Shown here in pieces: positions 1 to 55,735 of a stretch of 55,735 nt of DNA. This DNA comes from an uncultured virus (IMG/VR IMGVR_UViG_3300025127_000014). Lineage: Duplodnaviria > Heunggongvirae > Uroviricota > Caudoviricetes. The number at the start of each line of letters is the position of its first letter. The stretch's first letter is position 1. The notes beneath the pieces are model-generated. The model was not told the origin of the DNA, did not search any database, and worked only from the letters and a program-made list of their open reading frames with translations. A program made the translations under genes and the position numbers. The DNA lies in the IMG/VR virus record IMGVR_UViG_3300025127_000014; one strand, 5' to 3'.

Positions 1-468
1 GATATACATTTGTGGAATTGTGAAAATGTCTTTGGAGGCTCAATTGGTCGCTCCGAGGCCAAAGAGAAATTTTTTGCTTGGCTTTATAATCCCGAATCAA
101 AAGAGATAGAAAATGATTTTTATAATCGTGATTCACTATTAGAGCAGTATTATTCTAATGGCTGCATTTCTACACCATTTGGCAGAGTTATCGAAGTTGA
201 AAAAAGAAAAGCGTTTAATTACTTGATCCAGAGCACAACGTCTGATATAGTGTTAAAACAGGCGGTTAAGTTGGATCAGTTTTTGCATGGTAAAAAATCA
301 TTTATATCTCATATCGTCCATGACGAAATAGTAATCGATTTGGATGACAGCGAACGTAATATTGTACCACTGATGCGCAATATATTTGAAAACAATATTT
401 TTGGCTCTTTTGTGTCAAATGTCAATGCAGGCAAAAATTACTACGATTTGAAGGAGCTTAATTTATGA
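1..468 (+). CDS. DNA polymerase family A-like protein, C-terminal part (5' truncated by window)
   Basis: Frame open from base 1; motif B-like DIH...RSEAKEKFFAWLY, TPFGR, NYLIQSTTSD, motif C HIVHDEIV. Confidence 0.85.
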   Translation, partial: DIHLWNCENVFGGSIGRSEAKEKFFAWLYNPESKEIENDFYNRDSLLEQYYSNGCISTPFGRVIEVEKRKAFNYLIQSTTSDIVLKQAVKLDQFLHGKKSFISHIVHDEIVIDLDDSERNIVPLMRNIFENNIFGSFVSNVNAGKNYYDLKELNL

Positions 469-1328
469 TTTCATTGTTAGGCATTGGTACAGCCGGCGAA
501 AATATAGTTGAATGTTTTCAAAACAATAAAGAATACGATTGTTATGTTATTTCAGACAACATTGAAAGATCAAGCAAATATCGTAGAAAAATCAAGAGGC
601 AAGAAAACCTTGAAGATTACGAAACTTCAATTCCAAATCTTAAAAAATTTTTTACTAATATTAATGATCATGTGCAAGTGTTTGTGTGCGGCGCTGGGCG
701 TACAGCAAACGCTACTCTGGCGATTCTGCAGTATTTACAAGATAAGAAGATTGATATTTTCTACATACAGCCAGATGTTGATCTTTTAATGGGCGTCAAT
801 AAACTTCAGGAAAGAGCGATTTTTGGTGTTCTGCAAGAATATGCCAGATCGGGCATTTTTAATTCTTTCACCGCTTTCAGCAATCCTATTTTGGAAGATT
901 CTATCGGCTCAGTCCCAATTAAAAAGTACTTTGAAACGATAAATAAAACTATTTATTATTGCGTACACTACAAAAATCTTTTTGATTATACATCGCCTAT
1001 AATTGGCAATCTATCGCCCCCTCCGGAGGTACAAAGACTCCGCGCCTTGGGGCGTGTGGATCCGTATAGTCTTGAAGAAAATTGGTATTTTAATCTTGAC
1101 AATTCCCGTGACGTATGTTACTATATCTGCATATCTACAGAAAAACTTGAGAAAGATGGAGATTTACACAAAAAAATTATTAAGAATCTTAAAGATAAAC
1201 CTCGCAATGCATTCAAAAACGTGTCGTATGCCGTTTATGAATCGCCATTCGAAACAGACTTTGGGTTTTGCGTTGCCCATACCAACGTAATTCAACAAAA
1301 AACTCTTGACAAGCTAGAACAAGAGTGA
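465..1328 (+). CDS. Divergent tubulin/FtsZ-like protein
   Basis: N-terminal LLGIGTAGENI matches FtsZ/tubulin GxGxAGxN loop; CGAGRTA at expected signature-loop position; length fits. Confidence 0.6.
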   Translation: MISLLGIGTAGENIVECFQNNKEYDCYVISDNIERSSKYRRKIKRQENLEDYETSIPNLKKFFTNINDHVQVFVCGAGRTANATLAILQYLQDKKIDIFYIQPDVDLLMGVNKLQERAIFGVLQEYARSGIFNSFTAFSNPILEDSIGSVPIKKYFETINKTIYYCVHYKNLFDYTSPIIGNLSPPPEVQRLRALGRVDPYSLEENWYFNLDNSRDVCYYICISTEKLEKDGDLHKKIIKNLKDKPRNAFKNVSYAVYESPFETDFGFCVAHTNVIQQKTLDKLEQE

Positions 1329-1334
1329 TACATT
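1306..1334 (+). promoter_or_regulatory. Sigma70-type promoter for SSB gene
   Basis: TTGACA-17-TACATT with TG upstream of -10. Confidence 0.7.
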
Positions 1335-1388
1335 AGATGCTGTGGAACGCACAGTATACTTTATAACAACAAATAGGAGAAAATACTA

Positions 1389-2159
1389 ATGTCAATCAAT
1401 ATGGAACTAATGAGGCAAAAACTTGCTTCCCTTCGTGGTGAAGGAAATGGTGATAGAGGGCCGTCTGTCTGGTTCAAGCCAGATGAAGGCGATCAAGATA
1501 TTCGGATCGTACCAACTGCTGATGGCGATCCGTTGAAGGAGATGTTCTTCCACTATAATGTGGGTGATCATAAGGGTGGTGTGCTTTGCCCCAAGCGCAA
1601 CTTCGGTGAGCGCTGCCCTGTATGCGATTTCGCGTCATCTTTGTGGCGCGAGGGCACTGAGAATAACGATGAGGAAAGCAAGAAGCTGGCAAAGTCACTT
1701 TTTGTTCGTCAACGTTACTTCTCTCCGGTTGTGGTACGCGGCCGTGAGGACGAAGGTGTTAAGGTCTATGGTTACGGAAAGACCGCGTATGAGTTGCTTT
1801 TGGGCTATATTTTAGATCCAGAGTACGGTGATATCACAGATTCTGTTGAAGGAACAGATATTACATTAACTTATACGAAACCCACACGTCCCGGTGCGTA
1901 TCCTCAAACCAACTTAAAGATGCGTCGGAACACTAGCCCCCTCCTAAGTGATCCCGATGCAATCCCCGGGCTTCTTCAAAATATGCCCGATTTTGACACT
2001 TTGTTCGAGCGCCTCACGCCTGAACAAGTTGATGCCATCCTCGATGAGCAGCTTTCTGGTAATACTTCTGCGGAAGCGCGCTCAAATCAAACCGAGGCCT
2101 ATGGCAAGAAGGAAGCCAGCGATGTTGACAAGGCATTTGATGAATTAATGGCCGGTTGA
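1389..2159 (+). CDS. Single-stranded DNA-binding protein, T4 gp32-like
   Basis: WFKP..G...IRIVP, His/Cys Zn ligands HYN..LCPK..CPVC, DITD..EGTDI, acidic tail DVDKAFDELMAG; AGGAG RBS. Confidence 0.85.
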   Translation: MSINMELMRQKLASLRGEGNGDRGPSVWFKPDEGDQDIRIVPTADGDPLKEMFFHYNVGDHKGGVLCPKRNFGERCPVCDFASSLWREGTENNDEESKKLAKSLFVRQRYFSPVVVRGREDEGVKVYGYGKTAYELLLGYILDPEYGDITDSVEGTDITLTYTKPTRPGAYPQTNLKMRRNTSPLLSDPDAIPGLLQNMPDFDTLFERLTPEQVDAILDEQLSGNTSAEARSNQTEAYGKKEASDVDKAFDELMAG

Positions 2160-2167
2160 CAGATGAA

Positions 2168-2198
2168 AGCCGATACGCCCCGGTTACAATAGGGCGCC
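2168..2198 (+). ncRNA. Predicted H-type pseudoknot, copy 1 (3' of SSB stop)
   Basis: AGCCG/CGGTT stem crossing CGCCC/GGGCG stem; short T run follows. Confidence 0.5.
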
Positions 2199-2228
2199 CT
2201 TTTTCAATAACATACAAGGAGATATATT

Positions 2229-2501
2229 ATGTTAGATTGGATCAAGTCCGTATGGGCTAAATGGAAAGTTCAAGTAAGTGTTGTTGGCGGCGTGCTAGTT
2301 GTAGCTACTACCTACGGTACATGCTCAGTTGAGCCACCCGACGCAGCACCTGCGGCTACGACCGAGGAAACAACCACGGCATTGCCGGCATCCTCGACTG
2401 AGACCACGGACGACTCCACCACCGGTACTACTGGCACCGATGGAACTACAACAGAGACAACGGGTGATGGAACCACCACTACAGAAACGACTACCGAGTA
2501 G
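2229..2501 (+). CDS. Small membrane-anchored or lipoprotein-like protein with Thr/acidic tail
   Basis: AAGGAG RBS; hydrophobic segment then TYGTC; Thr-rich low-complexity C-terminus. Confidence 0.8.
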   Translation: MLDWIKSVWAKWKVQVSVVGGVLVVATTYGTCSVEPPDAAPAATTEETTTALPASSTETTDDSTTGTTGTDGTTTETTGDGTTTTETTTE

Positions 2502-2507
2502 TCTAAG

Positions 2508-2540
2508 AGCCGCTGGCAGACCGGTGAAAAGTCTGCCGCC
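2508..2540 (+). ncRNA. Predicted H-type pseudoknot, copy 2
   Basis: GCCG/CGGT stem crossing GGCAGAC/GTCTGCC stem; same topology as copy 1. Confidence 0.5.
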
Positions 2541-2574
2541 TTACTATATAAATTTAGCGATGGAGGTGTCATGA

Positions 2575-3606
2575 ATGACTTACAAATTTCAAATGAATCA
2601 CTGGTTGGAAGTAATTACATCTTCCGCGCCTCCTACATGGGGTGTTGTCGGTGCTGATGGTGCCGTAGGTTATGCCACCGGCAGCGAACCAACGACTTGG
2701 ACTGGATACAGATCGCCCGCTGATGCATCTGCCAACGATCACACCGATCTTGGCTATGGAGAGGATGGTAGTGGAAATAATCGTTGGGTTCGAACAACAT
2801 CAAACAATAATCTTGAGTTGGCCTACACAGACGATATTACCGATAGTTCTGCTTGGAATAATGTCAACGTGACTGGTAGGCGCTACAATGTCAAGTGGGC
2901 AAATGATAAGTGGATTGCAATTGGGTCAACTTCGGAGGACGACATTCTAACCTCGACAGACGGCGCTACTTGGAATTCTGTTGACGTGTCAGGCTTAGGG
3001 TTATCAAACACCAACATCACATCATTGGCTACAGATGGTGGTAATAATTGGATCTTCGGCCAGAGTGCTAAAGTTTATGCTTCAACCGATCATGGTGTTA
3101 ATTGGTTCATGCTTAAAGACTTTGCCGATGGCTCTATTATCCACGAAGCAGCTTACTCGAACAACAAGTGGTATGTATTTAGAACCGATGTTGGGGGCAG
3201 TAATGTAGCTGAAAAGGTGGGGGTTGCTGCCTCTGCCAGTTCTGGAAGCTGGACGGACTCGGCGGATCTCAATATTGGTGACGTCGCTAGAGCCATGTTT
3301 GCTTCAGTTTCTACCGGATCAGCCTCTGAATCTACGGTCATTGTAGTCAATAGTAATGATGTTGCACGTAGTGTTGACAGCGGCGCTAATTTCACTAAGT
3401 TAAATAATGTTCTTTCCCACGGGTCTGCACGCTCTGTTACTTCAGATGGAGATGGTAATTGGGTTGTCTCACATGACGATGGTAGAATGTCATTTAGTAA
3501 TGATGACGGAGAAACTTGGTCGAGCGGCACGGCTAGCGGAATCCAGTTTGGTACTGGTACAGAGGACATCGATGCTGTCGCAGTAGATAAGATATTACCA
3601 CTATAA
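2575..3606 (+). CDS. Asp-box (BNR) repeat beta-propeller protein, possibly virion-associated
   Basis: Repeats STDGATW, STDHGVNW, SVDSGANF, SNDDGETW; GGAGGT RBS. Confidence 0.75.
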   Translation: MTYKFQMNHWLEVITSSAPPTWGVVGADGAVGYATGSEPTTWTGYRSPADASANDHTDLGYGEDGSGNNRWVRTTSNNNLELAYTDDITDSSAWNNVNVTGRRYNVKWANDKWIAIGSTSEDDILTSTDGATWNSVDVSGLGLSNTNITSLATDGGNNWIFGQSAKVYASTDHGVNWFMLKDFADGSIIHEAAYSNNKWYVFRTDVGGSNVAEKVGVAASASSGSWTDSADLNIGDVARAMFASVSTGSASESTVIVVNSNDVARSVDSGANFTKLNNVLSHGSARSVTSDGDGNWVVSHDDGRMSFSNDDGETWSSGTASGIQFGTGTEDIDAVAVDKILPL

Positions 3607-3622
3607 AACCGATCATTCTTCC

Positions 3623-3651
3623 TTGACAGCTTAATGTTATAGTGTTATTAT
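3623..3651 (+). promoter_or_regulatory. Sigma70-type promoter for recA
   Basis: TTGACA-17-TATTAT with extended TG. Confidence 0.75.
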
Positions 3652-3675
3652 ATATGTAACCAATCAGGAGGTTAT

Positions 3676-4791
3676 ATGGCTAAAGCCAAGGCTGGTCGTG
3701 TATCTATGCACGATCTAATGAAGCTAGTAAATAAAAAAGCTGGCCGTGAGGTGGCACACGATCTTACCACCGACAATCCCACATCTGTTAAAGAGTGGAT
3801 CCCAACAGGCTCACGATGGCTTGATTCTATTATTTGCAAGGGTCAATTAGCCGGTATCCCTGTTGGTAAAATTACAGAGATTGCCGGACTTCAATCAACC
3901 GGTAAGTCTTACATGGCAGCACAAATTGCTGCTAATGCACAGAAGCAAGGCAAGCTTGTTGTCTACTTTGATTCTGAATCAGCTATTGATCCCACGTTCT
4001 TAGAAAGGACAGGTTGTGATCTTGAACGATTGATGTATGTGCAAGCACAATCAGTTGAGTTTGTTCTTGAGACTATCGAAGAGTTACTGGGAGCATCAGA
4101 TGAACAATTAGTCTTAATCTGGGATTCATTGGCGTTTACCCCGTCTATCTCAGATGTTGAGGGTGATTTCAACCCACAGTCAACAGTTGCAACCAAGGCT
4201 CGTATCTTGGCCAAGGGTATGTCAAAGCTTGTAATCCCGATTGCAGATCAAAAGGCAACATTTATTGTTCTCAATCAATTGAAGACCAATATCCCACAAG
4301 GTCCGATGGCAAGACAAATTGCGATGACCACACCATATATTACACCCGGTGGCAAAGCAATGCACTACTCTTATTCATTGCGCATTTGGCTCACCGGCAG
4401 AAAGTCTAAGGCTGCAGCAGTCCTTGATGAGAAGGGGTTCAAGATCGGCTCTGAGGTTAAGGTAAAGCTTGAAAAGTCAAGGTTTGGCACCGAGGGTAGA
4501 AACTGCACATTCCGTATTTTGTGGGGTACTGAAGAAATTGGTATCCAAGATCAAGAGTCATGGTTTGATGCTGTTAAGGGATCAAAACAAATGCAGTCCG
4601 CTGGTTCGTGGTACACACTAACGATGGGAGACTACACTAAGAAGTTTCAGCCATCTAAGTGGACTGAATTAGTGAAGGGTGATGATGAGTTCAGAGCTAA
4701 GATTCTTGAACTTATGGACGTTGAGGTTATTCAGAAATTTGATAATAGACAGGGTAATGCGGCTGACTATTATGATGAAGACGAAGAATAA
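3676..4791 (+). CDS. recA: RecA/UvsX recombinase
   Basis: IPTGS..LD, Walker A GLQSTGKS, YFDSESA, IWDSLA, NQLK, TPGGKAM. Confidence 0.95.
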   Translation: MAKAKAGRVSMHDLMKLVNKKAGREVAHDLTTDNPTSVKEWIPTGSRWLDSIICKGQLAGIPVGKITEIAGLQSTGKSYMAAQIAANAQKQGKLVVYFDSESAIDPTFLERTGCDLERLMYVQAQSVEFVLETIEELLGASDEQLVLIWDSLAFTPSISDVEGDFNPQSTVATKARILAKGMSKLVIPIADQKATFIVLNQLKTNIPQGPMARQIAMTTPYITPGGKAMHYSYSLRIWLTGRKSKAAAVLDEKGFKIGSEVKVKLEKSRFGTEGRNCTFRILWGTEEIGIQDQESWFDAVKGSKQMQSAGSWYTLTMGDYTKKFQPSKWTELVKGDDEFRAKILELMDVEVIQKFDNRQGNAADYYDEDEE

Positions 4792-4794
4792 TAC

Positions 4795-4823
4795 TTGACA
4801 AGTGCTTTTAACTAACTTATAAT
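4795..4823 (+). promoter_or_regulatory. Consensus sigma70 promoter for uvsE
   Basis: TTGACA-17-TATAAT. Confidence 0.85.
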
Positions 4824-4848
4824 AATAACATAACTGAGGGGTTTTTAC

Positions 4849-5784
4849 ATGTCTAATGAATTGGGCTATGCCTGTATCAATATGGGCTTTTCATCGCTGC
4901 CAAAATCGCAGCGCATCACAACTAATCGTAGTATGATCAAGCGAACATTTCTAGACCGCGGCATCGAGTATGCCGCGGAGCTAGCGCTTCATAATCTACG
5001 TGATCTACATACTATTCTTGAGTGGAATCTTGAGAATGATATTTACTTTTATCGGCTTTCATCCGATATTATTCCGTGGGCTTCCGAATACAAGCTTGAA
5101 GAACTGCCTAATTTTGGCGCTGTACACGCTGCGTGCCTCAAGGCAGGTAACTTTGCCCGCAAGCATGGAATGCGCCTCACAGCGCATCCCGGGCCGTTTA
5201 ACAAGCTAGCATCACCAAAGGAGCGAGTGTTTGAATTGACTAAGACTGATTTGTCCGTACACGCTGACCTATTTGATCTTATTGGATTGCCACGCACACC
5301 GTATGCCAAGCTTAACATTCACGTCGGCGCTGCGTATGGTGATAAGCCATTTGCACTTGACAACTTCTGTCGTAACTTTGAGCGTTTGCCTGAGAATGTG
5401 CGTTCACGCTTGACAGTCGAGAATGATGACAAAACATCTCTATACTCAACGCTTGAATTGTACGAAGGTGTTTACAAACGCATTGGCATCCCTATTGTGT
5501 TTGACTATCACCATCACATGCTACATCCCGGTGGACAGACTGAGCAGGAAGCACTTGAGCTTGCTTTGTCTACATGGGGCGATATTAAGCCAGTGGTTCA
5601 CTATGCTGAGTCTCGCTCACTTGAGCACGGTAATCCAAAGATTAAGCCACAAGCACACTCCGATCTGGTTTACAATACACTAAACGATTACGGAAATGAA
5701 TTTGACATTATGATTGAGGCGAAGCATAAAGAGCTTGCATTACTTCAGTATCGTGATATATTAAACAAAAGGAGGGTTGCATAA
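4849..5784 (+). CDS. uvsE: UV DNA damage endonuclease
   Basis: LGYACIN, FYRLSS, RLTAHPGPF, NIHVG, RLTVENDD, FDYHHH, AHSD, MIEAKHKELAL. Confidence 0.95.
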   Translation: MSNELGYACINMGFSSLPKSQRITTNRSMIKRTFLDRGIEYAAELALHNLRDLHTILEWNLENDIYFYRLSSDIIPWASEYKLEELPNFGAVHAACLKAGNFARKHGMRLTAHPGPFNKLASPKERVFELTKTDLSVHADLFDLIGLPRTPYAKLNIHVGAAYGDKPFALDNFCRNFERLPENVRSRLTVENDDKTSLYSTLELYEGVYKRIGIPIVFDYHHHMLHPGGQTEQEALELALSTWGDIKPVVHYAESRSLEHGNPKIKPQAHSDLVYNTLNDYGNEFDIMIEAKHKELALLQYRDILNKRRVA

Positions 5785-5879
5785 TGGAATACTACCAAGT
5801 TATTGTGAACGGCGTTGTCGCATTTATTGTGGTTGGCTTTTTTTATTCGCTCTATATAATTGATAATTTGGATGTGTAA
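5784..5879 (+). CDS. 31-aa single-TM peptide MEYYQVIVNGVVAFIVVGFFYSLYIIDNLDV
   Basis: AAGGAGG RBS; TAATG coupling on both sides; below ORF-track cutoff. Confidence 0.65.
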   Translation: MEYYQVIVNGVVAFIVVGFFYSLYIIDNLDV

Positions 5880-6214
5880 TGTCTGATAAAGTTTATTATG
5901 ATGAGAGTTGTTATGTTTGTTCTCTAGAGATTGCGGCCATTCGTGACCGAGCGGAGGCCTGCGGCATTGAATTTATTGACATTAGTGCTGATGAGTTTGA
6001 TGGTAATATCAAAGACTTTGAAAAAGAAATGATTGGCTGGTTTAACTCAAAGGCCACCAAGGGGCCCGAAACATTCCGCTTGATGTATGAAAAAATGGGG
6101 TTTCGTAAATCTGTTTGGTTCTCACGTCTACCGGTTGTCAGAATCGTTTTTGATACTGGTTATTACATTTTTGCATTTGGTATCAGACCATATTTACCGA
6201 GGAAAAAGAAATGA
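5879..6214 (+). CDS. DCC1/DUF393-like thiol-disulfide oxidoreductase
   Basis: VYYDESCYVC, IEFIDIS, GY.IFA..IR pattern. Confidence 0.75.
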   Translation: MSDKVYYDESCYVCSLEIAAIRDRAEACGIEFIDISADEFDGNIKDFEKEMIGWFNSKATKGPETFRLMYEKMGFRKSVWFSRLPVVRIVFDTGYYIFAFGIRPYLPRKKK

Positions 6215-6396
6215 AATTTATTATTGACTATTTTAAAAATAGAAAAACTAATAAGATTAGAAAAGATATTCAAAGGCTGCAAACCGATGCCATGCACTAT
6301 CAGCGTAATGGTAATCTTCGTATGCTTGGGTATATTATGTCCGAAATTCAGGAATTAGAAAATAAATTATTGGATTTGGAAGATGACGAAGATTGA
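6211..6396 (+). CDS. Small helical hypothetical protein (AMHYQRNGNLR motif)
   Basis: ATGA overlap with upstream gene; fills operon gap. Confidence 0.7.
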   Translation: MKFIIDYFKNRKTNKIRKDIQRLQTDAMHYQRNGNLRMLGYIMSEIQELENKLLDLEDDED

Positions 6397-6688
6397 TCAT
6401 ATTGCTCTAGTGGTTGATGAGCCTAAGTTAGCCGCGAAATGGTATGAGTTTAATTTTAATGCTGAGTTGCTGTATGCTGATGAGACATGGGCGTTTATTG
6501 AGTTTGAAAATATTAAAATGGCTTTTGTTAAAAAAGGTCAACATCCACGACATTTTGCTTTTGAGGTCGACAACTTTGACGACATCGAGGGCAAAGTAAA
6601 AACACACAGAGACGGCTCCAGATCTGTATACAAAAGTGATCCTTGGGGCAACATTTACGAGTTAATTAATTATGAACATGAAGAATGA
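6383..6688 (+). CDS. VOC/glyoxalase-family protein
   Basis: KIDHIALVV, HFAFEV, SVYKSDPWGNIYELI. Confidence 0.85.
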   Translation: MTKIDHIALVVDEPKLAAKWYEFNFNAELLYADETWAFIEFENIKMAFVKKGQHPRHFAFEVDNFDDIEGKVKTHRDGSRSVYKSDPWGNIYELINYEHEE

Positions 6689-7667
6689 AAAAAAGAGAGT
6701 GCTTGTCATTGATGCATTAAATATGTATCTTAGAGCTTATATTGTTGATCCAAGTTTGTCACGCCATGGCCAGCCAATTGGAGGACTGAAGGGGTCTCTG
6801 AAAATTTTACAAAAATTGGTTCGCACCACAAAGCCTGACAATATTATTATCGCTTGGGATGGACCTGATGGCTCACGAAAGAGAAAAACAATCGATAAGA
6901 ACTATAAGCAAGGTCGCAAGCCTATTCGTTTGAATCGAGCGTTTCATAACCTCACTGATGATGAAGAAATTCAAAACAAGATCTGGCAACAAAGCCGTCT
7001 TATTGAATATCTGAATGAAATGCCTATCATTCAGACTATGATCGAGCAAGTGGAAGCCGATGATGTGATTTCGTATGTGTGCAACATGCCACACTATGAT
7101 GGCTGGCAAAAAATTATTGTGTCTAACGACAAAGACTTTATGCAGCTTTGCGACGAAGAGACAGTGTTATGGCGCCCTACGAAAGATGAGCTATTGAACA
7201 CTAACAGAATTGTTGAACAAACAGGCGTACACCCAACAAACATGGCGCTCGCAAGGGCTATCATCGGTGATGCATCTGATAACTTGCCCGGTGTAAGAGG
7301 GGTTGGTTTTGGCACGGTTGGTAAGAGACTACAGTTTCTCTCAGAAGAAAAAACGTTTACTATTGACGATATTATTGGCCACTGTGAGGAACAACTTGAG
7401 GACAGTAAATTAAAAGTTTATTCCAATATTATTGACAACAAAGAGCTTATTGAACACAATTATAAAATGATGCAACTTTATGCTCCACAAATGTCTGTTC
7501 AATCAAAGATTTTTGTTAAAGAGTCAATAGAAAATTTTGATTTTAATTTCAACAAAACATCGATTTTAGGCATGATGATGGAAGATGGTTTTGGTGAATT
7601 AAATTGGGAAGAACTTAAGACAAACTTAAACAGAATTGCTAGCATTGGTGTTGACATTGCTAGTTGA
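6672..7667 (+). CDS. 5'-3' exonuclease / flap endonuclease (Pol I N-terminal, T4 RNase H-like)
   Basis: LVIDALN, AWDG, YKQGR, EADDVI, SNDKDFMQL, GDASDNLPGVRGVG. Confidence 0.92.
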   Translation: MNMKNEKKRVLVIDALNMYLRAYIVDPSLSRHGQPIGGLKGSLKILQKLVRTTKPDNIIIAWDGPDGSRKRKTIDKNYKQGRKPIRLNRAFHNLTDDEEIQNKIWQQSRLIEYLNEMPIIQTMIEQVEADDVISYVCNMPHYDGWQKIIVSNDKDFMQLCDEETVLWRPTKDELLNTNRIVEQTGVHPTNMALARAIIGDASDNLPGVRGVGFGTVGKRLQFLSEEKTFTIDDIIGHCEEQLEDSKLKVYSNIIDNKELIEHNYKMMQLYAPQMSVQSKIFVKESIENFDFNFNKTSILGMMMEDGFGELNWEELKTNLNRIASIGVDIAS

Positions 7668-7684
7668 ATTAAAGACATTTATAT

Positions 7685-7712
7685 TTGACTTTACATCATG
7701 TTGTGTTATAAT
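7685..7712 (+). promoter_or_regulatory. Sigma70-type promoter for helicase
   Basis: TTGACT-16-TATAAT with extended TG. Confidence 0.7.
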
Positions 7713-7735
7713 TAATACCGCATACCGAGGGGCCA

Positions 7736-9118
7736 ATGCAGACTGAGAAAATTGATTTTGGCCGTTATGGTAAAGCCTTCCAAGAAGGCCTTGTGCAGCT
7801 TATCTTAGAAGATCGCAGCTTTGCTGATCAAATAACAGAAGTTTTAGATATTAACTTTCTTGAATTAGAATATCTCAAGATGTTTGTTGGTAAACTTATT
7901 AAGTATAGAAACAAGTATGGTACGCATCCATCTCGTGAAGCGTTGATTACTATTTTTAAGACTGAATTTGAAAATGAGGATGAAGTTGCTTACAATCAAT
8001 TAATGTCGTATTGTGATAAGATTGATATTCACGAAGTTACAGACACCTCTTATATTAAAGAAGTATCATTAGAGTTTTGCAGAAAGCAAAAATTGAAAGA
8101 GGCAATGATTGAATCTGTCAATTTGCTACAGTCTTGTTCTTTTGATGAAATATCCAAGGTAATAAATGATGCTCTTAAACTTGGCTCAGATAATAATTTT
8201 GGTTACGATTATTTGGCGGACTTTGAAGAAAGATTCATACCCAAATTTCGCAATCCTGTAACTACAGGCTGGGCTGACATTGATAGTATCTCAAGCGGTG
8301 GTCTAGGCAAAAGTGAACTTGGCGTTGTGATCGCACCAACAGGCGCCGGCAAATCAATGGTTTTGGTTCATCTTGGCGCGCAAGCACTCAAAGAAAACAA
8401 GACTATTGTACATTACACTTTGGAATTGCAAGATACGGTTGTGGCGTCAAGATATGACAGTTGTATAACCGGCTTTCCATTGTCAGATTTGAAAACTTTT
8501 AAGAATGAAATTTATGATGTTGTCAAGGATATTGAAGGTAAGCTAATTGTTAAAGAATATCCTACAAAGTCTGCGTCAACTAATACAATAAAGACACACT
8601 TGGCAAAGCTTCAAAAACGTGGGATAAAACCGGGGATGATTGTTGTTGATTATGCTGATTTGTTGAAGCCAGTTGTGGTCAGAAAAGAAAAGAGAAACGA
8701 ACTCGAATCAATTTATGAAGAGTTGAGAGCAATATCGCAAGAGTTTGAGTGCCCAGTTTGGACAGCTTCCCAAACCAACCGATCTGGTCTTAACGCCGAA
8801 GTGATCACGATGGAACAGATTTCTGAGGCATTTAATAAATGTTTTGTTGCTGATTTTATTTGCACTATATCGCGTACCATTGAGGATAAACAAAAAAATC
8901 AAGGAAAAATGTTCATTGCAAAGAATCGAAACGGTCCCGATGGTATTATTTATGATATATTCATGGATACTTCAAATGTTTGTATTAAAATGTTGCCAAA
9001 AGTTACAAGCGTTATACCAAATTCAAAACTACCTATGAATCCCGTTCCTGTCACGGCTAAGGAACAAAGAGACATTTTGCAAAGCCGCTATGAGAAGTTC
9101 AGAACTAAAAGGAAATAA
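7736..9118 (+). CDS. dnaB: Replicative DNA helicase, DnaB/gp41-like
   Basis: Walker A APTGAGKS, TLE, VDYADLL, WTASQTNR, AKNRNG. Confidence 0.92.
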   Translation: MQTEKIDFGRYGKAFQEGLVQLILEDRSFADQITEVLDINFLELEYLKMFVGKLIKYRNKYGTHPSREALITIFKTEFENEDEVAYNQLMSYCDKIDIHEVTDTSYIKEVSLEFCRKQKLKEAMIESVNLLQSCSFDEISKVINDALKLGSDNNFGYDYLADFEERFIPKFRNPVTTGWADIDSISSGGLGKSELGVVIAPTGAGKSMVLVHLGAQALKENKTIVHYTLELQDTVVASRYDSCITGFPLSDLKTFKNEIYDVVKDIEGKLIVKEYPTKSASTNTIKTHLAKLQKRGIKPGMIVVDYADLLKPVVVRKEKRNELESIYEELRAISQEFECPVWTASQTNRSGLNAEVITMEQISEAFNKCFVADFICTISRTIEDKQKNQGKMFIAKNRNGPDGIIYDIFMDTSNVCIKMLPKVTSVIPNSKLPMNPVPVTAKEQRDILQSRYEKFRTKRK

Positions 9119-9123
9119 TATCA

Positions 9124-11088
9124 ATGAGAACAATCGAAACAATCAGAAAATTTAAATTATCAGACAACTTTATCGACCAATATAGAGACAAAGAAGTGCC
9201 ATGGGGACCGCTAGGATATGTCACTTTCAAGCGTACTTACTCTCGACGTTTAAACGAATTCGAGCCCGATGCACAAGGTTCTGAAGAATGGTTTCATACT
9301 TGTCGTAGGGTCATTGAGGGCATGTTTAATATGCAGAAGCAGCATGTATTTCAACTTGGTCTTGAGTGGAATGATAATAAAGCACAAAAAACAGCTAAAG
9401 ATGCTTACGATCGATTGTTCAACCTTAAATGGACCCCACCCGGCCGCGGGCTGTGGATGATGGGCACCAAGTTCATTGAAGAGCGCACAGCGGCTGGGTT
9501 GTTCAATTGTGCTTTTCGATCAACCAAAGAGTTATCGACCAAGGGTGGTTATTTGTTTGCATGGATTATGGATGCACTCATGGTTGGCATTGGTGTTGGG
9601 TTTGACACACTAGGCGCTGACACTGTGACAATCGCTGAGCCACAATTTACAAATGACGTTCATCTTGTACAAGATTCACGCGAGGGTTGGGTTGAATCAG
9701 TTAAAATTCTTTTAGATGGTTACTTTTTTGGTACGCAAGTACCGAAGTTTGATTACTCCTTAATTAGGGAATACGGCGCCCCTATAAAAGGGTTCGGAGG
9801 CACATCATCAGGTCCGCAGCCATTAATTGAATTGCATGAAAATTTGAGAGAGCTTTACGACAGCAGAATAGGCCAAAAAATTACATCTGTTGATATTGTA
9901 GATACTGAAAATTTAATTGGTCGCTGTGTTGTGTCTGGTAATGTCAGAAGATCTGCAGCACTCGCCATGGGTTCTCACGATGACATTCACTATCTTGAAA
10001 TGAAAAATGATCAAGAGAAATTGTATCATCATCGGTGGGGCTCAAACAACTCTTTTCATGCGCTCGTAGGCATGGACTATACTTGGCATGCTAATCAATC
10101 ACAAAAGAATGGAGAGCCCGGCTATATCTGGCTAGACAATGCTCGAACCCGAGGTCGGATGGCTGATGAACCTAGAGACGATGATAAAAGTGTTATGGGT
10201 TTTAATCCTTGTGTTGAGCAGCAACTTGAAGACGCCGAATTGTGCTGTCTTGTTGAGACATTCCCTGCCAAACATGAGACATACGACGACTATCTTAAAA
10301 CTTTAAAGATCGCATACCTTTATGGCAAGACTGTTACACTTTCTAATACGCACTGGCCTGAAACGAATGCAAAAATGCTCAAAAATCGTCGTATTGGTCT
10401 TTCTCAATCAGGGGTTGTGCAGGCCTTTAATAAACATGGCCGTAGAGAGATTTTGAACTGGTGCGATAACGCATATGAGCATGTTAAGAGCTTGGATGAA
10501 GATTACTCTGACTGGCTCTGTATCCCTAAATCTGTACGCATGACGTCAATCAAGCCATCAGGTACGGTGTCTTTGCTTAACGGATCAACACCGGGTATTC
10601 ATTTTCCAGAAGATGAATATTATATTAGACGAATTAGGTTCTCAAAAGACAGTAAAATGATTGACAAATTACGAGAAGCAGGGTATAATATTGAAGAAGA
10701 CAAATACACGCCTAATACATTGTGCGTGGAATTCCCTGTTAAAGAGCCATATTTCATGAAAGGAAAGAAAGAAATAAGCATGTGGGAGCAATTAGAAATT
10801 GCTGCTCAATACCAACATTATTGGGCGGACAATTCTGTTTCCGTTACAGTTACGTTTAAGCCTCATGAAGCATCTCAAATTAAAGATGCTCTTGAGATGT
10901 ATGAGACGCGTCTTAAGGCTGTGTCGTTTTTGAAGTATGAAGAAACGGGCTACGAACAAGCACCTTATGAGCCGATTACGAAAGAACAATATGAAGCATT
11001 GGCTGCTATGATCACTCCTGTTACAAGGTTTGATGATGTGTCAGGCGCGGGCACCAAGTTCTGTGACGGCGAGTCTTGTACCATTTAG
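9124..11088 (+). CDS. nrdJ: Class II (adenosylcobalamin) ribonucleotide reductase, monomeric RTPR type
   Basis: PPGRGLW, LFNCAF, VVSGNVRRSA, NPCVEQ, RRIGLS, SIKPSGTVS, C-terminal FCDGESC. Confidence 0.93.
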   Translation: MRTIETIRKFKLSDNFIDQYRDKEVPWGPLGYVTFKRTYSRRLNEFEPDAQGSEEWFHTCRRVIEGMFNMQKQHVFQLGLEWNDNKAQKTAKDAYDRLFNLKWTPPGRGLWMMGTKFIEERTAAGLFNCAFRSTKELSTKGGYLFAWIMDALMVGIGVGFDTLGADTVTIAEPQFTNDVHLVQDSREGWVESVKILLDGYFFGTQVPKFDYSLIREYGAPIKGFGGTSSGPQPLIELHENLRELYDSRIGQKITSVDIVDTENLIGRCVVSGNVRRSAALAMGSHDDIHYLEMKNDQEKLYHHRWGSNNSFHALVGMDYTWHANQSQKNGEPGYIWLDNARTRGRMADEPRDDDKSVMGFNPCVEQQLEDAELCCLVETFPAKHETYDDYLKTLKIAYLYGKTVTLSNTHWPETNAKMLKNRRIGLSQSGVVQAFNKHGRREILNWCDNAYEHVKSLDEDYSDWLCIPKSVRMTSIKPSGTVSLLNGSTPGIHFPEDEYYIRRIRFSKDSKMIDKLREAGYNIEEDKYTPNTLCVEFPVKEPYFMKGKKEISMWEQLEIAAQYQHYWADNSVSVTVTFKPHEASQIKDALEMYETRLKAVSFLKYEETGYEQAPYEPITKEQYEALAAMITPVTRFDDVSGAGTKFCDGESCTI

Positions 11089-11096
11089 GAGGAAAC

Positions 11097-11330
11097 TTGA
11101 AAGATTTTAATCACTTACTAGAAAAACGTGAACTACTTATTAATTGTAAACTAAGAGACACGAAACTTTGCCGCTGGAAGCCAACTGGAAATATCAAAGC
11201 AACTGCTGGCGATAATGTCTGTGTTTCATTGGTGTGTCACAAATGTGATGCTAGAACCAACGTTTTTTTATCAGAAAATAATTACAAAAATCACGAAAAA
11301 TTATTACTAAAGGAGATTGCCCGTGTTTAA
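11097..11330 (+). CDS. Small Cys-rich (possible Zn-binding) protein
   Basis: AGGAGG then TTG at 11097; CHKC and other Cys. Confidence 0.65.
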   Translation: MKDFNHLLEKRELLINCKLRDTKLCRWKPTGNIKATAGDNVCVSLVCHKCDARTNVFLSENNYKNHEKLLLKEIARV

Positions 11331-11595
11331 GCCAGTAAACAGACATATTCTTATTAAGAATAGAGCGCCAAAAATTGAAAATGAGAGCCCTATGGGCATT
11401 TTGTTGCCCGATGACTTCAAGCCCACAGAGGAAAGATATGTTATGCTTGAGGTTCTTGATTGGGCCGAAGATGTTAGATTTAGCCTCGTCGAGGGTAGTG
11501 TCGTGATTGTCGATAACAGCATGATTGAAGAAATTACTGTTAATAACTCGACATATTCTATTATACAAGATAATTATATTGTGGGTATTATTTAA
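11317..11595 (+). CDS. groES: Co-chaperonin GroES-like protein
   Basis: FKPVNRHILI, mobile-loop-like GILLPD, YSIIQDNYIVGII; GroEL present in window. Confidence 0.75.
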   Translation: MPVFKPVNRHILIKNRAPKIENESPMGILLPDDFKPTEERYVMLEVLDWAEDVRFSLVEGSVVIVDNSMIEEITVNNSTYSIIQDNYIVGII

Positions 11596-11610
11596 TAGGA
11601 CACAAAATGA

Positions 11611-12516
11611 ATGGACAAAAACTTTTACAACGAGGCCTCTGCGGCTAAGTTAGGATGGGATCCGTCTTGGTTTGGTGAGAAATATTTTGACGACAAGCTT
11701 TCAAGAGCAATTAAAATATTTCAACGTTCGTTAGGCCTCATTGCTGATGGCTTGTGCGGGCCGACGACTTTTCGTCGTCTTTGGACAAAACGCCAAGAAC
11801 AGATTGACAATCACACCCCTGACAAAGCACAGTATTCGAATTATATCGTATTCAATGGCAATTTTACTCAGATTGATTGGGATAAAGTTGTGCTTTGGTC
11901 TGAGCCAAAAGGACTAAAAGCCAAGAAAGGTACGTACTATGATTACACAGGCCGGCCTAAGCGTAAGATTCGTTATTTTGTAAATCATTGGGATGTGTGT
12001 CTAAGCTCAAAATCGTGCCAAAGAGTTTTAGATAAAAGAGGAATATCTGTTCACTTTTTGATTGATAATGACGGCACTATTTATCAGACATTAGATCTGC
12101 AGCATGCAGCATGGCATGCCGGCTCAGAGCGAACCAATAGACCTTCGATTGGAGTTGAGATAACCAACGCGTATTATCCTAAGTATCAGTCGTGGTATGT
12201 CAAGAACGGTTTTGGCGAAAGACCAATAATTGACAAGGCTTTCGTTAATGGAAATGAGCTTGGTCCGTTTACTGGCTTCTACACTGAGCAAATTAAAGCA
12301 TTAAAGGCACTTTGGAAAGCCATACACAATGCAACTGGAATACCTTATCAAACACCATTAAACCAATTTGATAAAACATCAAATTATTATCAACAAAATG
12401 TGGCCTATGGTAAGTTTGAGGGCTTTGTTAGTCACTACCATGTTAGTAAAAGAAAAATTGATTGCGCTGGCTTAGACATAAAAACGCTTCTTGATGAAAT
12501 AAAAGAAGAAACTTGA
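11611..12516 (+). CDS. N-acetylmuramoyl-L-alanine amidase (endolysin) with peptidoglycan-binding domain
   Basis: FQRSLGLIADGLCGPTT (PG-binding); SVHFLIDNDGTIYQ, AWHAG, SIGVEI, SHYH...KIDC. Confidence 0.88.
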   Translation: MDKNFYNEASAAKLGWDPSWFGEKYFDDKLSRAIKIFQRSLGLIADGLCGPTTFRRLWTKRQEQIDNHTPDKAQYSNYIVFNGNFTQIDWDKVVLWSEPKGLKAKKGTYYDYTGRPKRKIRYFVNHWDVCLSSKSCQRVLDKRGISVHFLIDNDGTIYQTLDLQHAAWHAGSERTNRPSIGVEITNAYYPKYQSWYVKNGFGERPIIDKAFVNGNELGPFTGFYTEQIKALKALWKAIHNATGIPYQTPLNQFDKTSNYYQQNVAYGKFEGFVSHYHVSKRKIDCAGLDIKTLLDEIKEET

Positions 12517-12541
12517 CAATATCACTGCCATGATGTATAAT
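12513..12541 (+). promoter_or_regulatory. Consensus sigma70 promoter; probably leaderless transcript
   Basis: TTGACA-17-TATAAT; ATG at 12547, no SD. Confidence 0.8.
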
Positions 12542-12546
12542 TAAGC

Positions 12547-13359
12547 ATGGTCTATGAATACACAGATATTGTAGTTGGCAGTTCGTTGCAAGCTGTAACA
12601 TATGCTTTCAATAATCGATACCCCATATTTTTTTCTAATTTAGATAAGCCTTTTAGATTTGATTTTTTAGATTATAACTTAGATCTATCATTTTTGAAAC
12701 TTTCGGTTGAACCTAAAACATTGGCAACATTTAACGGTGACATGAAGGTTGGCGTACCTGAGCAATTACTGTGGGAAAGATTAATTTTTTTGCTTTCCCT
12801 CAGCGGACTAACACCAGTTATCAATATCTGTAAGAGCATCAGATATGATCATGGTATTATTACATGTTTTAATGAGTATTCTAAAATTGCAGAAGTCCGT
12901 TACAAACGTAAACATGATTTTACTGCTACAAATAAAACTAATAAATTAATTTGTTACGATTGGATTGCATTTAATAGTGGTGGAAAACACGAAATTGATT
13001 ACATAAAAACCAATGATAATTTTGTCGATGAAATATGGTTTTATCCATCTGATAGAATTTGTGGCAATACCAAAGTTAAAGATGCGTGTGCTGTTTCCTA
13101 CATTGATAAAGAATTAATAGATGATTTTGAATTTTCGGAAACAATGGCTAAGTTCAAAGTTATCAAAGAGATGGAGGCACGAGGAATGAAAGGTTTATTG
13201 AGCAGCTATGGACCAAATGGCAAACCCAAGCATTATAATTTTAAAACATCAACGATCGGGAGACAAAAGAATTTTTATACACCAGCAATTACGGATAGAG
13301 AATTCAACAATCTTAAAACATCGTGCTTACATTATCAAAAATATTTGAGGTACTTGTGA
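12547..13359 (+). CDS. Hypothetical protein with degenerate Rossmann-like N-terminus
   Basis: YTDIVVGSSLQAVTYA resembles a dinucleotide-binding start without full GxGxxG. Confidence 0.7.
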   Translation: MVYEYTDIVVGSSLQAVTYAFNNRYPIFFSNLDKPFRFDFLDYNLDLSFLKLSVEPKTLATFNGDMKVGVPEQLLWERLIFLLSLSGLTPVINICKSIRYDHGIITCFNEYSKIAEVRYKRKHDFTATNKTNKLICYDWIAFNSGGKHEIDYIKTNDNFVDEIWFYPSDRICGNTKVKDACAVSYIDKELIDDFEFSETMAKFKVIKEMEARGMKGLLSSYGPNGKPKHYNFKTSTIGRQKNFYTPAITDREFNNLKTSCLHYQKYLRYL

Positions 13360-14243
13360 GCAAACATTTGCATCTTGCAGGCATTGTGCCAATAGCTAAT
13401 TTTGATGATACATTTGGCATGGAATATCCATGGTGTTTATTACCTGTTGATCAACAATTTTCCATGATTCAAAAATCAGTTTTTGAATGTGCTATAGCAG
13501 GGTGCCAAACGATATGGATTGTGGCCAATGATGATATGGCTCCAATAATCAGAAAAACTTTGGGTGATTGGGTATATGATCCAGTTTACTATTACAGAAA
13601 GGATAAATTTTACAAGGACAAAAGAAAAGAAATACCAATTTATTATGTACCTGTTCACCCTAAAGACCGCGACCGACGCGATTCATATGGCTGGTCCGCT
13701 CTTTATGGCATGTATTCAGCGTGGTATGTCGCTTCACGTCTTTCTAAGTGGATTGTGCCTGAAAAATATTATGTGACATTTCCACATTCTGTTTTCAACA
13801 TTTACTCTTTACGTGAGAATAGACAACTTATATCACATCATGAGAATAATTTCTTCTTATCGTACGATGGACAGACAATTAAAAACAACCGGCATTTGCC
13901 TTTCACAATGTTTGGCGAAGACTTTAAAAATTGTCGACGCTTTGTAAACAAAGAAACAACACATACTTACGAAGATTTATTAGAGGGTGAGAAATATCCG
14001 TCTCGTAAGTTGCCGATAGACCAGCGCTGGTCAGCACGCAAGTTTAATATCAGTAAAGTTTTCTCCCAAGTTTCAGAAAACAATTGTCACGTTGTACCTT
14101 TGGAGTGGTTCTGGGATATTGGTGACTGGGATGGTTATAGGCAATACTTATCTAGCGAAAACTTTATACAAAAGCCTTCTGACAACTTGACAGCGACCCA
14201 TAAACACACTATACTATATAATACTCAGGAGGGTGAAGAATGA
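13356..14243 (+). CDS. Sugar-phosphate nucleotidyltransferase-like protein (divergent)
   Basis: AGIVPIA, PWCLLPV, AGCQTIWIV, WFWDIGDWDGY; GAGGT then GTG at 13356. Confidence 0.6.
   Translation: MSKHLHLAGIVPIANFDDTFGMEYPWCLLPVDQQFSMIQKSVFECAIAGCQTIWIVANDDMAPIIRKTLGDWVYDPVYYYRKDKFYKDKRKEIPIYYVPVHPKDRDRRDSYGWSALYGMYSAWYVASRLSKWIVPEKYYVTFPHSVFNIYSLRENRQLISHHENNFFLSYDGQTIKNNRHLPFTMFGEDFKNCRRFVNKETTHTYEDLLEGEKYPSRKLPIDQRWSARKFNISKVFSQVSENNCHVVPLEWFWDIGDWDGYRQYLSSENFIQKPSDNLTATHKHTILYNTQEGEE
14187..14215 (+). promoter_or_regulatory. Sigma70-type promoter for dnaE
   Basis: TTGACA-17-TATACT. Confidence 0.75.
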
Positions 14244-17200
14244 ATCGTGTTGATTCTAAGATTAAATTTGTTGGGCTTCACGCCCACTCAGTTGCTGGTT
14301 CCATTTTCGATGCAATTGGGTTTCCGCAAGATCATATGGATTTTGCTTATCAAAATGGGTGTGATGCGCTAGCATTGACTGACCACGGCAACATGAATGG
14401 GCTTGCATATCAAGTTCTGCATGCTAAAAAGATGCAGTCTGAGGGCAAGGAGTTCAAGCCAATCTTTGGCTGCGAAGCATACTTTACACCTTCTATCGCT
14501 GAATGGCATGACGCATATAATCAAGCCATGGCAGATAAGAAGAAGGCCCGCGCAATTAAAAAAGATGCCCAGTCTGGTGCTACTGTTGAAGACGAAGGCG
14601 ACAGCAAGAAAATTCAAGGTATTCTCAAGCGCCGCCGACACCTTGTATTGCTTGTCCAGAATCAAACAGGGCTTAACAATCTATTTAAATTAGTATCAGA
14701 ATCATACCAACCAGAGAATTTCTATCGCTACCCACGTATCGACTACGCGCTACTTAAGAAGTACAACGAGGGCATCATTGCTTCCTCTGCTTGTCTTGGT
14801 GGGGTGTATGCTGGTAACTACTGGGAAAACCGTGAAGAAGGAACCGAAGCGGTGCTTGAAGCTATGCGTGAATCAACAAGACGTATGGTCGACATTTTTG
14901 GTGATCGCTGGTATGCCGAGATCCAATGGAACAACATAAAAGAGCAACATGAACTCAACCAGTATGTAATCCAAGTGGCAAAAGAGTTTGGTGTTTCTCT
15001 AGTCACCACTGCTGATAGCCACTATCCAAACCCTGATGCTTGGAAGGATCGCGAACTCTACAAGCGCCTAGGCTGGCTCGGCAAAGGTACACCCTCTTGG
15101 GCTGAAGGAGAGTCCGAATTACCAGACGGGGTTGAAGAGATTGGCTATGAGTTGTACCCTAAGAACGGAGATCAAATTTGGGAAAGTTACAAACAATATT
15201 CCCAAGAGCAAGGTTTTGAATACGATGATGAATTAATTTTGGAGAGTATTGAAGAAACACACCGTATCGCTTTTGACCGTATTGAAAGCTTCTTGCCTGA
15301 CAATACTGTACGTCTACCTGAATTTGTCGTCCCAGCCGGCTTCACGGCTACTCAGGCCTTGGTAAATTTTGCGCTTGAGGGTCTTAAGGACAGAGGGCTG
15401 CACACAAGCAAGGAATACACTGATAGGCTTAAGAGCGAACTTAATGTTATTGATGATCGTGGTTTCTCAAAGTATTTCTTGACCATGAAAGCTATCGTTG
15501 ATGTTACTGACAAGATGATGCTTGCTGGCCCGGGCCGCGGCTCTGCTGCTGGCTCACTCGTTGCCTACGCTCTAGGTATTACGCAGATTGACCCCATCAA
15601 ACACGGTCTTCTGTTCTCACGCTTCCTTCGTTCTGATGCAACAGACTATCCTGATATTGACTATGATGTGTCAGACCCGATGCTCTTGAAAGAAAAGCTT
15701 GTGGAAATGTGGGGTGAGAACATGGTCGCACCAATTTCTAACTGGAATACATTGCAACTCAAATCTTTGATTAAAGATATTTCGAAGCTGTATAATATCC
15801 CATTCACCGAGGCCAACACAGTTACATCTATCATGATCCGTGAGGCGACACCAGAGGCAAAACGAAAGCATGGAATCAAGGCAGGTGTTTACGTGCCAAC
15901 GTGGGAAGAGGTAATGGAGTTCTCGCCTACCCTACAATTATACTTAGCTAAATATCCACAAGTTAAGACGCACGTTGAGGGGCTGGTCGGTCAGGTACGT
16001 TCGTGTTCTCGACACGCCGGCGGAGTCGTTATCGCGGAAGACTTAGATAAGAGCATGCCACTGATCAACTCAGGTGGTGTCCGTCAGACTCCGTGGGCCG
16101 AAGGCCAGAACGTTCGCCACCTTGAACCAATGGGATTCATTAAGTTTGATCTGCTTGGACTTTCAACGCTGAAGATGATGGAGGTATGTATTCAACATAT
16201 TTTACGCCGTCATCATGGCGTGGAAGAACCGACCTTCTCACAAGTCAGGGATTATTATAATGAACATCTTCATCCTGATGTGATCAATCTTGAAGATCAG
16301 GCGGTGTATGAAAACATTTTCCATACCGGTAAATGGGCAGGGGTCTTTCAGTTTACAGAATCCGGTGCACAAGGTTTCTGCACCCGCGTGAAGCCTCGTA
16401 ACATTATTGATGTTTCTGCTATTACTTCAATCTTTCGGCCGGGCCCTCTGTCTGCTGGTGTAGATGCTGATTACGTTGAAGCCAAGAATCACCCACACTA
16501 CATCAAATATCTTTCTGACGAAGCGAGAGAGATCACAGAAGAAACATTTGGCTTTCTAATCTTCCAAGAACAAATCGCTCTCCTTGCACACAAGCTTGGC
16601 GGTCTGACACTTGATGAAGGTAACATGCTTCGTAAGGTGTTGACAAAGAAAGGAACAGGCAAGAACAGCGTCAAGGGTAGACTGCACGATAAATTTATCA
16701 CTGGGTGTGTATCCAAGAATATTGGTAGAGATGAAGCACAGGCACTGTGGGATAAGTTCGAATACTTTTCTGGATATGGTTTTAACAAGTCGCATGCTGT
16801 TTCATACAGCGTGATCTCGTATCAATGTGCGTGGCTTTTGAATTATTATGAAGCAGAGTGGGTGGCAGCGTTCCTTGACAAGGAGCCTGAGACACGCAAG
16901 GAGAAGGCAATTAATATTGCTAAGTCTTTAGGGTATTCAATTGCACCGGTTGATGTTAACAAGTCTGGGCGTGTTTGGGAAATTGCCGAAGATAACTCCA
17001 CGCTTATTCAACCTTTAACGTCAATCAAGGGTTTTGGAGATTCGGCACTTGAACAGATTCTTGATCATCGTCCGTTTAACGATATTGAAGACTTGCTCTT
17101 CCGTGAGGAAATAACTTATTCAAAGCTGAACAAAAAGGCGCTAGATGCTCTGTGTCGTGCCGGCGCCATGGATAATTTGGTTGACGAACGTTTCTCGGGT

Positions 17201-17671
17201 CGCAAACATTTCTGGTCTGCCGCGGTTGTTGACAGGCCTAAGAACAAAAAGAAGTTTGCTGAGAACATTGATATCTATGGCGCTGAAGGAGACTTTAGTG
17301 AAGAAGAGATTATCCACTTTAAAACTGAATTGACCGGTGTCTTTCCGATGAACTTAGTTATTAGCACTGATACGATTACTCGGCTGCGCGAAAAATTTAT
17401 TCCGCCTATCTCAGAGTTTGATCCGGATTTGTGTGTTTGTTGGTTTATACCACGCAAGATCATCCCCAAGAAGACAAAGAATGGCAAGGCTTATTGGATT
17501 GTTGAAGTTATTGACTCCAACAATGAGACAGAGAAGATTAGGTGCTGGGGTATCAAGCCAGAAAAAGACAAGATTTTCGTCAATAGACCTTACATGGCTA
17601 AACTTAAATACGACGAACAGTGGGGTTTCTCAACTTATGCGGTCGGAAAGACATTTAAACTACTTGGGTGA
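14240..17671 (+). CDS. dnaE: DNA polymerase III alpha subunit (family C) with PHP domain
   Basis: LHAHS, ALTDHGNM, GCEAY, DSHY, GPGRGSAAGSLVAYALGIT, PDIDYD, HAGGVVI, KFDLLGL, YGFNKSHA. Confidence 0.96.
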   Translation: MNRVDSKIKFVGLHAHSVAGSIFDAIGFPQDHMDFAYQNGCDALALTDHGNMNGLAYQVLHAKKMQSEGKEFKPIFGCEAYFTPSIAEWHDAYNQAMADKKKARAIKKDAQSGATVEDEGDSKKIQGILKRRRHLVLLVQNQTGLNNLFKLVSESYQPENFYRYPRIDYALLKKYNEGIIASSACLGGVYAGNYWENREEGTEAVLEAMRESTRRMVDIFGDRWYAEIQWNNIKEQHELNQYVIQVAKEFGVSLVTTADSHYPNPDAWKDRELYKRLGWLGKGTPSWAEGESELPDGVEEIGYELYPKNGDQIWESYKQYSQEQGFEYDDELILESIEETHRIAFDRIESFLPDNTVRLPEFVVPAGFTATQALVNFALEGLKDRGLHTSKEYTDRLKSELNVIDDRGFSKYFLTMKAIVDVTDKMMLAGPGRGSAAGSLVAYALGITQIDPIKHGLLFSRFLRSDATDYPDIDYDVSDPMLLKEKLVEMWGENMVAPISNWNTLQLKSLIKDISKLYNIPFTEANTVTSIMIREATPEAKRKHGIKAGVYVPTWEEVMEFSPTLQLYLAKYPQVKTHVEGLVGQVRSCSRHAGGVVIAEDLDKSMPLINSGGVRQTPWAEGQNVRHLEPMGFIKFDLLGLSTLKMMEVCIQHILRRHHGVEEPTFSQVRDYYNEHLHPDVINLEDQAVYENIFHTGKWAGVFQFTESGAQGFCTRVKPRNIIDVSAITSIFRPGPLSAGVDADYVEAKNHPHYIKYLSDEAREITEETFGFLIFQEQIALLAHKLGGLTLDEGNMLRKVLTKKGTGKNSVKGRLHDKFITGCVSKNIGRDEAQALWDKFEYFSGYGFNKSHAVSYSVISYQCAWLLNYYEAEWVAAFLDKEPETRKEKAINIAKSLGYSIAPVDVNKSGRVWEIAEDNSTLIQPLTSIKGFGDSALEQILDHRPFNDIEDLLFREEITYSKLNKKALDALCRAGAMDNLVDERFSGRKHFWSAAVVDRPKNKKKFAENIDIYGAEGDFSEEEIIHFKTELTGVFPMNLVISTDTITRLREKFIPPISEFDPDLCVCWFIPRKIIPKKTKNGKAYWIVEVIDSNNETEKIRCWGIKPEKDKIFVNRPYMAKLKYDEQWGFSTYAVGKTFKLLG

Positions 17672-17697
17672 GCTAATTACAGCACGGAGTAAATGTC

Positions 17698-18393
17698 GTG
17701 CGTGCATCCAATTTATTAAAATGGAAAAGAACTTTGAATGAACTTAGATTCAAACACAGTGAACTTGAATTTATCAAGGACATTAACGAATCTCATGCTC
17801 AGGAATTTCAACTTTACTTGGAAGATTTTTGTAGGCTAAAGGAAGTGGACTTGGTTGATTTAAATAAGAATCTTTTGGCTGCTCAGTCTATAAAGATTGA
17901 AGAAAGAAAACAAGAGAAACTTTCACTTCCCGACACTGAGATAGACGAGACAGGAGCGTTAGTCGTTTACCATGATACACCGGAGCCAGTCACTGATGAA
18001 GAAATTTTGGTAAAAGATGGAAGAGAGTTATCAGATGCATTTGCTAAACTTTTTAAACAAATTGCGTTATACCTCCATCCTGATCGGCTGCAAAATCTAT
18101 CTGACGATGAGAAGAAAGAGCGCCTTGAGTTATTTAAAGAGGCGCAAAAAGCTTTGAAAGAGCAAAGATATTATTTTCTTCTAGACCTGTCCGAAAGGTT
18201 TGGTGTCAGAACACCTAAAAATTATAAGCAACAAACTCGCTGGATGAAATCTAAGATTCAAGAGATCAATTCTGAAATTGAAAGCGAAATGATTACTTAC
18301 AATTACAAATTTGCTGAATGTGAAACTGAAGAAGATAAAGAAAGGTTGATGAAAAATTTTATATATCAAGTTTTTAAGGTTAACGTAGAATAA
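17698..18393 (+). CDS. Coiled-coil protein with J-domain-like HPD motif
   Basis: LFKQIALYLHPDR....EKKERLELFKEAQKA. Confidence 0.7.
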   Translation: MRASNLLKWKRTLNELRFKHSELEFIKDINESHAQEFQLYLEDFCRLKEVDLVDLNKNLLAAQSIKIEERKQEKLSLPDTEIDETGALVVYHDTPEPVTDEEILVKDGRELSDAFAKLFKQIALYLHPDRLQNLSDDEKKERLELFKEAQKALKEQRYYFLLDLSERFGVRTPKNYKQQTRWMKSKIQEINSEIESEMITYNYKFAECETEEDKERLMKNFIYQVFKVNVE

Positions 18394-18397
18394 TTGC

Positions 18398-18426
18398 TTG
18401 ACAACCAAACCTTATGCTGCTATATT
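18398..18426 (+). promoter_or_regulatory. Sigma70-type promoter
   Basis: TTGACA-17-TATATT with extended TG. Confidence 0.75.
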
Positions 18427-18451
18427 ATTTAAGTAAAACAAAGGAGGGCCC

Positions 18452-18706
18452 GTGGCCACATCAAACAATCAAAAGCAACAATATGTTAAGGAATATATCC
18501 GATCACTCAAGGCCATCGAGGATTGCATTGAACCTTATCAAGAACAAAAACGAGAACTACGCAGTGAGTTCCGCAACAATGGATGGCTGAACACAGATGA
18601 GATCCGCGCTGCTGTTAAGGCGTATCGTCTTTTCAAGGGCAAGGTTAACATCGATGAAGTTGTTCAAAACTTTGAAATTATTTCAGGAGAAACAGAAGAT
18701 GCCTAA
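18452..18706 (+). CDS. Small helical protein, possibly dsDNA-binding (GapR/T4 DsbA-like)
   Basis: AAGGAGG RBS; YIRSLKAIEDCIEPYQEQKRELRSEF pattern. Confidence 0.65.
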   Translation: MATSNNQKQQYVKEYIRSLKAIEDCIEPYQEQKRELRSEFRNNGWLNTDEIRAAVKAYRLFKGKVNIDEVVQNFEIISGETEDA

Positions 18707-20444
18707 GTCAATTGACATTACACCATCGCCCGATATGCTATACGCTATACGTCGTACCGGTTACGACATTTATCAGGCAATTTTTGAATTTGTAGATAAC
18801 AGTGTGGATGCTTTAAGAAAGGATTTAGAGAATAATCCTGATGCCGAGAATCCATATCTTCAAATTGATATCAAGGGGGATCAAAAAAAGAAGACTACCA
18901 GTATTATTGTTGCCGACAATGCTACCGGCATTAAGCGCAATTTTATTGAAAGTGGTGATGTTTTTTCTATGGGCCGCTCTGCCACTCGTACCGAGTCTAG
19001 TGAAGCAACTGGAGTTTTTGGTATGGGTATGAAAGCAGCCGTCCAAACTTTGGGCACAAGATTGAAGATCTTGACCACAACTTCAGATATTACTAACCTT
19101 GTTTGTGCCACATTGGATTACAACCAAGTGCTCAGTTCTGGCAAGTGGAAGGCAAGTTTTATCGATTCTGATGAAGTGACTGAGACTGATCGCAAGTTGT
19201 TCAGGAAGTATGTGGGCAGAAAGTCTGGCACAGTTGTGATTATTGACGATGTTTTGGATACTGTCCCGACCAAGGGCGCTTTGATGGACACACTCCGTAG
19301 GAAGACGACCCATAATTACAGACATGTTCTAAACCCGGGTTCACGTCTTGGTTCCTACCTGCCAATTGAAATTTATACGGGCGCTAAGCGCGAAACAAAG
19401 ATTAGCCATAATTGTGATCCTCTTTGTGTGGCTCACGAAAAAACTGAAATGCTTATAGGCGACAAGGAAGGTGCTTTTGTTGAACACACTGCCCTTGGAC
19501 ACACAATTAAAATTAGACTTTCGCACACTAAGCTGCGAGCAGGTCAAAAGAAGGGTTCGATTGAGGGTCTTGAAGATCTAGGGTACGGGCACGGCGGCGT
19601 AGTTAGACAAGGTGCCTATTTTATTAGAAACGGTCGTGAAATCGCAAGTATGCCATTCTGGAAGCATTCTAGTACAGCTGGAAATGTATTTGCTGAAATT
19701 TCTTTCATTGATGATGGAATTGGTCAACACCCAATTAGAACCGATTATGGAAAGAAGGGCGTAATCATTGACGATGATTTTAAGAATAATGTCTTAAAAT
19801 ATGTCATAAATCCTTTTCTCAAGAAGCTCGGTCAAGAATCTCGTCAAGCAGCCAAAGAAGCTACTAAGGGCACGCGCGATGAAATCAAAAAGATGATTGA
19901 GAAAGTTGCATTACCGAATGAACATTTTGGTCGAGCTAGGCAGACCAAGGAAGAGAAACAGGCTTCAAAGGTGAAGGATATTTTTTCTAAAAGTAACAGA
20001 AAATCGAGTAACCGTAAAAATTCTAAGTATCGCGGAACTAGTATTAGACATGGTGGACAAGATATTGAATTTAAAATCGAAGAACAGGCGTGGACGTCAC
20101 GCGGACTACCCTTCAATATCAGATATACTGCCGGTGATCCAATTGCTTATGTAGATGTGAATACAGAATATCCATGGGTCAAGAGAGCATTATATGAAAC
20201 TACAGATCCTAAGCTTATTGCTAGGGCATTCCAAATAATTTCAACCATGTGCATTTCTCTGATGTATCTTGAAGATGAACAGAGGGAGGAAATCCTTGAA
20301 CTTCAAGGGGTATTGCTTAATTTAATGGACGATGATTATGGCCAACGCATCAATCCTGAGATTGCGGACATGGAAGATCTTGAGTCTATTATAATTCCTG
20401 AATTAAACGTTGATGCTACACAAGCAGAGGAAATGGTTAACTAA
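18699..20444 (+). CDS. GHKL (MORC/HATPase_c-like) ATPase
   Basis: AGGAG then ATG 18699; N box EFVDNSVDA, G1 DNATGI, G2 GVFGMGMK, G3 GTVVII. Confidence 0.85.
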   Translation: MPKSIDITPSPDMLYAIRRTGYDIYQAIFEFVDNSVDALRKDLENNPDAENPYLQIDIKGDQKKKTTSIIVADNATGIKRNFIESGDVFSMGRSATRTESSEATGVFGMGMKAAVQTLGTRLKILTTTSDITNLVCATLDYNQVLSSGKWKASFIDSDEVTETDRKLFRKYVGRKSGTVVIIDDVLDTVPTKGALMDTLRRKTTHNYRHVLNPGSRLGSYLPIEIYTGAKRETKISHNCDPLCVAHEKTEMLIGDKEGAFVEHTALGHTIKIRLSHTKLRAGQKKGSIEGLEDLGYGHGGVVRQGAYFIRNGREIASMPFWKHSSTAGNVFAEISFIDDGIGQHPIRTDYGKKGVIIDDDFKNNVLKYVINPFLKKLGQESRQAAKEATKGTRDEIKKMIEKVALPNEHFGRARQTKEEKQASKVKDIFSKSNRKSSNRKNSKYRGTSIRHGGQDIEFKIEEQAWTSRGLPFNIRYTAGDPIAYVDVNTEYPWVKRALYETTDPKLIARAFQIISTMCISLMYLEDEQREEILELQGVLLNLMDDDYGQRINPEIADMEDLESIIIPELNVDATQAEEMVN

Positions 20445-20959
20445 TGAGTTCAATTAATACACAAAGGCAAGACTATAAAACTGTTAGCTCCGATTATGTT
20501 TATTCTCAAGGCGCCACGGCAAACTATACTGGCTCGCTAAATGAATATTCGACTCACGAGGCAATGGAATTGCTGGGCGTCGAGTCAACAAAGCTGAAGT
20601 ATCAATCGCTATACTCTACTACAAAAAAGGCCGAAATGGATTTAAATATTAAATCTTTGAAAATCGCCGCGGAATTAAGATACCAACAAGTGGCAGGCTC
20701 TGCTGATGAAAAAGGGTGTACATCTCTCTATAATGCTGGCCAGTGTATTGATTGCGAAGACTTTATTTTAGTACTTGCCGGCCCGCATTGGGATGGTGCC
20801 CGAGGCCAGAAACTTGTTGAAATGTATACAGCCGCGGCTGCAAATTTTAATAAACATCCTGAGACATTTTGCATAAAGGCAAAAAAACTACATGTTATGA
20901 GAAAATCTGAATTTATCGAATTCGTAAAACAAAAAAAGGAGAGATTACAAAATGGATAA
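20444..20959 (+). CDS. PD-(D/E)XK restriction endonuclease-like protein
   Basis: EMDLNI...IAAELRYQQVAGSADEK; TAATG coupling to ATPase. Confidence 0.6.
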   Translation: MSSINTQRQDYKTVSSDYVYSQGATANYTGSLNEYSTHEAMELLGVESTKLKYQSLYSTTKKAEMDLNIKSLKIAAELRYQQVAGSADEKGCTSLYNAGQCIDCEDFILVLAGPHWDGARGQKLVEMYTAAAANFNKHPETFCIKAKKLHVMRKSEFIEFVKQKKERLQNG

Positions 20960-21425
20960 AAACACACAAGTCGTAATGTTCTCGTCGAAGACCGGCGAAT
21001 GGGCCACACCCCAAGAATTTTTTGACAAACTTAACTGGCGCTTTGGGCCATTCGATCTTGACCCGTGCGCTGATCCTACAAATACAAAGTGTGCGAACTT
21101 CTTCACCGAGGCTGAGGATGGGCTATCAAAAAGCTGGATTGGATTTACTAGCTTTATCAATCCTCCTTATGGCCGCGGCATTGACAAGTGGATCAAAAAA
21201 GCATATCAAGACTCTAGAAACGAAGAGACCAGAATTGTAATGCTGATTCCCGCTCGCACAGATACCAAATATTGGCACGATTATGTCATGAAAGCAGACG
21301 AGGTATACTTTGTTAAGGGTCGGCTAAAGTTTGGCGACAGTGAGAATGCCGCTCCGTTTCCGTCTGCGGTCGTCGTATTTGATGGCTCAAATAGACAGCA
21401 GATCTTTGGAGCCATGAATCGATGA
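20952..21425 (+). CDS. Phage DNA N6-adenine methyltransferase
   Basis: EWATPQEFFD, FDLDPCA, DGL, NPPYGR, LIPARTDT, GRLKF, APFPSAVVVF. Confidence 0.92.
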   Translation: MDKNTQVVMFSSKTGEWATPQEFFDKLNWRFGPFDLDPCADPTNTKCANFFTEAEDGLSKSWIGFTSFINPPYGRGIDKWIKKAYQDSRNEETRIVMLIPARTDTKYWHDYVMKADEVYFVKGRLKFGDSENAAPFPSAVVVFDGSNRQQIFGAMNR

Positions 21426-21676
21426 ACAGAAAGCAACGCCGCGCACTGAATAGGAACTTAGATAAAAATACGGCAGCAAATCTCACGGAAAAAATTTCCC
21501 AGTTTGATAAGATGCCTCAGCAGTGCAGCGCTTGTCAAAAAGAATTTGACAAGAAAGATAAGGGTATGATAGAATCATGGTCTGTCGTTGTTAGGCAGGA
21601 AATGGTCAGATTATTCTGCCCAGATTGTATTAAAGCAGCAAAGGAGATATTAGATAAAAATGGATCAAGAAAGTAA
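21422..21676 (+). CDS. Zn-ribbon hypothetical protein
   Basis: MNRKQRR start; CSAC...FCPDC. Confidence 0.75.
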   Translation: MNRKQRRALNRNLDKNTAANLTEKISQFDKMPQQCSACQKEFDKKDKGMIESWSVVVRQEMVRLFCPDCIKAAKEILDKNGSRK

Positions 21677-22034
21677 AATTACAAGAATTACTCGAAAGAG
21701 TTTGGAGATGATACTCGATGGCATCGTACAAGAGCAGCATGCTGTCGTAATTAAATTCTATGGAGAGGAATGTTATTTGTGTCACAATTTAGCACCTCTT
21801 TATAAATCACTACCTGACGTTTACGAAGACGTTAAATTTTATGCTTTCAACATGGCTGACGGTGGGGAGTACATTGAAAAAAAATATGGGTTTGAAGGCA
21901 CACCGTCGATGTGTCTGGCTAAGACTGATGGAGCTGAAACACAAGTTAAATTCTTGAAAGAGCCCAAAAAACCAGACAGAGAAACATGGTATCATGAAGA
22001 TGATATTATCAAATTTATTGAGCGCTATAAATAG
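21660..22034 (+). CDS. Thioredoxin-fold protein
   Basis: VIKFYGEECYLCHNLAP; GFEGTPS cis-Pro loop. Confidence 0.8.
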   Translation: MDQESKITRITRKSLEMILDGIVQEQHAVVIKFYGEECYLCHNLAPLYKSLPDVYEDVKFYAFNMADGGEYIEKKYGFEGTPSMCLAKTDGAETQVKFLKEPKKPDRETWYHEDDIIKFIERYK

Positions 22035-22042
22035 GAGATACA

Positions 22043-22417
22043 ATGGCATCGTTAAAAAATTTAGAAGCCGCCCTGCTTCAACTTCAGGGCAAAGCACTTG
22101 AGCACTATGGTGCTATCGAAATATTAATCAATAACCCCGCGGGAATCTCAGATCACACTGATTATGTCGGTGAAATTATTAAACATGCGAAAGCATTGTC
22201 CGAGTGTGAAGAAGCATATGGAACTTTACAAAATCATTTTGTTCCCAAGCCACAGCCTGCATCGCCTGTCCAAATCAGCGAGCAACAGCCAGCTACCCGA
22301 TCAGAGCCGACCCAAGGGTCTATCAAGATAGATGAAGATAACTCTGCTACTATGAAAAGAGCGTTAAAAAGAGCTACATCGCGCAAAAAGAGGGAGACTA
22401 ATAAAAATGAACAGTAA
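22043..22417 (+). CDS. Hypothetical protein
   Basis: AGGAG RBS; overlaps next gene. Confidence 0.75.
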   Translation: MASLKNLEAALLQLQGKALEHYGAIEILINNPAGISDHTDYVGEIIKHAKALSECEEAYGTLQNHFVPKPQPASPVQISEQQPATRSEPTQGSIKIDEDNSATMKRALKRATSRKKRETNKNEQ

Positions 22418-23453
22418 CCTACACAACGATGCTCTGACTTATGATGATGTTTTACTCCAACCACAGTTTTCTGAGATCAGATCAAGATCTGATATTGATA
22501 TTGGTACCGATTTGGGCAATGGTCTAGAGTTATCATTACCTATATTTTCATCCCCAATGGACACAATTACCGGTGGACATATGGCCTCATCAATGTACAA
22601 ACTCGGAGGTGCAGGAATTGTACATCGCTATAATACAATTGAAGAACAAGTTCTTGAAGTTGTAAGTGCTTACGAACACAGTGTCAACTCAACAGCTCCG
22701 GTGCTTGGTGCGGCGGTTGGTATCTCTGGTGATTACTTGGAGCGCGCTACAGCATTGTTAGCTGCCGGCGTTGATTTTTTGTGCGTCGATGTAGCCCATG
22801 GCCACCATATTATGATGAAGGAGGCACTTGAGAATCTCAGGAAGCTAACTTCAGAGTTTCATATTATGGCCGGCAATGTAGCAACGCTGCAGGGTGTTAA
22901 TGATCTTTCGGATTGGGGTGCTGATTCAGTTAGATGTAACATTGGTGGTGGCTCAATTTGTTCTACTAGAATTCAAACTGGTCATGGCTTACCGGGTCTA
23001 CAAACTATTTTTGAATGTGCGAAAACAGATCGTGATGTTGCAATTATTGCAGATGGTGGTATAAGAAATTCTGGAGATATTGTTAAGGCTCTCGCGGCAG
23101 GCGCTGATGCTGTTATGTGCGGCTCCCTTTTGTCTGGGACAACTGAATCTCCCGGCGATGTTTTTGAGGGGCGCGATGGTTTTAAGTATAAATCTTACAG
23201 AGGCATGGCTTCCAAAGAAGCACAAATGAAGTGGAGAGGTAAGTACTCGTCTTTTGAAGGTGTATCGACGCAGGTGCCTTTTAGGGGCTCAGTGGTTAAA
23301 ATTCTTGAGGATCTTGAGAGGGGCATCAGAAGCGGCTTTTCATATACTGGGGCACGTAGTCTTAAACAGTTGCAAGCAAAAGCCACTTTTATTAGGCAAA
23401 CCAATGCCGGCCTAGGTGAAAGTCGTACACATATTAATACGAGGAAATGGTAA
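22407..23453 (+). CDS. guaB: IMP dehydrogenase / GMP reductase family, no CBS domains
   Basis: [54 protein letters not shown]. Confidence 0.88.
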
Positions 23454-23794
23454 TGATTGAAACTCTCAACAACTATGGTAAAACCCCGAAGAAAATAGTA
23501 TTCAATGTTACCGACCATGAACATGCCCAGTTGATAATACGTTTAAAACACAACTCATTGACCCAATCAGAATTTTTTAAAGCTATCATCGAGGCTGTAA
23601 ATAATAACGATGAACACATGGTATCTTTTATTTCTGATTATGCCAGCAAGAAGAAAAAATTGAATAAGAGCAGAATTCAGAAAAACAAAAAGTTTATAAA
23701 TACTGGACTACAAAAATTATCTGACTTTAGCCTAAATGAAGAAGAAGTCGAAGACGTTTTTGACTTGATAGCTCAGGAGTTTCCTGAATTATGA
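23447..23794 (+). CDS. Hypothetical protein, possible ribbon-helix-helix regulator
   Basis: KKIVFNVTDHEHAQL...LTQSEFFKAII strand-helix-helix pattern. Confidence 0.65.
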   Translation: MVMIETLNNYGKTPKKIVFNVTDHEHAQLIIRLKHNSLTQSEFFKAIIEAVNNNDEHMVSFISDYASKKKKLNKSRIQKNKKFINTGLQKLSDFSLNEEEVEDVFDLIAQEFPEL

Positions 23795-24039
23795 GAGGTG
23801 ATGGCTTAAGAGTGTGCTCTAAGGTCTGCATGGCTACCAATAAGCCGTGCGATAAAAAAGAGTGCCGGCATTTTATCAATTATGCAAGTGAATTTAATTG
23901 TGTCCTTATAACTGTATTTATGAATGGCAGTCTAACTCTAAGGCAAACTGCTGAGCGCTTGGGTATTTCATTTGCCCGAGTCAAACAAATTGAAATGAAG
24001 GCCTTGTCGAAAATGAAAAAGTCTGATTTAGCTGATTGA
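23791..24039 (+). CDS. Stand-alone sigma70 region-4-like HTH protein with Cys-rich N-terminus
   Basis: LTLRQTAERLGISFARVKQIEMKALSKM aligns with sigma 4.2 TLEEVG..F.VTRERIRQIE.KAL.KL. Confidence 0.8.
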   Translation: MRGDGLRVCSKVCMATNKPCDKKECRHFINYASEFNCVLITVFMNGSLTLRQTAERLGISFARVKQIEMKALSKMKKSDLAD

Positions 24040-24110
24040 TTAACATTTTGTGTCTTTTATCAATAATGACTACTATTTAAGTTTGAGTTTATTTTTAAGG
24101 AGAATTTACA

Positions 24111-24782
24111 ATGGCTCGTAAAACACTTTTAACCGAGGCTGAAATTCGCAGCTTCATGAAGCTTGCAAATTTAACACCTGTTGGTGATGCGAGACTACAA
24201 GAATGGGCGCCCCCTATTGAGGAAGAGGAAGTTCCTCTTGGAGAGGAAGAAGAGGAAATGGCCCTCGATGACGCCGAAGACGATGCACCCGCAGAGCCTG
24301 CTGGTGACATGGAAATGGATATGGATGTAGATGTCTCTGATGACGCCGGCGACATGGACATGGATATGGACATGGGTATGGATGATGCTCCCGCTGCTGG
24401 CGGAGACAAAGAAGAAGAATTCATGGATCTTGTCCAACAACTTGCTGATTTGATTGGTGTTGATGTTGAGATGGACGATGGCGGCGAAGCTGATCTTGGT
24501 GACGACGACATGGATATGGACATGGACATGGATATGGGTGACGATGTGGAGGCCCCGGCAGGAGGTGATGACTTGGGAGACGAAGCCGCACTCGATGACG
24601 ATGACGATATGGATGCTGCGGGCGAAGAAGAGCCCGGAATGCGTTATATGGAAGGTGAGGAAGACGACATTGTTAATGAAGTCAGCCGCCGAGTCGCTCG
24701 TCGTCTTCAACAAGAGAGCAAGAAGCAACAAGTTGTTGATCAGCTTGCGGAGCGCATTTTTAATCGCCTTGCGAGCAAGTAA
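24111..24782 (+). CDS. Highly acidic low-complexity protein with (MD)n repeats; possible scaffold/internal head protein
   Basis: AAGGAG RBS; D/E-rich core; helical termini. Confidence 0.8.
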   Translation: MARKTLLTEAEIRSFMKLANLTPVGDARLQEWAPPIEEEEVPLGEEEEEMALDDAEDDAPAEPAGDMEMDMDVDVSDDAGDMDMDMDMGMDDAPAAGGDKEEEFMDLVQQLADLIGVDVEMDDGGEADLGDDDMDMDMDMDMGDDVEAPAGGDDLGDEAALDDDDDMDAAGEEEPGMRYMEGEEDDIVNEVSRRVARRLQQESKKQQVVDQLAERIFNRLASK

Positions 24783-24785
24783 TGA

Positions 24786-24814
24786 TTGACAAACAGTAAT
24801 TTGTTTGATATAAT
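24786..24814 (+). promoter_or_regulatory. Consensus sigma70 promoter
   Basis: TTGACA-17-TATAAT with extended TG. Confidence 0.8.
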
Positions 24815-24843
24815 AACCATCTGAAAGGGTGGTTATTTTTTTT
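24812..24843 (+). terminator. Intrinsic terminator after acidic protein gene
   Basis: AATAACCATC-TGAAAG-GGTGGTTATT hairpin followed by T run. Confidence 0.75.
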
Positions 24844-24852
24844 GAGGTACCG

Positions 24853-25260
24853 ATGGGAATAGAACATTATGCTTTACATTTATTAACTTTTATATTCGGT
24901 TATGTAACTTGTAGAACTTTTTATTTTATTAAATCTGCGCGCGTGTCTATAATACTTTTAAAAATTATGCATGTTGTCAGTTTGTCGATCCTAATCAAAT
25001 GTATTGAAGAATATTCTCACGCTGGCTCGCAAAAGTTAAAAACCTTGGCAAACTGCGGCATTCTACCTAGCGATGAGGTTTACAAAAAAATTGAAATTGA
25101 GAACGAAAATAACATTACTTTGTTTAAAGAGAGAAGTATAGCCACGATTCTATCACTTCACCCTGAGTACTTTCGTAATGCCGTAGAGTTTGAAGATTGG
25201 AACACAGCTATGGTGTTCCTTCAAAGAAATAAAGAAATTGGAAAAGCATTTTTATCATAG
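24853..25260 (+). CDS. Membrane protein (hydrophobic N-terminus)
   Basis: GAGGT then ATG 24853; two hydrophobic segments. Confidence 0.7.
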   Translation: MGIEHYALHLLTFIFGYVTCRTFYFIKSARVSIILLKIMHVVSLSILIKCIEEYSHAGSQKLKTLANCGILPSDEVYKKIEIENENNITLFKERSIATILSLHPEYFRNAVEFEDWNTAMVFLQRNKEIGKAFLS

Positions 25261-25269
25261 GAGAAAGTC

Positions 25270-25923
25270 ATGCTTAATAAAATATTACAAAACATAAAAA
25301 AAATTATTGCTTCTGAAATGCAGAAATGCGATTCAAATAGAAAAGTGGTCTTGAAAGACGCTGATAACATAGCTGAGAACTTTACCGATTTAGACTTGCG
25401 AATTATTGGGTTATTCTCAGATGTTGACCAAGAGAAGACGGCTGAATTGACACAATTATTAATTTATCTTAATGAGGTTAACAAAGCTGAAAAAGATGAG
25501 AAAAGAAAAAAGCCAATTGATTTTTATATCTCAACATACGGTGGCAGTGCTGATGATATGTTTGCTCTCTATGATTTGATGAACATTGTCAAGGAAGATA
25601 CTGTTATTAAAACTATTGGCTTAGGTAAAGTCATGTCTGCTGGTGTTTTATTGTTGGCTGCTGGTACCAAGGGAGAACGAAGAATTGGAAAAAACTGTCG
25701 TGTCATGATACATAACGTCGTTGCTGGTAACCATGGTTCACTGCCTAATTTGACAAATGAACTTGAAGCAATCCAACAACTACAGGATGATTATGTTGAT
25801 GCTTTGGTTGAGAGCACAAAATTGTCAAAGAAGAAACTCAAAAAGATTCTGAACGAAAAGGTCAATGTTTATCTTTCAGCGGAAGAAGCTGTTGAATATG
25901 GAATTGCAGATATTATTATATAA
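25270..25923 (+). CDS. clpP: ClpP-family protease proteolytic subunit
   Basis: ISTYGGS, GKVMSAG (Ser), RVMIHN (His), YLSAEEAVEYGIADII. Confidence 0.9.
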   Translation: MLNKILQNIKKIIASEMQKCDSNRKVVLKDADNIAENFTDLDLRIIGLFSDVDQEKTAELTQLLIYLNEVNKAEKDEKRKKPIDFYISTYGGSADDMFALYDLMNIVKEDTVIKTIGLGKVMSAGVLLLAAGTKGERRIGKNCRVMIHNVVAGNHGSLPNLTNELEAIQQLQDDYVDALVESTKLSKKKLKKILNEKVNVYLSAEEAVEYGIADIII

Positions 25924-25928
25924 TTTAC

Positions 25929-25957
25929 TTGACATTTTTATGATAATGTCTTATAAT
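25929..25957 (+). promoter_or_regulatory. Consensus sigma70 promoter for groEL
   Basis: TTGACA-17-TATAAT. Confidence 0.8.
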
Positions 25958-25979
25958 TATAATACAACATGAGGTATAA

Positions 25980-27557
25980 ATGAGTAGAGCTTTTGACAAC
26001 AAGTCTTCACTACAACAAAAAATTCTTAATGGCGTCAATATTTTGGCAGATAATGTCGCCTCCACGCTCGGCCCACGAGGTCGCAATGTTATTCTCCAAG
26101 AGTCTGGTAGGGCCCCCTTTGTTACAAAGGATGGAGTTACAGTAGCACATTTTGTTTCACTTGATGACCCTTTTGAGGATGCGGGCGTGCAAATAATTAA
26201 GCAAGCTGCCATTGAAACTAATAACACCGCCGGCGATGGTACAACCACGGCAACAGTTTTGGCCAGATCTATTCTGAACGAGGCACAAAAATATATTGCT
26301 ACTGGTGTATCGCCAATTGAATTAAAGAGAGGTATTGATGCGACTGTTAAAGAAATTACACAAAAACTTGAAGCCATGGCAACCCCTGTCACTAGTGCGG
26401 AGGATATCGCTCACGTCGCTACAATTTCAGCCAACAATGATTCTACTATCGGAAATCTTGTTACTCTCGCTATTGATAGGGTGGGCGAGGATGGCTCCAT
26501 AACTATTGAAGAATCACGTTCTCTTGAAACCTCGATAGATGTAACCGAAGGCTTTAAGCTTGAATCAGGTTTCTGCGCGTCTGCATTTATCAATGATGAT
26601 CGCAGAGCTATCATGCATTACGAAGAGCCGCTGATTTTGGTTACTGATCATAAGATTTCTCAGGTTGAGCCTATATTACCATTGCTCGAAATGGTAGCTC
26701 GCGAGGGTCGGCCACTTATTATTGTTGCGGAGGACATTGAAGGTCAAGCTTTAGCTGCAATGATCATGAATGCAATGCGAGGTACCCTCAAGATTTCAGC
26801 TATTAAAGCTCCATATTACGGCGAAGAGCGCCGCAATTTGCTTGACGACCTTTCAATGTCTATTGGGGCTACGTTCGTCACGCGGGAAAGCGGCCAAAAG
26901 CTTCAAGACGTGCAGTTGTCTGATTTGGGAACTGCTAGAGCAATAGAGAGCAGTAAATATTCTACTACAGTAGTCGGCGGGAAATGTAATTTTAAAGATG
27001 TTGATGAAAGAATTGAACAATTAAAGTCTCAAATTAAACAAACTGACTCTTTATCTGAGGCTGAGACGCTGCAATCAAGAGTCGTAAGATTATCATCGGG
27101 TGTGGCGATAATTTCGGTGGGCGGCTCCACTGAGGTAGAGATGATTGAAAGGAAGCATAGGATCGAAGATGCCTTGGAGGCTGTAAAATCGGCCCAAGAT
27201 AAGGGCATCGTTAGTGGTGGTGGCACCGCTTTGATTCGTGCATGTCAAGATATAACAATTGAGACTAATCACGATGATCAATCACTTGGTGTTTTGATTA
27301 TTCAAGAGGCATGTAAATCTCCTTTCAAACAAATGGCATCAAATTCTGGCGAGTCACCTGATGTCTTAATGTGCCAAGTATGTGAATCGGACGATGATAT
27401 TGGTTGGGATTTCAGAAATAGTAGGTTGACTAATATGTATAGTAGTGGTATTATAGATCCTGTAAAGGTTACAATTACCGCGTTACAAAACGCTGCCAGC
27501 TGTGCAGGCACTCTTCTTACAACTGGCTACGCTATTATTCAAACGGAGACAACTTAA
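25980..27557 (+). CDS. groEL: Chaperonin GroEL
   Basis: TLGPRGRNV, TKDGVTVA, AGDGTTTATVLA, GGGTAL, GIIDPVKV; no GGM tail. Confidence 0.96.
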   Translation: MSRAFDNKSSLQQKILNGVNILADNVASTLGPRGRNVILQESGRAPFVTKDGVTVAHFVSLDDPFEDAGVQIIKQAAIETNNTAGDGTTTATVLARSILNEAQKYIATGVSPIELKRGIDATVKEITQKLEAMATPVTSAEDIAHVATISANNDSTIGNLVTLAIDRVGEDGSITIEESRSLETSIDVTEGFKLESGFCASAFINDDRRAIMHYEEPLILVTDHKISQVEPILPLLEMVAREGRPLIIVAEDIEGQALAAMIMNAMRGTLKISAIKAPYYGEERRNLLDDLSMSIGATFVTRESGQKLQDVQLSDLGTARAIESSKYSTTVVGGKCNFKDVDERIEQLKSQIKQTDSLSEAETLQSRVVRLSSGVAIISVGGSTEVEMIERKHRIEDALEAVKSAQDKGIVSGGGTALIRACQDITIETNHDDQSLGVLIIQEACKSPFKQMASNSGESPDVLMCQVCESDDDIGWDFRNSRLTNMYSSGIIDPVKVTITALQNAASCAGTLLTTGYAIIQTETT

Positions 27558-27760
27558 TGCAACAAGGAGATTTATTGCACATTCCGCAGGGCACTGAATT
27601 GTGGACTGAGACCGACAAGGGCATGAGAATGCGCATTTCTGAAAAGCCAATTGCTGGTGTTTACTTGGACACACGTAGTCAATATATCTATCGTGTTTAT
27701 GCCAACGGTCACTGGAATGTTAAGAAAAGAGATGTATATCCCATGGGGTTATCATGTTAG
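27557..27760 (+). CDS. Small SH3/KOW-like protein (MQQGDLLHI)
   Basis: GGAG RBS; TAATG coupling; GDL motif shared with accessory family. Confidence 0.7.
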   Translation: MQQGDLLHIPQGTELWTETDKGMRMRISEKPIAGVYLDTRSQYIYRVYANGHWNVKKRDVYPMGLSC

Positions 27761-28044
27761 TTAAACTCACGGAGGTGTGTGGAACCGGTGCAGTTACTAA
27801 CAATGCTAAATATTCTTTACGTGAAGTGTTTATTAACCCTGAACATGTTGTTATGGTTAGAGAAGAATACAGACTTAAGCAATTAAATGAACAAGGTCTT
27901 CTTTGCCAAGGCTTAAAGAACGATCATAGATTTTCCAAAATTGTAATTGACAAAGGAAATACTGGCACTGAAATTGTAGTCATCGGTGCACCAGAATTTA
28001 TTGAACAAACACTACATAAAAACAAACAAATTTTAAGAGGATAA
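27754..28044 (+). CDS. Hypothetical protein (FlbD-like N-terminal pattern)
   Basis: MLVKLTEV...VFINPEHVVMVRE. Confidence 0.65.
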   Translation: MLVKLTEVCGTGAVTNNAKYSLREVFINPEHVVMVREEYRLKQLNEQGLLCQGLKNDHRFSKIVIDKGNTGTEIVVIGAPEFIEQTLHKNKQILRG

Positions 28045-28045
28045 A

Positions 28046-28678
28046 ATGAAAAAAAGAATTAGTATTCAATACTCAATTGATGAGTCAAATGTGGCAAATG
28101 AGTGTTATAGGTTGCTTGACAACACATTGTCAAGACTTACCTCAATTGCTGCTATTACCCCACCAACTGAATCTATCGTGAATCCCACTACTTTGAGAGA
28201 GATCAGCAGTCTAAGGGATGAATTGTCCAGTATTGATATTGAACTGGGAGATGTACATGCAATTATTGATGGCTTTTTAGCCTATCAGTACTCTAATAAT
28301 GGTGAGCCTGCGCAACCCACCAATAAAGATAAAATTGATATTCCAGACTTTCTAAATCAAAATGCTGGTAATATTAATTTAGATGAGTTAGCTGCTTTTG
28401 TTGAGCAGATTAAGGGTAGCACAGCAGAAAATTTTAATATGGATGATGTTTCTAATCTTAGCCCAACAACTCAAAATTTTGAGACAGATTCTATTGACCC
28501 CAACAAAGTCAAGCAGATTGTTGAAGAATTTAAAAATTCTGATTTGCAGGGTGTAGATCCGCAGGACATACTCAATAGTCTATCTACCCTTCAAAATGGT
28601 TCAGCAAAATTTGAAGAAATTGGTGATAGGCTCAAGGATTTGAAAGCGAGAATTGATTCCAGTGAAGTCACCGATTAA
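28046..28678 (+). CDS. Hypothetical protein
   Basis: 210-aa ORF in operon. Confidence 0.75.
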   Translation: MKKRISIQYSIDESNVANECYRLLDNTLSRLTSIAAITPPTESIVNPTTLREISSLRDELSSIDIELGDVHAIIDGFLAYQYSNNGEPAQPTNKDKIDIPDFLNQNAGNINLDELAAFVEQIKGSTAENFNMDDVSNLSPTTQNFETDSIDPNKVKQIVEEFKNSDLQGVDPQDILNSLSTLQNGSAKFEEIGDRLKDLKARIDSSEVTD

Positions 28679-29423
28679 AGATCTAAGATTTCAACCTAAG
28701 TCTCTTAGAGTTCTCAAAGAATTAATACCAGAGGACTCTTATGTTGATACTTATCTTTTGTATAGTGCCGAATTGGAGCTAAATCTTGCCGAGTCTGGTA
28801 GATACCTCGTTAGCCACACAAATTCGTATGTCATATATGATTTTTGGAGAGCCTTATTCCACTCACCTGAGATTATAGTGCAAATGGTTGATCACTTCTG
28901 GCCTATTGAAGATGATAAATTGTTCGAAGTTTATCAAACCAGATTTCGCACCTTTACCGATCACTTAATGAGAGCAGCATTGTTTTTTATTCTTAATCGA
29001 TGCTCATCGGAAGGGATGATACAATCAGGCTTGTTTGACAAAGATAATTTTAACCCTTTAGCTGTTTCATACATCAGACGATTCAAAAAAGTTAATTTTG
29101 ATGTTGTTTGGGATAGCAATGATGATTTTATACAAACAGTCAGTGACGATACTGACGCTGATTACTTGTATTTTCCTATTGGAAAGTTTAGCTACAATTT
29201 TTTAGATGAGGGCATCAATCGGGGCTTTGAGCAAACAAGAATTCAACACTCTAAACTTTTTAATAAATTAAATACGTTTGACAAAAAAGTGATTGTTGAT
29301 TATATTTATCATCCGCATTTACTAAATTTGTACAAAGACTGGCCTACTAAGATATTCCTAAATGAATATGGCCAGCGTGTAGAAAGAGACATGGCAAAGG
29401 AGGTGCTAATTGCCAATTACTGA
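28653..29423 (+). CDS. D12/Dam-class adenine methyltransferase-like protein, apparently degenerate
   Basis: KSPI, RAALFFILNR, FNP, KEVLIANY recall Dam; catalytic DPPY absent (YLYFPIG). Confidence 0.6.
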   Translation: MIPVKSPIKDLRFQPKSLRVLKELIPEDSYVDTYLLYSAELELNLAESGRYLVSHTNSYVIYDFWRALFHSPEIIVQMVDHFWPIEDDKLFEVYQTRFRTFTDHLMRAALFFILNRCSSEGMIQSGLFDKDNFNPLAVSYIRRFKKVNFDVVWDSNDDFIQTVSDDTDADYLYFPIGKFSYNFLDEGINRGFEQTRIQHSKLFNKLNTFDKKVIVDYIYHPHLLNLYKDWPTKIFLNEYGQRVERDMAKEVLIANY

Positions 29424-29760
29424 ACTTTTGAAAACATTTGCGTTATTCTCTATCGCTCAAACTTTTGTGTGGTTCCAGTGTTACTCACATTATATATGGG
29501 CTTGGTGGGAAGGTAAGCCAATTCACGCCGCCATAATTTACGGTATTCCAGCTAGTATTCTTTTTTGGTATGGCACCCGCTTAGCAGTCGATACGACAGG
29601 TGCAGCTTGGACGGCACGGATGCTCGGCTTTGGCTCTTCGTATTTTACGTTTCCAGTTTTGACTTGGTGGCTTTTGGGAGAGAGTATGTTTACACCTAAA
29701 ACTATGATCTGTATATTTTTGTCATTTTTAATTATTGGCGTACAACTATTTTGGAGATAA
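29410..29760 (+). CDS. Small 4-TM membrane protein (SMR/DMT-like)
   Basis: Four hydrophobic segments; WWLLGE before last helix. Confidence 0.7.
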   Translation: MPITELLKTFALFSIAQTFVWFQCYSHYIWAWWEGKPIHAAIIYGIPASILFWYGTRLAVDTTGAAWTARMLGFGSSYFTFPVLTWWLLGESMFTPKTMICIFLSFLIIGVQLFWR

Positions 29761-29761
29761 A

Positions 29762-30094
29762 ATGAAAATTGTAGAAAAACCATGGGGCTTTGAACAAATT
29801 TGGGCCGAGACTAATGATTATGTTGCTAAGATGCTGCACATTGAACCAAAGCAAAGACTATCTTTGCAATATCACGAGGTCAAAGAAGAAACAGTGTATG
29901 TTTTAGAGGGCACTTTGTTAAACTGGACTGACGAGACCGGCGAGCCTGATAAGTACCCTGTTGGCTCAGTTTGCCACGTTAAGCCAAATCAAGTGCATCG
30001 CTTTGGTGCCGGCAAGGAACTAGTTAGGTTGATGGAGGTTTCAACACCCCATCTTGATGATGTTGTGAGACTCGCGGACGATTACAAAAGATGA
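29762..30094 (+). CDS. Cupin, mannose-6-phosphate isomerase type II C-terminal-like
   Basis: GGAG then ATG 29762; EKPWG, LSLQYH..KEET.YVLEG, HRF, EVSTP, DDVVRL.DDY. Confidence 0.85.
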   Translation: MKIVEKPWGFEQIWAETNDYVAKMLHIEPKQRLSLQYHEVKEETVYVLEGTLLNWTDETGEPDKYPVGSVCHVKPNQVHRFGAGKELVRLMEVSTPHLDDVVRLADDYKR

Positions 30095-30849
30095 GTGATA
30101 TTTTTCTTTTTGATGTTGATGGCACACTGACGGTTGCCAAACATAAAATGGACCCGAAGTTTCAGCAAGAGTTCTTAAAGTGGATGGATGCTAAGGAAGT
30201 CTACATAGTGTCTGGTGGGACATTCGAGAGGATACTGAATCAAGTTGGCGACGATGTTCTTAACAAAACTTCCGGTGTTTTTGCTTGTATGGGCAATTCC
30301 TTTGTTCAAAAGGTTGATTTAGTAAATGACTCAGGTTTTAATGAGTGGCAACTTATTTACGAAAATAAATTTGAGTACCCTAAAAATCTTGTACGAAGAT
30401 TGGAGTCGATCGTCGCCAAATCTGATTTCCCCGTTAAAACTGGTCGCCACTACGAAGAACGTGTAGGCATGATCAATTACTCTATTGTTGGTCGAAATGC
30501 AAATCAAAGTCAGCGTAAACAATATGAAGAATGGGATACTGAGAAACAAGAGCGCAAACAAATTGTAGAAAAGTTACGGCAAAAGTTTGAAACTCTTGAC
30601 TTTGTGATTGGCGGCGCCGTCAGCATGGATATTTTTAATAAAGGCAACGATAAATCACAGATTATTGATAAGTATTTTAAGGAATCACTTGAGCACAATA
30701 AAATTCATTTTGTTGGTGACAGAATCCCTGCTCCCGGTAATGATCACACCTTGGCAGTGGCCCTTCGTTCGCACCCCAACGGCGCCGCTTACGAGGTTGT
30801 AACATGGGAAGACACAGCTAAACTATTAAAGTCTCCACCATTTGTGTAG
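30091..30849 (+). CDS. HAD-type (eukaryote-like) phosphomannomutase
   Basis: FDVDGTLT, VSGG, ERVGMINYSIVGR, GGAVSMDIF, DKS, FVGDR...GNDH. Confidence 0.85.
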   Translation: MSDIFLFDVDGTLTVAKHKMDPKFQQEFLKWMDAKEVYIVSGGTFERILNQVGDDVLNKTSGVFACMGNSFVQKVDLVNDSGFNEWQLIYENKFEYPKNLVRRLESIVAKSDFPVKTGRHYEERVGMINYSIVGRNANQSQRKQYEEWDTEKQERKQIVEKLRQKFETLDFVIGGAVSMDIFNKGNDKSQIIDKYFKESLEHNKIHFVGDRIPAPGNDHTLAVALRSHPNGAAYEVVTWEDTAKLLKSPPFV

Positions 30850-30864
30850 TTAACACCAAAAACA

Positions 30865-30874
30865 ACTATTTATA
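30865..30874 (+). promoter_or_regulatory. Putative phage late promoter motif ACTATTTATA
   Basis: Related motif before several non-TTGACA genes (24072, 35597, 37405). Confidence 0.5.
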
Positions 30875-30891
30875 GTGACGGAGATTAGCAC

Positions 30892-33800
30892 ATGGACATT
30901 TCAACTGGCAGCTGGTTTAAATACCTACGCGAAGAAGTCTTAACAGAGGGTTTACGAGACATAGGTTTGCCCGAGAGCGTTGTTGATTATATTGAATCGG
31001 CTATGCCAAACGCACCCGAGAAAGCAAAGACATACGTAGGCAACGAATGGAAGAAATATGAGTTGCCCCGCAATGGTTGGGTATTTGCTCAAAGAAATTG
31101 GGGAGGCTTTATGGAAAGAATCTTCAAAGACGAGATTCAGGCCATTGCTCCAGAGGACAGATCCCCCGGCTCTACGGAGAACTACAGAGCGAGAACAATG
31201 ACGCCATACTATACTGGTGGCGTCGATGGCAAGCCTGTTACGCGTAAGTCATACGACGACGAAATGATTGAGCAAAACAAGCGTATTGTTTTCGTGGCTC
31301 AAAATGTAGCTAACGTATTTCCAAAGCCCGCCGGCACTTTCCGCAAAGCCTTTATGAAAGCAGTCAAGGCTCTCAGCAAAGCAGGCGTCGAATCCGAAAA
31401 GGTCGAGAAAGTAAAAGAAGAACTTGCTGCCACAATGATGCGCGAGTTTAAAAGCTTTTGGTACAACTATGATACGCTATTTGCTTGGCTTAACGACGAG
31501 CCCACTAACTATGAGTTAATCAAAGGCGAAGATGATATCAACACTGCGATGAACATAGCCAAAGAAGATTTAGAGAACAAAGAAGATCCAGAAATGATCA
31601 TTCACCAGTTTGATAACGGACTCTACTGGTATAACCTGAACACATACAATTGTTCTATTGAAGGGGAGCGTATGGGGCACTGCGGATCAGACTCGCGAGG
31701 TGTGCTTGTATCGCTCCGTGAACGCAAAGAGAAGCGCAAGGCGTCATCGTCCTATGTGACTATGACTTGGAACGAAGACGATCAAATACTCTACCAAATC
31801 AAGGGACGAGGCAACAACGCACCCGACGAAGAACTTTGGGAATACATTAGCTGGTTCATTCAGAACGCAGATATCCGCTCAGTTATGGAAACCGGTGAAC
31901 ACTCTAACGATTTGTCCGGCTTCGAAGAAATGAATGCGTACCTACAAGAAGAAAACCCTGATGTTAATTTCGAAGGTGTGCTGAACATTGACGAGATAGA
32001 TGAAGCCGTCCAAGAAGTTGTTAATGACTATCAAGGAGAATACACAAGTATTTACGCTGAGGTTCAAGATCCTAATGACTGGGGCGGTGACGGACAAGAC
32101 GCATATATCACCATAGGCAGCGAACTGAGCTTCGAAGTTGACTTAGGTTGGCCTGATATTGTAAGGCGCGACAACAACTACTACTCCGCAGACGAAGCCG
32201 ACTCCGGTGACATTAACGATATGTTGGATTCTATTCCGTTTGATTCATACGGCAGAGAAGCCCGTGACTTTATATCTGAGATTGGTTTAGATGATCTCGG
32301 CTATGAACTGCCCGGTGAAGATGCTGAAGTTGAGTACGAAGTAGTAATGCTTATAGGTGCACAGCCCGATGACGTTCCTGCTGGTGCCGAGAAACAAACC
32401 GCACACTTGCGCGTGTTGATCAGATCCAACGAGACTGCGAGCGCCGACAATGCAGACGATGCCATTAGTGAAGTCGAGTTTATTGCGAGAGAACTTGAGC
32501 GACTTGAAGAAAGTATTGAGGATTACATACAAGCAGTCAGAAGCCAGTTGGTTGATGGCGAGTACATAGCCAAGGGCGCATACGACAGAACCCGTGGAGA
32601 CTTAGTTGATAAGACATTCGAACACTGGGACGTCACAGAAGGTAGTGGTGGTTCGCTGGAGTTTGCTTGGAGAAGCGACGGCTCCCAGAACGTAATCAAT
32701 GACGGTGGACAAATCCCACAAGTGATTCAGATGTACGGGCAAGATTACGATAGGAATATAACGGAGCTATACAGCAGAATCTTTGGTAGCCCAATGTCTC
32801 GCACTAGCCCACCGAGAACAGAGAATCCCGATCTAAACCGCAACATGGCGAGAAACTTAGAGAACCTTTACAGCGCCGAGCAAGCAAACCCCAACCAGCA
32901 AAAAATGAAGTTTGGTCCTGAGTATGCTGCTAAGGCTGCGAGAATAATTTTAGCTAAGGACTCACACTTTATCATTCAAGGTAGCAACAGCGCCGTTGGA
33001 CAGAACAGCAAGTATCCGACCCAGCCGATTGGATGGATGTACAAGATCAATATGAACTATAAAACATCTGAGGAAGAGATCCAAGTCACACAAGACATAC
33101 TGGACTTCTTTAACAAGAATCCTGAGATGGTGAACCAAGCAGCACAGAAAACAATCCAAGAAGCGCTGAGTGGCACGTTAGCACTAGCACAAGCTAGGAA
33201 GGATGACATTTCATCAGGACGCCAGCCATTCGCTCAGATTAGACAAATTGAAAACATGTACACTCCCGTTCAAGACACCGCAGACGGGATGAAGGCGATG
33301 ATGATCGCTCGCTGGATTAACCAAAACTTTGAGCAGATGGATGAGGTTGAAAAGTATGTGGCTTACTACAAGTACCTGCGTCCTATTGTCGGTCAGCAAG
33401 TTCGTCGCACAGGTCCAATCCAGACAGACGGCGATGATGCCGGTAAGCCTGATTACTTTGACCAAGAGGTACAGACACAGCTTACTAGAATGGGTGCTCC
33501 TGCCATCACAAAGAAGGCACGCAATCAGGGTTCACTTAGAGGCACGGTTGGGGAGCCAAGACCAGCACAGGAGAGCATGGAGGCACAAATAGGCAGAATA
33601 GATGACTTGTTAAATGAATTGCTTGAAGTTAGAAGATATAGAATGAGAATCGAGCTTTCACTTGAAACAACAGAAGCATCCTCTATTGAAGACTACAAGG
33701 ACGTGATCCGCGCGTGTAAGGGCATTACCACAGTTAACACCGAGAGTTCCAGAAAGGTTAGAGATAAAACTTTAGCTATTCTTAGTATTAAATTTGCCCT

Positions 33801-34314
33801 CAAAGGTCAAGAGTCAAGAAAAATATATTTAGAGCAGCAATTTTTACCATACATTAGAGGTATTCAAGGCCTTGAAGTCGGACCTGCTGGTTTCACATTT
33901 CCAGAAGAAATTACTAAATTAAGAGAAACTGCACTCGGAGGCTATTTGACTGCTAGAGGCCATGGTGAAATGAGCACTCCTAAAATGTCACTTCAGAGTG
34001 TTGCACAAGACTGGGCCGATGGTGGCGTGATGGCATACGATGTGCCAATGGATGCTAACAATATGGGTTATCATGTAATGGTTCCTGTAGAAGAATTAAA
34101 GCCGTATTGCTCTAGAGTTTTTAGAAAACCCGGAGATGGATTTGATGCTGGGTATCAAAATTTTATTAAGAATGGACCCACCACGGCTGTTTATGTGGCA
34201 GTAGGGCAAAATGGGAGAATAAAAATCACCGGTAACGAAGACGATGTTTGGTACGCCATGAAATCTGGTTTAGAAGAATTGCCAGTATTCTTTAGTTACC
34301 AAAAACAAGTTTAA
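30892..34314 (+). CDS. 1140-aa protein with PcfJ-like internal domain
   Basis: EGERMGHCG...LVSLR...YVTM...QIKGRGNNAP; remainder unrecognised. Confidence 0.8.
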   Translation: MDISTGSWFKYLREEVLTEGLRDIGLPESVVDYIESAMPNAPEKAKTYVGNEWKKYELPRNGWVFAQRNWGGFMERIFKDEIQAIAPEDRSPGSTENYRARTMTPYYTGGVDGKPVTRKSYDDEMIEQNKRIVFVAQNVANVFPKPAGTFRKAFMKAVKALSKAGVESEKVEKVKEELAATMMREFKSFWYNYDTLFAWLNDEPTNYELIKGEDDINTAMNIAKEDLENKEDPEMIIHQFDNGLYWYNLNTYNCSIEGERMGHCGSDSRGVLVSLRERKEKRKASSSYVTMTWNEDDQILYQIKGRGNNAPDEELWEYISWFIQNADIRSVMETGEHSNDLSGFEEMNAYLQEENPDVNFEGVLNIDEIDEAVQEVVNDYQGEYTSIYAEVQDPNDWGGDGQDAYITIGSELSFEVDLGWPDIVRRDNNYYSADEADSGDINDMLDSIPFDSYGREARDFISEIGLDDLGYELPGEDAEVEYEVVMLIGAQPDDVPAGAEKQTAHLRVLIRSNETASADNADDAISEVEFIARELERLEESIEDYIQAVRSQLVDGEYIAKGAYDRTRGDLVDKTFEHWDVTEGSGGSLEFAWRSDGSQNVINDGGQIPQVIQMYGQDYDRNITELYSRIFGSPMSRTSPPRTENPDLNRNMARNLENLYSAEQANPNQQKMKFGPEYAAKAARIILAKDSHFIIQGSNSAVGQNSKYPTQPIGWMYKINMNYKTSEEEIQVTQDILDFFNKNPEMVNQAAQKTIQEALSGTLALAQARKDDISSGRQPFAQIRQIENMYTPVQDTADGMKAMMIARWINQNFEQMDEVEKYVAYYKYLRPIVGQQVRRTGPIQTDGDDAGKPDYFDQEVQTQLTRMGAPAITKKARNQGSLRGTVGEPRPAQESMEAQIGRIDDLLNELLEVRRYRMRIELSLETTEASSIEDYKDVIRACKGITTVNTESSRKVRDKTLAILSIKFALKGQESRKIYLEQQFLPYIRGIQGLEVGPAGFTFPEEITKLRETALGGYLTARGHGEMSTPKMSLQSVAQDWADGGVMAYDVPMDANNMGYHVMVPVEELKPYCSRVFRKPGDGFDAGYQNFIKNGPTTAVYVAVGQNGRIKITGNEDDVWYAMKSGLEELPVFFSYQKQV

Positions 34315-34343
34315 CTTGTATATACTATAGGGGGCGTTTAATT

Positions 34344-35108
34344 TTGAGATATTTTACCAGAATTTTTATTACCTCTATTTTTTTGTTTTTAATTGGATTT
34401 CTTTCTTCTTATTCTGTGGCGATTGACCATCTCAATAAATCTTCGTATCAAACAAAAAAAACTTTATCGAGCACAAAAAATATATCTAGAGCTTATAATG
34501 TAAATTCTAAGAAAGCCATAAACAAATCAGTGTCATCAGCGGTGCGTGTAATGTCAGTTGATAACGCTGGTGATGGTATCTCGATGGCATCAGGTACTTA
34601 TTTTATTCATCTAGGTAAACATTATGTTTTAACGGTGTCTCACGCAATTGTTGGAAGCTGTGAAGATACTGTTATCGCTCATTTTGAAAATTCTGCTAGC
34701 TGTATTGAATTTATTTTAATTGATGAGCGTCTTGACTATGCCATATTACAGATCGAACCGATTGAAGGACGCGAACCTTTATCAATTTTAAATGCAATTA
34801 ATTTTAAAATTAAAAAGATGCCAAAACTTCTTGACAAAACATACTATACAGGTTATCCTAATAATATTGGACCATTGACCATGACCGGCACAATTGCAGG
34901 TTTTGCTGACTCTGGTCACATCTTTATAAATTCATACGCTTGGACTGGTTCATCTGGGTCTGGGGTATTCGATCAGAACGGAAAATTAATTGGAATTATC
35001 ATGGCCCTTGATGTTGGAAGCACACAATATGGCGTTGACGTACTTGAAAACCTACTTATTGTTGTGCCAACAAGCAGTATTGACTGGATGGCCGCTTTAT
35101 ACAGGTGA
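34344..35108 (+). CDS. Trypsin-like serine protease with N-terminal signal/TM
   Basis: LTVSHA (His), DYAIL (Asp), GYP, GSSGSGVF (Ser). Confidence 0.88.
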   Translation: MRYFTRIFITSIFLFLIGFLSSYSVAIDHLNKSSYQTKKTLSSTKNISRAYNVNSKKAINKSVSSAVRVMSVDNAGDGISMASGTYFIHLGKHYVLTVSHAIVGSCEDTVIAHFENSASCIEFILIDERLDYAILQIEPIEGREPLSILNAINFKIKKMPKLLDKTYYTGYPNNIGPLTMTGTIAGFADSGHIFINSYAWTGSSGSGVFDQNGKLIGIIMALDVGSTQYGVDVLENLLIVVPTSSIDWMAALYR

Positions 35109-35114
35109 TAAATA

Positions 35115-35282
35115 ATGTCAGATAAACTAAAAGATGTGGCTGTAAAGCTGGACGAGATAGAGAATAATATCTCTGAGTTAAAGGATCACATAAAAAACGT
35201 CATTGACTATGTACAGACAAATTGCATAGTTCCTGACCAAACAACAGAAACTATTTCAACCGATGGAGAAAAGAAAGAATGA
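35115..35282 (+). CDS. 55-aa coiled-coil peptide (MSDKLKDVAVKL...)
   Basis: AGGTG RBS; ATGA overlap with next gene. Confidence 0.6.
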   Translation: MSDKLKDVAVKLDEIENNISELKDHIKNVIDYVQTNCIVPDQTTETISTDGEKKE

Positions 35283-35617
35283 ATAAGTCAGAGGAAAATG
35301 ATGAGGAAGATTCAACACCAGCTGCTGATTTAAAACCAAAGCCGCCCCCTCGCCTTGCGCCGCGCGGCATTAGAACCTTTACCGTTTGTCGCCAAAGAGA
35401 CGAATCCGGTGTTTCAGGCGAAGGTGTGGTCATCGAGGGCGTGTTGTTAGCGTCAGGCCACTGTATTATTCACTGGCTCTATCCCCCACCACGCGGCGGC
35501 ATCGCTATATTTGATTCGCTTCAGGACTTTGAGAAAGTACATATTAAACCACACCCAACTAATAAAACAATTCTTACGTTTGAAGATGGCGAGCAGACTA
35601 TTTATGATGGAGGATAG
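35279..35617 (+). CDS. Phage hypothetical protein (RTF.VCR..DESGVSGEG.V.EGV motif)
   Basis: GGAG RBS; motif recalled from phage hypothetical proteins, not verified. Confidence 0.75.
   Translation: MNKSEENDEEDSTPAADLKPKPPPRLAPRGIRTFTVCRQRDESGVSGEGVVIEGVLLASGHCIIHWLYPPPRGGIAIFDSLQDFEKVHIKPHPTNKTILTFEDGEQTIYDGG
35597..35605 (+). promoter_or_regulatory. Putative late promoter motif ACTATTTAT
   Basis: Upstream of tail-fibre-like gene; no TTGACA. Confidence 0.45.
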
Positions 35618-35619
35618 TC

Positions 35620-37401
35620 GTGTCATACAAGTTTTCATCAGGTAGTGTCCGTCGCGGCGATATATATTATGAAGATGATCGCGAAGGTCAGCCCACTTAT
35701 ATTGATTTTGAACAAGATACTATAACGCTACGCCCCAGTGGATCACAGATATTGCATGCTGAACACGATAAAATCGGCATTGGCACAACACAGCCCGACT
35801 ATACACTTGACGTGGCTGGCGACATAGGAGTTAATCAATATATCTATCACAACGGTGATGGTAACACATGGATAAATTTTACTGATAATCGAATAAGACT
35901 TAATGCTGGTGGCAACAACTTCATAGACTGTGAAGATCCCGGCAGTGCACCCCATAAAGTTAGAATTAATAATGGAGGTAACAACATTGACTTTGTTATC
36001 AAAGATAACAGCAATAATGTGTATTTCACGGCTGATGCGTCTACTGCTAGAATAGGAATTGGAACAGACACTCCCGATCATACGCTGTCAGTAGCAGGTG
36101 CAGTATCAGCGTCACTAAACATTTCAGCATCTGCCTTCTATGGTGATGGTTCAAACCTGACTGGTATTAGTGGCGGTGGCGGTAGTGGTCCTGCGGGTGC
36201 AAATACTCAAATTCAGTTTAATGATGGCGGTGCAAACTTCGGCGCTAGTTCTAATTTAACTTATGATGGTACTACGTTAAAAGTTTCTAGTACAGGCTTG
36301 AACCCTATCTTTAGCCTTGAGGCAACAAACGATGGCTCAGATGCTAGCCCCGTAATGACATTAAAAAGAAACAGCGCCTCACCCGCGGACGCGGACTATC
36401 TTGGTCAGTTAAAGTTTCTTGGCGAGAATGATGCCGACCAAGAAGTTATATACGCGAAAGTAACTGGTAAAATATCAGACGCATCAGACGGATCAGAGGA
36501 CGGTATATTAGAGTTTGCCAACATCAAAGCAGGTTCGCAAACTATTACTGCTAGGCTTAGATCGGACTCACTTCAATTGTTAAATTCAACTGGGCTGACG
36601 GTGGATGGTGACGTTGGGATAGGAACAACCTCGCCGTTGACAACCCTTCACGTCCACGCAGACTCGATTGACGATGGTACAGTAACAATCAGCCAAGCCG
36701 ACAATTCTGGCGATGCCTCACAGCTTGACTTATCAAAGGCCAGAGGGACTGGCGCTTCCCCGGCTGCTGTTCAAAGCGGCGACTTCGTTGGGCAAGTTAG
36801 AATGTTAGGTTACGATGGGGATAGCTATGATAATTTTGCAGATATATTTGTTCAAGCAGCAGGCACAATTAGTACCACATCGCACCCATCTAAACTGGTT
36901 ATCAGGACTACACAGACAAGTGCAACATCGCCTACAACAGCAGTCACAATAGATGAAAACCAAGATATGACTGTTGCTGGTGCTGTATTGGGTAAGATGC
37001 GTCACATGACCCACCACAGATATAACGATGGATCGGGAACAGGGAAAGAATACATACCGTGGGCAGGTACATCAGAGCAACCAAGCCCCAGCTATATTAC
37101 TATGGGTGTTGCACCCTACAACGGGAGGCTTGTTAAGGTTCTTGTTAGATCATCGAAATCTGGTGGCCTCGGTACAACCATAGTTGGTATGCACATTGGC
37201 ACCGATGGTACCACTACTTTTAACAGCACAGCCGAAGAAACCGTAACTGTAAACATGGCCAGCGCAAATACAACTGGTACGTTTAATTTTACAAATTCTA
37301 ACCACTTCGCAGCAGGTGACACCATAGCTGTCAGTATTGATCCAACAAACGCTCACGGAAACGTAAATGTTACTTGTGTGTGGGAATATGATATTACATA
37401 A
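35620..37401 (+). CDS. Tail fibre / virion structural protein
   Basis: Repeated IGIGTTQP/IGIGTDTP/VGIGTTSP...L.V.G motifs; FYGDGSNLTGI; NTQIQFNDGG; GGAGG RBS. Confidence 0.8.
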   Translation: MSYKFSSGSVRRGDIYYEDDREGQPTYIDFEQDTITLRPSGSQILHAEHDKIGIGTTQPDYTLDVAGDIGVNQYIYHNGDGNTWINFTDNRIRLNAGGNNFIDCEDPGSAPHKVRINNGGNNIDFVIKDNSNNVYFTADASTARIGIGTDTPDHTLSVAGAVSASLNISASAFYGDGSNLTGISGGGGSGPAGANTQIQFNDGGANFGASSNLTYDGTTLKVSSTGLNPIFSLEATNDGSDASPVMTLKRNSASPADADYLGQLKFLGENDADQEVIYAKVTGKISDASDGSEDGILEFANIKAGSQTITARLRSDSLQLLNSTGLTVDGDVGIGTTSPLTTLHVHADSIDDGTVTISQADNSGDASQLDLSKARGTGASPAAVQSGDFVGQVRMLGYDGDSYDNFADIFVQAAGTISTTSHPSKLVIRTTQTSATSPTTAVTIDENQDMTVAGAVLGKMRHMTHHRYNDGSGTGKEYIPWAGTSEQPSPSYITMGVAPYNGRLVKVLVRSSKSGGLGTTIVGMHIGTDGTTTFNSTAEETVTVNMASANTTGTFNFTNSNHFAAGDTIAVSIDPTNAHGNVNVTCVWEYDIT

Positions 37402-37404
37402 GAG

Positions 37405-37414
37405 ACTAATTATA
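37405..37414 (+). promoter_or_regulatory. Putative late promoter motif ACTAATTATA
   Basis: Immediately before ATGATG at 37417. Confidence 0.45.
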
Positions 37415-37416
37415 GT

Positions 37417-38316
37417 ATGATGAAAGAATGGCAAGATTATATCGCCTCGATAGAAGAGGCCAACAGCTTCAAGAACCGCATACGTTCTTACGTTAAAGAT
37501 AGAAACAGTATGCTAGGCAAGGGAGGCAACAAGAACACACCCCCTTACACAAATAAAATGGGCTCACACGTCACCTTTGATAAACAGCTTGAAGAAGAAC
37601 TTGAAGTTGATGTTGATTCATTTAAGATCAACGAGCAACTTGATCCTCAAATTTGGAACGATGAAAAAATGGAGCCCCAGATTAGAGAAAAGTTATTAAA
37701 AATTGCAAATGATTTTGTCGATGGCTTACCAATTAGAATTAAGGTCGAAGACATAACCCTCACAGGCTCACTGGCAAATTATAACTGGTCAAAATATTCT
37801 GACGTTGATTTGCATATCATCGTAAACTTTTCAAGTGTGGATGAGAATGAAGAATTAGTTAAAGGTTTTTTTGATGGCCAGCGTATGAGATGGAATGACG
37901 TGCATGACATTACTATCAAAGATTATGATGTTGAGATTTATGTAGAGAATTCAGGTGAAGACCACCGCTCAACTGGCGTGTATTCTATTATGAATGATGA
38001 TTGGATTAAACACCCTGAATACATCGAACAAAATATAGATACTGAGACTGCTAAAAAGAAGGCCGTCGATATTGATACACAGACTAATACTATACAAGAT
38101 GATTATGATGATGGTGAATATGACAAAGTTATGAGAAATGTCGATCGTCTTAAAAACAAGATTCGTAATATGAGATCGGCTGGTCTCGAAAGTGAGTTGA
38201 TGGAATATTCACCTGAGAATATAGCTTTTAAGATGCTTCGCCGTGCTAAAGTTTTAAACAAATTAACCAAATTGAAGTATAATGCTTATGATAAAATGAA
38301 TACTTTGGATGATTAA
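37417..38316 (+). CDS. Pol-beta-superfamily nucleotidyltransferase
   Basis: LTGSLANYNWSKYSDVDLH (GS..DxD), VEIYVE, GVYSI, ENIAFKMLR. Confidence 0.85.
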   Translation: MMKEWQDYIASIEEANSFKNRIRSYVKDRNSMLGKGGNKNTPPYTNKMGSHVTFDKQLEEELEVDVDSFKINEQLDPQIWNDEKMEPQIREKLLKIANDFVDGLPIRIKVEDITLTGSLANYNWSKYSDVDLHIIVNFSSVDENEELVKGFFDGQRMRWNDVHDITIKDYDVEIYVENSGEDHRSTGVYSIMNDDWIKHPEYIEQNIDTETAKKKAVDIDTQTNTIQDDYDDGEYDKVMRNVDRLKNKIRNMRSAGLESELMEYSPENIAFKMLRRAKVLNKLTKLKYNAYDKMNTLDD

Positions 38317-38630
38317 TGGAATTTTACGACATTACCGATGAAGAACCCGCTCGACCCGGCGAAATGATTTTATATACCCCGCGACACAGTATTGTTGTTT
38401 GTGCTGGTGTTGTTGATAATAAAATGCGCGCTTTCGATCGTGGCTCCTTTTTAGAAGATGATATTGAGTTGTTTAAAAAAATAAAAATGACCAAAAAAGA
38501 ATACGTAAAGCGTACCCACTCTCGTTGTAAGGGCTGTGGTGGTGGCAAAAAAGCTAGCAACAAAGGTCCGATTCCGCCAGAGCGCACCATGACTGGCAAG
38601 GGCTGCAAAGGTTGTGGCTCTAGAAAATGA
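38316..38630 (+). CDS. Hypothetical protein with two CKGCG motifs
   Basis: TAATG coupling. Confidence 0.7.
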   Translation: MEFYDITDEEPARPGEMILYTPRHSIVVCAGVVDNKMRAFDRGSFLEDDIELFKKIKMTKKEYVKRTHSRCKGCGGGKKASNKGPIPPERTMTGKGCKGCGSRK

Positions 38631-38785
38631 CAAGCGTCGAGGACAAAATAATTCAGTTTTGTTTAATTCAACTTCAAATTTTAAAAGATAGGGAAACAAA
38701 GATCAGAAAGGATCTTCAAGATTGTAAGATACAAACTGAATTTTTGAATTCAATCATTGAGGATATAAAGGCTCAGAATGACTAA
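38627..38785 (+). CDS. 52-aa coiled-coil peptide
   Basis: Overlaps both neighbours; fills gap exactly. Confidence 0.55.
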   Translation: MTSVEDKIIQFCLIQLQILKDRETKIRKDLQDCKIQTEFLNSIIEDIKAQND

Positions 38786-39041
38786 CATCTATACTTACTG
38801 CTTGTTTGATAATGATGGTAATTTTGAAGGAGTCTACTCTTCGTTAAAGTTTGCATACAGAGATGCTCTTAAAATATCAAACACAGGCTACAGTGAAGTT
38901 TTTATGATGACGCCCGATGGCTGGGGTAGTCCTTCGCTTAAGGACTTACGAAACATACTTAAAGGTAAGATAGATATTATCATTTTATTTAAAAGTTCAC
39001 ATGGCGGTGCTAGATTACTAAAAACAAAACTAAGGGAATGA
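38778..39041 (+). CDS. Hypothetical protein
   Basis: ORF in chain. Confidence 0.7.
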   Translation: MTNIYTYCLFDNDGNFEGVYSSLKFAYRDALKISNTGYSEVFMMTPDGWGSPSLKDLRNILKGKIDIIILFKSSHGGARLLKTKLRE

Positions 39042-39066
39042 ATCGTATCTTGAACATAGTTACTAT

Positions 39067-39312
39067 GTGGACTTAAGTAAGGGCGATTTAATCCGTTGGA
39101 TAGACGATTATGATATGTATGAGGCATCTGAGGGTGAGATACAACCAATTCACCCAATTTATGCTTATGGCATAATCATGGAAGTCTCTAAAAATGATCC
39201 TAAAAATGTTGTGGTTTGCAGAATAGAAAGCAACGGTCCCAATTTAGTTTTACACATGATACATGATGGTTTTGAATTGGTTAGTAGTTCAAAAACAACA
39301 AATAGTTCTTGA
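39067..39312 (+). CDS. SH3/KOW-like small protein (KGDLIRW)
   Basis: GDL..GIIMEV..FELVS family pattern. Confidence 0.65.
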   Translation: MDLSKGDLIRWIDDYDMYEASEGEIQPIHPIYAYGIIMEVSKNDPKNVVVCRIESNGPNLVLHMIHDGFELVSSSKTTNSS

Positions 39313-39337
39313 CACATCACCACTATTCAGTTATTAT
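39309..39337 (+). promoter_or_regulatory. Sigma70-type promoter; probably leaderless transcript
   Basis: TTGACA-17-TATTAT; ATG at 39344. Confidence 0.7.
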
Positions 39338-39343
39338 ATGTAC

Positions 39344-39610
39344 ATGGATAAAGACATTATTTGGAAAGCACAGATGGCAGCACTCCGTGAAATGGAAGTA
39401 AATCTAGTGTCCTTGATCAAAGCTGCAAAAGAAACACAAAGCCGTATTCGTGATGACGGCCTCAGTGCCAACTTCAGCCAAAATCATGATTGCTATGCCT
39501 ACGCTGTAGGAGTGTGGAAGCAGAGTCTGCGTCTTGCAGAGTTAAAAAAACTTGAATATGAGGTTACTGGCCGAGATCAGAACGGCAGAAAGAAAAAAGA
39601 GGGTCACTAG
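39344..39610 (+). CDS. Hypothetical protein; stop lies inside tRNA-Lys
   Basis: Start reassigned downstream of promoter. Confidence 0.65.
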   Translation: MDKDIIWKAQMAALREMEVNLVSLIKAAKETQSRIRDDGLSANFSQNHDCYAYAVGVWKQSLRLAELKKLEYEVTGRDQNGRKKKEGH

Positions 39611-39676
39611 CTCAGTTGGTAGAGCATCGGACTTTTAATCCGCTGGCCGCAGGTTCGAATCCTGCGTGACCCACCA
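39601..39676 (+). tRNA. tRNA-Lys(TTT)
   Basis: GGGTCAC/GTGACCC acceptor, CT-TTT-AA loop, GTTCGAATC, encoded CCA. Confidence 0.95.
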
Positions 39677-39691
39677 CTTAAAGGAGGAAAA

Positions 39692-39862
39692 ATGATTGAC
39701 TATACAATCATGGAATATAATATCGAAACTAGAAAATATACTGCTATTGGCGTGGCCGAGGGCAGTGATGGCAAGATTGCCAAGCAAAACTATATTAACA
39801 GACATGGCTGGACGCCACGTGAAAACATTTTGTTATTTGCAAAGCCCCCGCTGTGTCGTTAA
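39692..39862 (+). CDS. 56-aa hypothetical protein (MIDYTIMEYN...)
   Basis: AAGGAGG RBS; fills space between tRNAs. Confidence 0.7.
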   Translation: MIDYTIMEYNIETRKYTAIGVAEGSDGKIAKQNYINRHGWTPRENILLFAKPPLCR

Positions 39863-39868
39863 ATTTTC

Positions 39869-39945
39869 GGGCTCTTAGCTCAGTTGGTCAGAGCACGCGG
39901 CTCATAACCGCATGGTCGTGGGTTCAAGTCCCACAGAGCCCACCA
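39869..39945 (+). tRNA. tRNA with CAT anticodon, Ile2 (lysidine)-like
   Basis: GGGCTCT/AGAGCCC acceptor, CT-CAT-AA loop; resembles bacterial tRNA-Ile2, lacks initiator features. Confidence 0.9.
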
Positions 39946-39966
39946 TCTTAATAAAGGAGAAGCCAT

Positions 39967-40113
39967 ATGGCTAGTAAAAAAAACACCACAGGCTCAACGA
40001 GTCATAAGAAGAAAACGAGTATCGGCAACGGTACAAACACAAAGCGCAAGCAGCCCGGACCCCACGGTGGCAATAAGGGATACAAAAAGCGTTATAGGGG
40101 TCAAGGTAAGTGA
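39967..40113 (+). CDS. 48-aa very basic peptide ending YKKRYRGQGK
   Basis: AAGGAG RBS; GTGA overlap with next ORF. Confidence 0.8.
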   Translation: MASKKNTTGSTSHKKKTSIGNGTNTKRKQPGPHGGNKGYKKRYRGQGK

Positions 40114-40307
40114 TTTATACCGCTGTATTTCAAGATAAAGATGGACATTATCACTTCGAGACGCATGTCGCAACACATGATCGGCGTGTAGCATGGCGCG
40201 AGGTTTACAAAAAGCGTTCAAACACTGATGCATGTTTAGTTATGTTGATTGATGGTCAAGCAAATGTCAGGACTCATGAAGATATTGTTGACATTAACGA
40301 ACAATAG
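40110..40307 (+). CDS. Hypothetical protein
   Basis: GTGA coupling. Confidence 0.65.
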   Translation: MIYTAVFQDKDGHYHFETHVATHDRRVAWREVYKKRSNTDACLVMLIDGQANVRTHEDIVDINEQ

Positions 40308-40315
40308 GTTATACT
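40288..40315 (+). promoter_or_regulatory. Sigma70-type promoter; probably leaderless transcript
   Basis: TTGACA-16-TATACT; ATG at 40322. Confidence 0.65.
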
Positions 40316-40321
40316 AATAGC

Positions 40322-40711
40322 ATGAAACAAGCAAAAGTTAGAAAACACACTGTCGGATTTTTTCGAAATGATGCCGAAGTGCCTTTCATTAATCTAGAAA
40401 TGTTTGAGACAATTGAACAGGCAACGGGTATACCTCACTATTGGCGTGATCGAAATGGTAATGTCTCACAGTTTTGGCACAGCGGGATCATACCTAAAGG
40501 CACGGGTGTTGTATGTCAACATCGCGAGCGTGGGATGAAACACACGTTCTGGACTGTAACTGATCCTGAAAGTGAACTTATTGGCAAAATGTTCATCATT
40601 GGCCATACGTTTAAGGATCGTCAGGAAGATGAGTTTGAGAGGTTTGAGTACTCGAACATTTCGCCTACGTTAAAGTATTCGATTTTAGCAGAAAAGCCCT
40701 TGACAAAGTAA
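40322..40711 (+). CDS. Hypothetical protein
   Basis: 129-aa ORF between two promoters. Confidence 0.75.
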   Translation: MKQAKVRKHTVGFFRNDAEVPFINLEMFETIEQATGIPHYWRDRNGNVSQFWHSGIIPKGTGVVCQHRERGMKHTFWTVTDPESELIGKMFIIGHTFKDRQEDEFERFEYSNISPTLKYSILAEKPLTK

Positions 40712-40728
40712 TGAGTAGATATTATAAT
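40700..40728 (+). promoter_or_regulatory. Consensus sigma70 promoter for tRNA-Arg cluster
   Basis: TTGACA-17-TATAAT. Confidence 0.8.
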
Positions 40729-40736
40729 ATATACAT

Positions 40737-40813
40737 GCGTCAGTAGCTCAGTTGGATAGAGCATCGGCCTTCTAAGCCGAGGGTCGCAGGTTCGAGCCCT
40801 GCCTGACGTGCCA
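40737..40813 (+). tRNA. tRNA-Arg(TCT)
   Basis: GCGTCAG/CTGACGT acceptor, TCGGC-CTTCTAA-GCCGA arm, CCA. Confidence 0.95.
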
Positions 40814-40835
40814 TCTAATAACAAAAGGAGATAAA

Positions 40836-41018
40836 ATGTTAGTTAGAAATGAAAATGCATCAGTGGCCTTCTTTGTGGCATCGCTGGTGTCCGTAGCAGC
40901 AAGTATCTTTGTATGGGTATCGGCTGATGGTGATCCCGCTCATGCCGAAAGGTTTGGTATTTTTGTCGGGCTGTGGGCACCCACGCTAATGGGACTTGCA
41001 AACTACTTTAGGGAATAA
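40836..41018 (+). CDS. Small two-TM protein (GIFVGLWAPT motif)
   Basis: AAGGAG RBS; two hydrophobic helices. Confidence 0.8.
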   Translation: MLVRNENASVAFFVASLVSVAASIFVWVSADGDPAHAERFGIFVGLWAPTLMGLANYFRE

Positions 41019-41151
41019 AATGGAATCAAACTTAAACGAGTTCGTGGGGATGGTGAGCATTGTTTGCAGTGCCACCTTCTTCATACTTATGTTTCGCTGG
41101 GGTATCCATCAGTTCGGTCGCACTGAGTCTAAACTTCAGCAAACAAACAAC

Positions 41152-41227
41152 GCGGGTGTAACTCAGCGGTAAGAGTAGTCGCCTTATATGCGATTGGTCG
41201 CAGGTTCAAATCCTGCCACCCGTACCA
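41152..41227 (+). tRNA. tRNA-Ile(TAT)
   Basis: GCGGGTG/CACCCGT acceptor, GTCGC-CTTATAT-GCGAT arm, GGTTCAAATCC, ACCA. Confidence 0.88.
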
Positions 41228-41230
41228 TAT

Positions 41231-41306
41231 TGCCCCTTAGCTCAGTTGGTAGAGCAAGCGACTGTTAATCGCTGGGTCCACGGTTCAAGTCCGTGAGGGG
41301 CAGCCA
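41231..41306 (+). tRNA. tRNA-Asn(GTT)
   Basis: TGCCCCT/AGGGGCA acceptor, AGCGA-CTGTTAA-TCGCT arm, GCCA. Confidence 0.95.
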
Positions 41307-41324
41307 TTTTATAAAGGAGAAAAC

Positions 41325-41513
41325 ATGGGATACCACGATAGGTTGCCACCAAGCTATAACGAGACAACGGGGATTGGCGTCGTCAATCCATTACGCGATC
41401 TTCAAAAACGCTTGGATGCTATCCAAGATATTATTAGTGAACTTCCAGAGAAGGCTATGTCTACTGCTGAACTTTCAGTTAGGATTCAAAAGGCACTCGA
41501 TGGTGAAGGATAA
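41325..41513 (+). CDS. Hypothetical protein
   Basis: AAGGAG RBS. Confidence 0.7.
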   Translation: MGYHDRLPPSYNETTGIGVVNPLRDLQKRLDAIQDIISELPEKAMSTAELSVRIQKALDGEG

Positions 41514-41863
41514 TGAACGATTATTATATGAATAAAGTATCATTACCGCGTTCTGTAAGATCCCAAACTAAATTAAGGGAGTCCCTTGCAGCTTGGGGAA
41601 CAGATAGATTACTTCACGTTGTCAATGCGTGCCATGACAGCCAAGATCAGTTTCGTTCAGACTTTGGACGTATTCACAATAGATATGCAAACATGACATT
41701 TTTGATTACTGAGGCAGTGCCCGACGACAAGCTAGCCTATGCAGCCGAAACGCTTTTGATTTGGCTTCAAGAGGATTTTGATAAGGCCGATACTGGCCCA
41801 CGTAAAGAAGCGGCAGGTATTTGTTCTGCCGAGTTGTTTAACATTCTTAAACTTTATAGTTAG
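41513..41863 (+). CDS. Hypothetical protein
   Basis: TAATG coupling. Confidence 0.7.
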   Translation: MNDYYMNKVSLPRSVRSQTKLRESLAAWGTDRLLHVVNACHDSQDQFRSDFGRIHNRYANMTFLITEAVPDDKLAYAAETLLIWLQEDFDKADTGPRKEAAGICSAELFNILKLYS

Positions 41864-41877
41864 AAAGGAGAAAGATA

Positions 41878-42036
41878 ATGAGAACATTTATGGGATATGC
41901 ATTTAAGTTTGCAGTTTTTTATTTTGGCATCAACTGGCTTGCCGATAATCCGCAAGTTATTGATAGTGTACGTAAAATGACAAACAGTGCGGTGGCTGTT
42001 GCCACTACCGCTATTGCATCGGTTGTGTCTGGATGA
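41878..42036 (+). CDS. 52-aa hydrophobic peptide (MRTFMGYAFK...)
   Basis: AAGGAG RBS; ATGA overlap with next ORF. Confidence 0.65.
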   Translation: MRTFMGYAFKFAVFYFGINWLADNPQVIDSVRKMTNSAVAVATTAIASVVSG

Positions 42037-42287
42037 CGATGCTCACAACATTTATTTTAGTTGGTATGGTTGACTCTTTTGATCCATATTTTGCCACGGT
42101 TGAACTAAATACTACACCAGCATCTAACGGTGGTCCTTCAATAGCGGTGATGCCAGTCTCGGTATTTCCTTGTGAGATTTACGAAGGTAAAGTTTTTTAT
42201 GTCGTTAAACTTCATGAGGATCAGGACGCAACCATCGTATGCCAAAAGGAAGTAAAAGATGACACCGGAAGAAGAAAAGCTGATTGA
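42033..42287 (+). CDS. Hypothetical protein
   Basis: ATGA coupling. Confidence 0.65.
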   Translation: MTMLTTFILVGMVDSFDPYFATVELNTTPASNGGPSIAVMPVSVFPCEIYEGKVFYVVKLHEDQDATIVCQKEVKDDTGRRKAD

Positions 42288-42435
42288 CGAGTGTATTGAA
42301 TCGCATTATAATATGATTAGGCACCACAGGCGACAGATTCTTGAACTTTGTCGTCGCAAAGAAAAGGGTTGTGCCGAAAAGATTTGCATGGAGTGTTTCG
42401 ATTTTGACATCATTGTTAAAAATCAAGATAGGTGA
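42259..42435 (+). CDS. 58-aa Cys-containing peptide (MTPEEEKLID...)
   Basis: AAGGA RBS; fills gap. Confidence 0.55.
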   Translation: MTPEEEKLIDECIESHYNMIRHHRRQILELCRRKEKGCAEKICMECFDFDIIVKNQDR

Positions 42436-42613
42436 TTTAGTCAAGTGGGAAAGTGTGACGAACGATGTGCAAGCAGTTCGTGAGCATTACGGTGTAGTTA
42501 TAGCATTTTCGCGTACTGGACACGAAACACTTTCAGCAAATGTTTTGTTTACTGATGGCGAAACATGGTGGGTCGATACCGGCAGGTTAGAGGTGATAAA
42601 TGAAGGTCGGTAA
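42404..42613 (+). CDS. SH3/KOW-like small protein (KIGDLVKW...LEVI)
   Basis: Family motif; GGAG then TTG 42404 (start uncertain). Confidence 0.7.
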   Translation: MTSLLKIKIGDLVKWESVTNDVQAVREHYGVVIAFSRTGHETLSANVLFTDGETWWVDTGRLEVINEGR

Positions 42614-42755
42614 TCTAATTAAACACAAAGTAACTGGTATGATTAGCATAGTGACTTGGACCGGTCGATATGGCGCTCATTTTAAAGTGGCGGGATTCCC
42701 TGTCAATCAGGTTTTTACGTCTGAAGCATGGGAGTGTATAAGTGAAAGTCGGTGA
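42600..42755 (+). CDS. SH3/KOW-like small protein (MKVGNLIK)
   Basis: GAGGT RBS; 51 aa, not in ORF track. Confidence 0.7.
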   Translation: MKVGNLIKHKVTGMISIVTWTGRYGAHFKVAGFPVNQVFTSEAWECISESR

Positions 42756-42927
42756 TCTCGTTAAGATTAAAGATGGGGTGCACGAAGATGGTATACCGTT
42801 TCACCGTCATGCTGTGATTGTTGGTGATATAAACGAGCAGGGAGATTATCAAGTTATGTTTTTTGGTTATGAAAAAACATTTAGTTTCAACAAGTTTTTC
42901 ATTGTCCCGCTACAAAAAGTAGATTGA
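42742..42927 (+). CDS. SH3/KOW-like small protein (MKVGDLVKI)
   Basis: Family motif; overlapping junction. Confidence 0.75.
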   Translation: MKVGDLVKIKDGVHEDGIPFHRHAVIVGDINEQGDYQVMFFGYEKTFSFNKFFIVPLQKVD

Positions 42928-42998
42928 TTTTTATGGTTGTTTTTTTTGAAAAGGTCAAAAGCATTTTAGACACTTATTTATTACTGGGGGTTAATCCG

Positions 42999-43304
42999 GT
43001 GGCTAACATATTTTTTAACGAAGAGAAGACCCCAAAGCAGGAAGCCATTAACCAAATGCTGGTTCATATTGGTAACTATTTTGATGGTAGATATGAGGTA
43101 ATCGCAGGCAGTGATGATGGTGGTAGTTTACTAGAAGTACAGGTGGAGGTTGACGATGTAAGTCAAACTATTGAATCTCAACATGAGACTTTTCCTTTCT
43201 TCGATGTTTGGCCTAAATGGATGGGCTGGCGCGTTGTTGTGTGTAAGGTTCCACCCGGCTATATCGATGCTATTACCAACGGAGTTGAACTTGACGACTA
43301 CTGA
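42999..43304 (+). CDS. Acidic hypothetical protein
   Basis: GGGGG then GTG 42999; ACTTATTTA upstream. Confidence 0.65.
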   Translation: MANIFFNEEKTPKQEAINQMLVHIGNYFDGRYEVIAGSDDGGSLLEVQVEVDDVSQTIESQHETFPFFDVWPKWMGWRVVVCKVPPGYIDAITNGVELDDY

Positions 43305-43491
43305 GTTAAAGGTTGGTGATCTTATTTCATTCAAGCCGATTGATTTTGGGCTGGAAGATTGGTCTAATCCGAGCATTGTTATGCACGAGTACGAGCCTCC
43401 CAACGAAGGGCTGTGGAGCATTTGGTGTGATGGGGTGTTCTGTGTCATAGACGATGCTAACTATGAAATACTGCACCTGACAGTCTCTTGA
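43291..43491 (+). CDS. SH3/KOW-like small protein (LKVGDLISF)
   Basis: GGAG then TTG 43291; stop in promoter box 2. Confidence 0.7.
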   Translation: MTTTELKVGDLISFKPIDFGLEDWSNPSIVMHEYEPPNEGLWSIWCDGVFCVIDDANYEILHLTVS

Positions 43492-43531
43492 CAACATATA
43501 CCTTGACCGGTGATACTTCCGGTGCTATATT
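43477..43531 (+). promoter_or_regulatory. Triple-box promoter 1
   Basis: CTGACA 43477, TTGACA 43488, TTGACC 43503, TATATT 43526. Confidence 0.85.
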
Positions 43532-43551
43532 TTATAAGTAAGGAGAGAGAA

Positions 43552-43755
43552 ATGGATTGGCCACAATGTTTTGACTGCGGTGAAGAGTTCAACCCTAAGC
43601 GCAAGGCGCTTGGTTATGAGTATTGTTTGGAGTGTGGTGAGAACCACGCACACGAAGTATCTGAGCGTATGAAGAAATGTACCGCACCACTTTATAACAA
43701 GGGTGCTTATCAATATGTAGGAAGCGTGCAAGATGCACGATGGGCAGGTAGATAA
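43552..43755 (+). CDS. C4 zinc-finger protein (DksA/TraR-like spacing)
   Basis: AAGGAG then ATG 43552; CFDCGEE..PKR.ALG...CLEC. Confidence 0.75.
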   Translation: MDWPQCFDCGEEFNPKRKALGYEYCLECGENHAHEVSERMKKCTAPLYNKGAYQYVGSVQDARWAGR

Positions 43756-44096
43756 TGATGAAAGTTTGGGTTATGCAAGGAAGCTATGAGGGCGAAGTAT
43801 TCTCATCGGTTCATCTTACACAGAAAGGTTGCGCCCTCGCGTGTATCGCTGATGTGTTGGAGTTCTTGGGCGTCGATGACAATGAGACTGCTTTGGGTGT
43901 TATGAATGATGTATACTCGTACACCGAGACTGACGGCGAGCAAACGGAAGCGTTCGAGTGGGATCAAGAAAAGATGAAGAGCATGACCAGCAAAGAGTTG
44001 TGGAAGATTTTTTCTGACTGGACCGAAATCAGTTGGGATCGTATGTCAGATCGTTCTTATTATATTGACGCACAGCCTATGGAGATTCAAGCATGA
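43755..44096 (+). CDS. Hypothetical protein
   Basis: TAATG coupling. Confidence 0.7.
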   Translation: MMKVWVMQGSYEGEVFSSVHLTQKGCALACIADVLEFLGVDDNETALGVMNDVYSYTETDGEQTEAFEWDQEKMKSMTSKELWKIFSDWTEISWDRMSDRSYYIDAQPMEIQA

Positions 44097-44275
44097 GAGT
44101 AGGGAGTTTGGTACACAGCCGCCACGATCCCGGTTATCAAGGTATTGTCATGGAGATAGGCCCAGAGGAAACGCGTGTCGACCATGAACGCCGCGCCTGT
44201 CGAGTGCGATGGCTGGACGGCGGCGAATCTATTGAGTTTATTAGAATGTTGGAGGTTATAAGTGAAGGAAAATAG
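44093..44275 (+). CDS. SH3/KOW-like small protein (MRVGSLV...LEVI)
   Basis: Family motif. Confidence 0.75.
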   Translation: MRVGSLVHSRHDPGYQGIVMEIGPEETRVDHERRACRVRWLDGGESIEFIRMLEVISEGK

Positions 44276-44387
44276 AACATTTAAAGATGACATTAGAAGA
44301 GCAGAACAGGCCACGCTCGCTTTTAGTTGGCTTGGTATTATCTCTGCGCTGACAATCATTGGTTATTCTTTTTGGAGTTTATCATGA
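44262..44387 (+). CDS. 41-aa single-TM peptide (MKENRTFKDD...)
   Basis: GGAGGT then GTG; ATGA overlap downstream. Confidence 0.55.
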   Translation: MKENRTFKDDIRRAEQATLAFSWLGIISALTIIGYSFWSLS

Positions 44388-44683
44388 AGGCGGGCGATCT
44401 TGTAACGCTCTCCGCGTATGCATTACAAACTAATGATCTACGTCGTTGGAGCCGGCGGATCTGGATTGATAAAAAGCCCTTGGTTGGTTTAATCGTGGAA
44501 GTTAAAGATATACCCAAAGTACACTCTTGGACTTCCGCAAATGAGAAAAAGCGTTATTATGTGGAGTGGATGCAGAATGACGGCCCCAATGGTAGATGGG
44601 GAAGAAGTTTTAATAAAAATAGGGATGATGCCTATTTTCTTAGGAATGACTTAAAGTTTGTAAAAAAAGGAGATTTCAAATGA
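44384..44683 (+). CDS. SH3/KOW-like protein (MKAGDLVTL)
   Basis: GGAG then ATG 44384; family motif. Confidence 0.75.
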   Translation: MKAGDLVTLSAYALQTNDLRRWSRRIWIDKKPLVGLIVEVKDIPKVHSWTSANEKKRYYVEWMQNDGPNGRWGRSFNKNRDDAYFLRNDLKFVKKGDFK

Positions 44684-45018
44684 ATGTTAATGAGTTTTTC
44701 AAGGCTGCCGGCGCAACCCGTAACCAGCGTGTGATTTGCGCAGATGGTTTTGAAATGAGCGTACAAGCGCACCAATCTGCGTATTGCTCACCGCGTATCG
44801 ACAACGCAGAAAAATATACCTCTGTTGAGATCGGTTTCCCAAGTGAGAGAGAACCAATGCTGATAGATTTTGCTGACGAGCCATCGCACCCAACCGAAAC
44901 TGTGTACGGCTACGTTCCCGTACAGATTGTGACGCTCGTACTCGCCAAGCACGGTGGTATCGTTGAGGGCAATGTACCACGCGGCGTGGCCCCGATCCCA
45001 GCGTTGACATTCTGTTGA
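44680..45018 (+). CDS. Phage hypothetical protein (CADGFEMSVQA..Y.SPR)
   Basis: AAGGAG RBS; stop in promoter box 2. Confidence 0.8.
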   Translation: MNVNEFFKAAGATRNQRVICADGFEMSVQAHQSAYCSPRIDNAEKYTSVEIGFPSEREPMLIDFADEPSHPTETVYGYVPVQIVTLVLAKHGGIVEGNVPRGVAPIPALTFC

Positions 45019-45058
45019 CAATAAATGGGTTGCATTGTGTATCAGAAAGGGCTATATT
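45004..45058 (+). promoter_or_regulatory. Triple-box promoter 2
   Basis: TTGACA 45004, TTGACA 45015, TTGCAT 45030, TATATT 45053. Confidence 0.8.
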
Positions 45059-45084
45059 ATAAGAGTAGAAAGGAGAAAATACAC

Positions 45085-45459
45085 ATGGGTTATCGTTCAG
45101 AAGTTATCTTGGCAGTCGGCGCAGAAGTCATGCCTCAGTTTATGATCACAATGGCAAAGTCGCCACAGGCACGCGAGTTGTGTTGGGCAAATCATGATGA
45201 AATGATCAAAGACTATGCCGGTGAGAAGGGGGCGTTCCTGTTCCGTTGGAATGGTATCAAGTGGTACGATAGTTATGAATGTGTACAGGCCATTGTTGAC
45301 TTTATTGATTGGTGTGAGAACGAAAGCATTGAAGTCGATGGCAAGGAAGTCGATGCATATGATTATTACCGCTTCGTTCGCATCGGTGAGGAAATGGATG
45401 ACAACGAGGCTCAAGGGTGGGGATTTGATATTCATATTGAAAGGAGCGCGACATACTAA
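45085..45459 (+). CDS. Phage hypothetical protein (MGYRSEV...IKWY...FVRIGEE.DD)
   Basis: AAGGAG then ATG 45085. Confidence 0.8.
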   Translation: MGYRSEVILAVGAEVMPQFMITMAKSPQARELCWANHDEMIKDYAGEKGAFLFRWNGIKWYDSYECVQAIVDFIDWCENESIEVDGKEVDAYDYYRFVRIGEEMDDNEAQGWGFDIHIERSATY

Positions 45460-45716
45460 TGAGATTCAAGAAAGGCGATAAGGTTTGGATGATCACTACA
45501 GGGTCCGCAGACGCGCGTATCCCATCATCAAAAGGCATAGTCTCAGAAGTTGTAGCGAGCAAGATGAGAGTTGTTTTAGAGAATGGTGACACAATCATCC
45601 AGAATGTCGAAAATGATCCAGATTTGATGGTGAGATTCGTACACGATATTACCCCTTCCCCAGCTTCGCGCGATTTTTTCTCGCCAAAAAATCTCTTTTT
45701 CAACATATTTAAATAA
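45459..45716 (+). CDS. SH3/KOW-like small protein (MRFKKGDKVW)
   Basis: AAGGAG RBS; family-like motif. Confidence 0.7.
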   Translation: MRFKKGDKVWMITTGSADARIPSSKGIVSEVVASKMRVVLENGDTIIQNVENDPDLMVRFVHDITPSPASRDFFSPKNLFFNIFK

Positions 45717-45727
45717 GGCAGGACACA

Positions 45728-46381
45728 ATGACAGAACACGCAATAATCGAGAAGATAAATCAAATCGTTGACTACCCGACTATGAACGATTGGTCACGTG
45801 GCTTTTGTGAATCCATCACAGAGCAAATCGAACGTGGTCGCAAACTTTCAGAGAAACAAATGGATGTACTTACAAGGATCTTTAACGAGAACACCGAAGA
45901 AGAAGTCAAGCGTTTAGAGAACTGGTCTGAAGACTACCAGTTAAAGTATTATGATATTGCTATGCTTCTGGCCAACTACTATCAAACCACGCCATATTAT
46001 AAGGGCGTAGTGAATGACGTACTTGGCGGTAGGACACCAGATCGTTATTCATTTTTTAAAATGCTTAACAATAAGTACGCCCACAAAGTTATTGAGGAAT
46101 CCCAACGACCCGCGAAGTATTCTGTGAGTGACTATGTTGTCGCTAATGCTAGCTGTGATTCTAGAAAACTGGAAGCTGTTGACTCTGCTCGCTTGAGTCA
46201 TCATGTGTTTAACGACTTTCGCCTTCGTGGCGGGTTCATTGTTGGCGTTAGCAGCATGATCAAGTCGGCGGCTAAGGGTGCTAAACGATACAAGATCCTG
46301 CCTCTTGGTTCAACGGTCACGTTCTGGGTAGAGGAACGGTATCTCAAAAAGGCACCTAAACCCAAGAAGCCAACTCCTTGA
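45728..46381 (+). CDS. Hypothetical protein (W.RGF.ES...Q..RGRKLSEKQ motif; SH3-like C-terminus)
   Basis: 217-aa ORF; stop in promoter box 1. Confidence 0.8.
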   Translation: MTEHAIIEKINQIVDYPTMNDWSRGFCESITEQIERGRKLSEKQMDVLTRIFNENTEEEVKRLENWSEDYQLKYYDIAMLLANYYQTTPYYKGVVNDVLGGRTPDRYSFFKMLNNKYAHKVIEESQRPAKYSVSDYVVANASCDSRKLEAVDSARLSHHVFNDFRLRGGFIVGVSSMIKSAAKGAKRYKILPLGSTVTFWVEERYLKKAPKPKKPTP

Positions 46382-46432
46382 CATTTGCTTGACAAGAAAA
46401 AACTTGCCGTAACCGCTTCGCGGTCTTATATT
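46378..46432 (+). promoter_or_regulatory. Triple-box promoter 3
   Basis: TTGACA 46378, TTGACA 46389, TTGCCG 46404, TATATT 46427. Confidence 0.8.
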
Positions 46433-46455
46433 ATATATATAAAGGAAAACAACTT

Positions 46456-46557
46456 ATGTGGGACTTAAAGACTCTTGAGAAGCTAAATGTAGAACGTGAA
46501 AAGTACCTTAAAGAGCAGCAAAAAAAAGAAGAAACTAAGGAGAAAAGAAATGACTAA
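46456..46557 (+). CDS. 33-aa charged peptide (MWDLKTLEKLN...)
   Basis: First ATG after promoter with AAGGA RBS. Confidence 0.6.
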   Translation: MWDLKTLEKLNVEREKYLKEQQKKEETKEKRND

Positions 46558-46714
46558 AGTCGGAGACTTGGTGCGCGTGAGCACGAAGCATAACGGTGAT
46601 AAGCTGGGTGTGGTTGTGAAGATTGACAAGGACGGTGTTCATATCAAGGCGCAAAACCATCCTCGTGACATTCTCGCGCTGCATCAGGACGTTAAAGTTT
46701 TGGTAAGCGCATGA
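46550..46714 (+). CDS. SH3/KOW-like small protein (MTKVGDLVRV)
   Basis: AAGGAG then ATG 46550. Confidence 0.75.
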   Translation: MTKVGDLVRVSTKHNGDKLGVVVKIDKDGVHIKAQNHPRDILALHQDVKVLVSA

Positions 46715-46920
46715 AAGTCGGTGATCTCGTAAAACGCGCCGGTAAAAACAAAAAAGCCGGTCTGGTTACAGATATTATTGACAAAAAATGCTGGCGCACA
46801 GATGTGCTTGGTAAGCTGGTTAGCTGGGATAAAGTTGAGCCGGAGCCACATGCTGTGGTGCTGATAGGAGATCGCTACTTTACCATACCCGTTATAGATT
46901 TAGAGGTTGTTGTCAGTTGA
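46711..46920 (+). CDS. SH3/KOW-like small protein (MKVGDLVKR...LEVVVS)
   Basis: Family motif; ATGA coupling. Confidence 0.78.
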   Translation: MKVGDLVKRAGKNKKAGLVTDIIDKKCWRTDVLGKLVSWDKVEPEPHAVVLIGDRYFTIPVIDLEVVVS

Positions 46921-46971
46921 CATTTGCTTGACAAAAGAAACCTTGACGATTAAACTTATTGATGCTATATT
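46917..46971 (+). promoter_or_regulatory. Triple-box promoter 4
   Basis: TTGACA 46917, TTGACA 46928, TTGACG 46943, TATATT 46966. Confidence 0.85.
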
Positions 46972-46993
46972 TATAGTATAGAAAGGAGAAAAA

Positions 46994-47182
46994 ATGTTTG
47001 AAAGTATTGTTCCCAACGTCAGTGGCTCACTCACCCCTATGGATGAGTCACGCGAAACATGTGAGAACGTGATCACTTGCTTGATGGTCGCCTCTCAGAT
47101 CGCAGAAGAAGAAAGCGAAGTAATGCGTGATCTTTTCCTGACAACAATCTCAGCACTTCCACGTATAGCAGGTGAAGCATGA
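46994..47182 (+). CDS. Hypothetical protein
   Basis: AAGGAG RBS. Confidence 0.75.
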   Translation: MFESIVPNVSGSLTPMDESRETCENVITCLMVASQIAEEESEVMRDLFLTTISALPRIAGEA

Positions 47183-47508
47183 GCAAGTTTCGACCAAGAA
47201 CAAACGACGCTGTGATTACCGCATGGAAACACGGCCTGAGCGCACGCAATCATAAGCATACATTGAAAAGTGTATCACACCCTAATGGCAGCGCAGAGTT
47301 GTTTAGCTATGGATTGAAGATCGGAGAGCGGACAGCGGCTGGTGCTTTGGTCATCGCTGACTTTACCGCGCCTGCCGATGGTTTTCACTCGATGACAACA
47401 TCTTGTCACGTGAATCTAACGAAGGTTCACGCTGTACGTGACGGTGCGATTATCATGCACCCGAAGGTATGGGAGTGCTCACCAATGAGTGACAGCAGGC
47501 CGTTCTGA
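47179..47508 (+). CDS. Phage hypothetical protein (LFSY...IG...SMTTSCH)
   Basis: ATGA coupling. Confidence 0.75.
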   Translation: MSKFRPRTNDAVITAWKHGLSARNHKHTLKSVSHPNGSAELFSYGLKIGERTAAGALVIADFTAPADGFHSMTTSCHVNLTKVHAVRDGAIIMHPKVWECSPMSDSRPF

Positions 47509-47999
47509 TGGGAGATTTGATTGATCTTGATGAGTACCGTAAAAGTAAGCAGACTGAGAACCCCCGACAAGAACGCTTTGAAGAAGTTTTAAGACTACTT
47601 GATGAGTTTTTGGAAGCTAATCCAGTTGAACTTAGCCCTTGGTTTATTACTCTTGACGAGCTTGGTGATATGATGATGAATAAAACCCCTATTGAAGTAA
47701 CATGGCCACCGATGCTATACACTGACCATCACGGCCAAAAGTGGGCGATCTCTGGTCAGAACTGGCTTGAGGTGCCTGATGATACTACTTTTGAATCACT
47801 GGACCGCTATATGGTGCATAAGCCACGCGAAAGCGGTCAACAGTTGGCGGAAGTTGTAACCTATGAGGTTCTAAGCAGCAAGGGTGACAAGACATATACT
47901 GTAACTGATCATGGCGGTACGTGGACGTGTACGTGCGCCGGGTTTGGGTGGCGTCGGAAGTGTAAGCATATTGAGCAGGCCAAAAATGAAAGTCGGTGA
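47508..47999 (+). CDS. SWIM zinc-finger protein
   Basis: YTVT....WTCTCAGFGWRRKCKHI (CxC-x7-CKH). Confidence 0.8.
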   Translation: MGDLIDLDEYRKSKQTENPRQERFEEVLRLLDEFLEANPVELSPWFITLDELGDMMMNKTPIEVTWPPMLYTDHHGQKWAISGQNWLEVPDDTTFESLDRYMVHKPRESGQQLAEVVTYEVLSSKGDKTYTVTDHGGTWTCTCAGFGWRRKCKHIEQAKNESR

Positions 48000-48156
48000 T
48001 TTAGTAAAGTATAAGAACACTGTGTCAAAAAAATGTGGGATTGTATTGGAACACGGCGATTATGCATTTGCTTGTGATATATTCATCTATTGGTTTGACG
48101 AATCCTACGCGCGTGGAGAAAGATCCGGCGATTTGCATCTCTTGTCATTTGCTTGA
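47986..48156 (+). CDS. SH3/KOW-like small protein (MKVGDLVKY)
   Basis: Family motif; stop in promoter box 2. Confidence 0.75.
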   Translation: MKVGDLVKYKNTVSKKCGIVLEHGDYAFACDIFIYWFDESYARGERSGDLHLLSFA

Positions 48157-48195
48157 CACAACTTTGATTGACTTTACCTCACAGGGCGTTATATT
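48142..48195 (+). promoter_or_regulatory. Triple-box promoter 5
   Basis: TTGTCA 48142, TTGACA 48153, TTGACT 48168, TATATT 48190. Confidence 0.8.
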
Positions 48196-48216
48196 ATATG
48201 TATGTAAGGGAGAGAT

Positions 48217-48405
48217 ATGAAAGTAGGTGATTTAGTAAAACTATCATATAACCAACGATCAAATAATGCGCGTGTCGGGCTGGTGATCGATCAACTGCCT
48301 AAAGATTTCACGTATGGCAGAAATACAGGAGATTTCTATGTTGTCCAGTGGAATGATGGGGTTCGCGATACTATTCGCTCGCAGTTTTTAGAGGTTGTCA
48401 AATGA
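48217..48405 (+). CDS. SH3/KOW-like small protein (MKVGDLVKL...LEVVK)
   Basis: Family motif. Confidence 0.8.
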   Translation: MKVGDLVKLSYNQRSNNARVGLVIDQLPKDFTYGRNTGDFYVVQWNDGVRDTIRSQFLEVVK

Positions 48406-48578
48406 AAGTCGGAGATTTAGTAAGGATTAAACACACTGATGTTGTGGCTCTCGTCACACGAATAGAGTTTAAGGCGAACTTCTACAAGTCTGTTACCAGA
48501 CCGACTGAGTGGGTTTTCTTGGCCGGTCAAGACTTGCCTCGCAGACCACACAGATTGGAGGTTGTAAATGCGACTTGA
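48402..48578 (+). CDS. SH3/KOW-like small protein (MKVGDLVRI...LEVVNAT)
   Basis: 58 aa, not in ORF track; GAGGT RBS. Confidence 0.75.
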   Translation: MKVGDLVRIKHTDVVALVTRIEFKANFYKSVTRPTEWVFLAGQDLPRRPHRLEVVNAT

Positions 48579-48741
48579 AACAGGAACATTAGTAAGCTGG
48601 AGAGGATCGGTAGGTCTTGTTATGGGCGCTTGCAAAAAGCGATGGGCCAAAGATGATGATGTGTGGGTAAAGTGGACAGATGAACCCAAACTAAAGATTG
48701 AGAGTAGTAGGTTTTTGGAGGTATTAAATGCAAGTCGGTGA
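48568..48741 (+). CDS. SH3/KOW-like small protein (MRLETGTLVSW...LEVLNASR)
   Basis: 57 aa, not in ORF track; GGAGGT RBS. Confidence 0.75.
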   Translation: MRLETGTLVSWRGSVGLVMGACKKRWAKDDDVWVKWTDEPKLKIESSRFLEVLNASR

Positions 48742-48916
48742 TCTGGTAACATTTCCCGGTGCCCCAGTGCCTGCTACGGGCATTATCTTACGTACCCAGC
48801 CTGATGGTATTTATCGCGGTGACCACATAAAGCGTGTTAAAGTTTACTGGATTGAAGATGCAGAAGTTTCTTGGGAACCTATCAAATGGTTGGAGTTGGT
48901 TAATGCGTGTCGGTGA
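48728..48916 (+). CDS. SH3/KOW-like small protein (MQVGDLVTF...LELV)
   Basis: GGAGGT RBS; family motif. Confidence 0.8.
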   Translation: MQVGDLVTFPGAPVPATGIILRTQPDGIYRGDHIKRVKVYWIEDAEVSWEPIKWLELVNACR

Positions 48917-49079
48917 TCTGGTGAGGGGGTGGTTGACCCAACAACTTGGTGTCGTGCTGGAGATCGGGGGCCTCGGCGCTGTCCGCGTCGTTTGGACTAC
49001 GCAGGGCGAATCGCTTTTCGGTCCCGGCTCTACAGAGTGGTGTGATGAAAGAAGTTTGGATCTCTTGACAACCGCTTGA
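48903..49079 (+). CDS. SH3/KOW-like small protein (MRVGDLVRG)
   Basis: GGAG then ATG 48903; stop in promoter box 2. Confidence 0.75.
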   Translation: MRVGDLVRGWLTQQLGVVLEIGGLGAVRVVWTTQGESLFGPGSTEWCDERSLDLLTTA

Positions 49080-49118
49080 CAAAGTTTAGCTTGCCAAACG
49101 CTGTCAGGTTGTTATATT
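49065..49118 (+). promoter_or_regulatory. Triple-box promoter 6
   Basis: TTGACA 49065, TTGACA 49076, TTGCCA 49091, TATATT 49113. Confidence 0.8.
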
Positions 49119-49143
49119 ATAAGTATAGAAAGGAGAAAACATT

Positions 49144-50040
49144 ATGTCTTGGTCTGGAACCGTCACTTGCTCATACTGCTACAAACAAGGTCACAACCGT
49201 CGCAAGTGTCCTGAACTGACTGAGGCCATCGAGCGTCAGTACATCGGACACACTCTCAACGCAAAGGAAAGCCGCGAGAAGGGCAAGATTAACGATGCCG
49301 AGTGGTACGAGTCACGTGCAGAGTTGAAGCGCCAAGAATACATGAAGCGTACCAAGATTGATCTCGCTACTGGCGAGAAGGTTTCCAACAAGGCAGCTAA
49401 AGCCGCACGTATGAAGAAGGTCCAGTGTGGCTACTGTGGTAAACGCGGACACACGCGCCGTACCTGTCCAGCCGTCAAGATTGACAAGCAAGTTTTTGTT
49501 GAAGAAACGCGCCGCATGCGTATCGCCGCGCTGAAGACTGCGCGTCAAACTGGCATCGGTCTCGGCTCAATGCTGCCTATCCGTTCACCCGGATATGAGA
49601 ACGGCGAATGGCGTCGTGATATTTTGACTCTACGCTATGTCAAATCGATCGAGTGGGATAGCTGCCACGCTAATCGCCCTGCCCTCACAGTCAAGCATGT
49701 CGATGCTCGCAAGCTGGGATCACCAGACCAGTCGCGCTATACCTCGAAGGATCAGATCGAGAAGCTGGTGCAGGCTAACGACACGGCCCTGCGCTACGCA
49801 GACGCCGCGGGTCAGGATCTCCCACCTTCGTCGCTCATCCCCACGCTCGACCCACCGAAGGGCTGGCTTCAACCAACTGAGCAGAGCCTCGCGCTGGTTA
49901 TCACGCATGCGTTTCCGACTAAGGGTAACAAGCACGCCACTCAGCGCGGGTACGATTATGCGTATCCCTCTGGAATGATTAAGGAAATCATCAAGGATCT
50001 CGGACTAACCGAGCACTTTGATCATATCAACTGGTCTTGA
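49144..50040 (+). CDS. Protein with two CCHC zinc knuckles
   Basis: CSYCYKQGHNRRKCP and CGYCGKRGHTRRTCP. Confidence 0.85.
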   Translation: MSWSGTVTCSYCYKQGHNRRKCPELTEAIERQYIGHTLNAKESREKGKINDAEWYESRAELKRQEYMKRTKIDLATGEKVSNKAAKAARMKKVQCGYCGKRGHTRRTCPAVKIDKQVFVEETRRMRIAALKTARQTGIGLGSMLPIRSPGYENGEWRRDILTLRYVKSIEWDSCHANRPALTVKHVDARKLGSPDQSRYTSKDQIEKLVQANDTALRYADAAGQDLPPSSLIPTLDPPKGWLQPTEQSLALVITHAFPTKGNKHATQRGYDYAYPSGMIKEIIKDLGLTEHFDHINWS

Positions 50041-50091
50041 CATTTCCCTGACAACTCTCGCCTTGACGGGTGAGGGTAAAGCGATTATATT
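50037..50091 (+). promoter_or_regulatory. Triple-box promoter 7 (drives tRNA-Leu)
   Basis: TTGACA 50037, CTGACA 50048, TTGACG 50063, TATATT 50086. Confidence 0.8.
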
Positions 50092-50099
50092 ATAAACAT

Positions 50100-50185
50100 G
50101 GCTGATTGGTGGAATGGTATACACAGGAGACTTAAAATCTCCCGCCCGTTTGGGCTTGCGAGTTCGAGTCTCGCATCAGCTACCA
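50100..50185 (+). tRNA. tRNA-Leu(TAA)
   Basis: GGCTGAT/ATCAGCT acceptor, GGAGA-CTTAAAA-TCTCC arm, long variable arm, ACCA. Confidence 0.93.
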
Positions 50186-50199
50186 CATTGTTAAATCAC

Positions 50200-50254
50200 T
50201 TGACATTCGCTTGACAATAAAATACTTGACTCTTATGCATTTTGGTGCTATATT
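50200..50254 (+). promoter_or_regulatory. Triple-box promoter 8
   Basis: TTGACA 50200, TTGACA 50211, TTGACT 50226, TATATT 50249. Confidence 0.85.
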
Positions 50255-50301
50255 TATAGAGTAAGGCAAAGAACTAAAACCTCAAACACTGGAGGCCCAA
50301 C

Positions 50302-51381
50302 ATGGCCATCGACTTCGCAACATTCCTCAACGTCGCCCCTCACATCCTCAACACTCGTCTGCCCGTTCTTATCCGTGGCCGTCACGGTGTCGGTAAATCT
50401 GAGGTGGTCTACATGATCGCAGAGCAGCGTGGCCTGCCAGTGGTCGAGCGCCGCGCTTCACAGATGACCGAGGGTGATCTTCTTGGTCTGCCTGACACGT
50501 CTGATCTCTCAGACGGCCGCAAGGCTACCACTTGGAACGCACCTGACTGGCTTGTGACTGCATGCACCCAGCCTGTCATGCTGTTCCTCGATGAGGTGGA
50601 CCGTGCGACTATGGAGGTTCGTCAGGGCCTTTTCGAGTTGACCGATAGCCGCAAGATCAACGGGTGGCATCTTCACCCTGAGACTTTGATCGTCGCTGCT
50701 GTCAACGGTGGCGAGCATAGTGCTCAGTATCAGGTTGGCGAAATGGATCCGGCAGAGCTTGACCGCTGGACCGTGTTCGACGTGGAGCCTTCCACTGAGG
50801 ACTGGCTCACATGGGCCAACGACAAGGTTCACACTGTGCTGTGGGATTTCATTAACCAGAACCGCATGCACTTGGAGCATGAGGGTGACTTTGAGCCAAA
50901 CAAGGTTTACCCTTCCCGTCGTAGCTGGCAACGCTTCAACGATACAGCGGCCGCTTCTGGTACTATGAACGAAGACGGTGACCGTGACCTTCTGTTCAAT
51001 CTTGCCACTGCCTTCGTCGGGTTCGAGGCCGCTGTTGCTCTCCGTGACTTCACTGAGAACTACGCATGGCAAGTGACTATTGAGGATCTACTCGATAACG
51101 GCGAGATCAGCAAGACCGCCGACTGGGGCATCAATGATCACTCTGCGATGATTGAGAAGTTTTCTTCTTCTGAGGTATTCGTCGAGGACTTGAGCGAGGG
51201 TCAGATCCAAAACCTTGCGGACTACTTTGTGTCTCTGCCTTCCGAGGTCGCCATGAAGCTGTGGACTGTGCTTGGTGAGTCTGATAACACTAACAACGTG
51301 ATCTCGCTTCACAAGGCCCAAACTACTGAGGGCACACGAGTGAGCGAACATCTGGTGGAGATCCTTGGTGGTACACAGTAA
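50302..51381 (+). CDS. MoxR-like AAA+ ATPase
   Basis: Walker A GRHGVGKS, EGDLLGLP, Walker B LFLDEVDR, AAVN, MDPAELDR, PSRRSW. Confidence 0.9.
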   Translation: MAIDFATFLNVAPHILNTRLPVLIRGRHGVGKSEVVYMIAEQRGLPVVERRASQMTEGDLLGLPDTSDLSDGRKATTWNAPDWLVTACTQPVMLFLDEVDRATMEVRQGLFELTDSRKINGWHLHPETLIVAAVNGGEHSAQYQVGEMDPAELDRWTVFDVEPSTEDWLTWANDKVHTVLWDFINQNRMHLEHEGDFEPNKVYPSRRSWQRFNDTAAASGTMNEDGDRDLLFNLATAFVGFEAAVALRDFTENYAWQVTIEDLLDNGEISKTADWGINDHSAMIEKFSSSEVFVEDLSEGQIQNLADYFVSLPSEVAMKLWTVLGESDNTNNVISLHKAQTTEGTRVSEHLVEILGGTQ

Positions 51382-51604
51382 CGCCTTCCGTCCGCCTCTC
51401 AGGGCTCCCCGCATCGGTGACTTGGTTAAGTTAACTGGTCTGGGGAGCCTTGGGAGACCCTTTAAACAACATCATGGCATCGGTGTAGTGAACGCCATTT
51501 ATAAGCCGCCTGACAAGCGTATACAGTACGAGGTTAAGTGGTTAAAAAGTGAGGAACGCATGCGATTCCATGAAGAAGACTTGCTAATAGTTTCAGAACC
51601 ATGA
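51365..51604 (+). CDS. SH3/KOW-like small protein (PRIGDLVKL)
   Basis: Family motif; start uncertain. Confidence 0.7.
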   Translation: MVVHSNAFRPPLRAPRIGDLVKLTGLGSLGRPFKQHHGIGVVNAIYKPPDKRIQYEVKWLKSEERMRFHEEDLLIVSEP

Positions 51605-51807
51605 GTGTATGGACAGATAAACTTAGTGTTGGTGATCTTCTCTATAGTGTGGATGGCAAGCCTGCGATCGTGCTTGAAAAAGTTGAGTCAGCACGGGCCA
51701 AGTACGGCGACATAGCTAATAAAAGGTGGAGGTTCAGGCTTCACATCGACGGCGAGCAAGGATGGTTAGATGAGGTTCGACTGAGAACACAGTATACACT
51801 TCCCTGA
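51601..51807 (+). CDS. SH3/KOW-like small protein (LSVGDLLY)
   Basis: ATGA coupling; stop in promoter box 1. Confidence 0.7.
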   Translation: MSVWTDKLSVGDLLYSVDGKPAIVLEKVESARAKYGDIANKRWRFRLHIDGEQGWLDEVRLRTQYTLP

Positions 51808-51858
51808 CATTTCCTTGACAACTGAAACCTTGACTTTAACCCTCCACGATGCTATATT
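51804..51858 (+). promoter_or_regulatory. Triple-box promoter 9
   Basis: CTGACA 51804, TTGACA 51815, TTGACT 51830, TATATT 51853. Confidence 0.85.
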
Positions 51859-51880
51859 ATATATGTAAGGAGAGAGAACA

Positions 51881-53119
51881 ATGTCCGACGACACTAAAAA
51901 ACCATTCAACCTTAACATGCACACCGCTCGCCTGCTTATGCGTGAGCCGTTTTTCGCTGCCCTGTCTCGTCGCATTGACAAGATCGCTACCACTGCGATC
52001 CCCACTGCTGGCGTGCGTGTCAACCCTGACAGTGCTCAGTTCGAGCTTATGTATAACCCTGAGTTCATGGGTGCGCTCTCCGATGAACACAAGTTGGGTA
52101 TTCTCAAACATGAGTTTTACCACCTTGTATTCGAGCATGTGACCAGCCGCAAGCCTGCCGATGGACTCAAGCGTATTGATAACATCGCTATGGATCTGGC
52201 TATCAACTGTCACATCGCCGGCGAGTTGCCAAGTGAAGCCAACCCCGGCCCTACTATGGGTGATGAGCCTATGCGTGCATGCATCCCCGGTGAAGGCATG
52301 TTTAAGGATCTGCCTCCGTTCAAGTCTTACGAGTGGTATCTTGAAGCCCTGAAGCAAATGCAGGAAGAACAGCAGCAGAACGGTCAAGGCCAGCCCGGTG
52401 AAGGTGATGGCGATCCGTTCGGTGGTATGGACTCACTTGACGACCACGATCAGTTCGGTGAAGTCGATGGCACCACTCAAGAGATCGCCAAGGAACGCAT
52501 GAAGGACGCGATCAAGAAAGCGGCCGAGGAAGCTGAGAAAGCCCGTAACTGGGGAACCGTATCGTCTTCCATGCGTCAGGATATTATGGATCGTATCGCA
52601 ACTAAAGTTGACTGGCGTAAGGTTCTCCGTTACTTTGTTAAAACTTCACAACGTGCTGACAAGCGTTCAACACCTCGCCGTCTTAACAAGCGGTTCCCAA
52701 AGGTCCACCCCGGCAAGCGCGTACGCCGCCAAGCCAAGATCGCAATCTCGATTGACCAGTCTGGATCGGTCGATGATGGTATGCTCGCCGCGTTCTTCTC
52801 CGAGTTGAACAAGCTGGCAGAGATCGCAGAGTTCACCGTGATCCCCTTTGATACGCGCGTTGCCGAGGACAAGGTTTATACTTGGAAGAAGGGCCAGAGC
52901 AAGAGGACCGAGCGTGTATTGACTGGTGGTACATGCTTCAACGCTCCAACCAAGTTCGTCAATAACGGCGACTTTGACGGCCATATTGTACTGACTGATC
53001 TCATGGCTCCTAAGCCTATCGCCTCCAAGTGCCAACGCATGTGGATGACCACCAAGCAGTACGCGGCACGTCCTTACTTCCAAACTAATGAGCGTATCAT
53101 CGCAATCGACACGGCTTAA
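51881..53119 (+). CDS. HExxH metallopeptidase-like + vWA domain protein (DUF2201-like, MoxR partner)
   Basis: EPFF, PTAGV, LKHEFYH, NIAMDLAIN, MIDAS-like IDQSGS, GGTCF, LTD. Confidence 0.88.
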   Translation: MSDDTKKPFNLNMHTARLLMREPFFAALSRRIDKIATTAIPTAGVRVNPDSAQFELMYNPEFMGALSDEHKLGILKHEFYHLVFEHVTSRKPADGLKRIDNIAMDLAINCHIAGELPSEANPGPTMGDEPMRACIPGEGMFKDLPPFKSYEWYLEALKQMQEEQQQNGQGQPGEGDGDPFGGMDSLDDHDQFGEVDGTTQEIAKERMKDAIKKAAEEAEKARNWGTVSSSMRQDIMDRIATKVDWRKVLRYFVKTSQRADKRSTPRRLNKRFPKVHPGKRVRRQAKIAISIDQSGSVDDGMLAAFFSELNKLAEIAEFTVIPFDTRVAEDKVYTWKKGQSKRTERVLTGGTCFNAPTKFVNNGDFDGHIVLTDLMAPKPIASKCQRMWMTTKQYAARPYFQTNERIIAIDTA

Positions 53120-53122
53120 ACT

Positions 53123-53401
53123 ATGAAAATGACCTTAGTAATAGACACCAATGACCGAGAAGGGATTAATGACGCCTTGAAGATGGTACGGATCATGCAC
53201 GAAAAGTATGCGGGCAACGTCACATATCACAAAGAGTCATTTGGTAAAATCGAGTTCATTAAACTACTTCGCAAGTTCATGCGTGAGTCTGTTGCTCACC
53301 TTAAAGACGAGGATGATGGACAGGTAAAAGATGTCAACGATCTCAGTAACTTACGTAATGCCAAGCGATTTGCTGATCGCATATTTGCAGGTGAGCGATG
53401 A
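53123..53401 (+). CDS. Hypothetical protein (KIEFIKLLR...LRNAKRFAD, L7/L12 C-terminal-like pattern)
   Basis: ORF in chain; motif resemblance weak. Confidence 0.65.
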   Translation: MKMTLVIDTNDREGINDALKMVRIMHEKYAGNVTYHKESFGKIEFIKLLRKFMRESVAHLKDEDDGQVKDVNDLSNLRNAKRFADRIFAGER

Positions 53402-53601
53402 AGACCGGCGATCTTGTCACGTATTGGTACCAACTCTCACGATGGCAGAAGGGTCTATCTGTCCACGTTGGTCTGGTTATCGAGACTGGAAAGTTTACCG
53501 GTAACCGTGACGTTAAAGTTTTATGGACAAACGATCCAGAGCCACAAACCGAATGCACTCAACATCTTGCGCTCGTTGATGACATTTCCTTGACAACTTA
53601 A
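53398..53601 (+). CDS. SH3/KOW-like small protein (MKTGDLVTY)
   Basis: Family motif; ATGA coupling. Confidence 0.75.
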   Translation: MKTGDLVTYWYQLSRWQKGLSVHVGLVIETGKFTGNRDVKVLWTNDPEPQTECTQHLALVDDISLTT

Positions 53602-53633
53602 ACCTTGACTTCTACCCGTTTCGGTGCTATATT
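53579..53633 (+). promoter_or_regulatory. Triple-box promoter 10
   Basis: ATGACA 53579, TTGACA 53590, TTGACT 53605, TATATT 53628. Confidence 0.85.
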
Positions 53634-53657
53634 ATAAGGGTAGAAAGGAGAAAGCAT

Positions 53658-53771
53658 ATGCTTCAAAACCGCAACGGCATGATGGCCGCCCTGATTATCG
53701 CTGATCTGACCTGCTGGTCTGGTCTTATTATCCTCGCCTTTAAGTGGGCATCCTGCACATGTGGAGCATAA
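53658..53771 (+). CDS. 37-aa hydrophobic peptide (MLQNRNGMMAALII...)
   Basis: AAGGAG RBS right after promoter. Confidence 0.65.
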   Translation: MLQNRNGMMAALIIADLTCWSGLIILAFKWASCTCGA

Positions 53772-53772
53772 A

Positions 53773-54159
53773 ATGAATGACGAAGTATTGAATATCAAAC
53801 TGACCGAATCAGAAATCAATCTGATTACGTTGCTTCTGGAGCAAGCCGGTACGATGGAAGACGAAAACGGCCAACCAGCTTTTGAGTTGCTGCACGATAT
53901 TATGGAGCAGACTGCACGCATTGATGATCCTGATTGGGACATTGACCCTACTGACCTCAACGGGCGCACCTTTAGCGTGGCAGAAAGTGATTTTATCGAT
54001 CACGGCATCCGAGCCCGTGAAATGCAGAAGCATACCAGCATGGCCGCGAACCGCCGCACCATGCGCTTCGGTGAGTTTAACGTCGAGGCTGCTGATGAGC
54101 GATCTGATCAGCAGAGCGTTGATGTATGGGAACGCCCCAATGATCCGACTAAGTGGTAG
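53773..54159 (+). CDS. Acidic hypothetical protein
   Basis: GGAG then ATG 53773. Confidence 0.75.
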   Translation: MNDEVLNIKLTESEINLITLLLEQAGTMEDENGQPAFELLHDIMEQTARIDDPDWDIDPTDLNGRTFSVAESDFIDHGIRAREMQKHTSMAANRRTMRFGEFNVEAADERSDQQSVDVWERPNDPTKW

Positions 54160-54163
54160 ATAA

Positions 54164-54310
54164 ATGCAAGTAGGTAGTTTGGTGCGTGAGGTTATGGATG
54201 GCAACGTCGGGATCATTGTAGCGTGGGAAAGTGACGGCTGGCTTGTCAACTTCCCACAGTTTAACATGGTATTCCACATGCTGCCGAAACTGCTGGAAGT
54301 AGTAGAATAA
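54164..54310 (+). CDS. SH3/KOW-like small protein (MQVGSLVRE...LEVVE)
   Basis: 48 aa, not in ORF track; family motif. Confidence 0.72.
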   Translation: MQVGSLVREVMDGNVGIIVAWESDGWLVNFPQFNMVFHMLPKLLEVVE

Positions 54311-54393
54311 TGACGTATATCGAACAGAATATAATGCTTGCTATCTCTGCCATAGTATTTTATGGGATGTTCCATTTGCTGACACTTCCTTGA
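54310..54393 (+). CDS. 27-aa single-TM peptide
   Basis: TAATG coupling; stop in promoter box 2. Confidence 0.5.
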   Translation: MTYIEQNIMLAISAIVFYGMFHLLTLP

Positions 54394-54433
54394 CAACTTA
54401 ATCATTGACTTTTACCCTCGCGGGTGTTATATT
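54379..54433 (+). promoter_or_regulatory. Triple-box promoter 11
   Basis: CTGACA 54379, TTGACA 54390, TTGACT 54405, TATATT 54428. Confidence 0.85.
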
Positions 54434-54456
54434 ATATGTATAGAAAGGAGAAAGCT

Positions 54457-54615
54457 ATGCCACTCAGTACCTTCCGCGTCACCTTCACCCTTCGCGAGCC
54501 AATGCGCCCGCGTCAAACTCGCATTGTCAAAGCGCGAGATCATTACGAAGCCGCTCGCCTCGTTACACTTCCGGCTAACGCCATGCGATACTTGGACATC
54601 AAGAAAATCAGTTAG
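54457..54615 (+). CDS. 52-aa basic hypothetical protein
   Basis: AAGGAG then ATG 54457. Confidence 0.7.
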   Translation: MPLSTFRVTFTLREPMRPRQTRIVKARDHYEAARLVTLPANAMRYLDIKKIS

Positions 54616-54617
54616 TC

Positions 54618-54672
54618 CTGACATTCTCTTGACAACTTAGTTGTTGACTTTTACCCTCGCGGGTGTTATATT
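54618..54672 (+). promoter_or_regulatory. Triple-box promoter 12
   Basis: CTGACA 54618, TTGACA 54629, TTGACT 54644, TATATT 54667. Confidence 0.85.
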
Positions 54673-54701
54673 ATAAGTATAGAAAGAAAGGAGATTATTC
54701 T

Positions 54702-54923
54702 ATGGCTTCACAACTTGATTCTGTTATCCTCTGGTCCGATGCTGTCGAGCAGTTTACTGAGATGATCCTTCCGATGATCGAAGTTAGCGAGCAGCGCCTT
54801 GGGCACGTTGACATTCCTGCACGCTCCGAAGCATGGAGCAACTACGCGGATCAGCTTCATGCTGAAGAAGTGATCAGTGATTGGCAAGTAGAAAACTGGG
54901 AGCATCCACCATGCTGCGACTGA
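54702..54923 (+). CDS. Phage hypothetical protein (D.PARSEAWSNYAD.L...ISDWQ..NW.HP)
   Basis: AAGGAG then ATG 54702. Confidence 0.8.
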   Translation: MASQLDSVILWSDAVEQFTEMILPMIEVSEQRLGHVDIPARSEAWSNYADQLHAEEVISDWQVENWEHPPCCD

Positions 54924-55045
54924 AACAGAAAAAGCTGGGCCTGATCCCTGCACATCTGGTATCGCCTGAGTTTGTGAGACTGATGATAAAACTTGACGCT
55001 ATTTTGCTCGCTTGTCTTGTCCTCTTTTCGCAAACTATCCCCTGA
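54911..55045 (+). CDS. 44-aa peptide with hydrophobic C-terminus
   Basis: GGGAG RBS; stop in promoter box 1. Confidence 0.5.
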   Translation: MLRLKQKKLGLIPAHLVSPEFVRLMIKLDAILLACLVLFSQTIP

Positions 55046-55096
55046 CACTCTCTTGACAACTTAGTTGTTGACTTTTCCCCATTTTTCAAGTATAAT
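55042..55096 (+). promoter_or_regulatory. Triple-box promoter 13
   Basis: CTGACA 55042, TTGACA 55053, TTGACT 55068, TATAAT 55091. Confidence 0.85.
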
Positions 55097-55124
55097 ATAG
55101 TATATCAAGTTAGGAGATATATAC

Positions 55125-55460
55125 ATGCAAAGAGCTATCGATCAAATCAAAATCCAGACCGCTAAACAGTACAAGCCTGCACCTGCACCGCCAACGCGCA
55201 AGCAAATCGACGGCTGGCACGTCGAGCAGGTTGGCCCGCAAATGTGGGTAGTATTCCGCAACTCACGCACGCAAGGCAAGCAGGCCGTTATGGACTTTCC
55301 TGATCCTTCTTGGGCGGAGTCTTTCGCTGCCGGTTGCAACGCCGAGCACAAGAACCCGACGCGCATGAGCGCCGCAAGCCTGAAGCGCAAGAACAAAGAG
55401 CACTTGACTGAAGATGACAAGGCTGCGCTTGCTGCTCTCCAAGATGGCGAAGGTATCTAA
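55125..55460 (+). CDS. Hypothetical protein
   Basis: AGGAG RBS after promoter 13. Confidence 0.8.
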   Translation: MQRAIDQIKIQTAKQYKPAPAPPTRKQIDGWHVEQVGPQMWVVFRNSRTQGKQAVMDFPDPSWAESFAAGCNAEHKNPTRMSAASLKRKNKEHLTEDDKAALAALQDGEGI

Positions 55461-55735
55461 TCAACTCGCTAAGGCGAGATAGCCCAATCAAACCCGAAAC
55501 CCTAACAGCGTTTAAACGCGAGAGGTCAAGATAATGAAAACCCCCAACTACATAGGCCGGTAACTGCGGCGGGCTTGGTTAAGTCGCAGAGGAACTATTC
55601 CCACCCATGAGGCGAAGCACGCCGAGGTTAAAGATAATGAAGTTCCGACACTAATGGCTATAAGAGGATTAGCCACCCTCATAACAAAATGAGACACTCG
55701 AAAGGGCCGCGAGTATAAACAAAGATCCCCCTTTT
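55461..55735 (+). ncRNA. Candidate structured RNA / hairpin-rich non-coding region (runs off window)
   Basis: At least six short hairpins and a duplicated GAGGT..AAGATAATGAA motif; no long ORF. Confidence 0.4.

Follow-up and report, generated by a model that had tools for sequence, protein, structure and literature searches.

A GC-rich duplex that lies on the coding strand right after a stop codon and is followed by a U-run is the arrangement of intrinsic terminators, as defined in PMC12288461, and of intercistronic 3'-stabilizing hairpins. Beside gp32-type genes, the gene 32 operator of phages T2, T4 and RB69 is a compact H-type pseudoknot with stacked stems, located in the leader (PMC3014915); compact knots classed as CPK1 (PMC11262651) have a loop 1 (L1) of 1–2 nt, a stem 2 (S2) of 6–7 bp and zero nt between the stems. 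A pseudoknot near genes for single-stranded DNA-binding protein (SSB) and other DNA-handling functions is also known as the STAXI motif (RF01728; PMC2864571), and the PeSL elements of T4-type phages (PMC2839356, PMC4122927) are short, repeated, intergenic, terminator-like stem elements that form crossover points for accessory genes. Additionally, the artificial F1Pk aptamers obtained by SELEX hold an ANAA loop in the minor groove of a UCCG:CGGG stem, giving a triplex (PMC3561961), and a 2023 viral catalogue (PMC10690425) lists the unnamed candidates DNAVirus_1121, _8655 and _2851, of 50–58 nt, from marine Caudovirales, at most 25 bp upstream of recA or dam.

The window (the whole stretch of 55,735 nt that was analysed, from an uncultured member of the Caudoviricetes) carries two copies of an element that shares features with several of these systems. 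It is part of a large phage, with relatives of up to 194 kb. The gene order around the element is a PolA fragment, a gp32-like SSB, a 90-aa Thr-rich gene, a 343-aa gene and RecA/UvsX; farther along lie UvdE, a 5'-3' exonuclease, a DnaB-like helicase, a class II RNR, DnaE, ClpP, GroEL and six tRNAs. The features of the SSB–recA locus are:

1306..1334, plus strand: putative sigma70-like promoter of the SSB transcript (10/12 consensus; consensus match only)
1335..1360, plus strand: covarying SSB leader hairpin (z = -2.9), then an A/U-rich stretch and ribosome-binding site (RBS)
1389..2159, plus strand: gp32-like SSB, 256 aa (PF08804, E 6e-17; phrog_1192)
2168..2196, plus strand: pseudoknot copy 1, a degenerate member (stem 1 (S1) 5 bp, L1 3 nt, S2 5 bp, loop 3 (L3) ACAATA)
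2197..2204, plus strand: tail of copy 1, CCC and then a 5-nt T-run displaced 3 nt from S2
2229..2501, plus strand: 90-aa accessory gene, with a hydrophobic N-terminal segment and a Thr/Glu/Asp-rich tail
2509..2537, plus strand: pseudoknot copy 2, a canonical member (S1 4 bp, L1 CT, S2 7 bp, L3 GAAAA)
2575..3606, plus strand: 343-aa accessory gene, probably a BNR/WD40-like repeat protein (a lead only)
3623..3651, plus strand: putative sigma70-like recA promoter (11/12 consensus match)
3676..4791, plus strand: RecA/UvsX-like recombinase (PF00154; phrog_97), which closes the variable slot

Copy 1 starts 8 nt past the SSB TGA, which ends at 2159. Its S1 pairs AGCCG (2168–2172) with CGGTT (2181–2185), one of the five pairs being G-U, L1 is ATA, and S2 pairs CGCCC (2176–2180) with GGGCG (2192–2196). 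In copy 2, GCCG (2509–2512) and CGGT (2522–2525) form an S1 of 4 bp, again including one G-U pair, and GGCAGAC (2515–2521) and GTCTGCC (2531–2537) form S2, which is extendable by one U-G pair; the unpaired A2508 stands 6 nt after the TAG at 2501, and the tail holds TT only. The letters and spacing of both copies given in a preliminary description of this DNA thus hold on re-reading the sequence. The summed stacking of the stems comes to about -21 and -23 kcal/mol for the two copies, loop penalties excluded. With its L1 of CT and S2 of 7 bp, copy 2 lies within the CPK1 ranges, from which copy 1 deviates in both respects (3 nt and 5 bp). There are zero nt between the stems in both copies and in every row of the alignment discussed below; this zero gap was required by the descriptor, and the same register held in tests that did not select it. 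Coaxial stacking of the two stems is predicted from the sequence.

A strict Watson–Crick pseudoknot scan missed both copies because S1 holds a G-U pair, the terminator scan of the window listed neither, and the promoter scan gave no strong sigma70 match after either. A loose pseudoknot descriptor matched the window five times, compared with 1.25 matches per shuffle, and the pattern AGCCG-N6-12-CGGT four times, compared with 0.92; a further match to the AGCCG/CGGT pattern, at 44117, was rejected, as it has no S2. A model of the element found just these two copies, which match it by construction, and none upstream of 1389. From the window alone, copy 1 could still be a chance match; it is the homologues that settle the reality of the element.

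Retrieval with the SSB protein gave 80 loci, 76 of them with sequence past the SSB stop, and the element follows that stop in 75 of the 76; the exception, L063, carries the second knot type described below. After deduplication, and with the window included, it is present in 47 of 48 SSB loci (44 by expression match and three by eye). Among these relatives S2 runs through the series GGCAGAC, GGCACCC, GCGCCC and CGCCC, of which copy 1 represents the degenerate end. An alignment of 83 copies (window copy 1 and 82 of the 91 picked) has 94.2% of its cells paired, compared with 25–38% in slid-register controls, and nine of the 12 pairs, in both helices, show changes on both sides. Since these rows had been chosen for pairing, two tests were made without selection for S1. 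In a search of viral contigs for the S2 hairpin, CCG stood 1–3 nt upstream in 37 of the 38 orientations whose loop starts with CGG, compared with four of 220 other orientations, in both cases among the matches listed. With the S2 pattern fixed, at least three S1 pairs formed in the expected register in 95 of the 123 distinct matches listed, compared with six of the 113 listed for a permuted stem of equal composition.

These results bear out the claim of a conserved H-type pseudoknot in the 3' untranslated region; moreover, the S1 pairing is retained among homologues and covaries. The claim that S1 is conserved and S2 free is correct for the two window copies and reversed across the family: by comparison of its members, the S2 sequence (GGCAGAC/GTCTGCC) is the conserved part, and S1 varies outside its inner G-C pair, swapping freely among GCCG/CGGT, TCCG/CGGA, CCTCG/CGAGG, CACG/CGTG, TGGCG/CGCCA and ACTG/CAGT. 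Over 236 copies the outer S1 pair is C-G in 73, G-U in 67, A-G in 32 and G-C in 17, and L1 is CT or AT in 216; S2 is 7 bp in most copies, or 8 bp if the U of L1 pairs, and L3 ends A-rich in nearly all. An A-rich loop 3 is expected for minor-groove contacts in pseudoknots. Nested folds around the element had suggested that the knot might alternate with an extended hairpin; such a switch was rejected, the native value being 0.225 and that with flanks swapped inside the GCCG class 0.204 +/- 0.03.

On this comparative evidence, the element is a widespread family of compact H-type pseudoknots that follow genes in many unrelated phages. Upstream genes, annotated by one representative per apparent group with many matching no family, include SSBs of the gp2.5/Enc34, phrog_9002 and PF00436 types, DUF669, RecT, exonuclease VIII, AAA ATPases, capsid protein PF19821 and tail tube; downstream genes include RecA, a Dam-type methylase, YqaJ exonuclease, DNA polymerase and head–tail proteins. 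Read by eye, the element is present in all 45 distinct loci of the capsid PF19821 family and in 12 of the 58 phrog_9002 loci, most of the remainder having plain GC hairpins. In the complete 194-kb relative the model matches three times, always between SSB and recA and never behind its other genes; a second complete relative gives one weak match (E 0.78). In bacterial genomes true copies are rare and pattern matches mostly chance, with S1 formed in 12 of 130 distinct ones, and 11 matches in the 80 bacterial loci passed the model. Convincing copies from bacterial assemblies (L336, L378, L390, L404 and L355, the last after a tail-tube-like gene) come from Lentisphaerae, Verrucomicrobiae, Desulfatibacillum and Bacteroidia records, and the host range of the carriers may be broad.

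The element is tied to the upstream stop codon and, in many copies, to a displaced U-run. Of 103 pattern-selected copies, 74 have a same-strand stop no more than 40 nt upstream, compared with 26 of 101 for the opposite strand and a fraction of 0.166 at random positions; the spacer from stop to knot has a median of 9 nt over 214 copies (range 3–39 nt). In the gp32 family the T frequency reaches 0.75–0.94 at positions 4–7 after S2, against a background of 0.25. The T-run is displaced from S2 by 2–4 nt in this family and mostly by 5–6 nt in the capsid family, or by one nt less if the U of L1 pairs. Of the 59 gp32-family copies with TTT, only two have it at offset 0–1, compared with eight of 13 ordinary hairpins with TTT from the two complete relatives and the window; 51 of the 236 copies lack TTT within 16 nt. 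A sigma70 promoter follows in 10 of the 236 copies and an RBS within 90 nt in 138, the median distance from S2 to the next start being 26 nt. At least five T are present in nine of the 10 copies before a promoter, compared with 35 of 121 before an RBS (p ~6e-4, relatedness not corrected). In three distinct cases a tRNA starts 7–8 nt after the knot. At L014, L015, L034, L035 and L208 it is a tRNA-Met a few nt past the knot, with no space for a promoter.

According to PMC12288461, a duplex 11–12 nt from the RNA 3' end stabilizes a transcriptional pause, and the geometry of the displaced U-run would fit such a duplex-stabilized pause. From the fold, strand, position, U-run and crossover pattern, all obtained by comparison, we infer pausing, termination, a nuclease block and a step-down of expression. 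The account that we favour, on balance and with modest confidence, is that of a leaky pause or terminator site that doubles as a barrier to 3' exonucleases and steps expression down behind abundant proteins. The element would be a portable 3'-end module of phage mRNAs, folding just past the reach of a ribosome on the stop codon into a compact CPK1-type knot with S1 and S2 stacked gaplessly and an A-rich L3. RNA polymerase would pause at the short U-run 2–6 nt past the knot, and a fraction would terminate; whether the 3' end arises by termination or by a downstream cut, the knot would block 3'-to-5' exonucleases. More product would thereby be made from the upstream cistron (SSB, capsid or tail tube) than from the one downstream (RecA, methylase, exonuclease, polymerase or adaptor), and read-through would still feed promoterless downstream genes. 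As a by-product, near-identical copies of 30 nt would serve as homology patches for accessory-gene gain and loss between SSB and recA.

Several observations argue for a leaky 3'-end barrier. The products of the upstream genes are largely stoichiometric (gp32, gp2.5/Enc34, phrog_9002 and PF00436 SSBs, RecT, capsid PF19821 and tail tube); ordinary GC hairpins can fill the slot instead, both at phrog_9002 loci and at L633, where a plain hairpin and U-run take the place of the element; and the fold tests, the tie to the upstream stop and the U-run that is strongest before promoters all agree with it, as does crossover between identical copies at L040 and L043. Copy 2, having TT only, cannot be a normal terminator. 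Leaky rather than strong termination is indicated by this copy, by the 51 copies without TTT and by the promoterless genes between copies and the closely following tRNAs, both of which need read-through; in the window, the promoter scan found no match at the start of the 343-aa gene, after copy 2. Against this account, the U-run, sometimes missing, does not adjoin the stem, unlike that of canonical terminators. The hairpin loop of the element, unlike that of intrinsic terminators, is locked in a covarying second stem, and its stem sequence is conserved across unrelated phages. A physical barrier alone leaves unexplained both that single S2 sequence and the restriction of the knot in the 194-kb relative to the SSB–recA slot; moreover, the bias to genes handling single-stranded DNA exceeds what abundance alone obviously predicts, and many upstream genes are without family. 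Of the roles proposed earlier for a 3'-UTR motif, a function at the 3' end (exonuclease block or leaky terminator) would thus be the best reading, and SSB nucleation has lost ground.

At L627, L655 and L658 the slot after the SSB stop holds other hairpin or possible pseudoknot structures. In 58 of the 68 distinct loci from more distant gp32 relatives, a different pseudoknot stands in the first slot past the gp32 stop; three of these loci carry both types. This knot replaces or precedes the first type (L602–L681, L063 and L834–L913). It has a covarying S1 of 3 bp, conserved loop letters CAGG and CAG, and an S2 of 7 bp with a covarying closing pair; its T-run is weaker, many copies having no U-run, and its L3 can host an inserted hairpin (L651, L660). 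Of the 69 long loci found by a pattern search, 66 have it by gp32 or recA; no Rfam family matches it, and the window lacks it. L608 shows the tRNA-Met arrangement noted above with this second type. A second knot with different loops in the same slot would suggest that the slot selects a knot, not any hairpin. An unlikely but distinct form of 3'-end site is worth stating: the sequence-specific knot itself might pause or release RNA polymerase 2–6 nt farther upstream than a hairpin terminator can, with an efficiency set by a factor that recognizes S2, possibly free SSB. If this were true, unrelated phages could couple the output of recombinase and replication enzymes to their load of single-stranded DNA.

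The preliminary description had also proposed a nucleation site for SSB, which can be framed as an operator acting in trans like that of T4 gene 32: free SSB would nucleate on the knot, spread over the A/U-rich spacer and repress the next gene, for instance recA, until single-stranded DNA titrates it. The CPK1-type fold is shared with the T2/T4 operator, the association with SSB and annealing genes is strong and the bias to ssDNA-handling genes has no other ready explanation; recA is directly next in 14 related loci, and the next start lies a median 26 nt from S2 (138 of 236 copies with an RBS). An A/U-rich stretch overlapping an RBS does follow copy 1 and the 138 copies that have an RBS within 90 nt, but not the copies before promoters or tRNAs. 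Unlike the gene 32 operator, the element stands 3' of the SSB gene rather than in its leader, and it recurs behind capsid (45/45), tail-tube and several families of SSB genes; the 10 copies before a new promoter and the three before a tRNA lead no cistron. Moreover, the SSB leader has a conserved hairpin of its own and no copy of the element lies upstream of SSB. That hairpin, at 1335–1360 and present in most of the SSB leaders inspected (every fourth distinct leader), is a candidate autoregulatory site of the SSB gene, unrelated to the downstream pseudoknot, and may be one of the candidates already published for the region upstream of gp32 genes. The nucleation idea is weakened by these contexts, and we consider it rather unlikely. 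An inverted repeat at 1303–1325, over the -35 box of the SSB promoter, is kept with changes in several relatives and is a possible repressor site.

Alternatively, binding might itself be the function: a factor of host or phage origin (polymerase, nuclease or chaperone) would read the fixed S2 and the A-rich loop. The sequence specificity of S2 across unrelated phages would be explained, the second knot type has conserved loop letters, and the CCG:CGG S1 with its A-rich L3 resembles the protein-binding F1Pk knots (PMC3561961). The aptamers, however, are artificial, the window copies have GCCG:CGGT, and the natural family varies S1 and fixes S2, so that the likeness probably reflects a favoured fold. 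Many compensatory swaps are tolerated in S1, horizontal spread and recombination between copies can also keep a sequence constant, and the element has no linked partner gene; we hold a dedicated binding site to be rather improbable.

A stabilizer of 5' ends, or a block to 5'-to-3' exonucleases of the xrRNA kind, would protect or boost the downstream cistron, and would be in keeping with a compact knot some 20–30 nt before the RBS in many copies and with the missing U-run in many copies of the second type. Its position is nevertheless tied to the upstream stop, a copy that precedes a promoter would have nothing to protect, the U-run indicates a 3' end and the downstream genes are mostly low-demand enzymes, which makes this reading quite doubtful.

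The repeats also raise the question of a site acting primarily on DNA. Each SSB–recA slot holds one to four copies, with promoterless genes between them: the minimal SSB–knot–recA layout occurs in 14 loci, and the others insert genes, the small ones each trailed by a copy. The Thr-rich gene is found in 23 of 77 related loci examined, and a further copy follows it in all 22 that have sequence there (read by eye). L040 differs from L043 by an extra 305-aa gene, which sits between two identical copies of the element, and the 80-nt flanks on both sides are 100% identical; including this pair, both flanks reach at least 80% in 19 of 34 matching pairings, many of them redundant. Between the window and L001 or L005, similarity falls as soon as copy 2 is passed, from 0.71 and 0.80 on its left to 0.57 and 0.55 on its right. 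The suggestion that the two copies bracket the Thr-rich gene like a cassette is therefore well founded, given the second copy in 22/22 loci and the crossover pairs. A recombination site for gene cassettes, attC- or PeSL-like, with an incidental RNA fold would account for exact gain and loss between identical copies, for their number per slot and for the accessory mini-genes each trailed by a copy. It sits poorly with the copies behind capsid genes, single in 45/45 distinct loci (where a second copy was neither sought nor noticed), with strand-specific G-U pairs and an A-rich L3 that fit an RNA tertiary fold, and with the annotated genes, among which no site-specific recombinase adjoins the element; moreover, unlike PeSL, the element has no built-in promoter, is a pseudoknot rather than a simple stem-loop and keeps to one slot per genome in this family. 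We regard such a DNA site as very doubtful: the copies mark points of gene gain and loss, which we read as a consequence of the repeats rather than their main job.

Finally, a stimulator of stop-codon read-through or recoding, comparable to retroviral knots a few nt after a stop, is highly improbable despite spacers of 8 and 6 nt in the window and a family median of 9 nt, and was rejected on reading frames, there being neither a fixed spacer (3–39 nt, with all three stop codons in use) nor a conserved open frame: an immediate second in-frame stop is present in 28 of 214 copies and the next stop falls within 25 codons in 168 of 214, and in the window the SSB extension ends after 10 codons and that of the Thr-rich gene runs in a different frame from the next gene.

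The element has no counterpart in Rfam. A search there gave only tRNAs in the window at the gathering cut-off, and no relevant match to the element at an E limit of 10, nor on 18 loci at a limit of 5; likenesses to the fluoride riboswitch, the guanidine-III riboswitch and pistol were dropped, as Rfam lent them no support. The STAXI model, which exceeded its cut-off in 13 of 81 genomes as a positive control, had no match in 2100–2620 at E up to 10, and neither model matches the other; unlike the element, whose copies are separated by genes and lack a UUCG loop, STAXI has two or three head-to-tail units with no genes between, UUCG loops, another consensus and an Enterobacterales distribution. 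Among cultured phages, SSB relatives are distant (best 33–38% identity) and a search with copy 2 found no full match. The literature search found no description of this pseudoknot; judged by the description and neighbouring genes given in the catalogue PMC10690425, the element may be among its candidates DNAVirus_1121, _8655 and _2851. It represents a real, strongly covarying RNA family across unrelated phage lineages, without an Rfam model. If the element terminates or pauses transcription, the rules of intrinsic termination would extend to a pseudoknot with a displaced U-run, and terminator scanners like the one applied to the window miss such sites. The family would also explain how a hypervariable gene slot builds up between SSB and recA and, at 30 nt, is a potential compact part for step-down or 3' stabilization.

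A number of smaller observations concern the genes of the slot and the rest of the window. The 90-aa Thr-rich gene matched no family in Pfam and PHROG searches. In L001–L012, L027, L029, L031, L042, L059 and L065, the SSB is followed by a mini-gene of 32–36 aa, whose product has an acidic tail and a signal peptide that stops at a lipobox-like Cys, and then by a knot copy; the sequences of this mini-gene and of the Thr-rich gene suggest envelope-located accessory proteins. L205 has an Hc1-like histone gene in the slot after SSB. Upstream of SSB, the 287-aa gene at 465–1328 has an N-terminus that we took to be tubulin/FtsZ-like, a likeness without support from Pfam, PHROG or PDB sequence searches. 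Adjoining ClpP and GroEL, 24111–24782 encodes a 223-aa extremely acidic protein with Asp/Met repeats and no Pfam match. The phage also carries two polymerases, of the DnaE and PolA types (window positions 14240–17671 and 1–468, respectively).

What the first reader, a model, noticed from the sequence alone, without database searches (positions are those of the whole stretch)
39067..54310. Expansion of about 20 hypervariable 'MKVGDLV...LEVV' SH3/KOW-like mini-proteins
Seen: members at 39067, 42404, 42600, 42742, 43291, 44093, 44384, 45459, 46550, 46711, 47986, 48217, 48402, 48568, 48728, 48903, 51365, 51601, 53398 and 54164, plus 27557. They share M-[KRQ]-V-G-D-L-V, a central G-[LIV]-[VI], often V-x-W, and terminal L-E-V-[VI], with unrelated loops. 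Five are in tandem at 48217-49079. Known: this pattern fits small beta-barrel SH3/KOW/Tudor folds. Inference: a diversified library of small binders on one scaffold, expressed early, for example anti-defence or host-takeover effectors.
Basis: partly seen in the sequence, partly recalled or inferred. Interest (0 to 1): 0.8.

Follow-up and report, generated by a model that had tools for sequence, protein, structure and literature searches.

The report
Shuffled library of phage mini-barrel genes
An uncultured marine phage carries about 20 very different versions of one tiny barrel-shaped protein, and its relatives gain, lose and reorder whole versions at a short shared DNA overlap between neighbouring genes; what the proteins bind is still unknown.

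Summary
The expansion is real: about 19 of the 21 listed ORFs form one family (27557 and 45459 are doubtful). Two members model as five-strand SH3-like barrels (pLDDT 87, 91); none reaches a Pfam cut-off. The window is from an uncultured marine T4-like, DnaE-encoding phage clade; two complete relatives hold 31 and 35 copies, five distant T4-like phages none. 'Hypervariable' needs correcting: paralogs are ~24% identical, but orthologs are under purifying selection (dN/dS 0.24-0.32), and 1186 members fall into 607 subfamilies without saturation. The conserved ends are partly a DNA element: a ~30-nt dual-coding overlap holding one gene's last strand and stop plus the next gene's ribosome site, start and first strand (397 of 608 close pairs). 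Twelve of 14 indels that add or remove whole members have both ends there. Best reading: a recombination-shuffled library of early host-interaction binders, akin to T4 PeSL shuffling. Function is inferred only. This scan found the same system before on other genomes.

The parts
27557..27760 (+). doubtful member, outside the array region
   Evidence: leave-one-out E 0.22; not found by the rebuilt profile; ortholog in G002 with pN 0.17 < pS 0.60
39067..39312 (+). member (81 aa)
   Evidence: leave-one-out E 0.0011; 18 bits
42404..42613 (+). member, subfamily 17; start uncertain (TTG)
42587..42619 (+). dual-coding junction, 14-nt overlap into 42600
   Evidence: repeat family D6
42600..42755 (+). 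member, subfamily 54
   Evidence: 19.8 bits; ortholog 94% identical, pS 0.62, pN 0.04
42729..42761 (+). dual-coding junction, 14-nt overlap into 42742
42742..42927 (+). member, subfamily 0
43291..43491 (+). member, acidic subfamily 12
   Evidence: weak itself; orthologs score 18-27 bits; pN 0.09 < pS 0.71; net charge -9
43474..43553 (+). first of the ~80-nt repeated promoter elements (tandem TGACA boxes, -35, 17-nt spacer, -10, ribosome site); boxes also at 45005, 46379, 46918, 49066, 50038, 50201, 51805, 53580, 54380, 54619, 55043, and a variant at 48132-48213
   Evidence: consensus match only, activity not tested
44093..44275 (+). member, subfamily 26
44384..44683 (+). long-loop member (99 aa), subfamily 23, net charge +9
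45459..45716 (+). doubtful member
   Evidence: leave-one-out E 34; not found by the rebuilt profile; no ortholog
46550..46714 (+). member, subfamily 16
46711..46920 (+). member, subfamily 48; 4-nt overlap with 46550
47973..48005 (+). junction in which a non-family ORF (47508-47999) takes its stop from the head of member 47986
47986..48156 (+). member, singleton subfamily
48217..48405 (+). member, singleton; first of the five-gene tandem
48402..48578 (+). member, subfamily 172
48568..48741 (+). member, subfamily 13
   Evidence: ortholog 87% identical, pS 0.58, pN 0.05
48715..48747 (+). dual-coding junction, 14-nt overlap into 48728
48728..48916 (+). member, subfamily 5; modelled as a five-strand SH3-like barrel
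   Evidence: pLDDT 87.4
48890..48922 (+). dual-coding junction, 14-nt overlap into 48903
48903..49079 (+). member, subfamily 3; its 3' end overlaps the promoter boxes at 49066
51365..51604 (+). member, subfamily 8, between the AAA+ ATPase and vWA-peptidase genes; start uncertain
51601..51807 (+). member, subfamily 2
   Evidence: weak itself; G002 ortholog 12.4 bits; ortholog 86% identical, pN 0.09 < pS 0.54
53398..53601 (+). member, subfamily 1; modelled as an SH3-like barrel with a helix in loop 1
   Evidence: pLDDT 91.1
54164..54310 (+). member, subfamily 21 (48 aa)
3676..4791 (+). phage RecA-like recombinase, candidate agent of the exchanges
   Evidence: TIGR02012 E 1e-39, below that model's cut-off; PF00154 over cut-off in 5 of 5 relatives; role inferred

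Best explanation
An accessory-gene library in the early, hyperplastic region of a lytic T4-like phage clade. SHOWN by sequence and models: (1) the members share one SH3-like beta-barrel whose core strands are kept while the loops differ; (2) each subfamily is separately conserved, so the paralogs have diverged and are kept as distinct genes; (3) genes are chained by a ~30-nt dual-coding junction holding the last strand and stop of gene A and the ribosome site, start and first strand of gene B; (4) close relatives differ by whole units bounded by 11-30-nt near-repeats in that junction. INFERRED: (5) homologous or microhomology recombination between junction copies (unequal crossover in mixed infections, or loop-out) adds, deletes and reorders genes while leaving each in frame with its own translation signals; phage RecA is the obvious candidate; (6) the arrays are transcribed early from repeated sigma70-type promoters and translationally coupled; (7) the products are cytoplasmic binders, each subfamily engaging a different host partner, mostly proteins (defence components and take-over targets), so that repertoire turnover tracks host strain diversity. 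Steps 1-4 about 0.95, step 5 about 0.8, step 6 about 0.75, step 7 about 0.5.
For: Fold; the profile also retrieves SH3-clan repeat proteins. Core columns over 600 subfamily representatives: G 100%, D 91%, strand-2 G 82%, strand-3 V 70% and W 63%. Selection: dN/dS 0.24-0.32 in four bins by synonymous distance (23, 45, 78, 189 pairs; junction codons trimmed; largest chained cluster left out); pN < pS for 17 of 17 window members with an ortholog. Junction: 397 of 608 adjacent pairs within 60 nt (of 1105 adjacent pairs) overlap by exactly 14 nt; SD-like word in 316 of 391 such starts against 180 of 380 others. Indels: L005/L062 (99% identical) differ by one 176-bp gene bounded by a perfect 20-nt repeat; five events in L008/L052; 12 of 27 clean indels have both ends in junction zones that cover 7.6% of the sequence, and 12 of 14 of those carrying whole members. 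A-B-A intermediates and 15 same-locus duplicates exist. No tyrosine recombinase (0 of 5) or reverse transcriptase (0 of 5); RecA in 5 of 5. Distinct surfaces: net charge -8 to +6 (5th-95th percentile), median 0, SD 4.0 between and 1.8 within subfamilies. Only 7 of 1186 have a membrane-like hydrophobic window. Shared subfamilies fall from 0.96 to 0.41, 0.12 and 0.02 as ATPase identity falls.
Against: No target, host or activity was identified. Breakpoints at gene ends are also expected if selection removes broken genes, and ungapped alignments run on into any shared junction, so the 12-of-14 figure overstates the case for the junction as crossover site. Two of the 27 events are repeats of others, one of them among the 12; 11 of 27 lie in neither junction nor promoter. 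Loops show no pooled positive selection (0.37), which a fast arms race might predict. In the window only 4 member-to-member 14-nt overlaps exist, and many members stand alone. The subfamily count depends on a 45% identity threshold, and 403 of 607 are singletons, so divergence and turnover are confounded. Promoters are consensus matches; looser -35/-10 matches also occur 13 times in 1-38000.
Confidence: 0.55

Rival explanations
1. The barrels are mainly nucleic-acid or transcription/translation-machinery binders (like KOW domains of NusG, Spt5 and uL24, PWWP domains, or the KOW part of T4 MotB) that remodel the host nucleoid, RNA polymerase or ribosome.
For: Top Foldseek rows are a PWWP-ssDNA complex (E 0.025) and many KOW/PWWP chains; KOW domains are tied near the top in VIA (Z 6.0-6.1); weak uL24 and NusG hits. 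MotB is an early T4 DNA-binding protein with a predicted KOW domain (PMC7827196). 15.5% of subfamilies have net charge >= +4.
Against: No family-wide basic bias: median charge 0, and 22% are <= -4. No KOW or PWWP Pfam hit among 21 or 150 members. One machinery offers few targets for hundreds of subfamilies (inference).
Confidence: 0.2
2. A largely self-propagating cassette family: the junction makes gain and loss easy and harmless, so copies accumulate with weak individual benefit, and selection mostly keeps the fold and the translational coupling.
For: Fast turnover, 403 singleton subfamilies; units lost between 99%-identical genomes; the motifs at both ends are forced by the overlap.
Against: dN/dS 0.24-0.37 on interior codons, loops included; subfamily-specific charge; some orthologs 86-94% identical at pS about 0.55-0.7.
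Confidence: 0.12
3. The proteins are packaged internal head proteins, or adaptors for phage-encoded chaperone and protease machines (the AAA+/vWA-peptidase pair inside the region, or ClpP), in the manner of HspQ.
For: HspQ is among the fold matches (5ycq). Subfamilies 8 and 2 lie between the ATPase and vWA genes in 12 of 80 loci. A ClpP-like gene is present. The T4 IP locus is a shuffled palette of small packaged proteins (PMC4122927).
Against: 43 of 80 loci have no member between those genes, and the others carry varied subfamilies; fold matches are tied and non-specific; the arrays lie far from the head genes in G004.
Confidence: 0.08
4. The junction is the target of a dedicated site-specific recombinase, as in integrons.
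For: Whole-gene cassettes and a strongly conserved ~30-nt site.
Against: No PF00589 recombinase in 5 of 5 complete records; inferred crossovers fall at different places within the junction. Other recombinase families were not searched.
Confidence: 0.05

Closest known systems
PeSL (promoter-early stem-loop) modular shuffling in T4-type hyperplastic regions (PMC2839356, passages; PMC4122927, parts 1-2 of 3)
   Same: Short repeated expression signals serve as homology for gain, loss and exchange of small ORFs in a variable region of a T4-like genome; repeated sigma70-type promoter plus ribosome-site elements are present here too.
   Different: Here most family indels map to a repeat inside the coding ends of one paralog family, not to an intergenic promoter (12 junction-junction against 1 promoter-promoter event). 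The cargo is one fold, not unrelated ORFans. Spacer stem-loops are not enriched. Mini-circles were not tested.
Small SH3/Tudor-like proteins of phages (SPbeta YorP, 2heq; T4-type gp30.5; the largest bacteria-specific fold clusters in PMC12487901, passages)
   Same: Same fold class and size, function mostly unknown.
   Different: Here 13-35 copies per genome in chained arrays; no sequence-level membership at curated cut-offs. That YorP is an SPbeta prophage gene is recalled.
Bacillus phage G zinc-ribbon expansion (~35 copies; PMC7824862, passage)
   Same: Lineage-specific expansion of a small domain to tens of copies in a large phage.
   Different: Different fold; the passage read describes no dual-coding junction or shuffling.
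Integron cassette arrays (recalled)
   Same: Arrays of single-gene units that are gained, lost and reordered.
   Different: No tyrosine recombinase; the shared site is protein-coding; the cargo is one family.
T4 MotB (PMC7827196, passages) and the T4 IP locus (PMC4122927)
   Same: Non-essential small T4 proteins acting on the host; KOW fold in MotB; shuffled palette at the IP locus.
   Different: MotB is a two-domain KOW-OB protein conserved among Tevenvirinae; no homology to these members was tested.

Membership tests
SH3-like small beta-barrel (fold level) | five-strand barrel superposing on SH3/KOW/Tudor/PWWP domains | tested here: met
   2 of 2 modelled members have five strands; TM by query 0.5-0.7 to PWWP, KOW, YorP, R67; VIA Z 5-6.3, rmsd 1.6-5.0, 47-60 aligned. 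The other 19 were not modelled.
KOW motif proteins (PF00467) | Pfam KOW match at the curated cut-off | tested here: not met
   0 of 21 window members and 0 of 150 subfamily representatives list KOW
Tudor/PWWP/chromo (Royal family) readers | family HMM match or PWWP motif | tested here: not met
   no cut-off hit (one sub-threshold Spin-Ssty hit, E 0.002); PWWP-type motif (recalled) in 0 of 1186
Tudor/PWWP/chromo (Royal family) readers | aromatic cage for methylated residues | not tested
   side-chain geometry of the models was not inspected
DfrB / R67 dihydrofolate reductase | active-site tetrapeptide (recalled) and DHFR_2 match | tested here: not met
   loose motif in 4 of 1186; no DHFR_2 hit for members; fold likeness only
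DfrB / R67 dihydrofolate reductase | homotetramer | not tested
PeSL elements | repeated sigma70-like promoter with ribosome site and start codon in a hyperplastic region | tested here: met
   12 tandem-box elements at 43478-55043, none on the - strand; 11 with -35/-10, none outside the region
PeSL elements | stem-loop within the element | tested here: inconclusive
   only the -35 to -10 stretch was folded: 1 of 11 in the window and 1 of 23 overall beat shuffles at p<=0.05; upstream positions not tested
PeSL elements | indels mapping to the element | tested here: inconclusive
   1 of 27 events promoter-promoter, 2 with one end in a promoter zone; 12 map to the coding junction instead
PeSL elements | excised mini-circles during infection | not testable with these tools
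   needs inverse PCR or raw reads; only assembled contigs were laid
Integron | tyrosine recombinase (IntI) | tested here: not met
   PF00589 in 0 of 5 complete records; control rings in 14 of 14
Integron | attC hairpin sites | not tested
   no attC model was run
Diversity-generating retroelement | reverse transcriptase | tested here: not met
   PF00078 in 0 of 5 records; control rings in 3 of 14
Known anti-defence protein families | homology to, or activity of, a characterised inhibitor | tested here: inconclusive
   no named hit in Pfam, PHROGs (only weak unknown-function families, best E 0.001), NCBIfam (5 members) or PDB sequences; activity not testable here

The most novel reading that the evidence does not exclude
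A phage clade maintains an open-ended repertoire of hundreds to thousands of single-scaffold binders, each aimed at a different host defence or take-over target. The scaffold's own first and last strands encode the recombination site, and occasional crossovers in the inner strands also swap loops between subfamilies (17 cross-subfamily loop matches against 0-1 in five shuffles; one clear DNA-level mosaic). That would be a recombinase-free, self-formatted binder library.
Probability: 0.3. Interest if true: 0.85.

Novelty: new variant of a known kind. Interest (0 to 1): 0.62.

Why it matters
If the members are specific host-protein binders, the clade offers a ready-made, synthesisable library of at least 600 natural ~60-aa variants of one fold for finding new anti-defence and host-control activities. 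It would also give a testable role to SH3/Tudor-like proteins, the largest unexplained fold class among phage proteins (PMC12487901). The junction shows how a gene family can carry its own exchange site inside its coding ends, extending PeSL-type shuffling from promoters to single genes.

Tried and rejected
No whole genome is held for this window; the nearest record G001 is a 34-kb fragment without a match. Host: not found. No GenBank phage above ~31% to DnaE among the 25 rows shown; best capsid matches 34-45%; the GroEL search named no organism. Three MAG contigs carry the junction pattern, but they lie in three unrelated taxa and hold phage-like arrays, so I treat them as mis-binned phage DNA, not host evidence. 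Expression: no RNA holder listed. Contigs of 4 runs were laid; one joint skips 48402-48727 start to start, but with only 30 letters on its short side at 88% likeness, so it is not used. Complex prediction (homodimer of 48728) was not available, so oligomeric state is open. The atlas gave only unnamed viral clusters and SH3-clan leads at 0.86-0.91. An obligatory link to the AAA+/vWA pair was rejected: 43 of 80 loci have no member between them. Intragenic loop shuffling as the main engine was not supported: only 4 of 562 anchored members are triplet mosaics, and shared loops may be retained by descent. The pooled junction-enrichment count (493 of 638) is biased by alignment run-on and is not relied on. 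Literature: searches listed no paper whose title or abstract start describes this family or junction; the library lacks most subscription papers, and supplements of PMC7824862 (S1.4) and PMC12487901 (dataset S1), which I did not open, may list such expansions.


Full report
Observation. The 21 ORFs are present at the stated places, 48-99 aa, 24% identical on average. A start motif written from them occurs 18 times on the + strand of 39000-55735 and nowhere else in the window, against 0.2-0.3 expected from simulated sequence. Leave-one-out profiles recover 15 of 21 at E<=0.0011. With a profile rebuilt from relatives and with ortholog scores, about 19 are members; 27557 and 45459 are doubtful. 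The strict terminal L-E-V-[VI] is in only 6 of 21.

Context. The window encodes DnaE, RecA, a DnaB-like helicase, class II ribonucleotide reductase, GroEL and a ClpP-like protein and six tRNAs. The AAA+ ATPase at 50302 retrieved 239 viral relatives, of which 80 loci were kept. A complete relative, G004 (195 kb), has a T4-like gp23 capsid, portal, sheath, tube, baseplate, terminase and a tubulin; I scanned 106 of the 124 listed ORFs of >=140 aa. No close cultured relative was found. The best DNA holders are marine metagenomes. The host is unknown.

Spread. All 80 loci hold at least one member (1-32 at >=12 bits; 1 hit in reversed decoys). G004 and G002 hold 35 and 31. Whole-record searches found 15-26 in 5 of 5 records and 13-32 in 5 of 5 more, but none in 5 of 5 distant T4-like phages. 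From 1273 candidate frames, 35 were dropped (- strand, cut ends, no anchor motif) and 52 more as duplicates of G002/G004, leaving 1186 members in 81 sources, some near-identical. They form 607 subfamilies at 45% interior identity, 403 of them singletons, and the count is still rising.

Fold. AlphaFold models of 48728 and 53398 are confident five-strand barrels (pLDDT 87.4 and 91.1). Foldseek finds no match at E<=0.001 and ties PWWP, chromo, KOW, YorP, HspQ and R67. VIA gives Z up to 6.3 with the same mix. The nearest viral models are unnamed or uncharacterised. No member reaches a Pfam cut-off (0 of 21; 0 of the first 150 subfamily representatives). The fold class is established; family and function are not.

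Selection. With junction codons trimmed, orthologous pairs give dN/dS 0.24-0.32 when binned by synonymous distance, and 0.11-0.18 when binned by protein identity (a biased choice). All 17 window members with an ortholog have pN < pS. Loops give 0.37 and strands 0.27 over 81 pairs. The genes are therefore real and kept, and the diversity lies between subfamilies. Net charge spans -8 to +6 with median 0 and is subfamily-specific; 7 of 1186 have a membrane-like segment. This fits many different soluble partners better than one shared nucleic-acid ligand (inference).

The junction. Of 1105 adjacent pairs, 608 lie within 60 nt and 397 overlap by exactly 14 nt (57 by 4 nt). The codons of the last strand of gene A carry the GGAGG ribosome site of gene B, and B's first codons supply A's last residues and stop. 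The glycine codon of the start motif is GGT in 391 of 391 overlapped starts and 272 of 380 others, against 1487 of 5057 interior glycines. Unrelated ORFs also end in this overlap (65 cases of >=45 aa). In the window four member pairs use it.

Shuffling. Subfamilies recur in changed order with changed neighbours; subfamily 13 has 8 different downstream partners in 11 cases. L005 and L062 are 99% identical and differ by one 176-bp gene bounded by a perfect 20-nt repeat. L008 and L052 differ by five such blocks. Of 27 clean indels, 12 have both ends in junction zones (7.6% of sequence), as do 12 of the 14 that carry whole members; 11 lie elsewhere, and two events are counted twice. Selection for intact genes and alignment run-on inflate this signal, so the junction as crossover site is likely, not proven. 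There is no tyrosine recombinase or reverse transcriptase in 5 complete records, and RecA is in all 5. Loop-level mosaics exist but are rare (4 of 562).

Expression signals. An ~80-nt element with tandem TGACA boxes, a -35, a 17-nt spacer, a -10 and a ribosome site recurs 11-12 times in 43474-55099 and is confined to this region. This fits early transcription by host polymerase but is a consensus match only.

Mechanism and odds. The best account is an early accessory library of single-scaffold binders, shuffled by recombination at a dual-coding junction (0.55 overall; architecture ~0.95, recombination at the junction ~0.8, host-protein binding ~0.5). Rivals: nucleic-acid or machinery binders (0.2), weakly selected self-propagating cassettes (0.12), packaged proteins or chaperone adaptors (0.08), dedicated recombinase (0.05).

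Known kin. It works like PeSL shuffling in T4-type phages (PMC2839356, passages; PMC4122927, parts 1-2 of 3). It is not shown to be a PeSL system: spacer stem-loops are not enriched (1 of 23) and most family indels map to coding junctions. SH3/Tudor-like folds are the largest bacteria-specific clusters among viral proteins (PMC12487901, passages). A ~35-copy zinc-ribbon expansion is known in phage G (PMC7824862, passages). MotB is a KOW-bearing early T4 protein (PMC7827196, passages). Eight searches listed no paper describing this family; supplements were not opened.

Earlier notes. A word look-up found nothing. Searches then returned four AI notes on other genomes describing the same arrays, junction and PeSL likeness. 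I had noted the junction and the PeSL lead before and tested them here; those notes are not independent support.

Verdict. Real, clade-wide and under selection; a new variant of known phage shuffling with an unusual in-gene exchange site and an unusually large single-fold repertoire. Function is open. Interest 0.62.

Noticed in passing
window 43474-55099: The repeated promoter carries two TGACA boxes 11 bp apart upstream of the -35. Read on the other strand this resembles a PhoB/OmpR-type direct repeat (recalled); it could also be extra sigma-region-4 sites.
   Followed up: partly
window 23791-24039: 82-aa protein matching only region 4 of sigma70 factors (E 1e-5); a candidate binder of the tandem -35-like boxes.
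   Followed up: no
window 50302-53119: AAA+ ATPase and peptidase-vWA gene pair inside the variable region (AAA_5 and DUF2201 in the G004 orthologs), like the MoxR-vWA pair noted for group 2.2 jumbo phages (PMC7824862); 35 of 80 loci have family members between the two genes.
   Followed up: partly
window 39601-41306 and 50100-50185: Six tRNA genes (Lys, Met, Arg-TCT, Ile-TAT, Asn, Leu-TAA).
   Followed up: no
window 49066 and 53580; loci: Last genes of arrays often run into the promoter boxes, giving L-T-T-type tails; 138 of 487 box elements lie at a member's 3' end.
   Followed up: partly
L003:1116, L061:3650, L061:5610: Three members start 5-9 nt after a -10 box, suggesting leaderless mRNAs.
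   Followed up: no
L081:9063-10202 (G004): Tubulin/FtsZ-family gene in a 195-kb T4-like genome that uses DnaE.
   Followed up: no
window 18597-20444: GHKL-type ATPase with a weak match to the anti-phage ATPase MzaB (E 3e-7), next to an adenine methyltransferase at 20952.
   Followed up: no
window 24111-24782: Very acidic low-complexity protein with D-M repeats.
   Followed up: no
L101-L103: Contigs in three bacterial MAGs carry these arrays and look like mis-binned phage DNA.
   Followed up: partly
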